Source: Gemmata obscuriglobus (lineage in GTDB: Bacteria; Planctomycetota; Planctomycetia; Gemmatales; Gemmataceae). From it: DNA of 32,000 bases. Under the pieces are notes generated by a model. The model was not told the DNA's origin and did no database searches. It was given only the letters and a program-made list of their open reading frames with translations. The position numbers were made by a program, and so were the translations under genes. The stretch lies in the NCBI RefSeq assembly GCF_008065095.1, contig NZ_CP042911.1, positions 1,350,001 through 1,382,000 of the forward strand, read 5' to 3'. Shown one piece after another: positions 1 through 32,000 of the stretch (within the stretch, counting starts at the first letter, position 1; every line of letters begins with the position of its first letter).

Positions 1-226
1 TTGCCGCGGCGAGAAATGATCGCGAGTAGGATAGTTGCCGTAGTACCTCCACGGCCGGCGCCTCCTCGAACTCTCCAACCGCAACAACGTCTTGGAAGTC
101 CCGATCGTAGGCTTGCACCCCACATAAGTCGCGGAGAATGTCATCCTCGCTGTCGCGCCGTGGTCGGGTCAAGCCGATCCAAACGGAGACCACGCCATCT
201 TTGTCGAAGTAGTCGCTCCGCTCCAC
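1..226 (-). CDS. cassette protein, 3' end outside window; VSVWIG-type N-terminus reminiscent of polymorphic-toxin immunity (Imm22-like) proteins
   Basis: GTG at 226 with GGAG 8 nt upstream; frame open to window edge; normal acidic composition (VERSDYFDKDGVVSVWIGLTRPRRDSEDDILRDL...). Confidence 0.55.
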   Translation of the reverse strand, partial: MERSDYFDKDGVVSVWIGLTRPRRDSEDDILRDLCGVQAYDRDFQDVVAVGEFEEAPAVEVLRQLSYSRSFLAAA

Positions 227-242
227 ACACGTCACTCCGCTC

Positions 243-333
243 GCCGAACGAACAGCTCACCTGCACCGCCATCACCGGATGAGCGGTGCGTCCCGAATCA
301 GCGGGCGGTGTCAGGTGCAGCGCCGGGTTCGGC
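243..333 (-). repeat. attC: integron attC site
   Basis: R boxes GCCGAAC/GTTCGGC + bulged L stem; 91 bp; identical to 5659-5749. Confidence 0.85.
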
Positions 334-341
334 GCCTGCGG

Positions 342-680
342 CTAGAAAGGCAGGTCATCCGGTCCAGGCGGGGGCGTGACCTCGGCCGCCGGCTCGGACG
401 GCCCCGGCCCGAGTACCCGCACCGTCACCTCGTCTCCGGGGGCGAGCGGTGCGTGGGTCCACCGCATCTCCCCAGCCGCGTCGTCATGGGCGAACACGGC
501 CAGCACCAGCGACTCGCCCCCGTTGTCACCATCGTAGTCAGTGACCGGACGCAGCAGGCGCAATGGGGCGAGCCGGCAGTACTGCACTTGGGCGTTCAGG
601 CAGCCGTCGCCGGCCTGCCCGGCGAGGCACACCCGCCGACCGTTGACCAGCACCTCGAACCGCACCACCGCCTCCGCCAC
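342..680 (-). CDS. hypothetical cassette protein (112 aa)
   Basis: GTG start 5-6 nt after AGAGGG; own stop 8 nt before attC; identical copy 5758-6096. Confidence 0.65.
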   Translation of the reverse strand: MAEAVVRFEVLVNGRRVCLAGQAGDGCLNAQVQYCRLAPLRLLRPVTDYDGDNGGESLVLAVFAHDDAAGEMRWTHAPLAPGDEVTVRVLGPGPSEPAAEVTPPPGPDDLPF

Positions 681-697
681 ACCGGTGCCCTCTGCGT

Positions 698-787
698 GCC
701 GAACGAACAGCTCACCTGCACCGCCAGGATGAAGTGAGCATCACAACTGCGGCCGATGGCGGTGTCAGGTGCAGCGCCGGGTTCGGC
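698..787 (-). repeat. attC: integron attC site
   Basis: R boxes GCCGAAC/GTTCGGC + bulged L stem; 90 bp. Confidence 0.85.
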
Positions 788-1122
788 TTCTGCGCTGGCA
801 TGTGCGGTTCCGCGGAGCCCGCGCTTGCACCGCGCATCCGCGGAGCCACCACCGACCCGCACCACCATGCCGCGGCACACCGGGGGCCACCCACCACGGC
901 ACCGCGCGGCGATGAGCCGCGCCGCCCACCGACCGGTATCGGCGGAGCACCACCGATTCGACGCGCCGTGTCCCCACGCGCCTCCGCCCACGCCCAACCG
1001 CACCTCGCGGCGATGAGCCGCGCCAGACACGACCGGCACCACGCGGAGCACCACACGCGAGGTTCACCCATGCGGACCACACGCTCAGCGCCGCCGCACG
1101 CGCGCTCCAGAACGCGAGGGTG
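788..1122 (-). repeat. ORF-less R-type cassette (2 modules)
   Basis: C-rich/T-poor + strand, conserved head and tail, two cgcggcgaYgagccgcg hairpin modules; 335 bp. Confidence 0.7.
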
Positions 1123-1213
1123 GCCGAACAAATAGCTCACCTGCACCGCCATCATCGGATGAGCGGCGGGGTCCGAATCACATGGCGGTGTCAGGTGCAG
1201 CGCCGGGTTCGGC
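1123..1213 (-). repeat. attC: integron attC site
   Basis: R boxes + bulged L stem; 91 bp; identical to 3573-3663. Confidence 0.85.
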
Positions 1214-1480
1214 TTCTTGCGGCGCCTCTGCCAGACCGCGCATCTGGTATCGACGAGGCCCCTCGACGGTGACCGCGGCCCCGCCTTCGCAGATGACATG
1301 CGTGCCGTAGGCCGACTCGACAACCGTCAGCGACGGCACCGCGTCCAACCCGACAGCGGTAACGACGCACTCCTCGCCGGGTCGAAGGGCGACGCTGAAG
1401 TCGCTTGGGACGACCTCCACTAACCGGTCGGCCCCGCTGTCAGCGTCGTTGCACACACACAGGCGAACGACGAGGCTCAT
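1178..1480 (-). CDS. hypothetical cassette protein (100 aa)
   Basis: ATG at 1480, 18 nt from attC R box; no own stop, ends inside attC (tail AEPGAAPDTAM); identical copy 3628-3930. Confidence 0.65.
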   Translation of the reverse strand: MSLVVRLCVCNDADSGADRLVEVVPSDFSVALRPGEECVVTAVGLDAVPSLTVVESAYGTHVICEGGAAVTVEGPRRYQMRGLAEAPQEAEPGAAPDTAM

Positions 1481-1498
1481 CCGATGCGTCCCTCTGGT

Positions 1499-1589
1499 GC
1501 CGAACAATGAGCTCACCTGCACCGCCACCTCCAAGGGAGCGGTGCGTCCCACGTCAGATGGCGGTGTCAGGTGCAGCGCCGGGTTCGGC
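1499..1589 (-). repeat. attC: integron attC site
   Basis: R boxes + bulged L stem; 91 bp. Confidence 0.85.
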
Positions 1590-1596
1590 GCCTGGG

Positions 1597-1950
1597 CTAC
1601 TTCCCTGGGGCAACGATGTCGAGTACCCGCTGGACCGGAACCCCGAGTTGCCGCGCCCGGCTGAGGGCGAACGGCACGACGTAGTACGCGGAATCGGAGT
1701 CGAACGGGTCCACGGCCGCCGTCTCGTTGTACAGGGTCTTGAGGCAGATCTCCTCGAAGGCGTACTGCCCCTGCCGCAACCGGTCCGAGGTGCCGAGCCA
1801 GCGGCGTCGCACCTCGTCGAATAGGCGGTGGGCGGCCGGCCACTGCTTGGGGTCGGCCGCGAGCGCCACCACCCGTGCGGCGGACTCGGGATCGGGAGCG
1901 TGCGGCGCGAACAGCCGCAGGAACGCCACGATGTCTTCCGCCATCCCCAC
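1597..1950 (-). CDS. hypothetical cassette protein (117 aa)
   Basis: AAGGAGGG 7 nt upstream of GTG at 1950; own stop before attC; balanced composition. Confidence 0.7.
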   Translation of the reverse strand: MGMAEDIVAFLRLFAPHAPDPESAARVVALAADPKQWPAAHRLFDEVRRRWLGTSDRLRQGQYAFEEICLKTLYNETAAVDPFDSDSAYYVVPFALSRARQLGVPVQRVLDIVAPGK

Positions 1951-1966
1951 CCCGAAGCCCTCCTTA

Positions 1967-2056
1967 GCCGAACGAACAGCTCACCTGCACCGCCATCACC
2001 GGATGAGCGGTGCGTCCAAGTCAGCGGGCGGTGTCAGGTGCAGCGCCGGGTTCGGC
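1967..2056 (-). repeat. attC: integron attC site
   Basis: R boxes + bulged L stem; 90 bp. Confidence 0.85.
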
Positions 2057-2440
2057 GGCTTCGCGCTGGGAGTCTGGACTGAACCGACTGCCTCCCGCCC
2101 ACCACTCACGGAACTGAGGCGGTACAACGTTGGGCGGTTGACCGGAGGCGGCTCCCGGGCACGGTGCTTGGTTCTGAACCACGATGATACCCACGGCGCG
2201 AAAGGAGAGGAACTCCGTCGTGGCCCAGTTCCGGGATGACCGAAAGATGCCCGCCTGTCTGGTGACCCAGACTTGAACGCTCGGACCGCCCAACCCGTTC
2301 CACCGCAACCCACGCCCGACCGCGGGCGGTTCGTCAAACACTTGACACTCGTTGGGCTCCAGGCCCAGTGCCACCAGCACTTCGCCGACCGTTCGCCCGA
2401 CGAGCAAACCACAGTCTCGGGTCAGGAGGTGTTTCGACAT
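2021..2440 (-). CDS. hypothetical cassette protein (139 aa)
   Basis: ATG at 2440 (MSKHLLTRDCG...); reads into attC, tail AEPGAAPDTAR. Confidence 0.6.
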   Translation of the reverse strand: MSKHLLTRDCGLLVGRTVGEVLVALGLEPNECQVFDEPPAVGRGLRWNGLGGPSVQVWVTRQAGIFRSSRNWATTEFLSFRAVGIIVVQNQAPCPGAASGQPPNVVPPQFREWWAGGSRFSPDSQREAAEPGAAPDTAR

Positions 2441-2461
2441 TCGCCGCGCGCCCCTCTGGTT

Positions 2462-2552
2462 GCCGAACAAACAGCTCACCTGCACCGCCATCACCGGATG
2501 AGCGGAGCGTGCCGAATCAGCCGGCGGTGTCAGGTGCAGCGCCGGGTTCGGC
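2462..2552 (-). repeat. attC: integron attC site
   Basis: R boxes + bulged L stem; 91 bp. Confidence 0.85.
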
Positions 2553-2559
2553 TCGCTAC

Positions 2560-3048
2560 TTACACGGTGAAGATTACAGCCCGGTCGTGCGCGGCCGCTT
2601 TGTTGAAGAACTCCCGCAGTGGCACGAACCAGCCCCAAGTGTACTCGAAGTCCTCGTCGCCGAGGGCGCCGTCGTACTGGTCTGGCTCGATGGCATCGTA
2701 CCGCCGCCGCAGCTCCGCTTTGTCGATGCCTGCGATGGCAGCCGCAACCTGCTTGACCTCGTTGGCGTCGGCGTGGCAGACGGTGAATCGGTCCTCGTCC
2801 ACGAGGAGATTGTCGTGGGCGAAGACGCACATGTGTAGCGGGCTGTCGCCGTACTCCAGTTTGCCGCCGGTGAGGCAGCGGTGGATGGCGTCCCACGCCT
2901 TATCCGTTTCCTGAAGCCACTCCCGATCCCACCGGGCCTCGATCTCCTCCACGAAGGCGATGATCGCGTCGTCGGTCATGTATGGCGTGTCCATCAGCCG
3001 GGACGACTCCTCAGCCGTCAACGCGAGGTGGACACCACGCACGCCCAT
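2560..3048 (-). CDS. hypothetical cassette protein (162 aa), possibly DUF1877/YfbM-like
   Basis: ATG 3048 with GGAGG 8 nt upstream; own stop; acidic protein. Family guess rests only on the motif KAWDAIHRCLTGG and is low confidence. Confidence 0.65.
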   Translation of the reverse strand: MGVRGVHLALTAEESSRLMDTPYMTDDAIIAFVEEIEARWDREWLQETDKAWDAIHRCLTGGKLEYGDSPLHMCVFAHDNLLVDEDRFTVCHADANEVKQVAAAIAGIDKAELRRRYDAIEPDQYDGALGDEDFEYTWGWFVPLREFFNKAAAHDRAVIFTV

Positions 3049-3063
3049 CCGCGAACCTCCGGT

Positions 3064-3154
3064 GCCGAACAAACAGCTCACCTGCACCGCCATCATCGGA
3101 TGAGCGATGCGTCCCGAATCAGCCGGCGGTGTCAGGTGCAGCGCCGGGTTCGGC
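3064..3154 (-). repeat. attC: integron attC site
   Basis: R boxes + bulged L stem; 91 bp. Confidence 0.85.
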
Positions 3155-3556
3155 CTGCCTTGCGCCCTCCAGCAGTGACAGCGCCTTGCGGTTGTTGTAC
3201 GCCCGCGCGGACTCGAACGCCCGCTCGGTCGGGATCGCGCCGGCTGCCAGCAGCAGGGCGGTCAGCTCGGTGGACTCGTGCCCGGCCTCGTGGTTTGCTT
3301 GCCACGCAGCGTCGCTCTCGATGTCGATGGCGTGAACCAGTGGGGTCCAACCCGCGCCCACGTCACAGTTGATATCGGCCCCGGCTGCGATCAGCCGGCG
3401 TGCGATCTCCGTTCGTTGGTGCTCGATGGCTTGGAACAGCAGAGGCCAGTGCGGTTCGTCGGCCGCGTTGACATCGGCACCCGCCGCAATAATCGCTGCG
3501 ACTGTCGCGAGGTCATCGGCCCAGATGGCTTCCGACAGCCGTTGAGCCTTCGCCAC
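3119..3556 (-). CDS. ankyrin-repeat cassette protein (145 aa)
   Basis: repeats ...AAGADVNAADEPHWPLLFQAIEH... and ...AAGADINCDVGAGWTPLVHAI...; GTG start after AGAAGGG; ends in attC (AEPGAAPDTAG). Confidence 0.8.
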   Translation of the reverse strand: MAKAQRLSEAIWADDLATVAAIIAAGADVNAADEPHWPLLFQAIEHQRTEIARRLIAAGADINCDVGAGWTPLVHAIDIESDAAWQANHEAGHESTELTALLLAAGAIPTERAFESARAYNNRKALSLLEGARQAEPGAAPDTAG

Positions 3557-3572
3557 GGTGCGCCCTTCTGTG

Positions 3573-3663
3573 GCCGAACAAATAGCTCACCTGCACCGCC
3601 ATCATCGGATGAGCGGCGGGGTCCGAATCACATGGCGGTGTCAGGTGCAGCGCCGGGTTCGGC
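3573..3663 (-). repeat. attC: integron attC site
   Basis: R boxes + bulged L stem; 91 bp; identical to 1123-1213. Confidence 0.85.
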
Positions 3664-3930
3664 TTCTTGCGGCGCCTCTGCCAGACCGCGCATCTGGTAT
3701 CGACGAGGCCCCTCGACGGTGACCGCGGCCCCGCCTTCGCAGATGACATGCGTGCCGTAGGCCGACTCGACAACCGTCAGCGACGGCACCGCGTCCAACC
3801 CGACAGCGGTAACGACGCACTCCTCGCCGGGTCGAAGGGCGACGCTGAAGTCGCTTGGGACGACCTCCACTAACCGGTCGGCCCCGCTGTCAGCGTCGTT
3901 GCACACACACAGGCGAACGACGAGGCTCAT
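3628..3930 (-). CDS. hypothetical cassette protein (100 aa), second copy of 1178-1480
   Basis: translation identical to 1178-1480. Confidence 0.65.
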   Translation of the reverse strand: MSLVVRLCVCNDADSGADRLVEVVPSDFSVALRPGEECVVTAVGLDAVPSLTVVESAYGTHVICEGGAAVTVEGPRRYQMRGLAEAPQEAEPGAAPDTAM

Positions 3931-3948
3931 CCGATGCGTCCCTCTGGT

Positions 3949-4047
3949 GCCGAACGCACAAGCTCAGCAGCCGGGGCCGCCGCGGTGAGCTATGAACTCC
4001 CAGAAACCAATGTGGCGGCCCCGGTCTGCTGCAGCGCCTGGTTCGGC
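3949..4047 (-). repeat. attC: integron attC site, divergent 99-bp variant
   Basis: same R boxes; L arms gctcagcagccggggccgcc / ggcggccccggTctgctgCagc changed compensatorily; bulged T and C kept. Confidence 0.8.
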
Positions 4048-4056
4048 GTCTGCGGC

Positions 4057-4455
4057 TCACGGCACCACCGCGAACCGGAACCGGACGCCGGCCCGCTCCG
4101 CGTCGGCCAGCTCGCCGGCCAACCCCTCCAGCTCCGACGCCACCTCGGGCGGACCGGACACGGCGTCCGGGTGGGCGGCCAGGTGGGCCGCCAGCGCCCG
4201 GACCGCGGCCAGCCCGGCGGCCGCCGGGAACCACCGGACCGGCGGCAGGTCGGCCGGCGGCTCGTCCCCCTCGCCTAGGTAGCCGGCGGCGTCCGCCGGG
4301 TCGTAGCTCTCGAACGCCCCGAGCGGGGTCAGGCCGGCGGCGGCCGCCAGCCGGTCGAGCCGCCGCTGCCGGCGGAGCAGCGCCGGGTGGTCGCCGCCGA
4401 GGGTGCCGTGCGGGGGCACGTCGGCCTCGAACACGGCGCAGAAGCTCGCACCCAT
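4057..4455 (-). CDS. hypothetical cassette protein (132 aa)
   Basis: ATG 4455, 17 nt from attC; own stop; very GC-rich but acidic, balanced protein. Confidence 0.6.
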   Translation of the reverse strand: MGASFCAVFEADVPPHGTLGGDHPALLRRQRRLDRLAAAAGLTPLGAFESYDPADAAGYLGEGDEPPADLPPVRWFPAAAGLAAVRALAAHLAAHPDAVSGPPEVASELEGLAGELADAERAGVRFRFAVVP

Positions 4456-4471
4456 CGGACGCCTCTCCGCC

Positions 4472-4562
4472 GCCGAACATAAAGCTCACCTGCACCGCCA
4501 TCATACCGTCAGCAACGCGTCACAAATCAGCGGGCGGTGTCAGGTGCAGCGCCGGGTTCGGC
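4472..4562 (-). repeat. attC: integron attC site
   Basis: R boxes + bulged L stem; 91 bp. Confidence 0.85.
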
Positions 4563-4579
4563 ATCTGCGCAGCCCCCAG

Positions 4580-5011
4580 CTACCCGCCGTTGACCTCGGC
4601 CGCCACGACCCGACCATCCGGGCCGAAGTGAACGTACAGGAAGGCGTCGTCGAAGCCGTATGGGCCGAGGCCGCTCCAGCATCCCAGCCAGTACACCCAC
4701 GTCTCCGGGTGGTCCAGTCGAACGCCGTACCCGTCCACCGGCCCCCGCGGGTCACGCGACGGTGGCTCGCCCTCGCCCAGCAGTTCCCGCACACGCTCTT
4801 TGGGCGTCCCAGCGGGCAGGTGGCGGATGGCGTCACGGGCCATCGGCCCCCGCCCCCGCTCGTCGGCGGCCGCCCACGCCGCCGGGCTGAATGGGCGGTC
4901 GTCGAACGGGTCGAGATACCGGTCGAGCGCGACGAACCCGGCCACGCACCCGCGGGCCAACAGCAACGCGGCCAGGGCGAGCAAGCCGACGACACACTTC
5001 CACCGCCGCAT
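4580..5011 (-). CDS. exported or membrane-anchored small cassette protein (143 aa)
   Basis: N-terminal MRRWKCVVGLLALAALLLARGC hydrophobic signal-like segment; ATG 5011 after AGAGG; own stop. Confidence 0.7.
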   Translation of the reverse strand: MRRWKCVVGLLALAALLLARGCVAGFVALDRYLDPFDDRPFSPAAWAAADERGRGPMARDAIRHLPAGTPKERVRELLGEGEPPSRDPRGPVDGYGVRLDHPETWVYWLGCWSGLGPYGFDDAFLYVHFGPDGRVVAAEVNGG

Positions 5012-5028
5012 CTCGCACTGCCTCTGTT

Positions 5029-5118
5029 GCCGAACAATGAGCTCACCTGCACCGCCCGTCTCGATGAGCAGTGCGTTCCGAATCAGCCGGCGGTGTCAGG
5101 TGCAGCGCCGGGTTCGGC
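5029..5118 (-). repeat. attC: integron attC site
   Basis: R boxes + bulged L stem; 90 bp; same as 18328-18417 except the R'-side spacer (aatga vs ataaa). Confidence 0.85.
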
Positions 5119-5613
5119 GTCTTGGCCAACTGCAACCGTGAACGCCGCGTGCATCTCCTCGGCCAAGTTCACCAGCGGACGCCATTGCTCCGGCCAGTCG
5201 GACCACCATTGGAACCGCCATCCGGAGTACAAGTCCCCGTTCACCGCTAACTCGTACAACGTGCCGTCGGCCCCGCCGTACCCGCTCAAGTCCGGGCAAA
5301 GCGGGAGGGTGAGGGCGGTGACACGCTCGAAGTACGCGGCGACTGCGGTCGACGGCAGCGGCACCACGTCGTGCCCGGTCACCAACAGCGCCGGCTCCGA
5401 CGAGACGACCCGCGGCCGGATCAGTTGCCACTCCTGGCCGCGCTGGGCACCCCACACCTGCCGCACGTCCTACACTGACGGCATCTCGAACGACGGGGAG
5501 ACAATGAGCTGCAGCCGCCGCATACCGATGCCGCGTGCGTGCGGGTCGCTGTACGCTGGTCGCGGCTGGGTGCGAACCCGCGCCCAGTCGGCCTCGTCGG
5601 CCTGCCGCAGCAT
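5083..5613 (-). pseudogene. cassette gene disrupted by in-frame TAG (intact copy at 18382-18912)
   Basis: cta at 5470-5472 (TAG on minus) where the second copy has cca (Trp) at 18769-18771; otherwise the same ORF. Confidence 0.65.
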
Positions 5614-5658
5614 TAGCTCTCGCGCCCGGCGATTCCCCACCCGTCGTGCCCTCTGGTT

Positions 5659-5749
5659 GCCGAACGAACAGCTCACCTGCACCGCCATCACCGGATGAGC
5701 GGTGCGTCCCGAATCAGCGGGCGGTGTCAGGTGCAGCGCCGGGTTCGGC
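5659..5749 (-). repeat. attC: integron attC site
   Basis: R boxes + bulged L stem; 91 bp; identical to 243-333. Confidence 0.85.
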
Positions 5750-5757
5750 GCCTGCGG

Positions 5758-6096
5758 CTAGAAAGGCAGGTCATCCGGTCCAGGCGGGGGCGTGACCTCG
5801 GCCGCCGGCTCGGACGGCCCCGGCCCGAGTACCCGCACCGTCACCTCGTCTCCGGGGGCGAGCGGTGCGTGGGTCCACCGCATCTCCCCAGCCGCGTCGT
5901 CATGGGCGAACACGGCCAGCACCAGCGACTCGCCCCCGTTGTCACCATCGTAGTCAGTGACCGGACGCAGCAGGCGCAATGGGGCGAGCCGGCAGTACTG
6001 CACTTGGGCGTTCAGGCAGCCGTCGCCGGCCTGCCCGGCGAGGCACACCCGCCGACCGTTGACCAGCACCTCGAACCGCACCACCGCCTCCGCCAC
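5758..6096 (-). CDS. hypothetical cassette protein (112 aa), second copy of 342-680
   Basis: translation identical to 342-680. Confidence 0.65.
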   Translation of the reverse strand: MAEAVVRFEVLVNGRRVCLAGQAGDGCLNAQVQYCRLAPLRLLRPVTDYDGDNGGESLVLAVFAHDDAAGEMRWTHAPLAPGDEVTVRVLGPGPSEPAAEVTPPPGPDDLPF

Positions 6097-6113
6097 ACCG
6101 GTGCCCTCTGCGT

Positions 6114-6203
6114 GCCGAACAACAAGCTCACCTGCACCGCCAGGATACAGTGAGCGACACAACTATGGCCGATGGCGGTGTCAGGTGCAGCGCCGGGTTC
6201 GGC
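6114..6203 (-). repeat. attC: integron attC site
   Basis: R boxes + bulged L stem; 90 bp; identical to 19289-19378. Confidence 0.85.
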
Positions 6204-6662
6204 TCACTGACCTCCGCGGTTCCGGGCGACACGCGCCGCACCGCGGCTCCGCGGAGCCCGTGCCACCGGTGCGGCCGGGCGGAGCACCCCCAACCCGATG
6301 CGCCGTGTCGCGACACATCGGAGGCCACCCACCACCGCCACCCGCGGCGATGAGCCGCGCCCGCCACCTACGGGCGCCACGCGGAGCACCACCGACACGA
6401 ACCGCCGTGTCCCCACCCGCGCCCGGCCACGCCCAACCACACCTCGCGGCGGCGAGCCGCGCCAGACCCGATCGGCACCACGCGGAGCGCCACCGAACCG
6501 ACACGCCGTGTCCGCACCCGCCACCGGCCGCGCCCACCGCACCTCGCGGCGACGAGCCGCGCCACACACCCACGGGCACCACGCGGAGCCCGACCCTCGG
6601 GATTCACCTTTGCGGACCATACGTTCAGCGCCGCCGCACGCGCGATCGAGCGCCTTGGGGTT
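6204..6662 (-). repeat. ORF-less R-type cassette (3 modules)
   Basis: three ~101-nt modules; hairpins e.g. 6394-6411 and 6445-6461; 459 bp; largely identical to 19379-19785. Confidence 0.7.
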
Positions 6663-6753
6663 GCCGAACGAACAGCTCACCTGCACCGCCATCACACGAT
6701 GAGCGGTGCGTCACAATACAGCGGGCGGTGTCAGGTGCAGCGCCGGGTTCGGC
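6663..6753 (-). repeat. attC: integron attC site
   Basis: R boxes + bulged L stem; 91 bp; same as 12681-12771 and 24567-24657. Confidence 0.85.
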
Positions 6754-7109
6754 TCGCTGCCGTCCGCGGTTCCGGGCGACACGCCGAGCGCCGCGCATCT
6801 GCGGATGCCCGCGGCACCGGTGCGACCGGGCGGAGTGCTACCGACTCGATGCGCCGTGTCCCGGCCCATCGAGGGCCACGCCCACCGCTACACGCGGCGA
6901 CGAGCCGCGCCCCTACCCACGGGCACCACGCGGAGCGCCACCGACCCGAACCGCCGTGTCCCCACACACCGCCGGCCACGCCCAACCGCACCTCGCGGCG
7001 ACGAGCCGCGCCAGCACCGACCGGCACCACGCGAAGCCCGACACGCGAGACTCACCACCGCGGACCACACGCTCAGCGCCGCCGCACGCGCCCTCATGCC
7101 CTCGGGGTT
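6754..7109 (-). repeat. ORF-less R-type cassette (2 modules), copy 1 of 3
   Basis: 356 bp; same cassette at 12772-13127 and 24658-25013. Confidence 0.7.
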
Positions 7110-7200
7110 GCCGAACGAACAGCTCACCTGCACCGCCCCCTCCCAGGGAGCGGTGCCATCCAGACTACATGGCGGTGTCAGGTGCAGCGCCGGGTTCGGC
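7110..7200 (-). repeat. attC: integron attC site
   Basis: R boxes + bulged L stem; 91 bp. Confidence 0.85.
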
Positions 7201-7535
7201 TTGCTCACATCCGCGCCGCGCATCCGCGGAAGCCCGCCTACCGGTGCGGCCGAGCGGAGCGGCACCGATCCGACGCGCCGTGCCGCGGCACGCCGGAGGC
7301 CACCCACCACCGCCACCCGCGGCGATGAGCCGCGCCCGACACCCACGGGCACCACGCGGAGCCACCACCGACCCGCACCGCCGTGTCCCCACGCGCTCCC
7401 GGCCGCGCCCAACCGCACCTCGCGGCGGCGAGCCGCGCCCGCCACCCACGGGCACCACGCGGAGCACTACACCCGGGGTTCACCAACGCGGACCACACGC
7501 CCACCGCCGCACGCGCGATCGTGCCCGCGATGGTT
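7201..7535 (-). repeat. ORF-less R-type cassette (2 modules)
   Basis: 335 bp; conserved head/tail and module hairpins; no credible ORF. Confidence 0.7.
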
Positions 7536-7626
7536 GCCGAACGAACAGCTCACCTGCACCGCCATCATACCGTCAGCGATGCGTCCCAGACTAGCGGGCG
7601 GTGTCAGGTGCAGCGCCGGGTTCGGC
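7536..7626 (-). repeat. attC: integron attC site
   Basis: R boxes + bulged L stem; 91 bp. Confidence 0.85.
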
Positions 7627-7984
7627 TCGCTTACCACCGCGGTTCGGGGCGACACGCCGAGCGCCGCGCCTCCGCGGAGCCCGTGCCACCGATGCGGGCG
7701 GGCGGAGCACCACCGACCCCGCGCGCCGTGTCGCGGCACGCCGGAGACCACCCACCACCGCAACTCGCGGCGGTGAGCCGCGCCCGCCACCCACGGGCCA
7801 CACGCGGAGCACCACCGAGCCGACCCGTCGTGTCCCCACCCGCATCCGGCCACGCCCAACCGCACCTCGCGGCGACGAGCCGCGCCCGCCCCGATTGGCA
7901 CCACGCGAAGCCCGACACGCGGGGTTCACCCACGCGGACCACACGCTCACCGCCGCCGCACGCGCGATCAAGCGACCTCTGGGT
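7627..7984 (-). repeat. ORF-less R-type cassette (2 modules)
   Basis: 358 bp; conserved head/tail and module hairpins. Confidence 0.7.
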
Positions 7985-8075
7985 GCCGAACAACAAGCTC
8001 ACCTGCACCGCCACCATCGGATGAGCGATGCGTCACAAACTAGCGGGCGGTGTCAGGTGCAGCGCCGGGTTCGGC
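7985..8075 (-). repeat. attC: integron attC site
   Basis: R boxes + bulged L stem; 91 bp. Confidence 0.85.
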
Positions 8076-8432
8076 TCGCTGCCGTCCGCGGTTCGGGGTC
8101 GCACGTCCGCGCCGCGCATCCGCGGAAGCCCGTGCCACCGATGCGGGCGAGCGGAGCGCCACCGACCCGATGCACCGTGTCCCGGCCCACCGGAGGCCAC
8201 GCCCAATCGCACCTCGCGGCGACGAGCCGCGCCGGCCGCCCACGGGCACCACGCGGAGCACCACCGACACGAAACGCCGTGTCCCATGACACCGCCGGCC
8301 ACGCCCAACCGCACCTCGCGGCGATGAGCCGCGCCACACGCCCACGGGCACCACGCGGAGCCCGACACGCGCCGTTCACCCACGCGGACCACACGCACGG
8401 CACCGCCGCACGCGCGATCGAGCAACTCGGGT
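8076..8432 (-). repeat. ORF-less R-type cassette (2 modules)
   Basis: 357 bp; conserved head/tail and module hairpins. Confidence 0.7.
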
Positions 8433-8523
8433 GCCGAACATAAAGCTCACCTGCACCGCCATCATCGGATCAGCGATGCGTTCCGAATCAGCCGGCGGTG
8501 TCAGGTGCAGCGCCGGGTTCGGC
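8433..8523 (-). repeat. attC: integron attC site
   Basis: R boxes + bulged L stem; 91 bp. Confidence 0.85.
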
Positions 8524-8528
8524 GTGCC

Positions 8529-8933
8529 TTATTGGGCGTCGCGGGCCTCCTGCCGCAGCTCCGCCAGATACACCTCGAAGCTGCCGTACCGCTCCTCGAC
8601 CTCGTGGGCCTCGTGTTGGTAGAACCCGACACCCCACATGGCACCACCGCGGTCCACGAACCAGTAGTCCCCAGCCCCGTTGGTGCCGACGACGAGGTAG
8701 CTCGCTGGCCACGGCTCCTCGTCCTCACCAACGGTCATCCAGGCCGCCCGCTGCCGCGCCGCCAAATTCTCTCGGATGATGGCATCCGCGTCGGTCCACA
8801 GCACAGCGCGTTGCGGGAGGGTCGCCTTGATCCGGCGAACTTCGTCAGCGTGGCGGCGGAGGAAGTCGCGGTACTCGCCGGGCAGCGGATGGCCGAGCGC
8901 CGACTCGATCCGGGCAACCTCGGCTTCGCCCAT
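8529..8933 (-). CDS. SMI1/KNR4 (SUKH-1) family cassette protein (134 aa)
   Basis: N-terminus ...IESALGHPLPGEYRDFLRRH... and GTNGAGDYWFVD core typical of SMI1/KNR4; ATG 8933; own stop. Confidence 0.8.
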   Translation of the reverse strand: MGEAEVARIESALGHPLPGEYRDFLRRHADEVRRIKATLPQRAVLWTDADAIIRENLAARQRAAWMTVGEDEEPWPASYLVVGTNGAGDYWFVDRGGAMWGVGFYQHEAHEVEERYGSFEVYLAELRQEARDAQ

Positions 8934-8950
8934 CCGAGAGCCCTCCGGGT

Positions 8951-9041
8951 GCCGAACGAACAGCTCACCTGCACCGCCATCATCGGATGAGCGGTGCGTC
9001 CCGAATCAGCGGGCGGTGTCAGGTGCAGCGCCGGGTTCGGC
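8951..9041 (-). repeat. attC: integron attC site
   Basis: R boxes + bulged L stem; 91 bp. Confidence 0.85.
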
Positions 9042-9398
9042 TCGCTCACGTCCGCGGTTCCGGGCCACACGCGGAGCGCCGCGCATCCGCGGAGCCCGCG
9101 GCCCCGATGCGGCCGAGCGGAGCACCACCGACACGCACCGCCGTGTCGCGGCTCATCGGAGGCCGCCCACCACGGCACCTCGCGGCGACGAGCCGCGCCG
9201 GCCACCCACGGGCACCACGCGGAGCACCACCGAGCCGACCCGCCGTGTCCCTATCCGCACCCGGCCACGCTCACCGCAAGCTCGCGGCGACGAGCCGCGA
9301 CAGACACGACCGGCACCCCGCGGAGCCCGGCGCGCGGGCGTCACCCACGCGGACCACACCGTCAGCGCCGCCGCACCCGCGATCGAGCGCCTCTGTGT
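9042..9398 (-). repeat. ORF-less R-type cassette (2 modules)
   Basis: 357 bp; conserved head/tail and module hairpins. Confidence 0.7.
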
Positions 9399-9489
9399 GC
9401 CGAACAAAGAGCTCACCTGCACCGCCCTCACCGGATGAGCGGTGCGTCCCAAGTCAGCGGGCGGTGTCAGGTGCAGCGCCGGGTTCGGC
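9399..9489 (-). repeat. attC: integron attC site
   Basis: R boxes + bulged L stem; 91 bp. Confidence 0.85.
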
Positions 9490-9738
9490 GGGTACGATCT
9501 CGGCCGCGCGGAGCACCCGGATCGCGACGACGGTGGCGTAGTACAGGGCCGAGTCGCTGATCCGCTCGACGTACCCGCACGGCTCGCAGACGATCACGAA
9601 GCTGTCAGGACGCGAGTACTGGTGACCGCGCTGCGCCGCCCGGTGAGCCATGTCCATTAGCGTCTTGACCGCTCCGCACTCGTCGCATCGGCCCAGACGC
9701 TCGACTTCCGGGGACACCCGTGTAGGAGGCTCGTCCAT
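9454..9738 (-). CDS. small CxxC...CxxC zinc-ribbon-like cassette protein (94 aa)
   Basis: ATG 9738; CDEC and CEPC pairs; ends in attC (AEPGAAPDTAR). Confidence 0.6.
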   Translation of the reverse strand: MDEPPTRVSPEVERLGRCDECGAVKTLMDMAHRAAQRGHQYSRPDSFVIVCEPCGYVERISDSALYYATVVAIRVLRAAEIVPAEPGAAPDTAR

Positions 9739-9756
9739 CCTGTCACGCCTCTGTGT

Positions 9757-9847
9757 GCCGAACGAACAGCTCACCTGCACCGCCATCACCGGATGAGCGG
9801 TGCGTCCCAAACCCGATGGCGGTGTCAGGTGCAGCGCCGGGTTCGGC
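9757..9847 (-). repeat. attC: integron attC site
   Basis: R boxes + bulged L stem; 91 bp; identical to 17803-17893. Confidence 0.85.
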
Positions 9848-9849
9848 TT

Positions 9850-10263
9850 CTATCGAGCTGCTGGGAAGTCCGAAAACGAAGCCGTCACGAACACCAGCGC
9901 GCCGTCCGCGGTTGAGCGGAAGCCCAGCAGCATCGTACCCGTTGGCGTGTCAATTACGCCCAGGTGGTACACCAGTTCCTCGGAAAGCAGGTGATAACCA
10001 CTGGCCCCATTCCGGACGACCGACACACGGTACCCACCGACCAGAGCCGGCTGATGTCGGAGGAGCCAATCGACTGTTCCCGCGTCCCCGCGGAGCAGCG
10101 GCTCGACGGCCAGCGCGGTGCGATCGGACGCGACAACCGCAGCGGCCACGCGCTCTGTTGCCGCGATGGCTTCAGGTGGGGCGGCGGAGCGCTGACGAAC
10201 CGCCACGACGGCCACGACCGAGAGGGTGGTGGCAACCGCCAGGACCGCGACGCGGGATCGCAT
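9850..10263 (-). CDS. exported or membrane-anchored cassette protein (137 aa)
   Basis: MRSRVAVLAVATTLSVVAVVAV signal/TM segment; ATG 10263 after AGAGGG; own stop; identical copy 17896-18309. Confidence 0.7.
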   Translation of the reverse strand: MRSRVAVLAVATTLSVVAVVAVRQRSAAPPEAIAATERVAAAVVASDRTALAVEPLLRGDAGTVDWLLRHQPALVGGYRVSVVRNGASGYHLLSEELVYHLGVIDTPTGTMLLGFRSTADGALVFVTASFSDFPAAR

Positions 10264-10281
10264 TCTTGCGCCCTCTGGGTT

Positions 10282-10372
10282 GCCGAACATAAAGCTCACC
10301 TGCACCGCCATCACCGGATGAGCGGTGCGTCCCAGAACAGATGGCGGTGTCAGGTGCAGCGCCGGGTTCGGC
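10282..10372 (-). repeat. attC: integron attC site
   Basis: R boxes + bulged L stem; 91 bp. Confidence 0.85.
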
Positions 10373-10708
10373 TTCTGCGCTGGGATGTGCGGTTCCGCGG
10401 AGCCCGCGCCCGCGTCGCGGTTCCGCGGAGCCACCACCGACCTGCACCACCGTGCCGCGGCACACCGGGGGCCACCCACCACCGCACCTCGCGGCGGTGA
10501 GCCGCGCCAGACACCCACGGGCCACACGCGGAGCACCACCGACCCGCACCACCGTGTCCCACGGCACCACCAGCCACGCCCACCCGCACCTCGCGGCGGC
10601 GAGCCGCGCCCGTCCCGATCGGCACCACGCGGAGCACGGCACGCGGGGTTCACCCATGCGGACCACACGCCCACCACCGCCGCACGCGCGATCGAGCGCC
10701 CTCGGGTG
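10373..10708 (-). repeat. ORF-less R-type cassette (2 modules)
   Basis: 336 bp; conserved head/tail and module hairpins. Confidence 0.7.
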
Positions 10709-10799
10709 GCCGAACATAAAGCTCACCTGCACCGCCATCACCCGATGAGCGATGCGTCACAACTCCGCGGGCGGTGTCAGGTGCAGCGCCGGGTTCGGC
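10709..10799 (-). repeat. attC: integron attC site
   Basis: R boxes + bulged L stem; 91 bp. Confidence 0.85.
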
Positions 10800-10845
10800 T
10801 TCTGCGACCCCCGCGCCGTGCATTTGCGGGGCGGGGCCAGCCGGC

Positions 10846-11100
10846 CTACAAGGATGGACGCGGCGGGTCGGGCCAGTTGGCCTCAGACTCGCACTCACGC
10901 TGGTACTCCCGCCACGACCGCAACCCTTGGGCCCGCCGCTTGGCGTTGCCCTTGCGCCGCCGCCGCTCCTCGCACCGCTTGGTGAACTCGTCGTGCCAGC
11001 GGTACTCGTACATCACGTTCGCCGACCGGACGTACTTGCGGAACCTCCGCAGGGCCGACGTGAGCGACTCGCCCTCGCAGACCTCCACTCGGACACCCAT
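10846..11100 (-). CDS. rpsU: ribosomal protein bS21-like paralog carried as an integron cassette (84 aa)
   Basis: MGVRVEVCEGESLTSALRRFRKYVRSANVMYEYRWHDEFTKRCEERRRRKGNAKRRAQ matches the S21 pattern V.V.E.E....ALRRF.K......V..E.R....F.K..E.RR.K...A.RR. Confidence 0.7.
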   Translation of the reverse strand: MGVRVEVCEGESLTSALRRFRKYVRSANVMYEYRWHDEFTKRCEERRRRKGNAKRRAQGLRSWREYQRECESEANWPDPPRPSL

Positions 11101-11152
11101 CGCTATGCGGCTTGTACGGCTGCCGCGACGCCGGTTGAAAGAGCTTTCTGGG

Positions 11153-11243
11153 GCCGAACGAACAGCTCACCTGCACCGCCACAATGCAGGCCGCAATGCG
11201 TCCCAGATCCGATGGCGGTGTCAGGTGCAGCGCCGGGTTCGGC
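11153..11243 (-). repeat. attC: integron attC site
   Basis: R boxes + bulged L stem; 91 bp. Confidence 0.85.
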
Positions 11244-11251
11244 CTCTGAGC

Positions 11252-11764
11252 CTACGCGGTCGGGAACCACGGCACCCCAGCGACTCGTGACCGCCGGCCC
11301 TTGCCCCCGGTCGCGACCAGCTCGAGCCGGAAGTGTGGCGTCTCCTGGTGAAACACGACCTCGCTCTCGGCCAGCCCGGGGTCGTACAGCTGCACCACCC
11401 GGCAGTCGTACCACCCCGGCTCGACTGCCACCGCCCATGCCTCAGTTCCCGCCCGGGGAAGCCGCACGTCGCGGAACTGAGCAGCCACCGTCAACTCGTC
11501 GTAGCTGGTCAGGTGCAGTTGCCCCGTCGTGGCCCGGACCCGGCCGGCGCACTCCCGGAACCCGCCGCCGGCGCGGTCGCGGATTACCTCGACTCGCCAG
11601 TTTCCGGACGCCCCGGTGCCCCAGGCGAGCATCGTACCACGGGCTATCTCGGCGGCGAAGTGCTCCCGAATCGCGTCAAGGGTCCAATCCGGGGCAACGA
11701 ACGTGCGGTAGGCGGCGAGGTCCACCACGGCGATCAAGTATTCAGCCGGCACCACCGTCCCCAT
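11252..11764 (-). CDS. hypothetical cassette protein (170 aa)
   Basis: ATG 11764, 18 nt from attC; own stop; balanced composition. Confidence 0.7.
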   Translation of the reverse strand: MGTVVPAEYLIAVVDLAAYRTFVAPDWTLDAIREHFAAEIARGTMLAWGTGASGNWRVEVIRDRAGGGFRECAGRVRATTGQLHLTSYDELTVAAQFRDVRLPRAGTEAWAVAVEPGWYDCRVVQLYDPGLAESEVVFHQETPHFRLELVATGGKGRRSRVAGVPWFPTA

Positions 11765-11782
11765 TCCGCGCGCCCTTGGGTT

Positions 11783-11873
11783 GCCGAACATAAAGCTCAC
11801 CTGCACCGCCATCACCGGATGAGCGGTGCGTCACAAGTCAGCGGGCGGTGTCAGGTGCAGCGCCGGGTTCGGC
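11783..11873 (-). repeat. attC: integron attC site
   Basis: R boxes + bulged L stem; 91 bp; identical to 24118-24208. Confidence 0.85.
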
Positions 11874-12231
11874 TCGCACGCCTCCGCGGTTCCGGGCGAC
11901 ACGCCCCGCGCCGCGCATCCGCGGAAGCCCGCCCACCGTCGCGGCCGAGCGGAGCACCACCGACCCACCCGCCGTGTCCCGGCCCACCGGAGGCCGGCAC
12001 CAACCGCACCTGGCGGCGACGAGCCGCGCCAACCACCAGCGGGCCACACGCGGAGCACCACCGACCCGCACCACCGTGTCCCCACGCGCCGCCGGCCACG
12101 CCCAACCGCCACTCGCGGCGACGAGCCGCGCCACACACCCACGGGCACCACGCGGAGCCCGACGCGCGAGGTTCACCCACGCGGGCCACACGCCCACCAC
12201 CGCCGCCCGCGCGATCGAGCGCCCTCGGGTG
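11874..12231 (-). repeat. ORF-less R-type cassette (2 modules)
   Basis: 358 bp; first ~75 nt identical to 24209-24283, then diverges. Confidence 0.7.
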
Positions 12232-12322
12232 GCCGAACATAAAGCTCACCTGCACCGCCATGATACAGTGAGCGGTGCGTCCCGAATCAGATGGCGGTGT
12301 CAGGTGCAGCGCCGGGTTCGGC
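12232..12322 (-). repeat. attC: integron attC site
   Basis: R boxes + bulged L stem; 91 bp. Confidence 0.85.
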
Positions 12323-12680
12323 TCGCTTACCTCGGCGGTTCCGGGCCTCACGCTGAGCGCCGCGCATCCGCTGTGCGCGTGCCACCAATGCGAGCGTGCG
12401 GAGCACCACCGATCCGACGTACCGTGCCGCGGCCCACCGGAGGCCGGCACCAACCGCCACCCGCGGCGACGAGCCGCGCCAGCCCTGATCGGCACCACGC
12501 GGAGCCCCACCGACTCGCGCCACCGTGTCCCCACTCACTGCCCGCCACGCCCAACCGCACCTCGCGGCGATGAGCCGCGCCGGCCACTCGCGGGCACCAC
12601 GCGGAGCCCGACACGCACTGTTCACCTTTGCGGACCATACGTTCAGCGCCGCCGCACGCGCGATCGAGCGCCTTGGGGTT
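12323..12680 (-). repeat. ORF-less R-type cassette (2 modules)
   Basis: 358 bp; last ~60 nt identical to the tail of 6204-6662. Confidence 0.7.
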
Positions 12681-12771
12681 GCCGAACGAACAGCTCACCT
12701 GCACCGCCATCACACGATGAGCGGTGCGTCACAATACAGCGGGCGGTGTCAGGTGCAGCGCCGGGTTCGGC
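12681..12771 (-). repeat. attC: integron attC site
   Basis: R boxes + bulged L stem; 91 bp. Confidence 0.85.
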
Positions 12772-13127
12772 TCGCTGCCGTCCGCGGTTCCGGGCGACAC
12801 GCCGAGCGCCGCGCATCTGCGGATGCCCGCGGCACCGGTGCGACCGGGCGGAGTGCTACCGACTCGATGCGCCGTGTCCCGGCCCATCGAGGGCCACGCC
12901 CACCGCTACACGCGGCGACGAGCCGCGCCCCTACCCACGGGCACCACGCGGAGCGCCACCGACCCGAACCGCCGTGTCCCCACACACCGCCGGCCACGCC
13001 CAACCGCACCTCGCGGCGACGAGCCGCGCCAGCACCGACCGGCACCACGCGAAGCCCGACACGCGAGACTCACCACCGCGGACCACACGCTCAGCGCCGC
13101 CGCACGCGCCCTCATGCCCTCGGGGTT
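12772..13127 (-). repeat. ORF-less R-type cassette (2 modules), copy 2 of 3
   Basis: 356 bp; same as 6754-7109. Confidence 0.7.
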
Positions 13128-13218
13128 GCCGAACAACAAGCTCACCTGCACCGCCATGCCTCAGTTACCTTCGGGCTACGGACCAGATGGCGGTGTCAGG
13201 TGCAGCGCCGGGTTCGGC
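13128..13218 (-). repeat. attC: integron attC site
   Basis: R boxes + bulged L stem; 91 bp. Confidence 0.85.
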
Positions 13219-13323
13219 TCTTGGAGAAAATGATGGGCACCGTATTAGGAACCGCCAGTGTGACCATCACGGGCGCGGCTGCTGAGTTGCTGTTACGGCA
13301 CTACGCCGTTTCCGGGGCTCCAA

Positions 13324-13662
13324 TTAAAGTCCGCGTAGGACATCCTCAATTGGGGCAACCTGAGTCTGATAGCCCAGGCGGTACGGGTCAAACGCAACAG
13401 TCTGGGCGATCTTGCGGACCTGCTGGAGCATGACCGCAAACGCGCCCGCGGTTGGTAGCTCGAAGACCTCGCTGACGGCCGCGTACTCGTCTCGGAACTG
13501 CTCTGCGGCCGCGCGGTCTGTGAAAACAGCTACGCCTGATGGCTTGTTCGGATCGCTGAGCGTCACAATGTCGTGGAAGGTTACATTCGGAACCGATAGG
13601 CTCACATCGGTGGTGGCTTCGCGTGCCACAAAGAACAGCGGATATTCCCACTCAAAAGCCAT
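13324..13662 (-). CDS. hypothetical cassette protein (112 aa) in an AT-richer cassette
   Basis: AAGGAG 7 nt upstream of ATG 13662; own stop followed by ~105-nt 3' spacer; local GC ~53-55%. Confidence 0.75.
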   Translation of the reverse strand: MAFEWEYPLFFVAREATTDVSLSVPNVTFHDIVTLSDPNKPSGVAVFTDRAAAEQFRDEYAAVSEVFELPTAGAFAVMLQQVRKIAQTVAFDPYRLGYQTQVAPIEDVLRGL

Positions 13663-13684
13663 CCGCGTTCTCCTTTGCTGCAGT

Positions 13685-13775
13685 GCCGAACATAAAGCTC
13701 ACCTGCACTGCCAGGATCGAGTGAGCAACACAACGCAGATCAGATGGCGGTGTCAGGTGCAGCGCCGGGTTCGGC
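13685..13775 (-). repeat. attC: integron attC site
   Basis: R boxes + bulged L stem; 91 bp. Confidence 0.85.
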
Positions 13776-13991
13776 GCCTCGAGTGTTCCTGACGACACGC
13801 CCGGCCGCGAAGCCACTCGCCCATGCCACGCGGGTTGCGATCAGTGGTGGCATGACGGCCGACACGGCCAGCACCATCAGCGCACCCAACGGCTGCTCGG
13901 ACGCGATCGACCCGGCTACCTGCATCCCGCCGAGCGTGATGAGCGCACCCATCACCACATGCAGGATCGTGAGCGCGGCTTTCTGGGACAC
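13740..13991 (-). CDS. small two-helix membrane cassette protein (83 aa)
   Basis: GGAGG 6 nt upstream of GTG 13991; hydrophobic stretches LTILHVVMGALITLGGMQVAG and LGALMVLAVSAVMPPLIA; ends in attC. Confidence 0.55.
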   Translation of the reverse strand: MSQKAALTILHVVMGALITLGGMQVAGSIASEQPLGALMVLAVSAVMPPLIATRVAWASGFAAGRVVRNTRGAEPGAAPDTAI

Positions 13992-14005
13992 GCGCAACCT
14001 CCGCT

Positions 14006-14096
14006 GCCGAACAAATAGCTCACCTGCACCGCCAGGATCGAATGAGCAATACAACCCAGATCAGATGGCGGTGTCAGGTGCAGCGCCGGGTTCGGC
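14006..14096 (-). repeat. attC: integron attC site
   Basis: R boxes + bulged L stem; 91 bp; identical to 17383-17473. Confidence 0.85.
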
Positions 14097-14102
14097 GTGC
14101 CT

Positions 14103-14408
14103 TTACTCGTCGTGGAACCACCGCCGCTCCTCGGCCGCGTACTCGGCGGCCAGACCGAACTCGGCCGGGCTGTGGCAGTGGTCCCCGAATAGATCGCACA
14201 TGGCGATTCGCCACGCCCCGGCGTGGGTCATCAGGCCCCGCTCGGCCATCGGCTCGTAGTGGAACCGGGCGACCGCCCGCCGCATCGCCTCGCCCGACTC
14301 GACGCCGCCGACCCGGGCCAGCACCCAAGCGTACAGCCGCTGCTCGGCCTCGAGATACGGGACGTACTCCTCGTCCGGCCACCAGTCGTCTGGTTGGGCT
14401 TCCGCCAT
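14103..14408 (-). CDS. hypothetical cassette protein (101 aa)
   Basis: ATG 14408; own stop; acidic Trp-rich protein; identical copy 17480-17785. Confidence 0.7.
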   Translation of the reverse strand: MAEAQPDDWWPDEEYVPYLEAEQRLYAWVLARVGGVESGEAMRRAVARFHYEPMAERGLMTHAGAWRIAMCDLFGDHCHSPAEFGLAAEYAAEERRWFHDE

Positions 14409-14425
14409 CCGCGCGCCCTCGGGTT

Positions 14426-14516
14426 GCCGAACAATAAGCTCACCTGCACCGCCATGATACAGTGAGCGACTCGTCCCGAATCAGGCGGCGGTGTCAGGTG
14501 CAGCGCCGGGTTCGGC
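14426..14516 (-). repeat. attC: integron attC site
   Basis: R boxes + bulged L stem; 91 bp. Confidence 0.85.
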
Positions 14517-14855
14517 CTCCGGGGTGGTGCCGATCAGGACCGTGAGCACCTGCCCGGCGACCCGCCTGAGCGCGGCCAGACCCTCGGCGTGCTGCTTCGG
14601 TGTCGGGGCAGGCCCCACCCCCCAGGGAAGCACGGACCAGCTTGGGACGGCGATCTCCTCCGCGTACCGCCGAGCGGCGACCGCCGCTGCGGCCGGGAGC
14701 CGGCCGACAGCCTCCTCGACCAGGTGGAACGCGCGGACGCGGGCCAGTTCGAGGACGACCAAGGTGCCGAGTTCCTCGGCGGATATCAAGCCCCGCTCGT
14801 GCTGGCGGAACCGGGCGCCGATGAGCCGCGCCAGTGGGTCGTCTTGCGTCGCCAC
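14481..14855 (-). CDS. hypothetical cassette protein (124 aa)
   Basis: GGAGGG 6 nt upstream of GTG 14855; ends in attC (AEPGAAPDTAA). Confidence 0.6.
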   Translation of the reverse strand: MATQDDPLARLIGARFRQHERGLISAEELGTLVVLELARVRAFHLVEEAVGRLPAAAAVAARRYAEEIAVPSWSVLPWGVGPAPTPKQHAEGLAALRRVAGQVLTVLIGTTPEAEPGAAPDTAA

Positions 14856-14871
14856 CGCGAGCCCTCCGGTT

Positions 14872-14962
14872 GCCGAACAAACAGCTCACCTGCACCGCCA
14901 TCACCGGATGAGCGATGCGTCCCGAATCAGACGGCGGTGTCAGGTGCAGCGCCGGGTTCGGC
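14872..14962 (-). repeat. attC: integron attC site
   Basis: R boxes + bulged L stem; 91 bp. Confidence 0.85.
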
Positions 14963-15211
14963 TTGCTCGGCAACCCGCGCCCTGCATTCGGCGAGCGCCC
15001 GGAGCGTGGACTCCCTGGCGAACTCGTTGAAGGACTCCACGCCCAGCCCCCAGTTCTCCAGCGCGACCAAGTTGTCAGGGCGGGTCAGTCGCTCCCAGAC
15101 AGCGTGGACCGCCGGGTTCTGCGACTCCCACGGCAGGCACATGAACTCCCGCAACAGCAGGCGGTCGAGGTCGCACCACAAGGGCAAGAGCGGATTCGCC
15201 GACCTACCCAT
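14927..15211 (-). CDS. hypothetical cassette protein (94 aa)
   Basis: ATG 15211 with GGAG upstream; ends in attC (AEPGAAPDTAV). Confidence 0.6.
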   Translation of the reverse strand: MGRSANPLLPLWCDLDRLLLREFMCLPWESQNPAVHAVWERLTRPDNLVALENWGLGVESFNEFARESTLRALAECRARVAEQAEPGAAPDTAV

Positions 15212-15226
15212 CGGTGCGCTCCGGTG

Positions 15227-15316
15227 GCCGAACAATTAGCTCACCTGCACCGCCATCATCGGATGAGCGGTGCGTCCCAATCAGCCGGCGGTGTCAGGTG
15301 CAGCGCCCGGTTCGGC
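15227..15316 (-). repeat. attC: integron attC site
   Basis: R boxes + bulged L stem; 90 bp; R''-side spacer gcccg instead of gccgg. Confidence 0.85.
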
Positions 15317-15328
15317 GTGCCTTGCGAA

Positions 15329-15874
15329 CTACCAGAACCGCCACCACGGCTTCTTGTCGGCGGCTGGCTGGAGGGCACCCGAACCGTTGCGGTTGCCCGA
15401 CGACGCCCGCTCGGACAGGAGCCGCTGCACTTTGGCCATACCAGCCGGGGTCGGTGCCTCCATGAAGAAAGCCGCCGGCCCCATGACCAAGTTCTCGGGC
15501 TTGGACCCGGCATGCAGCGCGCTGTTGACCGTATTCACATCAGCCGACATGAGAACGAACGACTGAAACCCTGCTGTTCGGGCGTATTGCGGGAGCAATC
15601 GGACCGCTGCCACGTAGTACGGTTGCTCGATCAGTTTGCCAGACTCGATCACCTCTCCGCCCGCATTGAAACACAGATACTCGGTACCGAATTGAACCCC
15701 CATGCCGTCGAGGAATCCTCGCCCCCAAGCAGTCTGGGTGAATTTGTACGCGCGGTCGGCAACCGGGTCTGGGATCCCGGTGGCGGCCATCGCAGCGTAG
15801 ATGTCATCCTCGGTGAACTCGGTTCGCGCGGCGATGATCTCTGCGAGCCGGGTAACCGCTGCTTCTGGTGCCAC
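15329..15874 (-). CDS. hypothetical cassette protein (181 aa)
   Basis: GGAGG 7 nt upstream of GTG 15874; own stop; normal composition, slightly lower GC. Confidence 0.7.
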   Translation of the reverse strand: MAPEAAVTRLAEIIAARTEFTEDDIYAAMAATGIPDPVADRAYKFTQTAWGRGFLDGMGVQFGTEYLCFNAGGEVIESGKLIEQPYYVAAVRLLPQYARTAGFQSFVLMSADVNTVNSALHAGSKPENLVMGPAAFFMEAPTPAGMAKVQRLLSERASSGNRNGSGALQPAADKKPWWRFW

Positions 15875-15895
15875 CAAAACGCCTCCAATTCTGTA

Positions 15896-15985
15896 GCCGA
15901 ACAAATAGCTCACCGGCCGCGCACGCCGCGACACGGTCTACCGAGTGCGTAGTTTACAGCGGTCCGGTGCAGCGCCGGGTTCGGC
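15896..15985 (-). repeat. attC: integron attC site, L-box variant
   Basis: same R boxes; L arms gctcaccggccgc / gcggtccggtgcagc; central loop ccgcgacacggtc shared with 25014-25104. Confidence 0.8.
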
Positions 15986-15991
15986 GGGCCT

Positions 15992-16432
15992 TTACTCGGC
16001 AGGCGGCTCCCGCCCGGCCGCGACCTCGTCGATAGTGGCGTTGACCCGCCACGCTGCGTCCAAGTCGCAAGCTCGGAGCTGCGGCGGCACATGCCCCCGG
16101 CCGCGGATCCGGGCGACGAGCGCGTCGGGCAACCGCAGCCCGTGCCGCTCGACGTAGTGCGCCAGCGTGTGCGGCCAGAGCCACTCCCCATCCCACCGCC
16201 AGGTCGCATTGTCGGTCAGCGACTCGCCGCACAGCGAACATGGGCAGTAGCTCGGCTGCGTGGACCAGCACACCGGCGTCTGCCGCAGGTACTCCAGCAG
16301 TTCCGCTCGGTCCGCCACCTGCCAGGACGCATCGAGGAGACGACCGAGGGACGGGAACACATCGTCCTGCGTGGACTCCCAGCAGAAGAAGCCGAACCAT
16401 CGGTGGGGCCAGTCCCGCCACAGGTCTGCCAC
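15992..16432 (-). CDS. hypothetical Trp/Cys-rich cassette protein (146 aa)
   Basis: GTG 16432, 18 nt from attC, after AGAGGG; own stop. Confidence 0.7.
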   Translation of the reverse strand: MADLWRDWPHRWFGFFCWESTQDDVFPSLGRLLDASWQVADRAELLEYLRQTPVCWSTQPSYCPCSLCGESLTDNATWRWDGEWLWPHTLAHYVERHGLRLPDALVARIRGRGHVPPQLRACDLDAAWRVNATIDEVAAGREPPAE

Positions 16433-16449
16433 CGCCTAAGCCCTCTCTT

Positions 16450-16540
16450 GCCGAACATAAAGCTCACCTGCACCGCCATCACACGATGAGCGGTGCGCCC
16501 CGGATCAGCGGGCGGTGTCAGGTGCAGCGCCGGGTTCGGC
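16450..16540 (-). repeat. attC: integron attC site
   Basis: R boxes + bulged L stem; 91 bp. Confidence 0.85.
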
Positions 16541-16877
16541 TCGCTCACGCCCCGTGCCGCGCATCCGCGGAGCCCGTGCCACCGGTGCGACCGGGCGGAG
16601 CACCACCGAACCCGCGCGCCGTGCCCCGACCCATCGCAGGCCACCCACCACCGCACCTCGCGGCGATGAGCCGCGCCCGCCACCCACCGGCACCACGCGG
16701 AGCACCACCGACCCGCAATCACCGTGTCCCCGCCCGCACCCGGCCACGCCCAACCGCCACTCGCGGCGACGAGCCGCGCGGGCCACCGGCGGGCACCACG
16801 CGGAGCACCACACGACCGTCTGACCCGACGCGGACCACACCGTCAGCGCCGCACGCGCCCTCATGCGGCTTGGGGTG
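16541..16877 (-). repeat. ORF-less R-type cassette (2 modules)
   Basis: 337 bp; conserved head/tail and module hairpins. Confidence 0.7.
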
Positions 16878-16968
16878 GCCGAACATAAAGCTCACCTGCC
16901 CGGCCACGTCACAGGGAGCAACGCCATCCAGACCGCGCGGCCGGGTCAGGTGCAGCGCCGGGTTCGGC
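16878..16968 (-). repeat. attC: integron attC site, L-box variant
   Basis: L arms cacctgcccggcc / ggccgggTcaggtg changed compensatorily; 91 bp. Confidence 0.8.
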
Positions 16969-16976
16969 GTGCCTTG

Positions 16977-17360
16977 TCAGTCCCCGAAGCAGATCACTGC
17001 CCGGCTCAACTCCTGCGCCCGAGATGCCGCCCGCTCCCAAGCCGAGAGCAGCCGAAGGAACTCGGTCCGCGTGACCCGCCGATGCAGCACCGGGGCGACG
17101 GCGGTCTGCACGCTCCACGACTCCGGCTGCCCCTGCACCAGGCGGCGGGCCTCCGACAGCATCCGGGACAGGGCGAGCAGGTCCGGCCCGGCGAATAGGG
17201 CGTACCCGTACAGGTCGATGTACTGCCCGGTCTCGCCCGCCAGCCGTTCGAACAGCGGGTGCAGGAACCAGTAGTACCCGTCATCGCCCTCGAACCCGAG
17301 CGACGGCTCGGCCGGGTCGGATGGCTTGTGAAGCGCGTCACCGACTCCGATGTCGAGCAT
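16977..17360 (-). CDS. hypothetical cassette protein (127 aa)
   Basis: ATG 17360 with GGAGGGG upstream; own stop; acidic balanced protein. Confidence 0.7.
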   Translation of the reverse strand: MLDIGVGDALHKPSDPAEPSLGFEGDDGYYWFLHPLFERLAGETGQYIDLYGYALFAGPDLLALSRMLSEARRLVQGQPESWSVQTAVAPVLHRRVTRTEFLRLLSAWERAASRAQELSRAVICFGD

Positions 17361-17382
17361 CGCCCCTCCGCTGGCCTCCGCC

Positions 17383-17473
17383 GCCGAACAAATAGCTCAC
17401 CTGCACCGCCAGGATCGAATGAGCAATACAACCCAGATCAGATGGCGGTGTCAGGTGCAGCGCCGGGTTCGGC
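17383..17473 (-). repeat. attC: integron attC site
   Basis: R boxes + bulged L stem; 91 bp; identical to 14006-14096. Confidence 0.85.
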
Positions 17474-17479
17474 GTGCCT

Positions 17480-17785
17480 TTACTCGTCGTGGAACCACCG
17501 CCGCTCCTCGGCCGCGTACTCGGCGGCCAGACCGAACTCGGCCGGGCTGTGGCAGTGGTCCCCGAATAGATCGCACATGGCGATTCGCCACGCCCCGGCG
17601 TGGGTCATCAGGCCCCGCTCGGCCATCGGCTCGTAGTGGAACCGGGCGACCGCCCGCCGCATCGCCTCGCCCGACTCGACGCCGCCGACCCGGGCCAGCA
17701 CCCAAGCGTACAGCCGCTGCTCGGCCTCGAGATACGGGACGTACTCCTCGTCCGGCCACCAGTCGTCTGGTTGGGCTTCCGCCAT
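17480..17785 (-). CDS. hypothetical cassette protein (101 aa), second copy of 14103-14408
   Basis: translation identical to 14103-14408. Confidence 0.7.
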   Translation of the reverse strand: MAEAQPDDWWPDEEYVPYLEAEQRLYAWVLARVGGVESGEAMRRAVARFHYEPMAERGLMTHAGAWRIAMCDLFGDHCHSPAEFGLAAEYAAEERRWFHDE

Positions 17786-17802
17786 CCGCGCGCCCTCGGG
17801 TT

Positions 17803-17893
17803 GCCGAACGAACAGCTCACCTGCACCGCCATCACCGGATGAGCGGTGCGTCCCAAACCCGATGGCGGTGTCAGGTGCAGCGCCGGGTTCGGC
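17803..17893 (-). repeat. attC: integron attC site
   Basis: R boxes + bulged L stem; 91 bp; identical to 9757-9847. Confidence 0.85.
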
Positions 17894-17895
17894 TT

Positions 17896-18309
17896 CTATC
17901 GAGCTGCTGGGAAGTCCGAAAACGAAGCCGTCACGAACACCAGCGCGCCGTCCGCGGTTGAGCGGAAGCCCAGCAGCATCGTACCCGTTGGCGTGTCAAT
18001 TACGCCCAGGTGGTACACCAGTTCCTCGGAAAGCAGGTGATAACCACTGGCCCCATTCCGGACGACCGACACACGGTACCCACCGACCAGAGCCGGCTGA
18101 TGTCGGAGGAGCCAATCGACTGTTCCCGCGTCCCCGCGGAGCAGCGGCTCGACGGCCAGCGCGGTGCGATCGGACGCGACAACCGCAGCGGCCACGCGCT
18201 CTGTTGCCGCGATGGCTTCAGGTGGGGCGGCGGAGCGCTGACGAACCGCCACGACGGCCACGACCGAGAGGGTGGTGGCAACCGCCAGGACCGCGACGCG
18301 GGATCGCAT
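17896..18309 (-). CDS. exported or membrane-anchored cassette protein (137 aa), second copy of 9850-10263
   Basis: translation identical to 9850-10263. Confidence 0.7.
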   Translation of the reverse strand: MRSRVAVLAVATTLSVVAVVAVRQRSAAPPEAIAATERVAAAVVASDRTALAVEPLLRGDAGTVDWLLRHQPALVGGYRVSVVRNGASGYHLLSEELVYHLGVIDTPTGTMLLGFRSTADGALVFVTASFSDFPAAR

Positions 18310-18327
18310 TCTTGCGCCCTCTGGGTT

Positions 18328-18417
18328 GCCGAACATAAAGCTCACCTGCACCGCCCGTCTCGATGAGCAGTGCGTTCCGAATCAGCCGGCGGTGTCAGGT
18401 GCAGCGCCGGGTTCGGC
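18328..18417 (-). repeat. attC: integron attC site
   Basis: R boxes + bulged L stem; 90 bp. Confidence 0.85.
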
Positions 18418-18912
18418 GTCTTGGCCAACTGCAACCGTGAACGCCGCGTGCATCTCCTCGGCCAAGTTCACCAGCGGACGCCATTGCTCCGGCCAGTCGG
18501 ACCACCATTGGAACCGCCATCCGGAGTACAAGTCCCCGTTCACCGCTAACTCGTACAACGTGCCGTCGGCCCCGCCGTACCCGCTCAAGTCCGGGCAAAG
18601 CGGGAGGGTGAGGGCGGTGACACGCTCGAAGTACGCGGCGACTGCGGTCGACGGCAGCGGCACCACGTCGTGCCCGGTCACCAACAGCGCCGGCTCCGAC
18701 GAGACGACCCGCGGCCGGATCAGTTGCCACTCCTGGCCGCGCTGGGCACCCCACACCTGCCGCACGTCCCACACTGACGGCATCTCGAACGACGGGGAGA
18801 CAATGAGCTGCAGCCGCCGCATACCGATGCCGCGTGCGTGCGGGTCGCTGTACGCTGGTCGCGGCTGGGTGCGAACCCGCGCCCAGTCGGCCTCGTCGGC
18901 CTGCCGCAGCAT
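18382..18912 (-). CDS. hypothetical cassette protein (176 aa), intact copy of pseudogene 5083-5613
   Basis: ATG 18912 (an alternative GTG at 18939 follows GAGGG); uninterrupted frame; ends in attC (AEPGAAPDTAG). Confidence 0.65.
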   Translation of the reverse strand: MLRQADEADWARVRTQPRPAYSDPHARGIGMRRLQLIVSPSFEMPSVWDVRQVWGAQRGQEWQLIRPRVVSSEPALLVTGHDVVPLPSTAVAAYFERVTALTLPLCPDLSGYGGADGTLYELAVNGDLYSGWRFQWWSDWPEQWRPLVNLAEEMHAAFTVAVGQDAEPGAAPDTAG

Positions 18913-18957
18913 TAGCTCTCGCGCCCGGCGATTCCCCACCCGTCGTGCCCTCTGGTT

Positions 18958-19049
18958 GCCGAACAATGAAGCTCACCTGCACCGCCATCACCCGATGAGC
19001 GATGCGTCCCCAATCAGCTGGCGGTGTCAGGTGCAGCGCCGGGTTCGGC
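18958..19049 (-). repeat. attC: integron attC site
   Basis: R boxes + bulged L stem; 92 bp (6-nt R'-side spacer aatgaa). Confidence 0.85.
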
Positions 19050-19058
19050 GTCTACGGC

Positions 19059-19256
19059 TTAGCAGTTGATGCCAACTCCGAGCCACCCGGCAATCAGCCA
19101 CAGAACGGCGGCCAGCGCGGCCAGTACGAGCGACCACGGTCGCGGCCGGACGATGGCGGAAGCAAATGCCGTCGCGCACAGCACCAGTAGGACGGCTCCC
19201 CAAAACTGGTTCTCGCGGGAAGAGTCCAACACCAGCGTCAGCGGTCCGAACAGCAT
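19059..19256 (-). CDS. small hydrophobic membrane cassette protein (65 aa)
   Basis: GGAGG 5 nt upstream of ATG 19256; WGAVLLVLCATAFASAIV and WSLVLAALAAVLWLIAGWLGV helices; own stop. Confidence 0.55.
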   Translation of the reverse strand: MLFGPLTLVLDSSRENQFWGAVLLVLCATAFASAIVRPRPWSLVLAALAAVLWLIAGWLGVGINC

Positions 19257-19288
19257 CCACGCCTCCGCGAGCCGAGGGGCCTTCCGCC

Positions 19289-19378
19289 GCCGAACAACAA
19301 GCTCACCTGCACCGCCAGGATACAGTGAGCGACACAACTATGGCCGATGGCGGTGTCAGGTGCAGCGCCGGGTTCGGC
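19289..19378 (-). repeat. attC: integron attC site
   Basis: R boxes + bulged L stem; 90 bp; identical to 6114-6203. Confidence 0.85.
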
Positions 19379-19833
19379 TCACTGACCTCCGCGGTTCCGG
19401 GCGACACGCGCCGCACCGCGGCTCCGCGGAGCCCGTGCCACCGGTGCGGCCGGGCGGAGCACCCCCAACCCGATGCGCCGTGTCGCGACACATCGGAGGC
19501 CACCCACCACCGCCACCCGCGGCGATGAGCCGCGCCCGCCACCTACGGGCGCCACGCGGAGCACCACCGACACGAACCGCCGTGTCCCCACCCGCGCCCG
19601 GCCACGCCCAACCACACCTCGCGGCGGCGAGCCGCGCCAGACCCGATCGGCACCACGCGGAGCGCCACCGAACCGACACGCCGTGTCCGCACCCGCCACC
19701 GGCCGCGCCCACCGCACCTCGCGGCGACGAGCCGCGCCACACACCCACGGGCACCACGCGGAGCCCGACCCTCGGGATTCACCTTCGCGGACCACACGCC
19801 CACCGCCGCACGCGCGATCGAGCAACTCGGGTG
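19379..19833 (-). repeat. ORF-less R-type cassette (3 modules)
   Basis: 455 bp; identical to 6204-~6610 up to ~19785, then a different tail. Confidence 0.7.
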
Positions 19834-19924
19834 GCCGAACAAACAGCTCACCTGCACCGCCATGATGCAGGATGCGGTGCGTCGCAGTTCAGCGGGCGGT
19901 GTCAGGTGCAGCGCCGGGTTCGGC
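19834..19924 (-). repeat. attC: integron attC site
   Basis: R boxes + bulged L stem; 91 bp. Confidence 0.85.
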
Positions 19925-20360
19925 TTCTGCGCGGGCCGTTGCGGTTCCGCGGAGCCCGCGCTCGTACCGCGGATCCGCGGAGCCACCACCGACACCCACC
20001 ACCGTGTCCCGGCCCACCGAGGGCCACACACCACCGCACCTCGCGGCGATGAGCCGCGCCCACCACCGACCCGTATCGGCGGAGCACCACCGACCCGCAA
20101 TCACCGTGTCCCCACCCGCACCCGGCCACGCCCACCCGCACCTCGCGGCGGCGAGCCGCGCCAGCACCCACGGGCACCACGCGGAGCATCACCGACCCGA
20201 CCCGCCGTGTGCCCACCCGCACCCGGCCACGACCACCGCACCTCGCGGCGATGAGCCGCGCCAGTTACCACCGGCACCACGCGGAGCACGACACGCGGGG
20301 TTCACTCACGCGAACCACACCGTCAGCGCCACCGCACCCGCGATCGAGCGGCTTGGGGTT
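19925..20360 (-). repeat. ORF-less R-type cassette (3 modules)
   Basis: 436 bp; three cgcggcgRYgagccgcg hairpin modules. Confidence 0.7.
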
Positions 20361-20450
20361 GCCGAACGAACAGCTCACCTGCACCGCCCCTCCAAGGGAG
20401 CGGTGCGTCCCGAATCCGCGGGCGGTGTCAGGTGCAGCGCCGGGTTCGGC
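20361..20450 (-). repeat. attC: integron attC site
   Basis: R boxes + bulged L stem; 90 bp. Confidence 0.85.
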
Positions 20451-20786
20451 TCGCTCACGTCCGCGCCACGCATCCGCGCGAGCCCACCCACCGGTGCGTG
20501 CGAGCGGAGCCACCACCGACCCGCACCACCGTGTCGCGGCCCACCGGAGGCCACCCACCACCGCACCTCGCGGCGATGAGCCGCGCCAGACACCCACGGG
20601 TACCACGCGGAGCACCACCGACCCGAACCGCCGTGTCCCCACCCGCCACCGGCCACGCCCACCGCACCTCGCGGCGGCGAGCCGCGCCAGACCCGATCGG
20701 CACCACGCGGAGCCCGATGCACGAGACTCACCATCGCGGACCACACGCCCACCACCGCCGCACGCGCGCTCCTGCACGCGATGGTG
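20451..20786 (-). repeat. ORF-less R-type cassette (2 modules)
   Basis: 336 bp; conserved head/tail and module hairpins. Confidence 0.7.
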
Positions 20787-20877
20787 GCCGAACATAAAGC
20801 TCACCTGCACCGCCATCATACAGTGAGCAACAGAACGCAGATTCGATGGCGGTGTCAGGTGCAGCGCCGGGTTCGGC
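20787..20877 (-). repeat. attC: integron attC site
   Basis: R boxes + bulged L stem; 91 bp. Confidence 0.85.
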
Positions 20878-21233
20878 TCGCTGACCTCCGCGGTTTCGGG
20901 CGACACGCCGGGCGCCGCGCATCCGCGGAGCCCGCGCCCCGGTGCGGCCGAGCGGAGCGGCACCGACCCGACCCACCGTGTCGCGGCCCACCGCCGGCCA
21001 CCCACCACCGCCACCCGCGGCGATGAGCCGCGCCTGCCACCCACGGGCACCACGCGGAGCGCCACCGACCCGAACCACCGTGTCCCCACCCACACCCGGC
21101 CACGCCCAACCACACCTCGCGGCGGCGAGCCGCGCCAGACCCGATCGGCACCACGCAGAGCCCGACCCGCGGGGTTCAACCCACGCGGACCACACGCCTT
21201 CCGCCGCACGGGCGCTCCTGCGCCCTCGGGGTT
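20878..21233 (-). repeat. ORF-less R-type cassette (2 modules)
   Basis: 356 bp; conserved head/tail and module hairpins. Confidence 0.7.
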
Positions 21234-21324
21234 GCCGAACGAACAGCTCACCTGCACCGCCATCATCGGATGAGCGATGCGTCCCGGAACAGCGGGCGGT
21301 GTCAGGTGCAGCGCCGGGTTCGGC
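21234..21324 (-). repeat. attC: integron attC site
   Basis: R boxes + bulged L stem; 91 bp. Confidence 0.85.
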
Positions 21325-21682
21325 TCGCTGACCTCCGCGGTTCCGGGCCATGCGCCGAGCTACGCGGATCCGCGGCGCCCGTGCCACCGGTGCGGCCGAG
21401 CGGAGCCACCGCCGACCCGATGCGCCGTGTCGCGGCCCACCGCCGGCCACCCACCACCGCACCTCGCGGCGATGAGCCGCGCCGGCCACCCACGGGCACC
21501 ACGCGGAGCACCACCGACCCGCACCACCGTGTCCTCACACACCAAGGGCCACCCCAACCGCACCTCGCGGCGGCGAGCCGCGCCCGCCCCGATCGGCACC
21601 ACGCGGAGCCCGACCCGCGGGCGTCACCCACGCGGACCACACGCACACCGCCACCGCACGCGCGCTCATGCGGCTTGGGGTG
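21325..21682 (-). repeat. ORF-less R-type cassette (2 modules)
   Basis: 358 bp; conserved head/tail and module hairpins. Confidence 0.7.
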
Positions 21683-21773
21683 GCCGAACATTGAGCTCAC
21701 CTGCACCGCGCCCTCCAAGGGAGCGATGCCATCCAAACTACATGGCGGTGTCAGGTGCAGCGCCGGGTTCGGC
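21683..21773 (-). repeat. attC: integron attC site
   Basis: R boxes + bulged L stem; 91 bp. Confidence 0.85.
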
Positions 21774-21784
21774 GGCCTTGCGCC

Positions 21785-21869
21785 GGGACCACAGCCGCCG
21801 CGCCACGGCGGCGGTGCTGCGACGCGACACCAATCACGCGGTTGGGTCCGGTGCAGTGTCGGGTTCGGC
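21785..21869 (-). repeat. degenerate (relic) attC lacking a recognisable R' half
   Basis: ggtccggtgcagtgtcgggttcggc (R''/L'' arm) and loop gcgacgcgacacc resemble the 15896/25014 attC subtype; no GCCGAAC partner. Confidence 0.5.
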
Positions 21870-22151
21870 CGGCTTGCGCCACTTGCGGACCACAGTGGCC
21901 TTACGAGCCCGCTTGGACGCCTTACGAGCGGCCTGCTTGGTAGCCAAAGTGGCGTCGGCCTCCGCCTCCGTCGGGATCGTCCGTTCGGTGACGATCGCGT
22001 GCCAGCCGCCGCAGTCCGGGAGCGTGCAACCGCACACGATCCCGACGACCGGATGGCGGGTCAGCCCCTCACGACGTCGGCGCGCGTTCGTCCGGTGCTC
22101 GCTCTTGACGAGGTCGATGATGGCGTCTCGTTTCATGAGCTTACCAGCCAT
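21834..22151 (-). CDS. hypothetical basic cassette protein (105 aa)
   Basis: ATG 22151, 21 nt from attC; ends inside the relic attC with tail AEPDTAPDPTA. Confidence 0.55.
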   Translation of the reverse strand: MAGKLMKRDAIIDLVKSEHRTNARRRREGLTRHPVVGIVCGCTLPDCGGWHAIVTERTIPTEAEADATLATKQAARKASKRARKATVVRKWRKPAEPDTAPDPTA

Positions 22152-22172
22152 CGCGCCCCCTGTGCCTCTCTC

Positions 22173-22263
22173 GCCGAACATAAAGCTCACCTGCACCGCC
22201 ATGATGCAGGATGCGGTGAGTCCCGAATCAGCGGGCGGTGTCAGGTGCAGCGCCGGGTTCGGC
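22173..22263 (-). repeat. attC: integron attC site
   Basis: R boxes + bulged L stem; 91 bp. Confidence 0.85.
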
Positions 22264-22821
22264 CTCTTGTGTGTCGATGACGCCCTCGGTCGGGTGATAC
22301 GCATACCGGCCAGATTCTAGGGCTGTTGCGTACTGCTCCAACCACGCGGCAAACCCACTGGCAACCACCCGCACGGGTCCAACCTCGTGATCGAACCAAA
22401 TGATCTGCCCAACCTTCCCACCCGGTGCGGGGTCCAAATCGACACAGAAGTGATTGCCCGACCCCGCATCGGTGACCGGGAGCCACTGTGAGTTCCAGTG
22501 GACTGGCTTGATTGGCCCTTCTGGTTCGGAACCCATTTCTGCGAACCAACCCTCAGCCGCCACTTCTTGCCATCGTAACCACTCGCCTTCGATGGCCTGA
22601 ATCGTCGCTAGCGCACCGCCACCATGTGGGAACATCCACAAGCCCCAGCTCCCATCGTGGACTTTGTACGACTGCTCCATCTCCGGCGGAAGTCGAAGGC
22701 CGGTCGCGTCCTCCAAGTGGTTGATGTGACGGTTCGATGCTGCTGGTCGAATACCCGCTAGTTCTTCCGGCGCATGTTGTTGGAGCCACGCTTCGATTCT
22801 TCTCCACGCCGCCTCTACCAC
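22228..22821 (-). CDS. SMI1/KNR4 (SUKH) family cassette protein (197 aa)
   Basis: WRRIEAWLQQHAPE...LRLPPEMEQSYKVHDG...GNHFCVDLDP...GQIIWFDHE pattern typical of SMI1/KNR4; GTG 22821; ends in attC. Confidence 0.8.
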   Translation of the reverse strand: MVEAAWRRIEAWLQQHAPEELAGIRPAASNRHINHLEDATGLRLPPEMEQSYKVHDGSWGLWMFPHGGGALATIQAIEGEWLRWQEVAAEGWFAEMGSEPEGPIKPVHWNSQWLPVTDAGSGNHFCVDLDPAPGGKVGQIIWFDHEVGPVRVVASGFAAWLEQYATALESGRYAYHPTEGVIDTQEAEPGAAPDTAR

Positions 22822-22837
22822 CGCGCGCCCTCGGGTT

Positions 22838-22928
22838 GCCGAACGAACAGCTCACCTGCACCGCCATCACCGGATGAGCGATGCGTCCCAGAACAGATGG
22901 CGGTGTTAGGTGCAGCGCCGGGTTCGGC
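22838..22928 (-). repeat. attC: integron attC site
   Basis: R boxes + bulged L stem (ggtgttaggtg variant); 91 bp. Confidence 0.85.
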
Positions 22929-22935
22929 AAAATAC

Positions 22936-23325
22936 CTACACTTCGCGCAAGGTGCTCGCGTCTGCGTGCCACCGTAAGTCGGATGCGCCCGGCCACTCCC
23001 CGACCGCCTCTTCTAGGATGGGATGAACCACCGCCGCAACGGCCGGCGAGTCCAACTGCTTGCAATGGGCGTCGTTGAGGACAATGAACCACCGGTTCGG
23101 GCGGAAGCCGCATAACACGAGGACTACCACGAACTCCTGGTCTTGACCTCGAGCGAGGAACTCCCAGTCCTGCATACCAACATACTGGCACGCTTCAAAG
23201 TCGATCTCGTAACCGCGCGCTTCAAGTACCGCAGCCAACCGCTGGGAAAGGGCGTCCGCCGCTGGCGACCACTCGGAGACGTTGTCTCGCTCGGCCGTCC
23301 GAAATGAGAGGAATCGCTGCCCCAT
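22936..23325 (-). CDS. hypothetical cassette protein (129 aa) in an AT-richer cassette
   Basis: ATG 23325; own stop; normal composition; visibly lower GC than neighbours. Confidence 0.7.
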   Translation of the reverse strand: MGQRFLSFRTAERDNVSEWSPAADALSQRLAAVLEARGYEIDFEACQYVGMQDWEFLARGQDQEFVVVLVLCGFRPNRWFIVLNDAHCKQLDSPAVAAVVHPILEEAVGEWPGASDLRWHADASTLREV

Positions 23326-23344
23326 CCGAGCGCCGCCCTCCGCC

Positions 23345-23435
23345 GCCGAACATAAAGCTCACCTGCACCGCGACGTCCCGAGCCGCGATGCGTCCCGAAT
23401 CAGCGGGCGGTGTCAGGTGCAGCGCCGGGTTCGGC
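23345..23435 (-). repeat. attC: integron attC site
   Basis: R boxes + bulged L stem; 91 bp. Confidence 0.85.
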
Positions 23436-23670
23436 GCGCTGCCGTCCGCGGTTCGCTTCTGCGCCCTTGCGCACGCGGCTGTGCGGAACCCGCGCCGGCG
23501 CCGCGCATCCGCCGTGCCCGAGACCGCGACGCGCGCGGTGCCGTGCGGCCCGCCGCTGCATCTCAACCAGGGCCGCGGCGACACCCGCCACCTCGTGCGA
23601 CACAACCGTCTACCGTTATGCGGACCACACGCCTACCGCCGCCGCACGCGCATTCATGCACGCGATGGTT
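23436..23670 (-). repeat. short, degenerate R-type cassette (about 1 module)
   Basis: 235 bp; R-type head (gctgccgtccgcggtt) and tail (gcggaccacacgcc...gcacgcgc...) but divergent middle. Confidence 0.55.
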
Positions 23671-23761
23671 GCCGAACATGAAGCTCACCTGCACCGCCAC
23701 CACCGGATGAGCGGTGCGTCCCGAATCCGCGGGCGGTGTCAGGTGCAGCGCCGGGTTCGGC
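23671..23761 (-). repeat. attC: integron attC site
   Basis: R boxes + bulged L stem; 91 bp. Confidence 0.85.
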
Positions 23762-24117
23762 TCGCACGCCTCCGCGGTTCCGGGCGACACGCCGAGCTTG
23801 GCGCATCCGCGAAGCCCGCGCACCCGATGCGGCCGGGCGGAGCACTACCGAGCCCGTGCATCGTGTCGCGGCTCACCGGAGGCCACGCCCAACCGCACCT
23901 CGCGGCGCCGAGCCGCGCCCGCGACCACCGGCACCACGCGGAGCACCACCGACCCGAAACGCCGTGTTCCCACGCGCCCACGGCCACGACCACCCGCACC
24001 TCGCGGCGACGAGCCGCGCCAGCACCGACCGGCACCACGCGGAGCCCGACGCGCGAGGTTCACCCACGCGGACCACACGCCACCGCCGCCGCACGCGCGC
24101 TCATGCACGCGAGGGTT
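23762..24117 (-). repeat. ORF-less R-type cassette (2 modules)
   Basis: 356 bp; conserved head/tail and module hairpins. Confidence 0.7.
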
Positions 24118-24208
24118 GCCGAACATAAAGCTCACCTGCACCGCCATCACCGGATGAGCGGTGCGTCACAAGTCAGCGGGCGGTGTCAGGTGCAGCGCCG
24201 GGTTCGGC
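24118..24208 (-). repeat. attC: integron attC site
   Basis: R boxes + bulged L stem; 91 bp; identical to 11783-11873. Confidence 0.85.
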
Positions 24209-24566
24209 TCGCACGCCTCCGCGGTTCCGGGCGACACGCCCCGCGCCGCGCATCCGCGGAAGCCCGCCCACCGTCGCATCCGCGGAGCCACCACCGACAC
24301 CCCCCACCGTGTCGCGGCACACCGAGGGCCACCCACCACCGCACCTCGCGGCGATGAGCCGCGCCGACCACCCACGCGCACCACGCGGAGCACCACCCAC
24401 CCGCATCACCGTGCCGCCGCACACCGGAGGCCACGACCAACCGCACCTCGCGGCGATGAGCCGCGCCCGTCGCACTCGGGCACCACGCGGAGCCCGACCC
24501 GCGGGGTTCACCCACGCGGACCACACCGTCAGCGCTGCCGCACCCGCGATCGAGCGCCTCGGGGTT
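24209..24566 (-). repeat. ORF-less R-type cassette (2 modules)
   Basis: 358 bp; head identical to 11874-~11948. Confidence 0.7.
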
Positions 24567-24657
24567 GCCGAACGAACAGCTCACCTGCACCGCCATCACA
24601 CGATGAGCGGTGCGTCACAATACAGCGGGCGGTGTCAGGTGCAGCGCCGGGTTCGGC
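24567..24657 (-). repeat. attC: integron attC site
   Basis: R boxes + bulged L stem; 91 bp. Confidence 0.85.
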
Positions 24658-25013
24658 TCGCTGCCGTCCGCGGTTCCGGGCGACACGCCGAGCGCCGCGC
24701 ATCTGCGGATGCCCGCGGCACCGGTGCGACCGGGCGGAGTGCTACCGACTCGATGCGCCGTGTCCCGGCCCATCGAGGGCCACGCCCACCGCTACACGCG
24801 GCGACGAGCCGCGCCCCTACCCACGGGCACCACGCGGAGCGCCACCGACCCGAACCGCCGTGTCCCCACACACCGCCGGCCACGCCCAACCGCACCTCGC
24901 GGCGACGAGCCGCGCCAGCACCGACCGGCACCACGCGAAGCCCGACACGCGAGACTCACCACCGCGGACCACACGCTCAGCGCCGCCGCACGCGCCCTCA
25001 TGCCCTCGGGGTT
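24658..25013 (-). repeat. ORF-less R-type cassette (2 modules), copy 3 of 3
   Basis: 356 bp; same as 6754-7109. Confidence 0.7.
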
Positions 25014-25104
25014 GCCGAACGAACAGCTCACCTGCCGCGGGGCACCGCGACACGGTCCAGAAACAACGCACTATACCGCGGTCAGGTGCAGCGCCGGGTT
25101 CGGC
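25014..25104 (-). repeat. attC: integron attC site, L-box variant
   Basis: L arms gctcacctgccgcgg / ccgcggtcaggtgcagc; loop gcaccgcgacacggtc; 91 bp. Confidence 0.8.
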
Positions 25105-25108
25105 TCGC

Positions 25109-25477
25109 TCACCCGGGCATCCAGTCGGCAACGCCCTCGCGGACGGCCCACTCGGCGGCGGTATACCCGAACTCGGACCGGATGTTCGCTCGCGCCCCGG
25201 CCCGCACCAGCACCGCCACCATCGGCCGGTCCAGAAGCCGGAGTGCGACGTGCAACGGGGTGTCACCCATGTCCCCAGTCGCGTCCACGTCCGCCCCGGC
25301 CGCGATTAGGACGGCCGCACCGGCCGCGTCCCGCCGCCAGGCCAAGACGTGCAGCGGGGTGTCACCGTCTGCCCCATGACTGTCGAGGGCGACGGCACGC
25401 TCGCCCGATTCGGCCGGGAACAGAACGTCGGACACCGATGCCAGAACCTCCGCCACGGCTCGTGGTGCCGACTCCAC
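25109..25477 (-). CDS. ankyrin-repeat cassette protein (122 aa)
   Basis: DGDTPLHVLAWRRDAAGAAVLIAAGADVDATGDMGDTPLHVALRLLDRPMVAVLVRAGA; GTG 25477 8 nt after AGAGGG (start uncertain). Confidence 0.75.
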   Translation of the reverse strand: MESAPRAVAEVLASVSDVLFPAESGERAVALDSHGADGDTPLHVLAWRRDAAGAAVLIAAGADVDATGDMGDTPLHVALRLLDRPMVAVLVRAGARANIRSEFGYTAAEWAVREGVADWMPG

Positions 25478-25495
25478 TCCGTGTGCCCTCTGGTT

Positions 25496-25586
25496 GCCGA
25501 ACAAAGAGCTCACCTGCACCGCCACCATCGGATGAGCGGTGCGTCCCAAGTCAGCCGGCGGTGTCAGGTGCAGCGCCGGGTTCGGC
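25496..25586 (-). repeat. attC: integron attC site
   Basis: R boxes + bulged L stem; 91 bp. Confidence 0.85.
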
Positions 25587-25593
25587 TCTGTCC

Positions 25594-25971
25594 TCAGCGC
25601 GGTCGGCGCATGACGACGAGAGTGCGTCCTCCGCTCGCGGTGTCCAAGCTCACGACCAGTTGAGCGTAGGCCGGGGCGCCCTGCAGCCGTACTTCTTCGA
25701 TCACTGTGCCGTCGTCGTCCTGTGCCCGACAGATCATCGACCCACCTGGCCCGAGACATGAACCGCCGGCAAGGGATTTGCGGTATGGTCCCGGCAATCG
25801 GGGCGGGGCCACGACCTCCCACCCATCGTATCCGGCCACGACGGCTTCCAGGGAGACGAACGGTCGCTCCTGTCGTGTGGCCGATTCCGCGTGCCGGCCC
25901 CAGGGTGACAGCCAATAACCGGCACACCCCGCACCGAGTAACACGACGACCACAAGCCACCGCACCCGCAT
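25594..25971 (-). CDS. putative exported protein or lipoprotein cassette protein (125 aa)
   Basis: MRVRWLVVVVLLGAGC signal-like N-terminus with Cys; ATG 25971 with GGAAGGGGG upstream; own stop. Confidence 0.7.
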   Translation of the reverse strand: MRVRWLVVVVLLGAGCAGYWLSPWGRHAESATRQERPFVSLEAVVAGYDGWEVVAPPRLPGPYRKSLAGGSCLGPGGSMICRAQDDDGTVIEEVRLQGAPAYAQLVVSLDTASGGRTLVVMRRPR

Positions 25972-25988
25972 CCGATCCCCCTTCCGGT

Positions 25989-26079
25989 GCCGAACGTAAA
26001 GCTCACCTGCACCGCCATCGCCGAGTGAGCGGTGCGTTCCAAGTCAGCGGGCGGTGTCAGGTGCAGCGCCGGGTTCGGC
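25989..26079 (-). repeat. attC: integron attC site
   Basis: R boxes + bulged L stem; 91 bp. Confidence 0.85.
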
Positions 26080-26412
26080 TCGCTCACGTCCGCGCCGCGC
26101 ATCCGCGGATGCCCGCGCCACCGATGCGGCCACGCGGAGCACCGCCGACCCGGAGCACCGTGTCGCCGCACGTCGGAGGCCACCCACCACCCCCACTCGC
26201 GGCGACGAGCCGCGCCGACCACCGACCGGTGTTGGCGGAGCGCAACCGACCCGAACCGCCGTGTCCCCACCCGCCGCCCGCCACGCCCAACCGCACCTCG
26301 CGGCGACGAGCCGCGCCCGCGCCCACCGGCACTCTGCGGAGCCCGACGCGCGGGGTTCACCCACGCGGACCACACGCACACCGCCGCACGGGCGCTCCAG
26401 CACGCGAGGGTT
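26080..26412 (-). repeat. ORF-less R-type cassette (2 modules)
   Basis: 333 bp; first ~100 nt the same as 26931-~27030. Confidence 0.7.
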
Positions 26413-26503
26413 GCCGAACAACAAGCTCACCTGCACCGCCATCACCGGATGAGCAGTGCGTCCCAAGTCAGCCGGCGATGTCAGGTGCAGCGCCGGGTTC
26501 GGC
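26413..26503 (-). repeat. attC: integron attC site
   Basis: R boxes + bulged L stem (ggcgatgtcaggtg variant); 91 bp. Confidence 0.85.
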
Positions 26504-26840
26504 TTCGTCGCTGGCCGTTGCGGTTCCGCGGAGCCCGCGCTCGTACCGCGCATCCGCGGAGCCACCACCGACCCGCACCACCGTGTCCCGGCCCACCGAG
26601 GGCCACCCACCACCGCACCTCGCGGCGATGAGCCGCGCCGACCACCGGCGGGCGCCACGCGGAGCACCACCGACCCGAACCGCCGTGTCCCCACGTGCCG
26701 CCAGCCACGACCACCCGCCACTCGCGGCGGCGAGCCGCGCCAGACCCGATCGGCACCACGCGGAGCCCGACCCGCGGGGCTCACCCACGCGGACCACACG
26801 CCCACCGCCGCCGCACGCGCGATCAAGCGCCCTTCTGGGT
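26504..26840 (-). repeat. ORF-less R-type cassette (2 modules)
   Basis: 337 bp; conserved head/tail and module hairpins. Confidence 0.7.
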
Positions 26841-26930
26841 GCCGAACATGCAGCTCACCTGCACTGCCAGGATGAAGTGAGCATGACAACGGTGGCCGAT
26901 GGCGGTGTCAGGTGCAGCGCCGGGTTCGGC
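26841..26930 (-). repeat. attC: integron attC site
   Basis: R boxes + bulged L stem; 90 bp. Confidence 0.85.
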
Positions 26931-27264
26931 TCGCTCACGTCCGCGCCGCGCATCCGCGGATGCCCGCGCCACCGATGCGGCCACGCGGAGCACCGCCGAC
27001 CCGGAGCACCGTGTCGCCGCACGTCGGAGGCCACACACCACCGACACCTCGCGGCGATGAGCCGCGCCGACAACCGACCGTATCGGCGGAGCACCACCGA
27101 TCCGACCCACCGTGTCCCACGGCACCACCGGCCACGCCCACCGCACGCTCGCGGCGGTGAGCCGCGCCACACACCCACGGGCACCACGCGGAGCCCGACG
27201 CGCGGGGTTCACCCACGCGGACCACACGCCCACCGCCGCACGCGCCCTCATGCGCGCGAGGGTT
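26931..27264 (-). repeat. ORF-less R-type cassette (2 modules), first cassette next to attI
   Basis: 334 bp; bounded by attC 26841-26930 and the lone GCCGAAC at 27265-27271. Confidence 0.7.
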
Positions 27265-27410
27265 GCCGAACCAGTGTTTAGTGTGCGACGCTTCGCACAA
27301 TAACACGGGATCATTTCGCCGGCGCGCGACACACGCGCCGGACCGAACGCGATATCGCTACTACAGTTGTCGCACAAAACCCGTCTTCACAATATGCGCA
27401 ATAACAAGGT
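27265..27410 (-). other. attI: candidate attI recombination site and cassette-promoter region
   Basis: Last GCCGAAC (minus strand GTTCGGC) has no partner arm. On minus strand ACTAAAC-ACTG-GTTCGGC resembles an L-spacer-R simple site. Repeats: gcacaataaca (27295) and gcgcaataaca (27396). AT-richer than surroundings. Confidence 0.55.
27319..27341 (-). terminator. GC-rich hairpin between the intI stop and the first cassette (possible terminator or attenuator)
   Basis: ccggcgcg-cgacaca-cgcgccgg: 8-bp perfect stem, 7-nt loop; no U-tract. Confidence 0.3.
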
Positions 27411-27428
27411 AACGGGTCCGTGCGAAAC

Positions 27429-28397
27429 TTACAACCCGTCGAGCGGGCTCGTGACCCCGCGACCGCCTTTGTTGAGCACGTGAGTGTAAATCATGGTCGT
27501 CTCGACGCTCTCGTGCCCCAATAGCTCCTGAACGGTCCGGATGTCCGTACCCGATTCGATCAGGTGGGTCGCGAAGCTGTGCCGGAAGCTGTGGCTGGTC
27601 ACCCGCTTGTCCACCCCAGCGTCCCGCACCGCGTCCGCCAGCACCCGGTTCATCCCGGACTCGTGTAGGTGGTGCCGGCGCGCCGCCCCGGACCGCGGGT
27701 CCACCGAGAGCCGGTGCGCCGGGAACACGTACTGCCACGCCCACGCCGTCGGTGCCGCCGGGTTCTTTGCCGCGAACGCCTTCGGAACATACACCGCCCC
27801 CAGCCCGTTCGCCAGGTCCTCCTGGTGCAATTTTCGCACGTCCGCCAGGTGCCACTCCAGCAGGCCCCGGCACACCTGCGGCAGCATCGTCCGCCGGTCC
27901 TTGTCGCCCTTGCCCCCGCGGACCACGAGCTGGTTCAGGTCCCACTCCACGTCCTTCACCCGCAGCCGCAGGCACTCCAGCAGGCGCAGCCCCGAGCCGT
28001 ACTGGATCAGAGCCACCAGCCGGTGCACGCCCTCCAGTTCCGCGAGCACCGCGCGGACCTCGTCCCGCGACATCACCACCGGCAGCCGCACCCGCCGGTG
28101 CGCCCGCACAACCATCAGCTCGTTCAGCGGCCGCTCCAGAACCACCGCGTACAGAAACAGCAGCGCGCACAGGGCCTGGTTCTGGGTGGACGCGGCCACG
28201 TTGCGGGTCACCGCCAGGTCGGTCAGGAACGCGTTCACCTCGGGCTCGCCCATCCGGTCCGGGTGCTTGATCCCGTGAAACCGAATAAACCGCTCCGCCC
28301 AATCGTGGTACGCGTCCTCGGTGCGGATGCTGTAGTGCCGTACCCGGCATGCGTGCCGAACTCGGTCGAGCAATTTGGGCGGTTGGGCGTCAGACAT
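27429..28397 (-). CDS. intI: integron integrase IntI (tyrosine recombinase, 322 aa)
   Basis: Catalytic motifs [20 protein letters not shown] and [15 protein letters not shown]. IntI-specific insert [31 protein letters not shown]. Adjacent to the attC array. Confidence 0.93.
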
Positions 28398-28519
28398 TAA
28401 GAGCCCCGTCTTCTGCTAATGTGTCCACGTGAACATGTTTACCAGACGCAAGAGCGGCGTCAACAGGATCTGACGAGCTCACCCGTTTCTTGCGGCGGGC
28501 ATACCGCAGCATGACTTCG

Positions 28520-28737
28520 GGGTCTTCGCACCAGGCCATTCACGGTCGTGGCCATATGTCCAGAGGGGTCGCAGTGAAGATTCCCCGGGAAACTGAGGGT
28601 TTCTGATCGAGAGTCACGCTGGATATTGAGCAATTGTTCACCAATATCAAGCAAGCACTAGATTCGCAAGTAATTGCCTCGCAAATACTTGCGTTGGGAC
28701 CGTGAATGGCCTGGGTCTTCGCACCCAAGCCATTCGG
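28520..28737. repeat. nested direct/inverted repeats in the intI upstream non-coding region
   Basis: Direct repeats gggtcttcgcacc at 28520 and 28713. 14-15 bp inverted repeat (a)ggccattcacggtc 28534-28548 / gaccgtgaatggcc(t) 28698-28712. Inner palindromes gatattg...caatatc (28622-28648) and cgcaagta...tacttgcg (28665-28693). Confidence 0.5.
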
Positions 28738-29546
28738 CTTCCGTCATCGCTCGGCACCTCCGCACCCGCCGGTCAGCATTTGCAATGCCATTAAGAACGA
28801 GTGGCAGAGCGGGCGGCCGATCGCGGCCTTGTTTCGGCCCACGCGGGCCTCGTATTCGCGAAGAGAGATTTTGACAGGATTAACATGATGAACAATATTA
28901 AGGCCGATCCAGCATTTTCAAGTTCCAGGTTGTGAACCGGTTCGGCAAAAGCCCCGGCCCATTCGTGTGCCGCTCGCTTCACGTGAAACGGCTGAGATCA
29001 GCTTGAGATCCTGATTATCCCGTCGATGCCGCCAAAACCGTCTGATACTTCGCATCGATCTTTGTGAGCGCCGCTGCCCCGGGCCGGCGGTGCCACCCCG
29101 AGCGGGATTTATTCTGGCACGCGCTCATGCGTGGGCCGGAGCGAGCCGCGCGAGGCGGTGCCATCAGGTTAATAGGTGGGCGGCGCGAGGCGTTGGCCGG
29201 CGGACGCCTACGGCCCGTGCGGCGTCGAGTGCCATCCGGTGAGTAGGTGGGGCTGCACAGTGCGTCGTGCGAATCACGTGACCGAAGCACCATCCGCGCG
29301 GCCAAACGCGTCCCGGGGGCACGGGTCTGTAACGGGGGGGGGACACTCGCGACACGAACCGCACCCGCCGACTGGGCCAGCGACGGGACACGAACTGCCG
29401 TCCCGCGGGCGATTCGCTACCCGTTCGCTGGTGCGTCACTACCACCAAATCGCGTCCGCAAAACCCGGACAATGCACCCGGGCGAACGAAGCGAAGACCC
29501 GCGACGGAACCTCTCGCCGAACCGAAAACAGCTGGAGAACCGTAGC

Positions 29547-30383
29547 ATGTCAGAGGTTTTGTCACGTACCCCCGAGCGTGCGCCCCCGCTACTTCCGGTG
29601 TCATTCATGGCAAAAGCGCGTAAGACGTTTCTGTTCGGTCGCGACCGCATCGCAACGGCGACCAGGGGCCGCGGCAAGCACGAACACACCCTCGGCGGGC
29701 CGCACGACCGAACGGGCACCGCGCGGGCGGACTGCAACGGGATTCTGATCCACCTGCTGCACAGGCTGGACCTGACGGACCCGGCCGTCCCGATCCGCAT
29801 ACCGGGCGTGCGGTGGCTGCCGCTCTACTACTGCTTCGACTTCCGCGCCAACGATCTGGGCTACCGGCTGGTGTCCGACGAGGAACTGGTCACCTTCTTC
29901 CCGGACGACGACCCGAACGTTTCTCCGGAAGAGTCGTGGCCCGACGACGAGGGCTACCCGCTGGAGTTTCCGACGTGCCCCATCACAGTCGGCGCGTTCG
30001 GTTACGACCCCGCCGACCTTGAGGACGCGTGCCGCTGGGCGGGCGTGTTCGGCATCGGCAAGCTCTCGGCGCGCGACCAGGCGACCGCGAAGGAGCGGAC
30101 CGCCGAGTTGATGGACGGCCTGGGGCTCCACGCCCCGGAAACGGACGAGGAGTTCGAGCGCGTGATGTGCAGCCCCTTTGCCCAGGGCCGGCCGGACGAC
30201 CCGTGCCTGAACCCGGCGTGCCCCAACCGGGAGAAGCGGGGGCAGTTGACGCCCATCGCCTTGCTGCCGGCGGAACCGGTGCCCGGGGTTCACACGTTCG
30301 GGCGGTACGGCGGCGGCGTGCAGTTGATCTTCCAGCTCTGCCCGGAGTGCGCGACGATCCGGGTGAGCAACCAGTGCGATTGA
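29547..30383 (+). CDS. hypothetical protein (278 aa) with C-terminal Cys cluster (possibly DUF1963/YwqG-like, low confidence)
   Basis: GGAGAA 8 nt upstream of ATG 29547. Upstream part of track ORF 29247-30383 is Arg-rich junk. CLNPAC...CPEC near the C-terminus. Confidence 0.7.
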   Translation: MSEVLSRTPERAPPLLPVSFMAKARKTFLFGRDRIATATRGRGKHEHTLGGPHDRTGTARADCNGILIHLLHRLDLTDPAVPIRIPGVRWLPLYYCFDFRANDLGYRLVSDEELVTFFPDDDPNVSPEESWPDDEGYPLEFPTCPITVGAFGYDPADLEDACRWAGVFGIGKLSARDQATAKERTAELMDGLGLHAPETDEEFERVMCSPFAQGRPDDPCLNPACPNREKRGQLTPIALLPAEPVPGVHTFGRYGGGVQLIFQLCPECATIRVSNQCD

Positions 30384-30405
30384 GCCGAGCCCGAACGGCG
30401 GCTCA
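30381..30405. terminator. hairpin shared by two convergent genes (candidate bidirectional terminator)
   Basis: tgagccg-11 nt-cggctca; both stop codons (tga 30381-30383, tca 30403-30405) lie in the stem. Confidence 0.3.
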
Positions 30406-32000
30406 CCCGGGCCGCGCTTCCTCGATCTCGCGCACCGTGACGAGGTGCTGGCAGTCGTCGTGGTACTTCTTTAATCGGGCGCGGAACGAGGCCGTGTTCT
30501 TCGTACACACCAGCGTGTGCGGCGAGCCGATACGTTCCGTCTTGCAGTCCACGTCGCAGCCGCGGTTGCGAATGGTGTTCTCCAGGTGCGACCGGCGGTC
30601 CTGCGCCGCCCGGAACCGGTGAACGCTCTCCTTCGAGTCACCCAGGAACCGGCGCAATTGGACACAGTCCCCGCACGTGCAGTCGATGTTCGCCTCGCGC
30701 CGGAAGTCGCCCGGCGGCGCCGGCTCCTGCGCCGTCAGCACCTCCAACTGCTGTCGCACCGACCCCACCCACCGGGACACGCCGTCGCACCCGGCCTTGA
30801 GGTGCGTCTTGAGCCAGGGCTGCAATGCGGTCAGCGCCGCGATGTGGTTCGCCAGCGGGTACAGCTTCGCCTGGGCCAGCGCCCGGTCGATAAACGCGGC
30901 AAACAGGTCGAACTGCCGGACCGCGAGGAGGGCGCGCGGCAGCTCGGTCAGAACCGCCGACCGGTCCACGCCCCGGAACCGCCAGTCGTGGCCCGCGGCG
31001 GCGGCCTTATCGAGCGCCCCGAGCACGGACACGAACAGCCCGGCCAGCCGCCCGCACAACGCGACCCGCTCCCCCTCGCCCGCCTTCCGGCGCGACTTGG
31101 TGGCGCACAGCGCCCCCAGGAGCTCCAGGTTCCGCTCCAGGAACTCGACGCCCGGTCCGGGCACCCGGGTCAGCGGGTCGGGGGTGGTCGCCGTGAGCAG
31201 GCCGACGATTTCGGCCTCGAACGTGTTCCAGCCGAGCGCCTCGCACGCCGCCCGGACGGCCCGCGCGGGCTTGATCGTTCGGCTGCCGGTGACCACGTCG
31301 CGCAGGAACGCGCGAACCAGTTCGGGCGCGTCCAGGGCGACCAGCGCGTCGAGCAGGTCGTTCGCCTCGGCGTCCCCGCAGTGCGCGCCGGCGCTCCGGG
31401 CGACCACCTTCGCCGCCAGCGCGGCGCACCGGTCTCGCCCGGCCGGGTCCTTTTTGCGGGCGCCCTGCCACCCGGTAACCATCTGCCGGAGCCACGCGAC
31501 GGCGGCGTGCAGCCCGCAGTCGCAGAGCACGTCGAAGTGCCGCGCGTTCGGCCAGAGGACGATGACCGCGTGCCGGTACCACCGGTTCATGGTCAGCCCC
31601 TCGTTGCCCGTGTACCCGCTCACGCTCTGCTCGGGCTTCGCGCTCGTGAGCGCCTCCGGGGGCACCACCTCGTCCTCCTCGACCTCCATCACCCCGAAGT
31701 CCGGGCGGCCGCCGTCCGGGTCGCTCCAGTGCTCGGCGTTCAGCGTGGTCTCGTAGACCTCGCCCATCTCGTACTCGCCGTCGTCGTCGTCGTCGCTGTA
31801 GCGGCGCCGGCGCCGGCGGGGCGAGTAGTCCTCTTCGGCCGCGCCGGACTCCCAGAGCGTCAGCAGCGCCAGGTGGGCCTGGCAGCCGGCGCGCGTCGCG
31901 GCCTCGTGAAGCACCCGCGCCTTGACCCGGTCCACGCCCTTCAGGGCGTCCCAGACCAACCCGTCCCGGGTGTACTGGTGCCCGAGCGGGACCGCGAGCT
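30403..32000 (-). CDS. large hypothetical protein, 5' end outside window (at least 532 aa); acidic D/E run and C-terminal Cys-rich module
   Basis: Frame stays open upstream of the TTG at 31959 to the window edge (...LAVPLGHQYTRDGLVWDALKG...). Normal composition. Not part of the cassette array. Confidence 0.75.
   Translation of the reverse strand, partial: LAVPLGHQYTRDGLVWDALKGVDRVKARVLHEAATRAGCQAHLALLTLWESGAAEEDYSPRRRRRRYSDDDDDGEYEMGEVYETTLNAEHWSDPDGGRPDFGVMEVEEDEVVPPEALTSAKPEQSVSGYTGNEGLTMNRWYRHAVIVLWPNARHFDVLCDCGLHAAVAWLRQMVTGWQGARKKDPAGRDRCAALAAKVVARSAGAHCGDAEANDLLDALVALDAPELVRAFLRDVVTGSRTIKPARAVRAACEALGWNTFEAEIVGLLTATTPDPLTRVPGPGVEFLERNLELLGALCATKSRRKAGEGERVALCGRLAGLFVSVLGALDKAAAAGHDWRFRGVDRSAVLTELPRALLAVRQFDLFAAFIDRALAQAKLYPLANHIAALTALQPWLKTHLKAGCDGVSRWVGSVRQQLEVLTAQEPAPPGDFRREANIDCTCGDCVQLRRFLGDSKESVHRFRAAQDRRSHLENTIRNRGCDVDCKTERIGSPHTLVCTKNTASFRARLKKYHDDCQHLVTVREIEEARPG

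Follow-up and report, generated by a model that had tools for sequence, protein, structure and literature searches.

The locus described here raises the question of how an integron is organized when its integrase gene points into its own cassettes, and whether this layout is an accident of one strain or the ordinary state of a lineage. The window, i.e., the whole stretch of 32,000 nucleotides that was analysed, corresponds, in reverse complement, to part of Gemmata obscuriglobus chromosome CP025958.1, on which the integron spans about 6.642-6.682 Mb. Within it, box pairing and a covariance model delimit a minus-strand cassette array at 1-27270, which holds 57 complete cassettes (mean length 474 bp), from C01 (26847-27270) to C57 (249-703), and, cut by the window edge, cassette 58, of which the 3′ part lies at 1-248. 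Coding sequence of this last cassette takes up positions 1-242, so that the array runs off the window, as an earlier note on this DNA had supposed in counting at least 58 cassettes. Walking the array beyond the edge revealed 22 further attC sites, for a full array of 79 in ~39 kb. The locus is very probably what that note proposed, a very large sedentary chromosomal integron, with its platform and first 57 cassettes in the window.

The repeats that follow the cassettes were recovered consistently. At three or fewer mismatches, GGCGGTGTCAGGTGCAGC has 54 occurrences, always on the plus strand (0.19 occurrences expected from shuffles), and pairing of the exact boxes GCCGAAC...GTTCGGC yields 57 sites of 90-92 nt, with one of 99 nt. 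A covariance model built on the window's own sites recovers the same 57, all on one strand, and finds no attC beyond intI in the window; boxes and model thus reproduce the number and single orientation first reported. Numbered from the integrase end and assigned to the minus strand by the covariance model, sites 1-4 lie at 26841-26930 (85.7 bits), 26413-26503, 25989-26079, and 25496-25586; sites 6-21 at 24567-24657, 24118-24208, 23671-23761, 23345-23435, 22838-22928, 22173-22263, 21683-21773, 21234-21324, 20787-20877, 20361-20450, 19834-19924, 19289-19378, 18958-19049, 18328-18417, 17803-17893, and 17383-17473; site 23 at 16450-16540; sites 25-48 at 15227-15316, 14872-14962, 14426-14516, 14006-14096, 13685-13775, 13128-13218, 12681-12771, 12232-12322, 11783-11873, 11153-11243, 10709-10799, 10282-10372, 9757-9847, 9399-9489, 8951-9041, 8433-8523, 7985-8075, 7536-7626, 7110-7200, 6663-6753, 6114-6203, 5659-5749, 5029-5118, and 4472-4562; and sites 50-57 at 3573-3663, 3064-3154, 2462-2552, 1967-2056, 1499-1589, 1123-1213, 698-787, and 243-333. 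Four minus-strand sites with divergent stems were identified by fold as well as by the model, namely sites 5 (25014-25104), 22 (16878-16968), and 24 (15896-15985), which carry compensatory changes, and the 99-nt site 49 (3949-4047), which keeps the same two unpaired bases.

In the fold of each site, an R box of 7 bp is followed by an unpaired spacer (5x5 nt), an interrupted L stem, and a variable loop. An unpaired C and an unpaired T break the L stem, and folding confirmed the earlier observation that both always lie in the 3′ arm of the plus strand; the first extrahelical base is C here, where G is usual. The stem is 99.2% paired with compensatory double changes at six pairs, and near-identity among sites extends over about 55 nt. 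The palindromes are canonical folded attC sites. It is scarcely credible that they instead represent a generic repeated extragenic palindrome accompanied by a Xer-type recombinase. The R boxes are symmetric, so that box sequence alone gives no polarity, as that reading would have it; a generic palindrome is nonetheless ruled out by the presence of exactly one repeat after each cassette ORF and by the conservation of the unpaired bases and spacer through compensatory stem changes. The window-derived model also finds attC arrays adjoining intI in unrelated taxa.

The recombinase is equally distinctive. The intact intI gene (27429-28397, minus strand) encodes 322 amino acids and ends in a TAA codon at 27431-27429 that faces the first cassette, in the orientation originally described. 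Its product reaches 427 bits with TIGR02249, whose cutoff is 265, scores far below the cutoffs of the XerC and XerD models, contains the Pfam domains Phage_int_SAM_4 and Phage_integrase, and aligns end to end with Vibrio cholerae VchIntIA (PDB 2A3V; E 3e-84). The IntI-specific segment that the earlier note had expected is present in this alignment at about residues 200-245, and the catalytic residues R138, K163, H269, R272, H295, and Y304 were all found. These scores and the IntI-specific segment rule out a Xer-type enzyme. Relative to Gemmata algarum, 41 codons differ synonymously and 7 non-synonymously; the gene encodes an intact integron integrase and is under purifying selection.

The cassette sense strand is the minus strand, co-directional with intI, on four independent lines: the extrahelical attC bases sit in the 3′ arm of the plus strand, cassette ORFs on the minus strand show codon periodicity and Pfam matches, identical duplicated cassettes have boundaries consistent with this polarity, and homology with G. 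algarum breaks at the attI crossover. Judged by where the extrahelical bases lie, and by comparison with the attC_aadA7 model, the plus strand is predicted to be the recombinogenic bottom strand, in agreement with the initial assignment. Credible ORFs occur in 33 of the 57 complete cassettes, all on the minus strand; the earlier statement that every credible ORF lies there holds for these, and left unsaid that the other 24 have no ORF at all. The ORFs start 15-59 nt past the crossover (mostly 22-29 nt) and show the codon periodicity GC1>GC2<<GC3, and in most protein-coding cassettes a Shine-Dalgarno-like GGAGG of the cassette's own (+10 to +16) precedes the start codon (+22 to +29). Six minus-strand ORFs have Pfam matches above threshold: ankyrin repeats in C05 (25109-25477; Ank_2, E 4.5e-13) and C51 (3119-3556), SMI1/KNR4 (SUKH-1) in C11 (22228-22821; E 2.8e-16) and C40 (8529-8933), a ribosomal protein S21 homologue in C35 (10846-11100; E 3.9e-11), and DUF1877 in C52 (2560-3048; E 6.5e-31). 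Seven pairs of 100% identical cassettes fall into five duplicate groups, and C40 has identical copies farther down the array and in a second array. Identity in these duplicates runs from G|TTCGGC through the cassette's own 3′ attC and the upstream attC differs, which defines a canonical cassette unit with minus as the top strand. The cassettes are units of ORF plus 3′ attC on the minus strand.

The attI region (27265-27428, minus strand) occupies the interval between the intI stop and the first cassette, after the stop codon as first proposed, and is defined by conserved blocks and by the break in G. algarum homology. Homology with strain JC673 is unbroken across the intI-attI junction and stops exactly at 27265. 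This is the end of a lone R box, GTTCGGC (27265-27271, minus strand; GCCGAAC on plus), that has no partner box and marks the insertion point; the first cassette begins TTCGGC. The crossover falls between G27271 and T27270, 158 nt from the stop codon. Two blocks are conserved across all aligned attI copies, and block A (AAGTTTCGCACGGACCCGTTACCTTGTTATTGCGCATATTGTGAAGAC; 27383-27430, minus strand) is almost invariant in the window and both G. algarum copies. From its conservation, block A is a candidate for IntI accessory sites and/or a cassette promoter (Pc). The region also contains a GC hairpin, CCGGCGCG-n7-CGCGCCGG (27317-27343, minus strand), direct repeats of GTTATTG(C/T)GC, and a pair of L and R boxes (ACTAAAC ... 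GTTCGGC); we take the repeats and box pair to resemble those of attI1. The hairpin lacks a U-tract and is therefore not a classical terminator, and attI_2-type sites carry a hairpin of other sequence in the same place.

Whether the co-directional order is peculiar to this strain can be judged from its relatives. It is very improbable that a classical divergent integron underwent a recent local inversion of intI. A comparable inversion has been documented once, in a class 1 integron of Acinetobacter baumannii 1656-2 (PMC4889954), IS elements occur within the Gemmata array, and conservation of the flank upstream of intI ends after about 66 nt in G. algarum, indicating that the locus moved or was rearranged. 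Against this, G. algarum JC673 and JC717 show the same order of intI stop and then attI, and the intI-attI junction itself is unbroken. Moreover, of the 80 closest IntI loci, 10 allowed the orientation to be read (they come from planctomycetes, Acidobacteria, and a few other groups), and every one of these is inverted, its attC sites lying downstream of intI and pointing the same way; proteobacterial IntI loci have the classical layout. A recent flip is largely refuted. In an IntI tree that did not include the Treponema denticola enzyme, the inverted layout is the rule in the planctomycete/acidobacterial lineage, as read from these 10 loci. The locus has the reverse (inverted-integrase) architecture, rare overall, already known, and normal for its lineage; the earlier remark that it occurs in a minority of lineages stands, refined in that the layout is no oddity here.

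A second array, at about 2.79 Mb, consists of its own attI and 20 attC sites of the main array's type, and no intI lies within 10 kb. Its attI is well conserved, is homologous to attI_2 of G. algarum, and keeps the complete segment with both block A and the hairpin. The name CALIN is given to attC clusters that have no integron integrase (Cury et al., 2016, PMC4889954). The second array likewise lacks intI, but it opens with a conserved attI and so looks detached yet insertion-competent rather than like a decaying cluster. The same IntI may serve it in trans. On one strand of the main locus, the proposed order would be P_intI, intI, the 158-nt attI, and 79 cassettes; as in classical integrons, IntI would excise cassettes by attC x attC recombination and would insert them at G|TTCGGC of attI through bottom-strand exchange followed by replication. 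Alternatively, the array could be an inactive fossil whose repeats are maintained solely by homologous recombination and unequal crossing-over, with near-identical attC sites as partners, which we consider unlikely. The ~55-nt near-identity offers a substrate for RecA-mediated duplication, and the IS insertions, a truncated last attC, a nonsense-mutated cassette copy (C47), and the 42% of cassettes that are gene-less would suit an inactive system. However, intI is intact, with the codon changes given above, and single cassettes that are 100% identical occupy unrelated neighbourhoods and recur in the second array, 3.85 Mb away. The upstream L′-R′ spacer is unlike between copies, so that site-specific movement of one cassette at a time fits better than segmental unequal crossing-over.

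How the cassettes are expressed is less clear-cut. The non-coding stretch upstream of intI (28398-29600, about 1.2 kb, 55-65% GC, no codon periodicity) presumably holds P_intI; its sigma-70-like matches fall only at 28871-28921, and a perfect 17-nt inverted repeat lies at 28531-28547 / 28698-28714. A sigma-70-type scan recognized no promoter in 27272-27428 or in 19 kb of the array. Cassettes might therefore lack a separate Pc and depend on transcripts reading through from the intI promoter, a reading we rate as somewhat less likely than not, given the co-directional genes, the 158 nt between stop codon and crossover, and a spacer devoid of a sigma-70-like promoter and U-tract terminator. If so, expression of the integrase and of the first cassette would be coupled. 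Constitutive integrase expression would be costly, however, and a conserved GC hairpin intervenes between stop and crossover. Because the intI-less array retains the whole attI segment, the signals it needs must be local, and we lean slightly towards a cassette promoter inside the conserved ~170-nt segment over pure read-through.

The 24 ORF-less cassettes belong to one GC-rich family (77% GC), built from 101-102-nt tandem units and present in at least 38 copies genome-wide. Homology clustering joins 23 of those in the window, and C09, a divergent member, shares the family's leader and tail. On the minus strand they occupy C01-C03 (25995-27270, with tandem units), C06-C09 (23351-25019), C13-C17 (19295-21688; three units each in C16 and C17), C23 (16456-16883), C31-C33 (11789-13133), C36 (10288-10714), C39 (8957-9404), C41-C45 (6120-8438), and C56 (704-1128). 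Family members have no complete ORF, no codon periodicity, and no match in a scan for sigma-70-like promoters. ORF-less cassettes bearing promoters have been reported in Treponema (PMC6557892) and Vibrionaceae (bioRxiv 10.1101/2023.11.21.568050); those of Gemmata are likewise mixed among coding cassettes in a long array, but form a single tandem-repeat family. The V. cholerae superintegron is also sedentary and chromosomal, with many cassettes, near-identical attC sites (VCR in Vibrio), duplicated cassettes, and mostly small ORFs of unknown function. In Vibrio, by contrast, intI diverges from the cassettes and Pc, in the intI/attI region, is directed away from intI, and gene-less cassettes (nine in N16961; 10.1101/2023.11.21.568050) are a small minority rather than one paralogous family.

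Reverse integrons have been published from T. denticola (Coleman et al., 2004), Chlorobium phaeobacteroides, and Blastopirellula marina (listed in PMC6557892), the last from the same phylum as Gemmata, and the inverted integron-integrase group has been discussed (PMC4889954; PMC3575428). They share the direction of intI, an attI downstream of it, and a long chromosomal array with ORF-less cassettes. The Gemmata integron differs in its genus, 70% GC content, own 91-nt attC type with C/T extrahelical bases, 79 attC sites (against about 45 cassettes in T. denticola), and intI-less second array with its own attI. It is thus a large addition to the reverse integrons, with a layout not new to its lineage; its oddest and least expected feature is that one non-coding repeat family makes up about 40% of its cassettes. 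Given that 24 of the 57 cassettes have no coding content, some of the array may be something other than 'adaptive cargo'.

The product of the minus-strand ORF at 27429–28397 (intI, 322 amino acids) scored 427 bits with the TIGR02249 model, for which the cutoff is 265, and fell far under the cutoffs of the XerC, XerD and XerA models. Its alignment with VchIntIA (PDB 2A3V; E 3e-84) is gap-free through the IntI-specific segment, and the catalytic residues of the RKHRHY set were located at R138, K163, H269, R272, H295 and Y304. These features identify the recombinase as an integron integrase, as the earlier note had assumed. An orthologue in G. algarum shares 95% nucleotide identity with intI, and 41 of the 48 differing codons are synonymous, so the gene is under purifying selection. 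The intI-attI pair is present in that species, where the region upstream of intI differs; in G. obscuriglobus this region is a non-coding stretch of about 1.2 kb with lower GC content (28398–29600) that is not conserved in G. algarum. It contains a perfect 17-nt inverted repeat (28531–28547/28698–28714), and its sigma-70-like matches are confined to 28871–28921. Pfam matched no family in the genes flanking the integron.

An 18-nt motif put forward in the earlier note matched 54 times with up to three mismatches, always on the + strand, compared with 0.19 matches in shuffled sequence, and a search for exact box pairs (GCCGAAC...GTTCGGC) returned all 57 of the attC sites that had been counted, in a single orientation and 90–92 nt in length except for one of 99 nt. 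When the sites were folded as single-stranded DNA, the + strand took on the typical attC form in every case, in which a 7-bp R box, a central spacer of 5 × 5 unpaired nucleotides and a variable terminal loop are combined with an L stem of 3 + 6 + 7 bp that is interrupted by an unpaired C and an unpaired T. Both of these bases fold into the 3' arm of the + strand, where they had been placed by inspection. Stem pairing reaches 99.2% over 48 distinct sites, with compensatory double changes at six pairs; no column shuffle matched these pairing and covariation values, and shifted pairings drop to 26–45% paired. Among the 48 sites no variation occurs in the R box, the outer L stem or the two unpaired bases, and the remaining L stem is nearly invariant; in the four divergent sites (3949, 15896, 16878 and 25014) the stem sequence is altered and the position of the two unpaired bases is unchanged. 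A covariance model derived from the window attC sites (R1) recovers all 57 on minus, the top strand, and its single match beyond intI (30699–30730, 12 bits, E = 0.57) was regarded as chance. One extra exact GCCGAAC box (16391–16397), which has no partner and falls within the ORF of the 24th cassette from attI, at a distance of 59 nt from attC 23, is probably also a chance occurrence.

The polarity of the array relative to intI was assessed in four ways. In the established attC model, with attC_aadA7 as the reference, the bottom strand carries the extrahelical bases in its 3' (double-prime) arm. The arm that carries them here is on the + strand of the window, which is therefore the bottom strand. 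Credible ORFs are found in 33 of the 57 complete cassettes, the other 24 being gene-less, and all 33 are encoded on minus in one orientation, each followed by its attC, as had been claimed. These ORFs start 15–59 nt past the crossover, mostly at 22–29 nt, most are preceded by GGAGG or AGAGGG, and their GC content at the three codon positions is ~0.7, 0.5 and 0.85. The third line of evidence comes from duplicated cassettes, numbered here from attI (C01, 26847–27270) toward position 1. Seven pairs in five duplicate groups (C06=C31=C44, C20=C37, C21=C28, C46=C57 and C50=C55) are 100% identical end to end, including the 3' attC, and stand among unrelated neighbours. Their identity begins at G/TTCGGC (the slash marking the crossover), and the 5-nt spacer immediately upstream varies between copies; from these boundaries, the mobile unit is the ORF with its downstream attC, which is the unit predicted for R'-box recombination with minus as the top strand. 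The differing contexts and these boundaries are also indirect evidence for putative attI × attC and attC × attC recombination by IntI. Finally, homology to G. algarum extends without a break over intI and the spacer, and its end falls precisely at 27265. The four tests agree that intI points the same way as the cassettes and that attI (27265–27428) lies past the intI stop codon, which upholds the arrangement read from the sequence beforehand. The GC skew of the flanks, ~0 to +0.02, was too weak to show whether the bottom strands are on the leading-strand template.

The integrase is encoded at 6,641,959–6,642,927 of the G. obscuriglobus chromosome CP025958.1 (8,998,893 bp), of which the window is a reverse complement, and the same array is also present in the 2008 draft (ABGO01000017.1). 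When the window cassette proteins were used as queries and the recovered loci were scanned with R1, 22 more attC sites were found past window position 1, bringing the total to 79 over ~39 kb. The description of the element as a large sedentary chromosomal integron that runs past the window edge was thus borne out by its chromosomal location, its 79 attC sites (>20 cassettes) and their high similarity. Farther along the array (locus L089), an IS3-family element interrupts one cassette leader (11880–13443), and the last attC is truncated and adjoins an IS110-family transposase gene (17058–18700), which is followed by cobW. The juxtaposition of this transposase gene and the truncated attC is reminiscent of the attC-targeting IS1111-attC group.

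The SUKH cassette C40 is present three times, and one copy heads a second attC cluster (locus L087), whose 20 attC sites match those of the window in type and lie at 9820–20140, corresponding to ~2,790,600–2,800,900 of CP025958.1. No intI was found within 10 kb of this second array, which opens with an attI of 170 nt sharing 80% identity with the window attI. In G. algarum, intI is followed by attI_1, which has a mutated box (GTGCGGC), 245 bp of intervening sequence, attI_2 and then the cassettes; these tandem attI sites lie at 10970–11560 of the JC673 locus (L001) and 10970–11534 of the JC717 locus (L085), in draft contigs that end at or just past the second attI crossover. The window attI is orthologous to attI_1, and the orphan attI of the second array, together with the ~245 bp preceding it, is orthologous to attI_2. 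The simplest reading of this orthology is that the ancestral platform may have carried two attI sites in tandem, which a rearrangement then separated in G. obscuriglobus.

The attI crossover of the window (G/TTCGGC at 27271/27270, minus) fits G/TTRRRY and coincides with a lone GCCGAAC at 27265. The window spacer was aligned with the two attI copies found in G. algarum JC673, and its similarity to the JC717 copies and to the attI of the second G. obscuriglobus array was judged visually and with BLAST. Two blocks are conserved across these copies, with a GC hairpin between them. Block A stands directly after the intI stop codon (...CGCACGGnCCCGTTACCnTGTTATTGCGCATATTGTGAAGAC), and block B is CCGTGTTAnTGTGCGAAGCnTCGCACACTAAACACTG followed directly by GTTCGGC. 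The repeated GTTATTG(C/T)GC and the ACTAAAC/GTTCGGC pair of the window attI presumably resemble the DR1/DR2 and L/R sites, respectively, of attI1. Neither a U-tract terminator nor a sigma-70-like promoter was detectable in the attI spacer (27272–27428), the sigma-70 model being uninformative for planctomycetes.

To place this arrangement among its relatives, R1 was run on the 80 genome loci whose IntI proteins are the closest, each set with intI on +. Inverted loci, with attC downstream of intI on the + strand, numbered 10 of the 80: five from planctomycetes (L003, L006, L007, L018, L044), three from Acidobacteria (L014, L049, L060), one from Acidimicrobiia (L032) and one labelled delta proteobacterium (L035). 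The 18 loci with attC upstream of intI on the - strand are nearly all from Proteobacteria. In a neighbor-joining tree of 81 IntI sequences, which carries no support values and does not include T. denticola, Chlorobium or B. marina, the window IntI falls inside a planctomycete clade, beside which branches an Acidobacteria-rich clade with one Acidimicrobiia locus; in these two clades, every member in which attC sites are detectable is inverted, which places this IntI with other inverted integrases. Reverse integrons have been described in T. denticola, A. baumannii, Chlorobium phaeobacteroides and the planctomycete Blastopirellula marina (PMC6557892), and the inverted integron-integrase group has been discussed (PMC3575428) and found to be paraphyletic (PMC4889954). 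Given these published cases and the inverted relatives, the architecture was already known. The co-directional layout, which the earlier note had described as known from only a minority of lineages, is real, and among these IntI loci it is the norm within its lineage rather than unusual. No paper on attC sites or an integron of G. obscuriglobus or Gemmata was found in the literature searched.

Pfam scored above threshold for six cassette ORFs, comprising two ankyrin, two SMI1/KNR4 (SUKH-1), one DUF1877 and one ribosomal S21 match, and assigned no family to most cassette ORFs. The S21 homologue makes up the ORF of one integron cassette (C35, 10846–11100), and a second S21-family gene of equal length lies further down the array (L089, 13587–13841). 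C47 duplicates C19 except for four differences, one of which makes a premature stop. Within their first 30 nt, unrelated coding cassettes have in common a leader of the form TTCGGC(A/C)(A/C)C..GGAGG/AGAGGG (e.g., 25478–25501 and 22822–22843), whose Shine-Dalgarno-like motif occupies +10 to +16 and is followed by the start codon at +22 to +29. At the other end, 12 of the 28 distinct credible ORFs enter their own attC and share an attC-encoded tail, AEPGAAPDTAx (e.g., 22228–22821, 18382–18939 and 3119–3556); the attC provides a stop codon in two of three frames, and the third, open frame is used by no ORF. Very long + strand ORFs (380–545 amino acids) cross several cassettes and their attC sites (e.g., 25722–27281, 5957–7594 and 24161–25309). 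They were rejected as genes, the gene-less cassettes that they cross having no codon periodicity on either strand, and are artefacts of the scarcity of stop codons in C-rich sequence of 75% GC, a point that matters for genome annotation of these GC-rich cassettes.

The gene-less cassettes (~42% of the 57) are C01–C03, C06–C09, C13–C17, C23, C31–C33, C36, C39, C41–C45 and C56 (window 704–27270), and 23 of them form one homology cluster, with which C09 shares the leader and tail only. Family members have a GC content of 77% and a top strand rich in G, and consist of a leader, two or three tandem units of 101–102 nt, a tail and a normal attC. Each unit carries an invariant hairpin (CGCGGC-TCRYC-GCCGCG) plus further long invariant blocks; median pairwise identity is 80%, and a few copies are identical. 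At least 38 copies are present genome-wide, including five more in the distal array and 10 of the 19 cassettes of the second array, all of them bounded by attC, and the family makes up ~40% of both arrays. The first cassette of G. algarum JC673 opens with the family leader. The family was absent from the other 79 IntI loci, and a 24-nt unit motif gave two matches in JGI metagenomes, both inside genes and due to chance.

Several roles for this family were weighed. Protein coding was rejected, there being no GC periodicity in any frame, no complete ORF, and 1-nt indels between paralogues. A structured RNA was likewise rejected when RNAalifold detected no compensatory pair among 39 units; folding energy is not unusual (z-scores of -0.97 for the top strand and +0.13 for the bottom strand), and Rfam returned nothing at the gathering threshold in the whole window and one chance miRNA match in E-value mode. 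G-quadruplex propensity is moderate (G4Hunter mean 0.43, best 25-nt window 1.47). No sigma-70 promoter was found in the family within the 19 kb of array scanned, or elsewhere in that 19 kb, with a model that is uninformative for planctomycetes. Gene-less cassettes with promoter activity are known from Treponema (PMC6557892) and Vibrio (bioRxiv 10.1101/2023.11.21.568050). Those cassettes are a small minority and do not form a single repeated family; in G. obscuriglobus one family dominates. Candidate roles for the Gemmata family are a promoter other than sigma-70 or an insulator, a module that binds protein or RNA, or a selfish non-coding cassette.

In all, the published genome of G. obscuriglobus carries a large and apparently active sedentary chromosomal integron of reverse orientation. 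Its architecture is not new; what it adds to the known cases is its size, an organisation split between two attI sites, and a gene-less family that dominates among its cassettes. Nearly all work on integron mechanism concerns divergent platforms (class 1, Vibrio), and to our knowledge the arrangement and regulation of Pc, P_intI and attI with a co-directional intI are essentially unstudied. G. obscuriglobus offers a well-resolved, complete-genome case of a very large reverse integron in a culturable, non-spirochaete host, with two natural attI contexts for comparison, one with intI upstream and one with no intI. The gene-less family bears on the purpose of ORF-less cassettes and on the selfish spread of cassettes within arrays. 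We advance tentatively, as a possibility on the unlikely side, that the family is a distinct functional cassette class or a self-propagating non-coding parasite of the integron, within a split integron in which one IntI would serve two attI-led arrays 3.85 Mb apart. As a functional class, the family could include a binding module that would organise the expression or recombination of very long arrays.

What the first reader, a model, noticed from the sequence alone, without database searches (positions are those of the whole stretch)
788..27264. Family of 24 ORF-less, modular, strand-skewed R-type cassettes makes up about 40% of the array
24 of the 57 complete cassettes have no credible ORF but share a common architecture. 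Each has a conserved head next to its attC, in two variants (gttcggcTTCTGCG... or gttcggcTCGCT...). This is followed by 1-3 tandem ~101-nt modules and a conserved tail (...gcggaccacacgc...gccgcacgcgc...ggggttgccgaac).

Interior lengths are quantised: 235; 333-337; 356-358; 436; 455-459 bp. These correspond to one, two or three modules.

Each module carries small hairpins. Examples are cgcggc-gRYga-gccgcg at 6445-6461 and gacacg-aaccgc-cgtgtc at 6394-6411. Some positions covary: ctcgatg...catcgag at 6845-6873 versus ccgatg...catcgg at 6295-6321.

Composition is extreme. In the module at ~6380-6480 I count about 51 C, 27 G, 19 A and 4 T on the + strand. The cassette-sense strand is therefore G/T-rich and almost free of A. 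Module spacing is not always a multiple of 3: the same motif reads as AAMSRAR, TSRRRAA or PRGDEPR in successive units of one frame. That argues against a repeat protein.

Such a large, structured, amplifying non-coding cassette family could be a structured RNA, a single-strand DNA structure acting on integron recombination or replication, or a selfish cassette.
Basis: seen in the sequence. Interest (0 to 1): 0.9.

Follow-up and report, generated by a model that had tools for sequence, protein, structure and literature searches.

The report
Gene-less repeat cassettes filling an integron
About 40% of this Gemmata obscuriglobus integron array consists of one old family of gene-less cassettes built from 101-base repeats; they are real, non-coding and copied by the integrase, but no test supports a folded RNA.

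Summary
The window is the chromosomal integron of Gemmata obscuriglobus: intI, attI and 57 attC sites. Twenty-four of the 57 cassettes form one family (R), with a 73-nt leader, two or three 100-103-nt tandem modules, a 60-82-nt trailer and an ordinary attC.

R cassettes are non-coding. Period-3 power is 0.8 against 7.4 in the other cassettes, and 29 of 33 indel blocks are not multiples of 3.

Their strand skew is real. The sense strand is G 47, C 30, T 16, A 7%, far beyond the skew at 4-fold degenerate sites of neighbouring genes.

The "structured RNA with covariation" reading fails every test run:
- no Rfam match
- folding energy no better than shuffles
- RNAalifold covariation term about -1 kcal/mol
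- compensatory pairs no more frequent than in shuffles

What is conserved is a set of short one-strand motifs plus one invariant 6-bp GC hairpin per module.

Exact copies bounded by attC core sites show integrase-mediated copying. Mosaic identity blocks show recombination among R copies. The family is old (nearest paralogue about 84% identical) and was found only in G. obscuriglobus.

The closest precedent is the paralogous non-coding cassette families of Vibrio arrays. Function remains unknown. My best guess is self-propagating passenger cassettes with sequence-level cis constraints.

The parts
27429..28397 (-). intI, integron integrase gene (322 aa), in the same orientation as the cassettes ('inverted integrase' layout)
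   Evidence: ORF. Matches TIGR02249 integron integrase at 427 bits against a cut-off of 265. The exact protein occurs in G. obscuriglobus CP025958.1, and the called cassette genes lie on the same strand.
27266..27428 (-). attI region between the intI stop codon and the first cassette. On the minus strand the junction reads ...CACACTAAACACTG|GTTCGGCAAC.
   Evidence: Sequence read. The homologous G. algarum contig ends exactly at this junction.
244..26930 (-). Cassette array with 57 attC sites (89-99 nt; on the + strand CCGAAC...GGTTCGGC). The window starts inside the array.
   Evidence: attC sites of R and non-R cassettes belong to the same family, with equal ssDNA folding energy (-26.5 vs -26.2 kcal/mol).
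26931..27265 (-). R cassette interior, first cassette next to attI; 2 modules (26993-27091, 27093-27194)
   Evidence: P2 hairpins at 27050-27066 and 27150-27166. Folding z-score -0.68 as RNA sense strand, -1.31 as DNA bottom strand.
26504..26841 (-). R cassette interior, 2 modules
26080..26413 (-). R cassette interior, 2 modules
24658..25014 (-). R cassette interior, 2 modules; identical to the copies at 6754 and 12772
24209..24567 (-). R cassette interior, 2 modules
23762..24118 (-). R cassette interior, 2 modules
23436..23671 (-). R-related cassette with no module; shares only the leader (~55 nt) and the last ~20 nt with the family
   Evidence: (no HMM hit; pairwise alignment)
21325..21683 (-). 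R cassette interior, 2 modules
20878..21234 (-). R cassette interior, 2 modules
20451..20787 (-). R cassette interior, 2 modules
19925..20361 (-). R cassette interior, 3 modules, short trailer
19379..19834 (-). R cassette interior, 3 modules; 97.8% identical to the copy at 6204 but with a different leader (mosaic)
16541..16878 (-). R cassette interior, 2 modules
12772..13128 (-). R cassette interior, 2 modules; identical copy
12323..12681 (-). R cassette interior, 2 modules
11874..12232 (-). R cassette interior, 2 modules
10373..10709 (-). R cassette interior, 2 modules
9042..9399 (-). R cassette interior, 2 modules
8076..8433 (-). R cassette interior, 2 modules
7627..7985 (-). R cassette interior, 2 modules
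7201..7536 (-). R cassette interior, 2 modules
6754..7110 (-). R cassette interior used as the anatomy example: leader 7038-7110, module A 6938-7037, module B 6838-6936, trailer 6754-6837 (read right to left on the sense strand)
   Evidence: P2 hairpins at 6893-6909 and 6994-7010.
6204..6663 (-). R cassette interior, 3 modules (6288-6387, 6389-6488, 6490-6589)
788..1123 (-). R cassette interior, 2 modules
6445..6461 (.). Example of the one invariant hairpin per module (P2): CGCGGC-5 nt-GCCGCG. The loop is UCRYC on the sense strand and GRYGA on the antisense strand.
   Evidence: There are 48 exact copies in the window, all inside R. Among 90 unique modules the stems are invariant and two loop positions vary.
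26946..26959 (.). Example of the trailer hairpin CCGCG-GAUG-CGCGG (sense strand)
   Evidence: One of only four strictly Watson-Crick inverted repeats of at least 5 bp in the family consensus

Best explanation
The R elements are genuine integron cassettes that carry no gene. Each consists of a non-coding interior followed by an ordinary attC. The interior has a ~73-nt leader whose first ~16 nt match the generic cassette 5' end, two or three 100-103-nt tandem modules, and a 60-82-nt trailer.

Shown:
- They are not protein-coding.
- They are copied as exact cassette units, with identity ending at the attC core sites. This is the signature of integrase-mediated excision and reinsertion.
- They recombine with one another, giving mosaic copies.
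- They form an old, strongly diversified family.
- They cluster in runs and occupy the three attI-proximal slots.
- They have been found only in G. obscuriglobus.
- What is conserved is a set of short motifs on one strand (GCUCCGC 4-6 times per cassette, GGGACACGG, UCGGUGGU) plus one invariant 6-bp GC hairpin per module. An extended fold is not conserved.

Inferred: they are self-propagating, low-cost passenger ('selfish') cassettes. They persist because the integrase keeps copying them and because recombination and gene conversion among many copies maintain them. Their conserved one-strand motifs act in cis on single-stranded nucleic acid, either the cassette strand exposed during recombination or replication, or the read-through transcript. 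They do not encode a discrete folded RNA.
For: Non-coding:
- Period-3 power has a median of 0.77 in 22 unique R cassettes against 7.4 in 29 other cassettes.
- 29 of 33 distinct indel blocks are not multiples of 3.
- The ATG in the leader is not conserved.

Cassette identity and mobility:
- IntI matches TIGR02249.
- Identical R copies at 6754, 12772 and 24658, like the duplicated coding cassettes, are identical from one GCCGAAC core to the next.
- Identity blocks that end inside R leaders (at 6603 and 6610) show homologous exchange.

Age and diversity:
- Among 43 unique two-module copies the nearest-neighbour identity has a median of 84%.
- Recent exact duplicates are about as frequent among R cassettes as among coding cassettes.

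Abundance: 53 of 118 unique cassettes in about 100 kb of G. obscuriglobus arrays are R.

Clustering: 18 runs against 28.8 expected, z = -2.96. The first three cassettes next to attI are R.

Motif-level conservation:
- 36 of about 101 module columns are at least 97% conserved in 91 unique modules, while other columns are near 50:50.
- GCGGAGC occurs 75 times on the + strand inside R and only twice in the opposite orientation there.

Skew is not mutational: 4-fold degenerate sites of neighbouring genes have GC skew 0.04 and TA skew 0.04, against 0.21 and 0.37 in R.

No fold.

Precedent: Vibrio arrays are 6-49% non-coding cassettes, with a 45-copy paralogous family for which selfish or regulatory roles were proposed (PMC1382264).
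Against: - A purely selfish element needs only a good attC. R attC sites are no different from the others in type or stability, and recent R duplication is not faster than that of coding cassettes. Nothing shown explains why R in particular accumulates.
- The fine alternation of invariant and variable blocks, and a strand skew well beyond the mutational background, point to selection on a single-strand function that I could not identify. That function could benefit the host rather than the element.
- Transcription, excision frequency and protein binding were not testable.
- The restriction to one species rests on searches in protein space and on one exact-pattern metagenome scan. The genome-collection scan was uninformative.
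Confidence: 0.42

Rival explanations
1. R cassettes encode a non-coding RNA read from the cassette-sense strand. It would be G/U-rich and A-poor, and its repeated modules (the GCUCCGC motif plus a GC hairpin) would bind a protein or other RNAs. It could act as a sponge or regulator, or as a cis leader for downstream cassettes.
For: - The strand skew lies far beyond the local mutational background.
- The motifs are strictly one-stranded.
- One hairpin has invariant stems and variable loop positions.
- R cassettes occupy the three attI-proximal slots, which are the most likely to be transcribed.
- Integron-encoded sRNAs are known (sRNA-Xcc1, cited in PMC8876359).
Against: - No Rfam hit even at E<=10.
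- Mean MFE z-score is -0.24 on the sense strand and -0.70 on the antisense strand. The tool gives -0.68.
- The covariation term is -1.2 of -64 kcal/mol.
- Pairs changed on both sides number 3 against 3.5 and 2.7 in shuffles.
- Almost no pair reaches mean probability 0.4 across copies.
- In strictly Watson-Crick stems, G-U-type and A-C-type deviations are about equal, 36 against 29.
- No promoter or terminator consensus was found.
- More than 50 diverged copies, most far from any known promoter, are not needed for a trans-acting RNA.
Confidence: 0.25
2. R cassettes are DNA-level elements that serve the array or the host. One version is GT-rich, Chi-like or RecA-preferred recombination hot spots ('minisatellite cassettes'). 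Other versions are binding-site arrays for a DNA-binding protein (17-bp palindrome CGCGGC-N5-GCCGCG), single-strand hairpins that modulate attC folding, or Rho-resistant spacers.
For: - The tandem repeats have a G/T-rich strand in a single orientation.
- Mosaic copies show that R cassettes do recombine.
- R cassettes cluster in runs.
- The palindrome has invariant arms and a variable spacer.
- The skew has the same sign as the array-wide GC skew.
Against: - No Chi sequence is known for Gemmata, and no genome-wide motif count was possible.
- The bottom-strand DNA fold is not unusually stable (z = -1.31).
- attC stability is the same for R and non-R cassettes.
- G-quadruplex motifs are depleted (21 of 53 R cassettes against 90% of shuffles).
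- Double-strand protein binding does not explain the strand skew.
Confidence: 0.18
3. R cassettes encode, or are decayed remnants of, a repeat protein on either strand.
For: Stop codons are rare in all six frames. Gene callers have annotated hypothetical proteins across R cassettes in G. obscuriglobus.
Against: - The scarcity of stops follows from the composition alone (77% G+C, 7% A on the sense strand).
- There is no period-3 signal.
- Module lengths of 100-103 nt shift the reading frame.
- There are 25 distinct single-base indel blocks among the copies.
- The start codon is not conserved.
- The annotated 'proteins' have no Pfam domain and no relatives outside this species among 5.8 and 15 billion sequences.
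Confidence: 0.02

Closest known systems
Paralogous non-coding cassette families of Vibrio chromosomal integrons (Boucher et al. 2006, PMC1382264)
   Same: Both are ORF-less cassettes with normal attC sites. Both are highly paralogous within one array (45 copies in V. vulnificus CMCP6) and make up as much as 49% of cassettes. Both are restricted to one lineage and conserved along their whole length. In both cases the function is unknown, with selfish or regulatory roles proposed.
   Different: The phylum differs (Planctomycetota), as does the integron layout, with intI co-oriented with the cassettes. The R interior is built from 2-3 tandem 101-nt modules, has 77% G+C and a strong G/T strand skew, and the copies are much more diverged (about 84% to the nearest paralogue). 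I did not see the sequence architecture of the Vibrio families, so whether they are modular is unknown.
Promoter-bearing ORF-less cassettes from Treponema and the oral metagenome (Tansirichaiya et al. 2019, cited in PMC8876359)
   Same: Both are ORF-less cassettes. That Treponema integrons share the 'inverted integrase' layout with this one is from my own knowledge, not from a tool result.
   Different: Those cassettes carry sigma-70-like promoters. R cassettes have no promoter-like site (0 found) and are almost devoid of A+T.
sRNA-Xcc1, the integron-encoded trans-acting sRNA of Xanthomonas campestris (Chen et al. 2011, cited in PMC8876359)
   Same: A non-coding product from an integron cassette.
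   Different: It is a single defined sRNA gene under HrpG/HrpX control. It is not a family of more than 50 copies with tandem modules. No R transcript has been shown.
Bacterial interspersed repeats with hairpins (REP/BIME/REPIN) and G-rich strand-asymmetric minisatellites (from general knowledge)
   Same: Both have short GC-rich palindromes embedded in modular, multi-copy non-coding repeats. Like minisatellites, R has a tandem period and a G/T-rich strand.
   Different: R units are delimited and mobilised by attC sites, not by a RAYT transposase. They are always co-oriented and were found only inside cassette arrays.

Membership tests
Integron gene cassette | Interior followed by a single attC whose inverse core (RYYYAAC) and core (GTTRRRY) sites pair, in the same orientation as the other cassettes | tested here: met
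   Every R interior lies between two attC sites of the array's common 90-nt type (GCCGAAC...GTTCGGC). All 49 modules lie on the cassette-sense strand.
Integron gene cassette | Mobilised as a unit by site-specific recombination at the core sites | tested here: met
   The three identical R copies and several duplicated coding cassettes are identical exactly from one GCCGAAC core to the next. The recombination itself is inferred, not observed.
Complete integron | An IntI-type tyrosine recombinase next to attI and the array | tested here: met
   TIGR02249 at 427 bits against a cut-off of 265, PF13495 plus PF00589, and the attI junction read.
ORF-less (non-coding) cassette | No conserved reading frame: no codon periodicity, frame-breaking indels, no protein homologues | tested here: met
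   Period-3 power 0.77 against 7.4. 29 of 33 indel blocks are not multiples of 3. Translations of both strands hit only G. obscuriglobus hypothetical ORFs lying over R cassettes.
Structured non-coding RNA family | A conserved secondary structure supported by compensatory changes | tested here: not met
Covariation term -1.2 kcal/mol. Pairs changed on both sides: 3 against 3.5 in shuffles on 29 cassettes and 3 against 2.7 on 90 modules.
Structured non-coding RNA family | Folding more stable than composition-matched shuffles, and consistent across copies | tested here: not met
   Mean z-score -0.24 (sense) and -0.70 (antisense), with -0.68 and -1.31 from the tool. Mean pair probabilities reach 0.4 for only one hairpin.
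Any described Rfam family | A match to a covariance model | tested here: not met
   0 hits at gathering score over the whole window. Only two chance-level hits at E<=10 over three R cassettes. No tRNA or tmRNA.
Tandem repeat (minisatellite-like) | Head-to-tail copies with a fixed period | tested here: met
   TRF reports period 101-103, 1.9-2.6 copies and 77-85% matches. The HMM finds 2 or 3 adjacent modules per cassette.
G-quadruplex-forming element | Four or more G-runs of at least 3 with short loops, enriched over composition | tested here: not met
   The G3-N1-12 motif occurs in 21 of 53 R cassettes against 90% of shuffles. The maximum G4Hunter window is 1.49 against 2.08 in shuffles.
Promoter-bearing ORF-less cassette | A promoter inside the cassette | tested here: inconclusive
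   No sigma-70-like site on either strand of 19000-28500. Planctomycete and ECF-type promoters are not covered by the scan.
Type III toxin-antitoxin repeat RNA (ToxI-like) | A tandem-repeat RNA immediately upstream of its toxin gene in one unit | tested here: not met
   R cassettes contain no ORF, and their downstream neighbours are unrelated or are other R cassettes.

The most novel reading that the evidence does not exclude
R cassettes may be a new functional class of integron cargo: strand-specific arrays of short motifs that work as single-stranded nucleic acid. One version is a modular RNA that titrates a protein or Shine-Dalgarno-like sequences through its repeated GCUCCGC motif and hairpin units. 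The other is a set of GT-rich, Chi-like or RecA-loading modules that set recombination and stability along a very large cassette array. Either version would mean that integrons stockpile and amplify non-coding regulators of their own dynamics.
Probability: 0.2. Interest if true: 0.75.

Novelty: new member of a known kind. Interest (0 to 1): 0.42.

Why it matters
Chromosomal integrons are usually described as gene-capture devices. Here, as in some Vibrio arrays, close to half of the cassettes carry no gene at all.

The Gemmata family gives an unusually clean case for asking what such cassettes do:
- There are more than 50 diverged copies with sharply defined invariant motifs.
- The strand asymmetry cannot be put down to mutation bias.
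- There is direct sequence evidence that the integrase copies them.

If the motifs have a function, in RNA or in recombination, it would be a new layer of integron biology. If they do not, the family is a measurable example of selfish DNA exploiting the integron.

On the practical side, gene callers have annotated spurious 'hypothetical proteins' across these cassettes.

Tried and rejected
2. The metagenome scan with the specific two-motif pattern returned 15 loci, none containing R modules by nhmmer. The viral contig scan and plasmid BLAST found nothing.
3. The route through IntI homologues did not yield related arrays. The G. algarum contig ends at attI, and two JGI loci had no DNA available.
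4. Rfam searches (gathering and E<=10) and ARAGORN found nothing.
5. Global and local RNAalifold on both strands, mutual information over 91 modules, averaged base-pair probabilities, and hand-built P1/P2/P3 hairpins were all tried. Only the invariant P2 hairpin survives. The top mutual-information pairs reflect module type (A versus B), not pairing.
6. A strand call from G-U-type versus A-C-type deviations gave no bias.
7. Derivation of the modules from attC is rejected: alignment scores are no better than shuffles.
8. Similarity of R parts to other cassettes is limited to the generic first ~16 nt.
9. The G-quadruplex idea is rejected.
10. A better attC as the cause of R abundance is rejected.
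11. Mutational origin of the skew is rejected.
12. A conserved small ORF in the leader is rejected by inspection of the alignment.
13. CsrA-type GGA loops are rejected because the GGA is not conserved (module B has CGACAC or GGCAC).

Full report
WHAT THE WINDOW IS. The 322-aa ORF at 27429-28397 (minus strand) is an integron integrase. It matches TIGR02249 at 427 bits against a cut-off of 265. It is found with exactly this sequence in the Gemmata obscuriglobus chromosome CP025958.1. To its left lie an attI region (27266-27428) and 57 attC sites of one 90-nt type. All called cassette genes and intI lie on the same (minus) strand. This is therefore an 'inverted-integrase' chromosomal integron, and the cassette-sense strand is the window's minus strand. 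The window begins inside the array.

CHECK OF THE OBSERVATION. Twenty-four of the 57 complete cassettes belong to one family. A profile built from the repeat units finds 49 modules of 100-103 nt. All are on the sense strand and all are inside these cassettes. TRF independently gives period 101-103. R interiors are 31.7% of the array, or 39.7% with their attC sites.

Five details need correction:
- The 236-nt cassette has no module and shares only leader and trailer ends with the family.
- The 334-338 and 357-359 classes differ by a 22-nt trailer indel, not by module number.
- The cassette heads are more varied than two forms.
- The quoted 'covarying' helix is fully paired in only about 5 of 29 copies.
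- The gacacg/cgtgtc hairpin is perfect in only a minority of modules.

ANATOMY (sense strand).
- The leader is about 73 nt. Its first ~16 nt resemble the 5' end of ordinary cassettes, including a GAGG-like stretch.
- Each module reads roughly GCUCCGC-GUGGUGCC-variable-GG-[CGCGGC-UCRYC-GCCGCG]-AGGUGCGGU..GGCC-variable-GGGACACGG-variable-CGGGUCGGUGGU.
- The trailer is 60-82 nt and holds further GCUCCGC copies and a CCGCG-GAUG-CGCGG hairpin.
- In 91 unique modules, 36 columns are at least 97% conserved while others are split near 50:50.
- The complement of GCUCCGC occurs 75 times on the + strand inside R and only twice in the other orientation there.

NOT CODING. Period-3 power has a median of 0.77 in R against 7.4 in the 29 other unique cassettes. 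Among 29 aligned copies, 29 of 33 distinct indel blocks are not multiples of three, and 25 of them are single bases. The occasional ATG in the leader is not conserved. Stop codons are rare in all six frames, but that follows from 77% G+C. Translations of both strands hit only hypothetical ORFs of G. obscuriglobus that lie over R cassettes. This held in a 5.8-billion-protein word-indexed search and in a full HMMER scan of 1.84 billion cluster representatives.

NOT A DEMONSTRABLY FOLDED RNA OR ssDNA.
- There is no Rfam match at gathering score or at E<=10 and no tRNA-like gene.
- Folding energies are ordinary for the composition. Mean z-score is -0.24 (sense) and -0.70 (antisense) over 22 cassettes. 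The tool gives -0.68 for the sense RNA and -1.31 for the bottom-strand DNA.
- RNAalifold on 29 cassettes gives -64.3 kcal/mol, of which only -1.2 is covariation. With a 40-nt span limit the covariation term is 0.7 (sense) and 0.15 (antisense).
- On that structure, 3 pairs change on both sides against 3.5 in shuffles.
- On 90 unique modules with three hand-built hairpins, the covariation score is 0.063 against 0.059 (58 of 500 shuffles reach it). P3 shows uncompensated breaks.
- Averaged base-pair probabilities reach 0.4 for only one hairpin on either strand.
- The top mutual-information pairs are module-type signatures, not complementary pairs.
- In stems defined by strict Watson-Crick pairing, G-U-type and A-C-type deviations are about equal (36 against 29), so no strand is favoured.

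Only the P2 hairpin (CGCGGC-N5-GCCGCG) is truly conserved. Its stems are invariant and two loop positions are free. There are 48 exact copies in the window, none outside R.

THE SKEW IS REAL AND NOT MUTATIONAL. R sense strands are G 46.8, C 30.3, T 15.7, A 7.2%. Other cassettes on the same strand are G 37, C 30.8, T 16.6, A 15.6%. At 4-fold degenerate sites of the neighbouring genes, GC skew and TA skew are both 0.04, against 0.21 and 0.37 in R. So the asymmetry is a property of the family itself, which hints at a constraint acting on a single strand. It is not a G-quadruplex design, because G-runs are depleted relative to shuffles.

HOW THE FAMILY BEHAVES.
- Copying by the integrase: identical copies of an R cassette (6754, 12772, 24658) and of several coding cassettes are identical exactly from one attC core (GCCGAAC) to the next. 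This is the footprint of integrase-mediated copying.
- Recombination: some identity blocks end inside R leaders (6603, 6610), which shows homologous exchange between R copies.
- Age: among 43 unique two-module copies, the nearest-neighbour identity has a median of 84%, and most pairs are 65-85% identical. Recent exact duplicates are about as frequent in R as in coding cassettes.
- Position: R cassettes cluster (18 runs against 28.8 expected, z = -2.96) and fill the three slots next to attI.
- attC sites: those of R cassettes are indistinguishable from the others.
- Abundance elsewhere in the genome: further array pieces from the draft assembly (L138, L139, L141, L143, L144) hold more R cassettes, always inside arrays and always in the same orientation. 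In total 53 of 118 unique cassettes are R. Locus tags of ORFs called over R cassettes are spread over several genome regions.

DISTRIBUTION. Every hit in protein space is G. obscuriglobus. An exact two-motif scan of metagenomes gave only chance loci. Plasmids and viral contigs gave nothing. The genome-collection scan was uninformative because my pattern was too short. G. algarum has a 98% identical IntI, but its contig stops at attI. Absence from close relatives is therefore not established.

INTERPRETATION. It is shown that these are non-coding cassettes, mobilised by the integrase, recombining with each other, old, and conserved at the level of short motifs. It is inferred, at about 0.4, that they are self-propagating passenger cassettes whose motifs act in cis on single-stranded nucleic acid.

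Against a purely selfish view, nothing distinguishes their attC sites or their recent copying rate. The block-wise conservation and the non-mutational skew also suggest a function I could not name.

The rivals are:
- a sense-strand RNA that works through repeated motifs rather than a fold (about 0.25)
- a DNA-level role, such as GT-rich recombination hot spot, protein-binding palindrome array, modulation of attC folding, or Rho-resistant spacer (about 0.18)
- coding (about 0.02)

COMPARISON WITH WHAT IS KNOWN. Non-coding cassettes are established. Vibrio arrays are 6-49% non-coding, with a 45-copy paralogous family in V. vulnificus. Those cassettes are lineage-restricted and conserved, and were proposed to be selfish or regulatory (PMC1382264). 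ORF-less cassettes with promoters (Treponema) and an integron sRNA (Xanthomonas) are also described (PMC8876359). The Gemmata R family is a new member of this kind in another phylum. It is distinguished by its tandem 101-nt modules, extreme composition and depth of divergence. I found no paper describing it.

VERDICT. The structured-RNA and covariation interpretation is not supported. The function is unresolved. Interest is moderate.

Noticed in passing
window 27266-28397: intI lies on the same strand as the cassettes, with its 3' end facing attI. This is the 'inverted integrase' layout, so read-through from intI could transcribe the first cassettes. The attI region carries repeated TTGTGCGA / GTTATTG(C/T)GC motifs.
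   Followed up: partly
window 3950-4047, 13129-13218, 15897-15985, 25015-25104: Four attC sites differ from the array's common type. One is 98 nt long with different arms, and the other three have unrelated central regions. This suggests cassettes recruited from other attC pools.
   Followed up: no
window 334-698 = 5750-6114; 1214-1499 = 3664-3949; 9848-10282 = 17894-18328; 14097-14426 = 17474-17803: Coding cassettes are also present as exact duplicates bounded by attC core sites, so the integrase has recently been copying cassettes within the array.
   Followed up: yes
window 5461 versus 18760 (cassettes 5119-5659 and 18418-18958): The two copies differ at one base (T against C). In the 5119 copy the difference appears to create a stop codon on the sense strand, because the ORFs there end at about 5455-5466. 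That copy may be a fresh pseudogene.
   Followed up: partly
R trailers, e.g. window 7627-7660 and 8076-8110: The 22-nt segment present only in the longer trailer class contains a core-site-like CCGGAAC / CCCGAAC (GGTTCGGG on the + strand), about 22 nt from the real attC core. It may be a vestige of an old recombination junction.
   Followed up: no
L138 892-1911; L141 6230-7387 and 11143-11934: IS elements (DDE_Tnp_1 and DDE_5 transposases) are inserted inside other pieces of the G. obscuriglobus cassette arrays.
   Followed up: no
L144 648-4224: Another cassette array of about 30 cassettes, roughly two-thirds of them R, starts about 1 kb downstream of a mutS gene. No integrase is called in the part of the contig fetched. 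It is either the distal end of the integron or a separate integrase-less array.
   Followed up: partly
L140 10970-11534 (Gemmata algarum JC717): A 98% identical IntI is followed by what looks like two attI-like segments in tandem. The contig then breaks exactly at the attI/cassette junction.
   Followed up: partly
window 2560-3096 and 3119-3556 (minus strand): Most of the sampled coding cassettes encode proteins with no Pfam match. The two exceptions are a DUF1877 protein and an ankyrin-repeat protein. SMI1_KNR4 proteins recur in the other array pieces.
   Followed up: partly
window 28400-29550: A stretch of about 1.1 kb upstream of intI has lower G+C (about 60%) and no convincing ORF. The 378-aa ORF at 29247-30383 has no Pfam match.
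   Followed up: no

Follow-up and report, generated by a model that had tools for sequence, protein, structure and literature searches.

About one third of the credible genes carried by integron cassettes in Gemmata obscuriglobus lack a stop codon of their own and are read into the adjoining recombination site (attC), almost always in the same frame, and their products are predicted to share the C-terminal tail AEPGAAPDTA-x. This shared tail probably arises as a by-product of the compaction of cassettes, with attC serving as a back-up terminator and the resulting extensions tolerated in a frame-specific manner, and is not a designed tag. The window referred to below is the whole stretch of DNA that was analyzed, comprising 32,000 nt at positions 1350001-1382000 of the single-contig genome (9.0 Mb, 67% G+C).

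The window holds an integron, as seen from an integrase gene together with approximately 58 near-identical attC sites, every one of which lies on the minus strand. The 30-nt word GCCGAACCCGGCGCTGCACCTGACACCGCC yielded 54 minus-strand matches when up to 3 mismatches were allowed, compared to 0 in shuffled sequence, and a looser threshold gave 58 R''-like sites. Genome-wide, 424 R''-like sites were found, 384 of them complete. The attC sites are 90-92 nt in length and consist, in order, of R'' (GCCGAAC), a 5-nt spacer, the L'' arm GCTGCACCTGACACCGCC, a variable loop, the L' arm GGCGGTGCAGGTGAGC, and R' (GTTCGGC). This architecture has the elements of an attC site, including inverted R''/R' boxes, an L''/L' stem, extrahelical bases, an unpaired spacer, a variable loop, and an R' box of the form GTTRRRY. 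The folded bottom strand of the site at 3064..3154 (i.e., the plus strand of the window) adopted the canonical attC shape: the R box pairs over 7 bp, the 5 nt of the spacer stay unpaired, and the L stem, which carries two extrahelical (bulged) bases, leads to a variable terminal loop. The integrase sequence covered positions 1-315 of the 315 positions in TIGR02249 and also matched Pfam Phage_integrase and SAM_4. Recombination of these candidate sites by the integrase is indirectly indicated by the recurrence of identical cassettes at multiple positions of the array and within other clusters. The features that define the system are as follows.

3064..3154, minus strand: complete 91-nt attC site (DNA fold of -27.4 kcal/mol, z = -4.1)
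3119..3154, minus strand: flagged stretch, the 5' arm of attC (R'' GCCGAAC, spacer, and L''), read in frame f0 as AEPGAAPDTAG plus stop
27429..28397, minus strand: integron integrase gene (TIGR02249, 427 bits compared to a cut-off of 265)

The integrase gene and the cassette array share one direction of transcription (an "inverted" layout), whereas class 1 and Vibrio integrons have divergent layouts. Across the genome the approximately 400 attC sites fall into more than 10 clusters on both strands, the largest with 131 sites at 5.16-5.23 Mb, and most of the clusters sit far from the integrase of the window. The closest database proteins to the two cassette proteins that were searched (a 185-aa protein and an ankyrin-repeat protein, described below) belong to Gemmataceae.

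An ORF can enter R'' in three frames, designated here f0, f1, and f2, and these have very different outcomes. In f0 the site reads GCC GAA CCC GGC GCT GCA CCT GAC ACC GCC NNN stop and ends at +33 from the start of R''; for the flagged stretch, the stop is the TGA at 3121-3119, at the start of the variable loop. An earlier note on the window had described the other two frames correctly. In f2 the site encodes RTRRCT and then stops at a TGA at +20, the A of which is the complement of the extrahelical T in the folded bottom strand, and f1 is open across most of the attC sites, adding a median of 41 codons.

The same note had listed nine ORFs without stops of their own, ending at 1178, 2021, 3119, 5083/18382, 9454, 13740, 14481, 14927, and 22228. 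All of them end 33 nt past the start of R'' in f0, and each has 91-281 open codons 5' of attC. A further ORF, which ends at 21834, terminates within a degenerate attC and gains the tail AEPDTAPDPTA*, as had been reported. Coding potential was scored as a codon log-odds value (LLR) that was trained on 1383 long ORFs of the genome and computed for each ORF over the stretch preceding attC alone; an ORF with LLR >= 10 was considered credible. The ORFs in the window, and one gene used for comparison, are listed here.

3119..3556, minus strand: ankyrin-repeat cassette gene, 145 aa (LLR 38.2; Ank_2 9.5e-8; 260 homologues)
18382..18939, minus strand: cassette gene, 185 aa, f0 tail (LLR-scored; a paralogous copy ends at 5083)
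22228..22848, minus strand: frame with a complete SMI1/KNR4 (SUKH-1) domain, f0 read-in, start codon position approximate (Pfam)
14481..14855, minus strand: cassette gene, 124 aa, f0 tail (LLR 29.9)
14927..15211, minus strand: cassette gene, 94 aa, f0 tail (LLR 16.2)
13740..13997, minus strand: cassette gene, 85 aa, f0 tail (LLR 11.8)
9454..9738, minus strand: cassette gene, 94 aa, f0 tail (LLR 17.3)
1178..1480, minus strand: cassette ORF, 100 aa, f0 tail, borderline codon support (LLR 9.0)
2021..2440, minus strand: doubtful gene, ORF of 139 aa, f0 tail (LLR -6.4; no Pfam match)
21834..22151, minus strand: 105-aa ORF that terminates in a degenerate attC, tail AEPDTAPDPTA (LLR 16.5)
15992..16432, minus strand: comparison gene, phase f0, whose own TAA lies 9 nt before R'' (codon score, homologue alignment)

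The nine had been presented as credible genes, which holds for most but not for all of them. Six have host-like codon usage (LLR 11.8-41.7) and the ORF ending at 1178 is borderline (9.0), while the one ending at 2021 is unsupported (-6.4). Despite its poor codon score, the ORF ending at 22228 encodes a complete SMI1/KNR4 domain; this domain and the ankyrin repeats were the Pfam matches found among the read-in ORFs of the window, one in each of two ORFs. The ankyrin gene lacks its own stop, and its final 11 residues are encoded by attC. That credible genes avoid the other two frames was borne out, in that zero ORFs of the window with LLR >= 10 enter attC in f1 or f2. Two further observations concern duplicated ORFs: the 1178..1480 ORF has an identical copy at 3628-3930, and the copy that ends at 5083 has a longest ORF of 127 aa, compared to the 185 aa of 18382-18939.

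The frame preference extends well beyond the window. Among 374 cassettes scored genome-wide, 189 had no ORF with LLR >= 10 and 121 had a sense ORF with its own stop; read-in ORFs were present in f0 in 58 cassettes (53 of them stopping at +33), in f2 in 3, and in f1 in 0, and in the remaining 3 cassettes the best-scoring ORF was antisense. When reduced to independent families by blastp protein clustering plus DNA clustering, the genome has 37 f0, 3 f2, and 0 f1 families, compared to 86 families with their own stop. The 37:3:0 distribution has a binomial p = 2e-8 against one-half. A sample of 185 cassettes from three relatives of the same genus added families absent from the G. obscuriglobus genome, with 28 in f0, 2 in f2, and 1 in f1. 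Pooled over the genome and the three relatives, the f0:f2:f1 ratio is 69:5:1 families; thus, the frames are not used at random, and the one-frame bias that had been noticed in nine ORFs goes far beyond chance in the larger sample. Termination of genuine cassette ORFs inside attC is upheld by the 37 families with LLR >= 10, by Pfam domains, and by families of homologues. Spurious ORFs do not account for the bias: the codon score leaves out attC, the f0 excess is stable when the LLR cut-off is varied between 10 and 50, and every frame is represented among the ends of low-scoring, non-coding cassettes. Inflation by duplicate cassettes was removed by the protein and DNA clustering.

Some of the cassette DNA appears to be non-coding. 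One DNA family has approximately 20 copies in the window (e.g., 24300-24657, 12415-12771, and 6397-6753) and makes up 123 of the 374 cassettes genome-wide; its members are 233-461 bp in length, mostly ∼335-358 bp, with no consistent frame and with negative codon scores, and the family is apparently a non-coding cassette that has been amplified. We also observed pairs of cassettes of the same length and apparently identical sequence, at R'' coordinates 333/5749, 1213/3663, 5118/18417, 9847/17893, 14096/17473, and 6203/19378. The recurrence of such cassettes in the array points to repeated duplication or re-insertion.

The availability of stop codons does not explain the preference for f0. Within 12 codons, a stop is present in 92% of the 384 complete attC sites in f2, in 61% in f0, and in 2% in f1. 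The stop that f2 offers is thus more common than that of f0, and a lack of an f2 stop can be discarded as the cause. The f2 stop is TGA-C, and it is hard-wired because its A is complementary to the extrahelical T. TGA-C is a weak stop context in Escherichia coli. The f0 stop, at +33 or +36, lies in the variable loop and is unconstrained by recombination. It was found in 34 of the 37 attC sites behind read-in families, compared to 45 of the 87 behind families with their own stop (Fisher p = 1e-5). This enrichment where the stop is used indicates that termination at +33 matters; either the f0 stop is kept where it is used, or own stops are lost only where the back-up exists. The attC arm is not more coding-like in f0 (LLR -3.4) than in f2 (LLR -3.3), and its codon quality does not account for the bias either. 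We also considered an ancestral R'' of sequence GCCTAAC, with its TAA as an f0 stop; no such R'' was found in the genome, a single ACCTAAC was found in one relative, and the tails of distant homologues all begin with A-E (GAA), leaving the idea unsupported.

Genes that retain their own stop use all three phases (45, 36, and 40 cassettes for f0, f1, and f2), and these stops concentrate at -12 to -9 relative to R'' in every frame. For stops located more than 12 nt upstream of R'', the phase is uniform. In contrast, stops 1-12 nt before R'' are distributed as 45 f0, 17 f1, and 19 f2 families (p = 1e-4). When expressed as read-in families over near-stop families, the values are 69/45 for f0, 5/19 for f2, and 1/17 for f1. 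The flank that extends 6-12 nt before R'' (e.g., 3155-3163) is moderately conserved, reading ...CAGAC, ...CAGAG, or ...(C/T)AAAGGCAC, and is also seen as ...AGGCAC; an A occupies -2 in 99 of 168 families. Own stops almost never occur within the last 5 nt of this flank. The conserved flank and the avoidance of stops within it suggest that the functional attC reaches a few bases beyond R''. On the opposite side of the site, the 5-20 nt past R' (e.g., 3045-3063) contain a conserved stretch rich in A and C together with a Shine-Dalgarno-like motif, GAGGG or GGAGG. Start codons have a median position of 16-18 nt after R', and the Shine-Dalgarno-like motif was detected in 111 of 127 families; every cassette thus seems to carry its own ribosome-binding site.

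Families of homologues provide a view of how the tails vary. For the 185-aa protein, 99 relatives were found in Gemmataceae metagenomes, and about one third of the 85 that were aligned carry attC-derived tails at the same junction. These tails include AEPGAARDPAGM, AEQRAPVDGGRT, and AEPSVAPDCGGIT and track diverged attC sequences, while distant members of the family have their own stop at the same point. A metagenome homologue of 18382-18939 (P0007) has the hybrid tail AEPRRCT, which starts in f0 and ends in f2; it implies a 1-nt shift in the attC spacer, by which the terminating frames can be swapped within a site. The ankyrin protein has 260 relatives; f0 tails were seen in approximately 12 of the 115 examined, among them one from Zavarzinella, and f2-like tails (RTRRRT) in 2, with the others having their own stops 5-10 residues past the last repeat. 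The only recurring parts of the tails are A-E-P/Q, from R'', and A-P/A-D, from L'', which are the boxes constrained as DNA. No peptide motif was found that is conserved apart from the DNA element and needed in the homologues. The comparison gene at 15992-16432 ends as ...PAE-TAA-AGG-CCC|GCC, with the TAA 9 nt before R''; in a protein alignment, a 77%-identical homologue has CAA (Q) at this codon, reading ...TAEQKQAEPVAAPDP, and continues as ...EQKQAEPVAAPDP. This TAA/CAA pair is a direct interconversion of stop and sense codons in phase f0, in one family. DNA alignments of the 4 families that mix own-stop and read-in members did not reveal the causal mutation, as the sequences are too diverged.

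We interpret these data as follows. Cassettes are tightly packed, with the stop usually 9-12 nt before R'', against the short flank, and the ribosome-binding motif directly after R', and compaction would push the ends of genes up to attC. Since the attC sites are near-identical, any gene that loses its stop, or that lacked one from the outset, gains the same extension for a given phase. The f0 extension of ∼11 acidic, Pro/Ala-rich residues (AEPGAAPDTA-x), ending at a stop at the start of the loop, would be tolerated. The f2 extension, RTRRCT (lengthened to RRRTRRCT by the usual flank), is polybasic and Cys-containing and ends at the weak, hard-wired TGA-C, and the f1 extension crosses the whole site and adds tens of nonsense residues. 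Stop-less genes persist almost only in f0, where they may form a tolerated reservoir that exchanges, through single-base changes (TAA <-> CAA), with genes that stop on their own shortly before R''. This reservoir would be entered from phase f0 only and would return nonsense mutants at -12, -9, and -6; such a back-flow could explain the enrichment of f0 among the near stops (45/17/19) with no rule acting at cassette birth. The ratios of 69/45, 5/19, and 1/17 fit a graded tolerance of f0, f2, and f1. Purifying selection against polybasic f2 and long f1 endings would then generate the bias, and GC-biased mutation may drive the loss of stops. That the tailed proteins are made is presumed from the gene sequences, with the retention of the +33 stop as indirect support. 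The weakest link is the presumed reason for which f2 is disfavored; both tails are short, and rare codons occur in f0 and f2 alike, which counts against a marked difference between the two endings. The total excess of f0 is also large (69 read-in and 45 near-stop families, versus ∼20 each for f1 and f2), and the argument from a reservoir is needed to accommodate it.

The earlier note had offered two causes of its own, a phase fixed when cassettes are made and a functional tail. According to the first, attC and a short flank would be joined to genes preferentially in f0, either at the stop or by in-frame fusion. Such a bias would yield identical numbers to those just discussed, as f0 is enriched both in the read-ins and in the own stops 1-12 nt before R''; moreover, the junction falls within a few residues of the natural C-terminus in two families, and the flank variant (T/C)AA-AGG-CAC recurs in f0 in many unrelated cassettes. 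The word GCCGAAC occurs inside ordinary genes 574 times in f0, 446 times in f1, and 34 times in f2, so a process that used gene-internal R''-like words would avoid f2. A general rule of this kind is nevertheless at odds with the nearly equal use of the three phases by own-stop ORFs, the uniform phase of stops farther than 12 nt from R'', the clustering of stops not just at -12 and -9 but also at -11 and -10, and the existence of f2 read-ins and the hybrid AEPRRCT tail. The TAA/CAA switch shows that the state can change after birth, the attC arm is no more coding-like in f0 than in f2, and we know of no crossover point at R''. A preferential joining in f0 is thus unlikely in our estimation, and the more specific proposal that the one-frame rule is a fingerprint of cassette birth in this lineage, with attC and its flank always joined to the gene at or over its stop in one and the same phase, is somewhat less likely still.

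A tail that serves as a C-terminal module for stability, targeting, or interaction, and is kept by selection on the protein, would agree with the strong preference, replicated in the relatives, for one frame that yields a peptide, with the persistence of the tailed state over diverged homologues and genera, and with the retention of the f0 stop where it is used. We consider it very improbable. The tail follows the attC DNA and lacks a peptide motif, most homologues in both families are tail-less with the same end point, and nonsense codons just before the tail are common in phase f0, with the stop/sense switch documented in one family. Furthermore, the carriers are unrelated (ankyrin, SUKH, and orphan proteins) and share no common feature, and, as judged from its sequence, the tail has neither the transmembrane segment and basic cluster of PEP-CTERM nor any likeness to the ssrA tag. 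An improbable alternative, but one with slightly more in its favor, is that translation into attC is itself selected because it melts an mRNA hairpin and raises expression of the next cassette, with the peptide being irrelevant. Translation of upstream cassettes, and of the segment reaching attC, does raise downstream expression (PMC11511950; PMC8876359), and the f0 stop at +33 lies just beyond the whole 5' arm. The f2 stop at +20 would also open most of this arm, however, leaving the preference for f0 over f2 unexplained, and the RNA fold of the region was indistinguishable from that of shuffled sequences (z = -0.97). Read-in cassettes were no more likely to precede a coding cassette (OR 1.1, p = 0.86), and this lack of association leaves an expression benefit unsupported. 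The reading of the tail as a by-product of compaction is accordingly the one we favor.

Several consequences follow for integron biology and for annotation. The overlap between genes and attC can be measured here on hundreds of near-identical sites, where the recombination site doubles as a shared terminator with a loop stop that is kept where it is used. Selection or mechanism sharply separates two frames that both terminate, and genes can pass between the stop-less and own-stop states. An 11-residue tail derived from a recombination site is present on dozens of Gemmataceae "hypothetical proteins" and should be trimmed before work on structure or function, and the tail can be used as a marker of cassette-borne genes in metagenomes. 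If the bias does arise at birth, it bears on the origin of cassettes, and the Gemmataceae arrays would offer the first sequence-level handle on the mechanism of their genesis.

The overlap of stop codons with attC is already known, as most resistance cassettes have a stop codon that is overlapped by the site (PMC11511950). In the searchable literature, neither a one-frame rule, nor a preference between terminating frames, nor a tail encoded by attC and shared among proteins was found to be described, and no paper dealt with a Gemmata integron. As in the cassettes of mobile class 1 integrons, the genes studied here abut or overlap the site with no 3' untranslated stretch. Compactness in those cassettes has been tied to expression of the array, since untranslated 3' stretches reduce downstream expression (PMC11511950). 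The present system differs in that R'' (GCCGAAC) is free of stops, which extends the overlap to 33 nt and adds 11 residues, and in that the near-identical attC sites give dozens of unrelated proteins one tail.

The arrangement also resembles the sedentary chromosomal integrons of Vibrio (VCR) and Xanthomonas, where an integrase lies by a long, co-oriented array with species-specific attC sites and many orphan or gene-less cassettes. It departs from them in having intI oriented in the same direction as the array, ∼400 attC sites in more than 10 clusters, a 67% G+C genome, and one non-coding family that accounts for a third of the cassettes. A parallel can further be drawn with back-up (tandem) stops, in which a second in-frame stop limits the damage from stop loss or read-through and is retained more where it is needed; in this case, the back-up is supplied by a mobile recombination site, is common to all cassettes, and is the sole stop for many genes. 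[quoted passage not shown] Those ORFs encode small leader peptides that aid translation of the first cassette, whereas in the Gemmata arrays no coupling to the next cassette was detected and it is full-length proteins that are extended at their C-termini.
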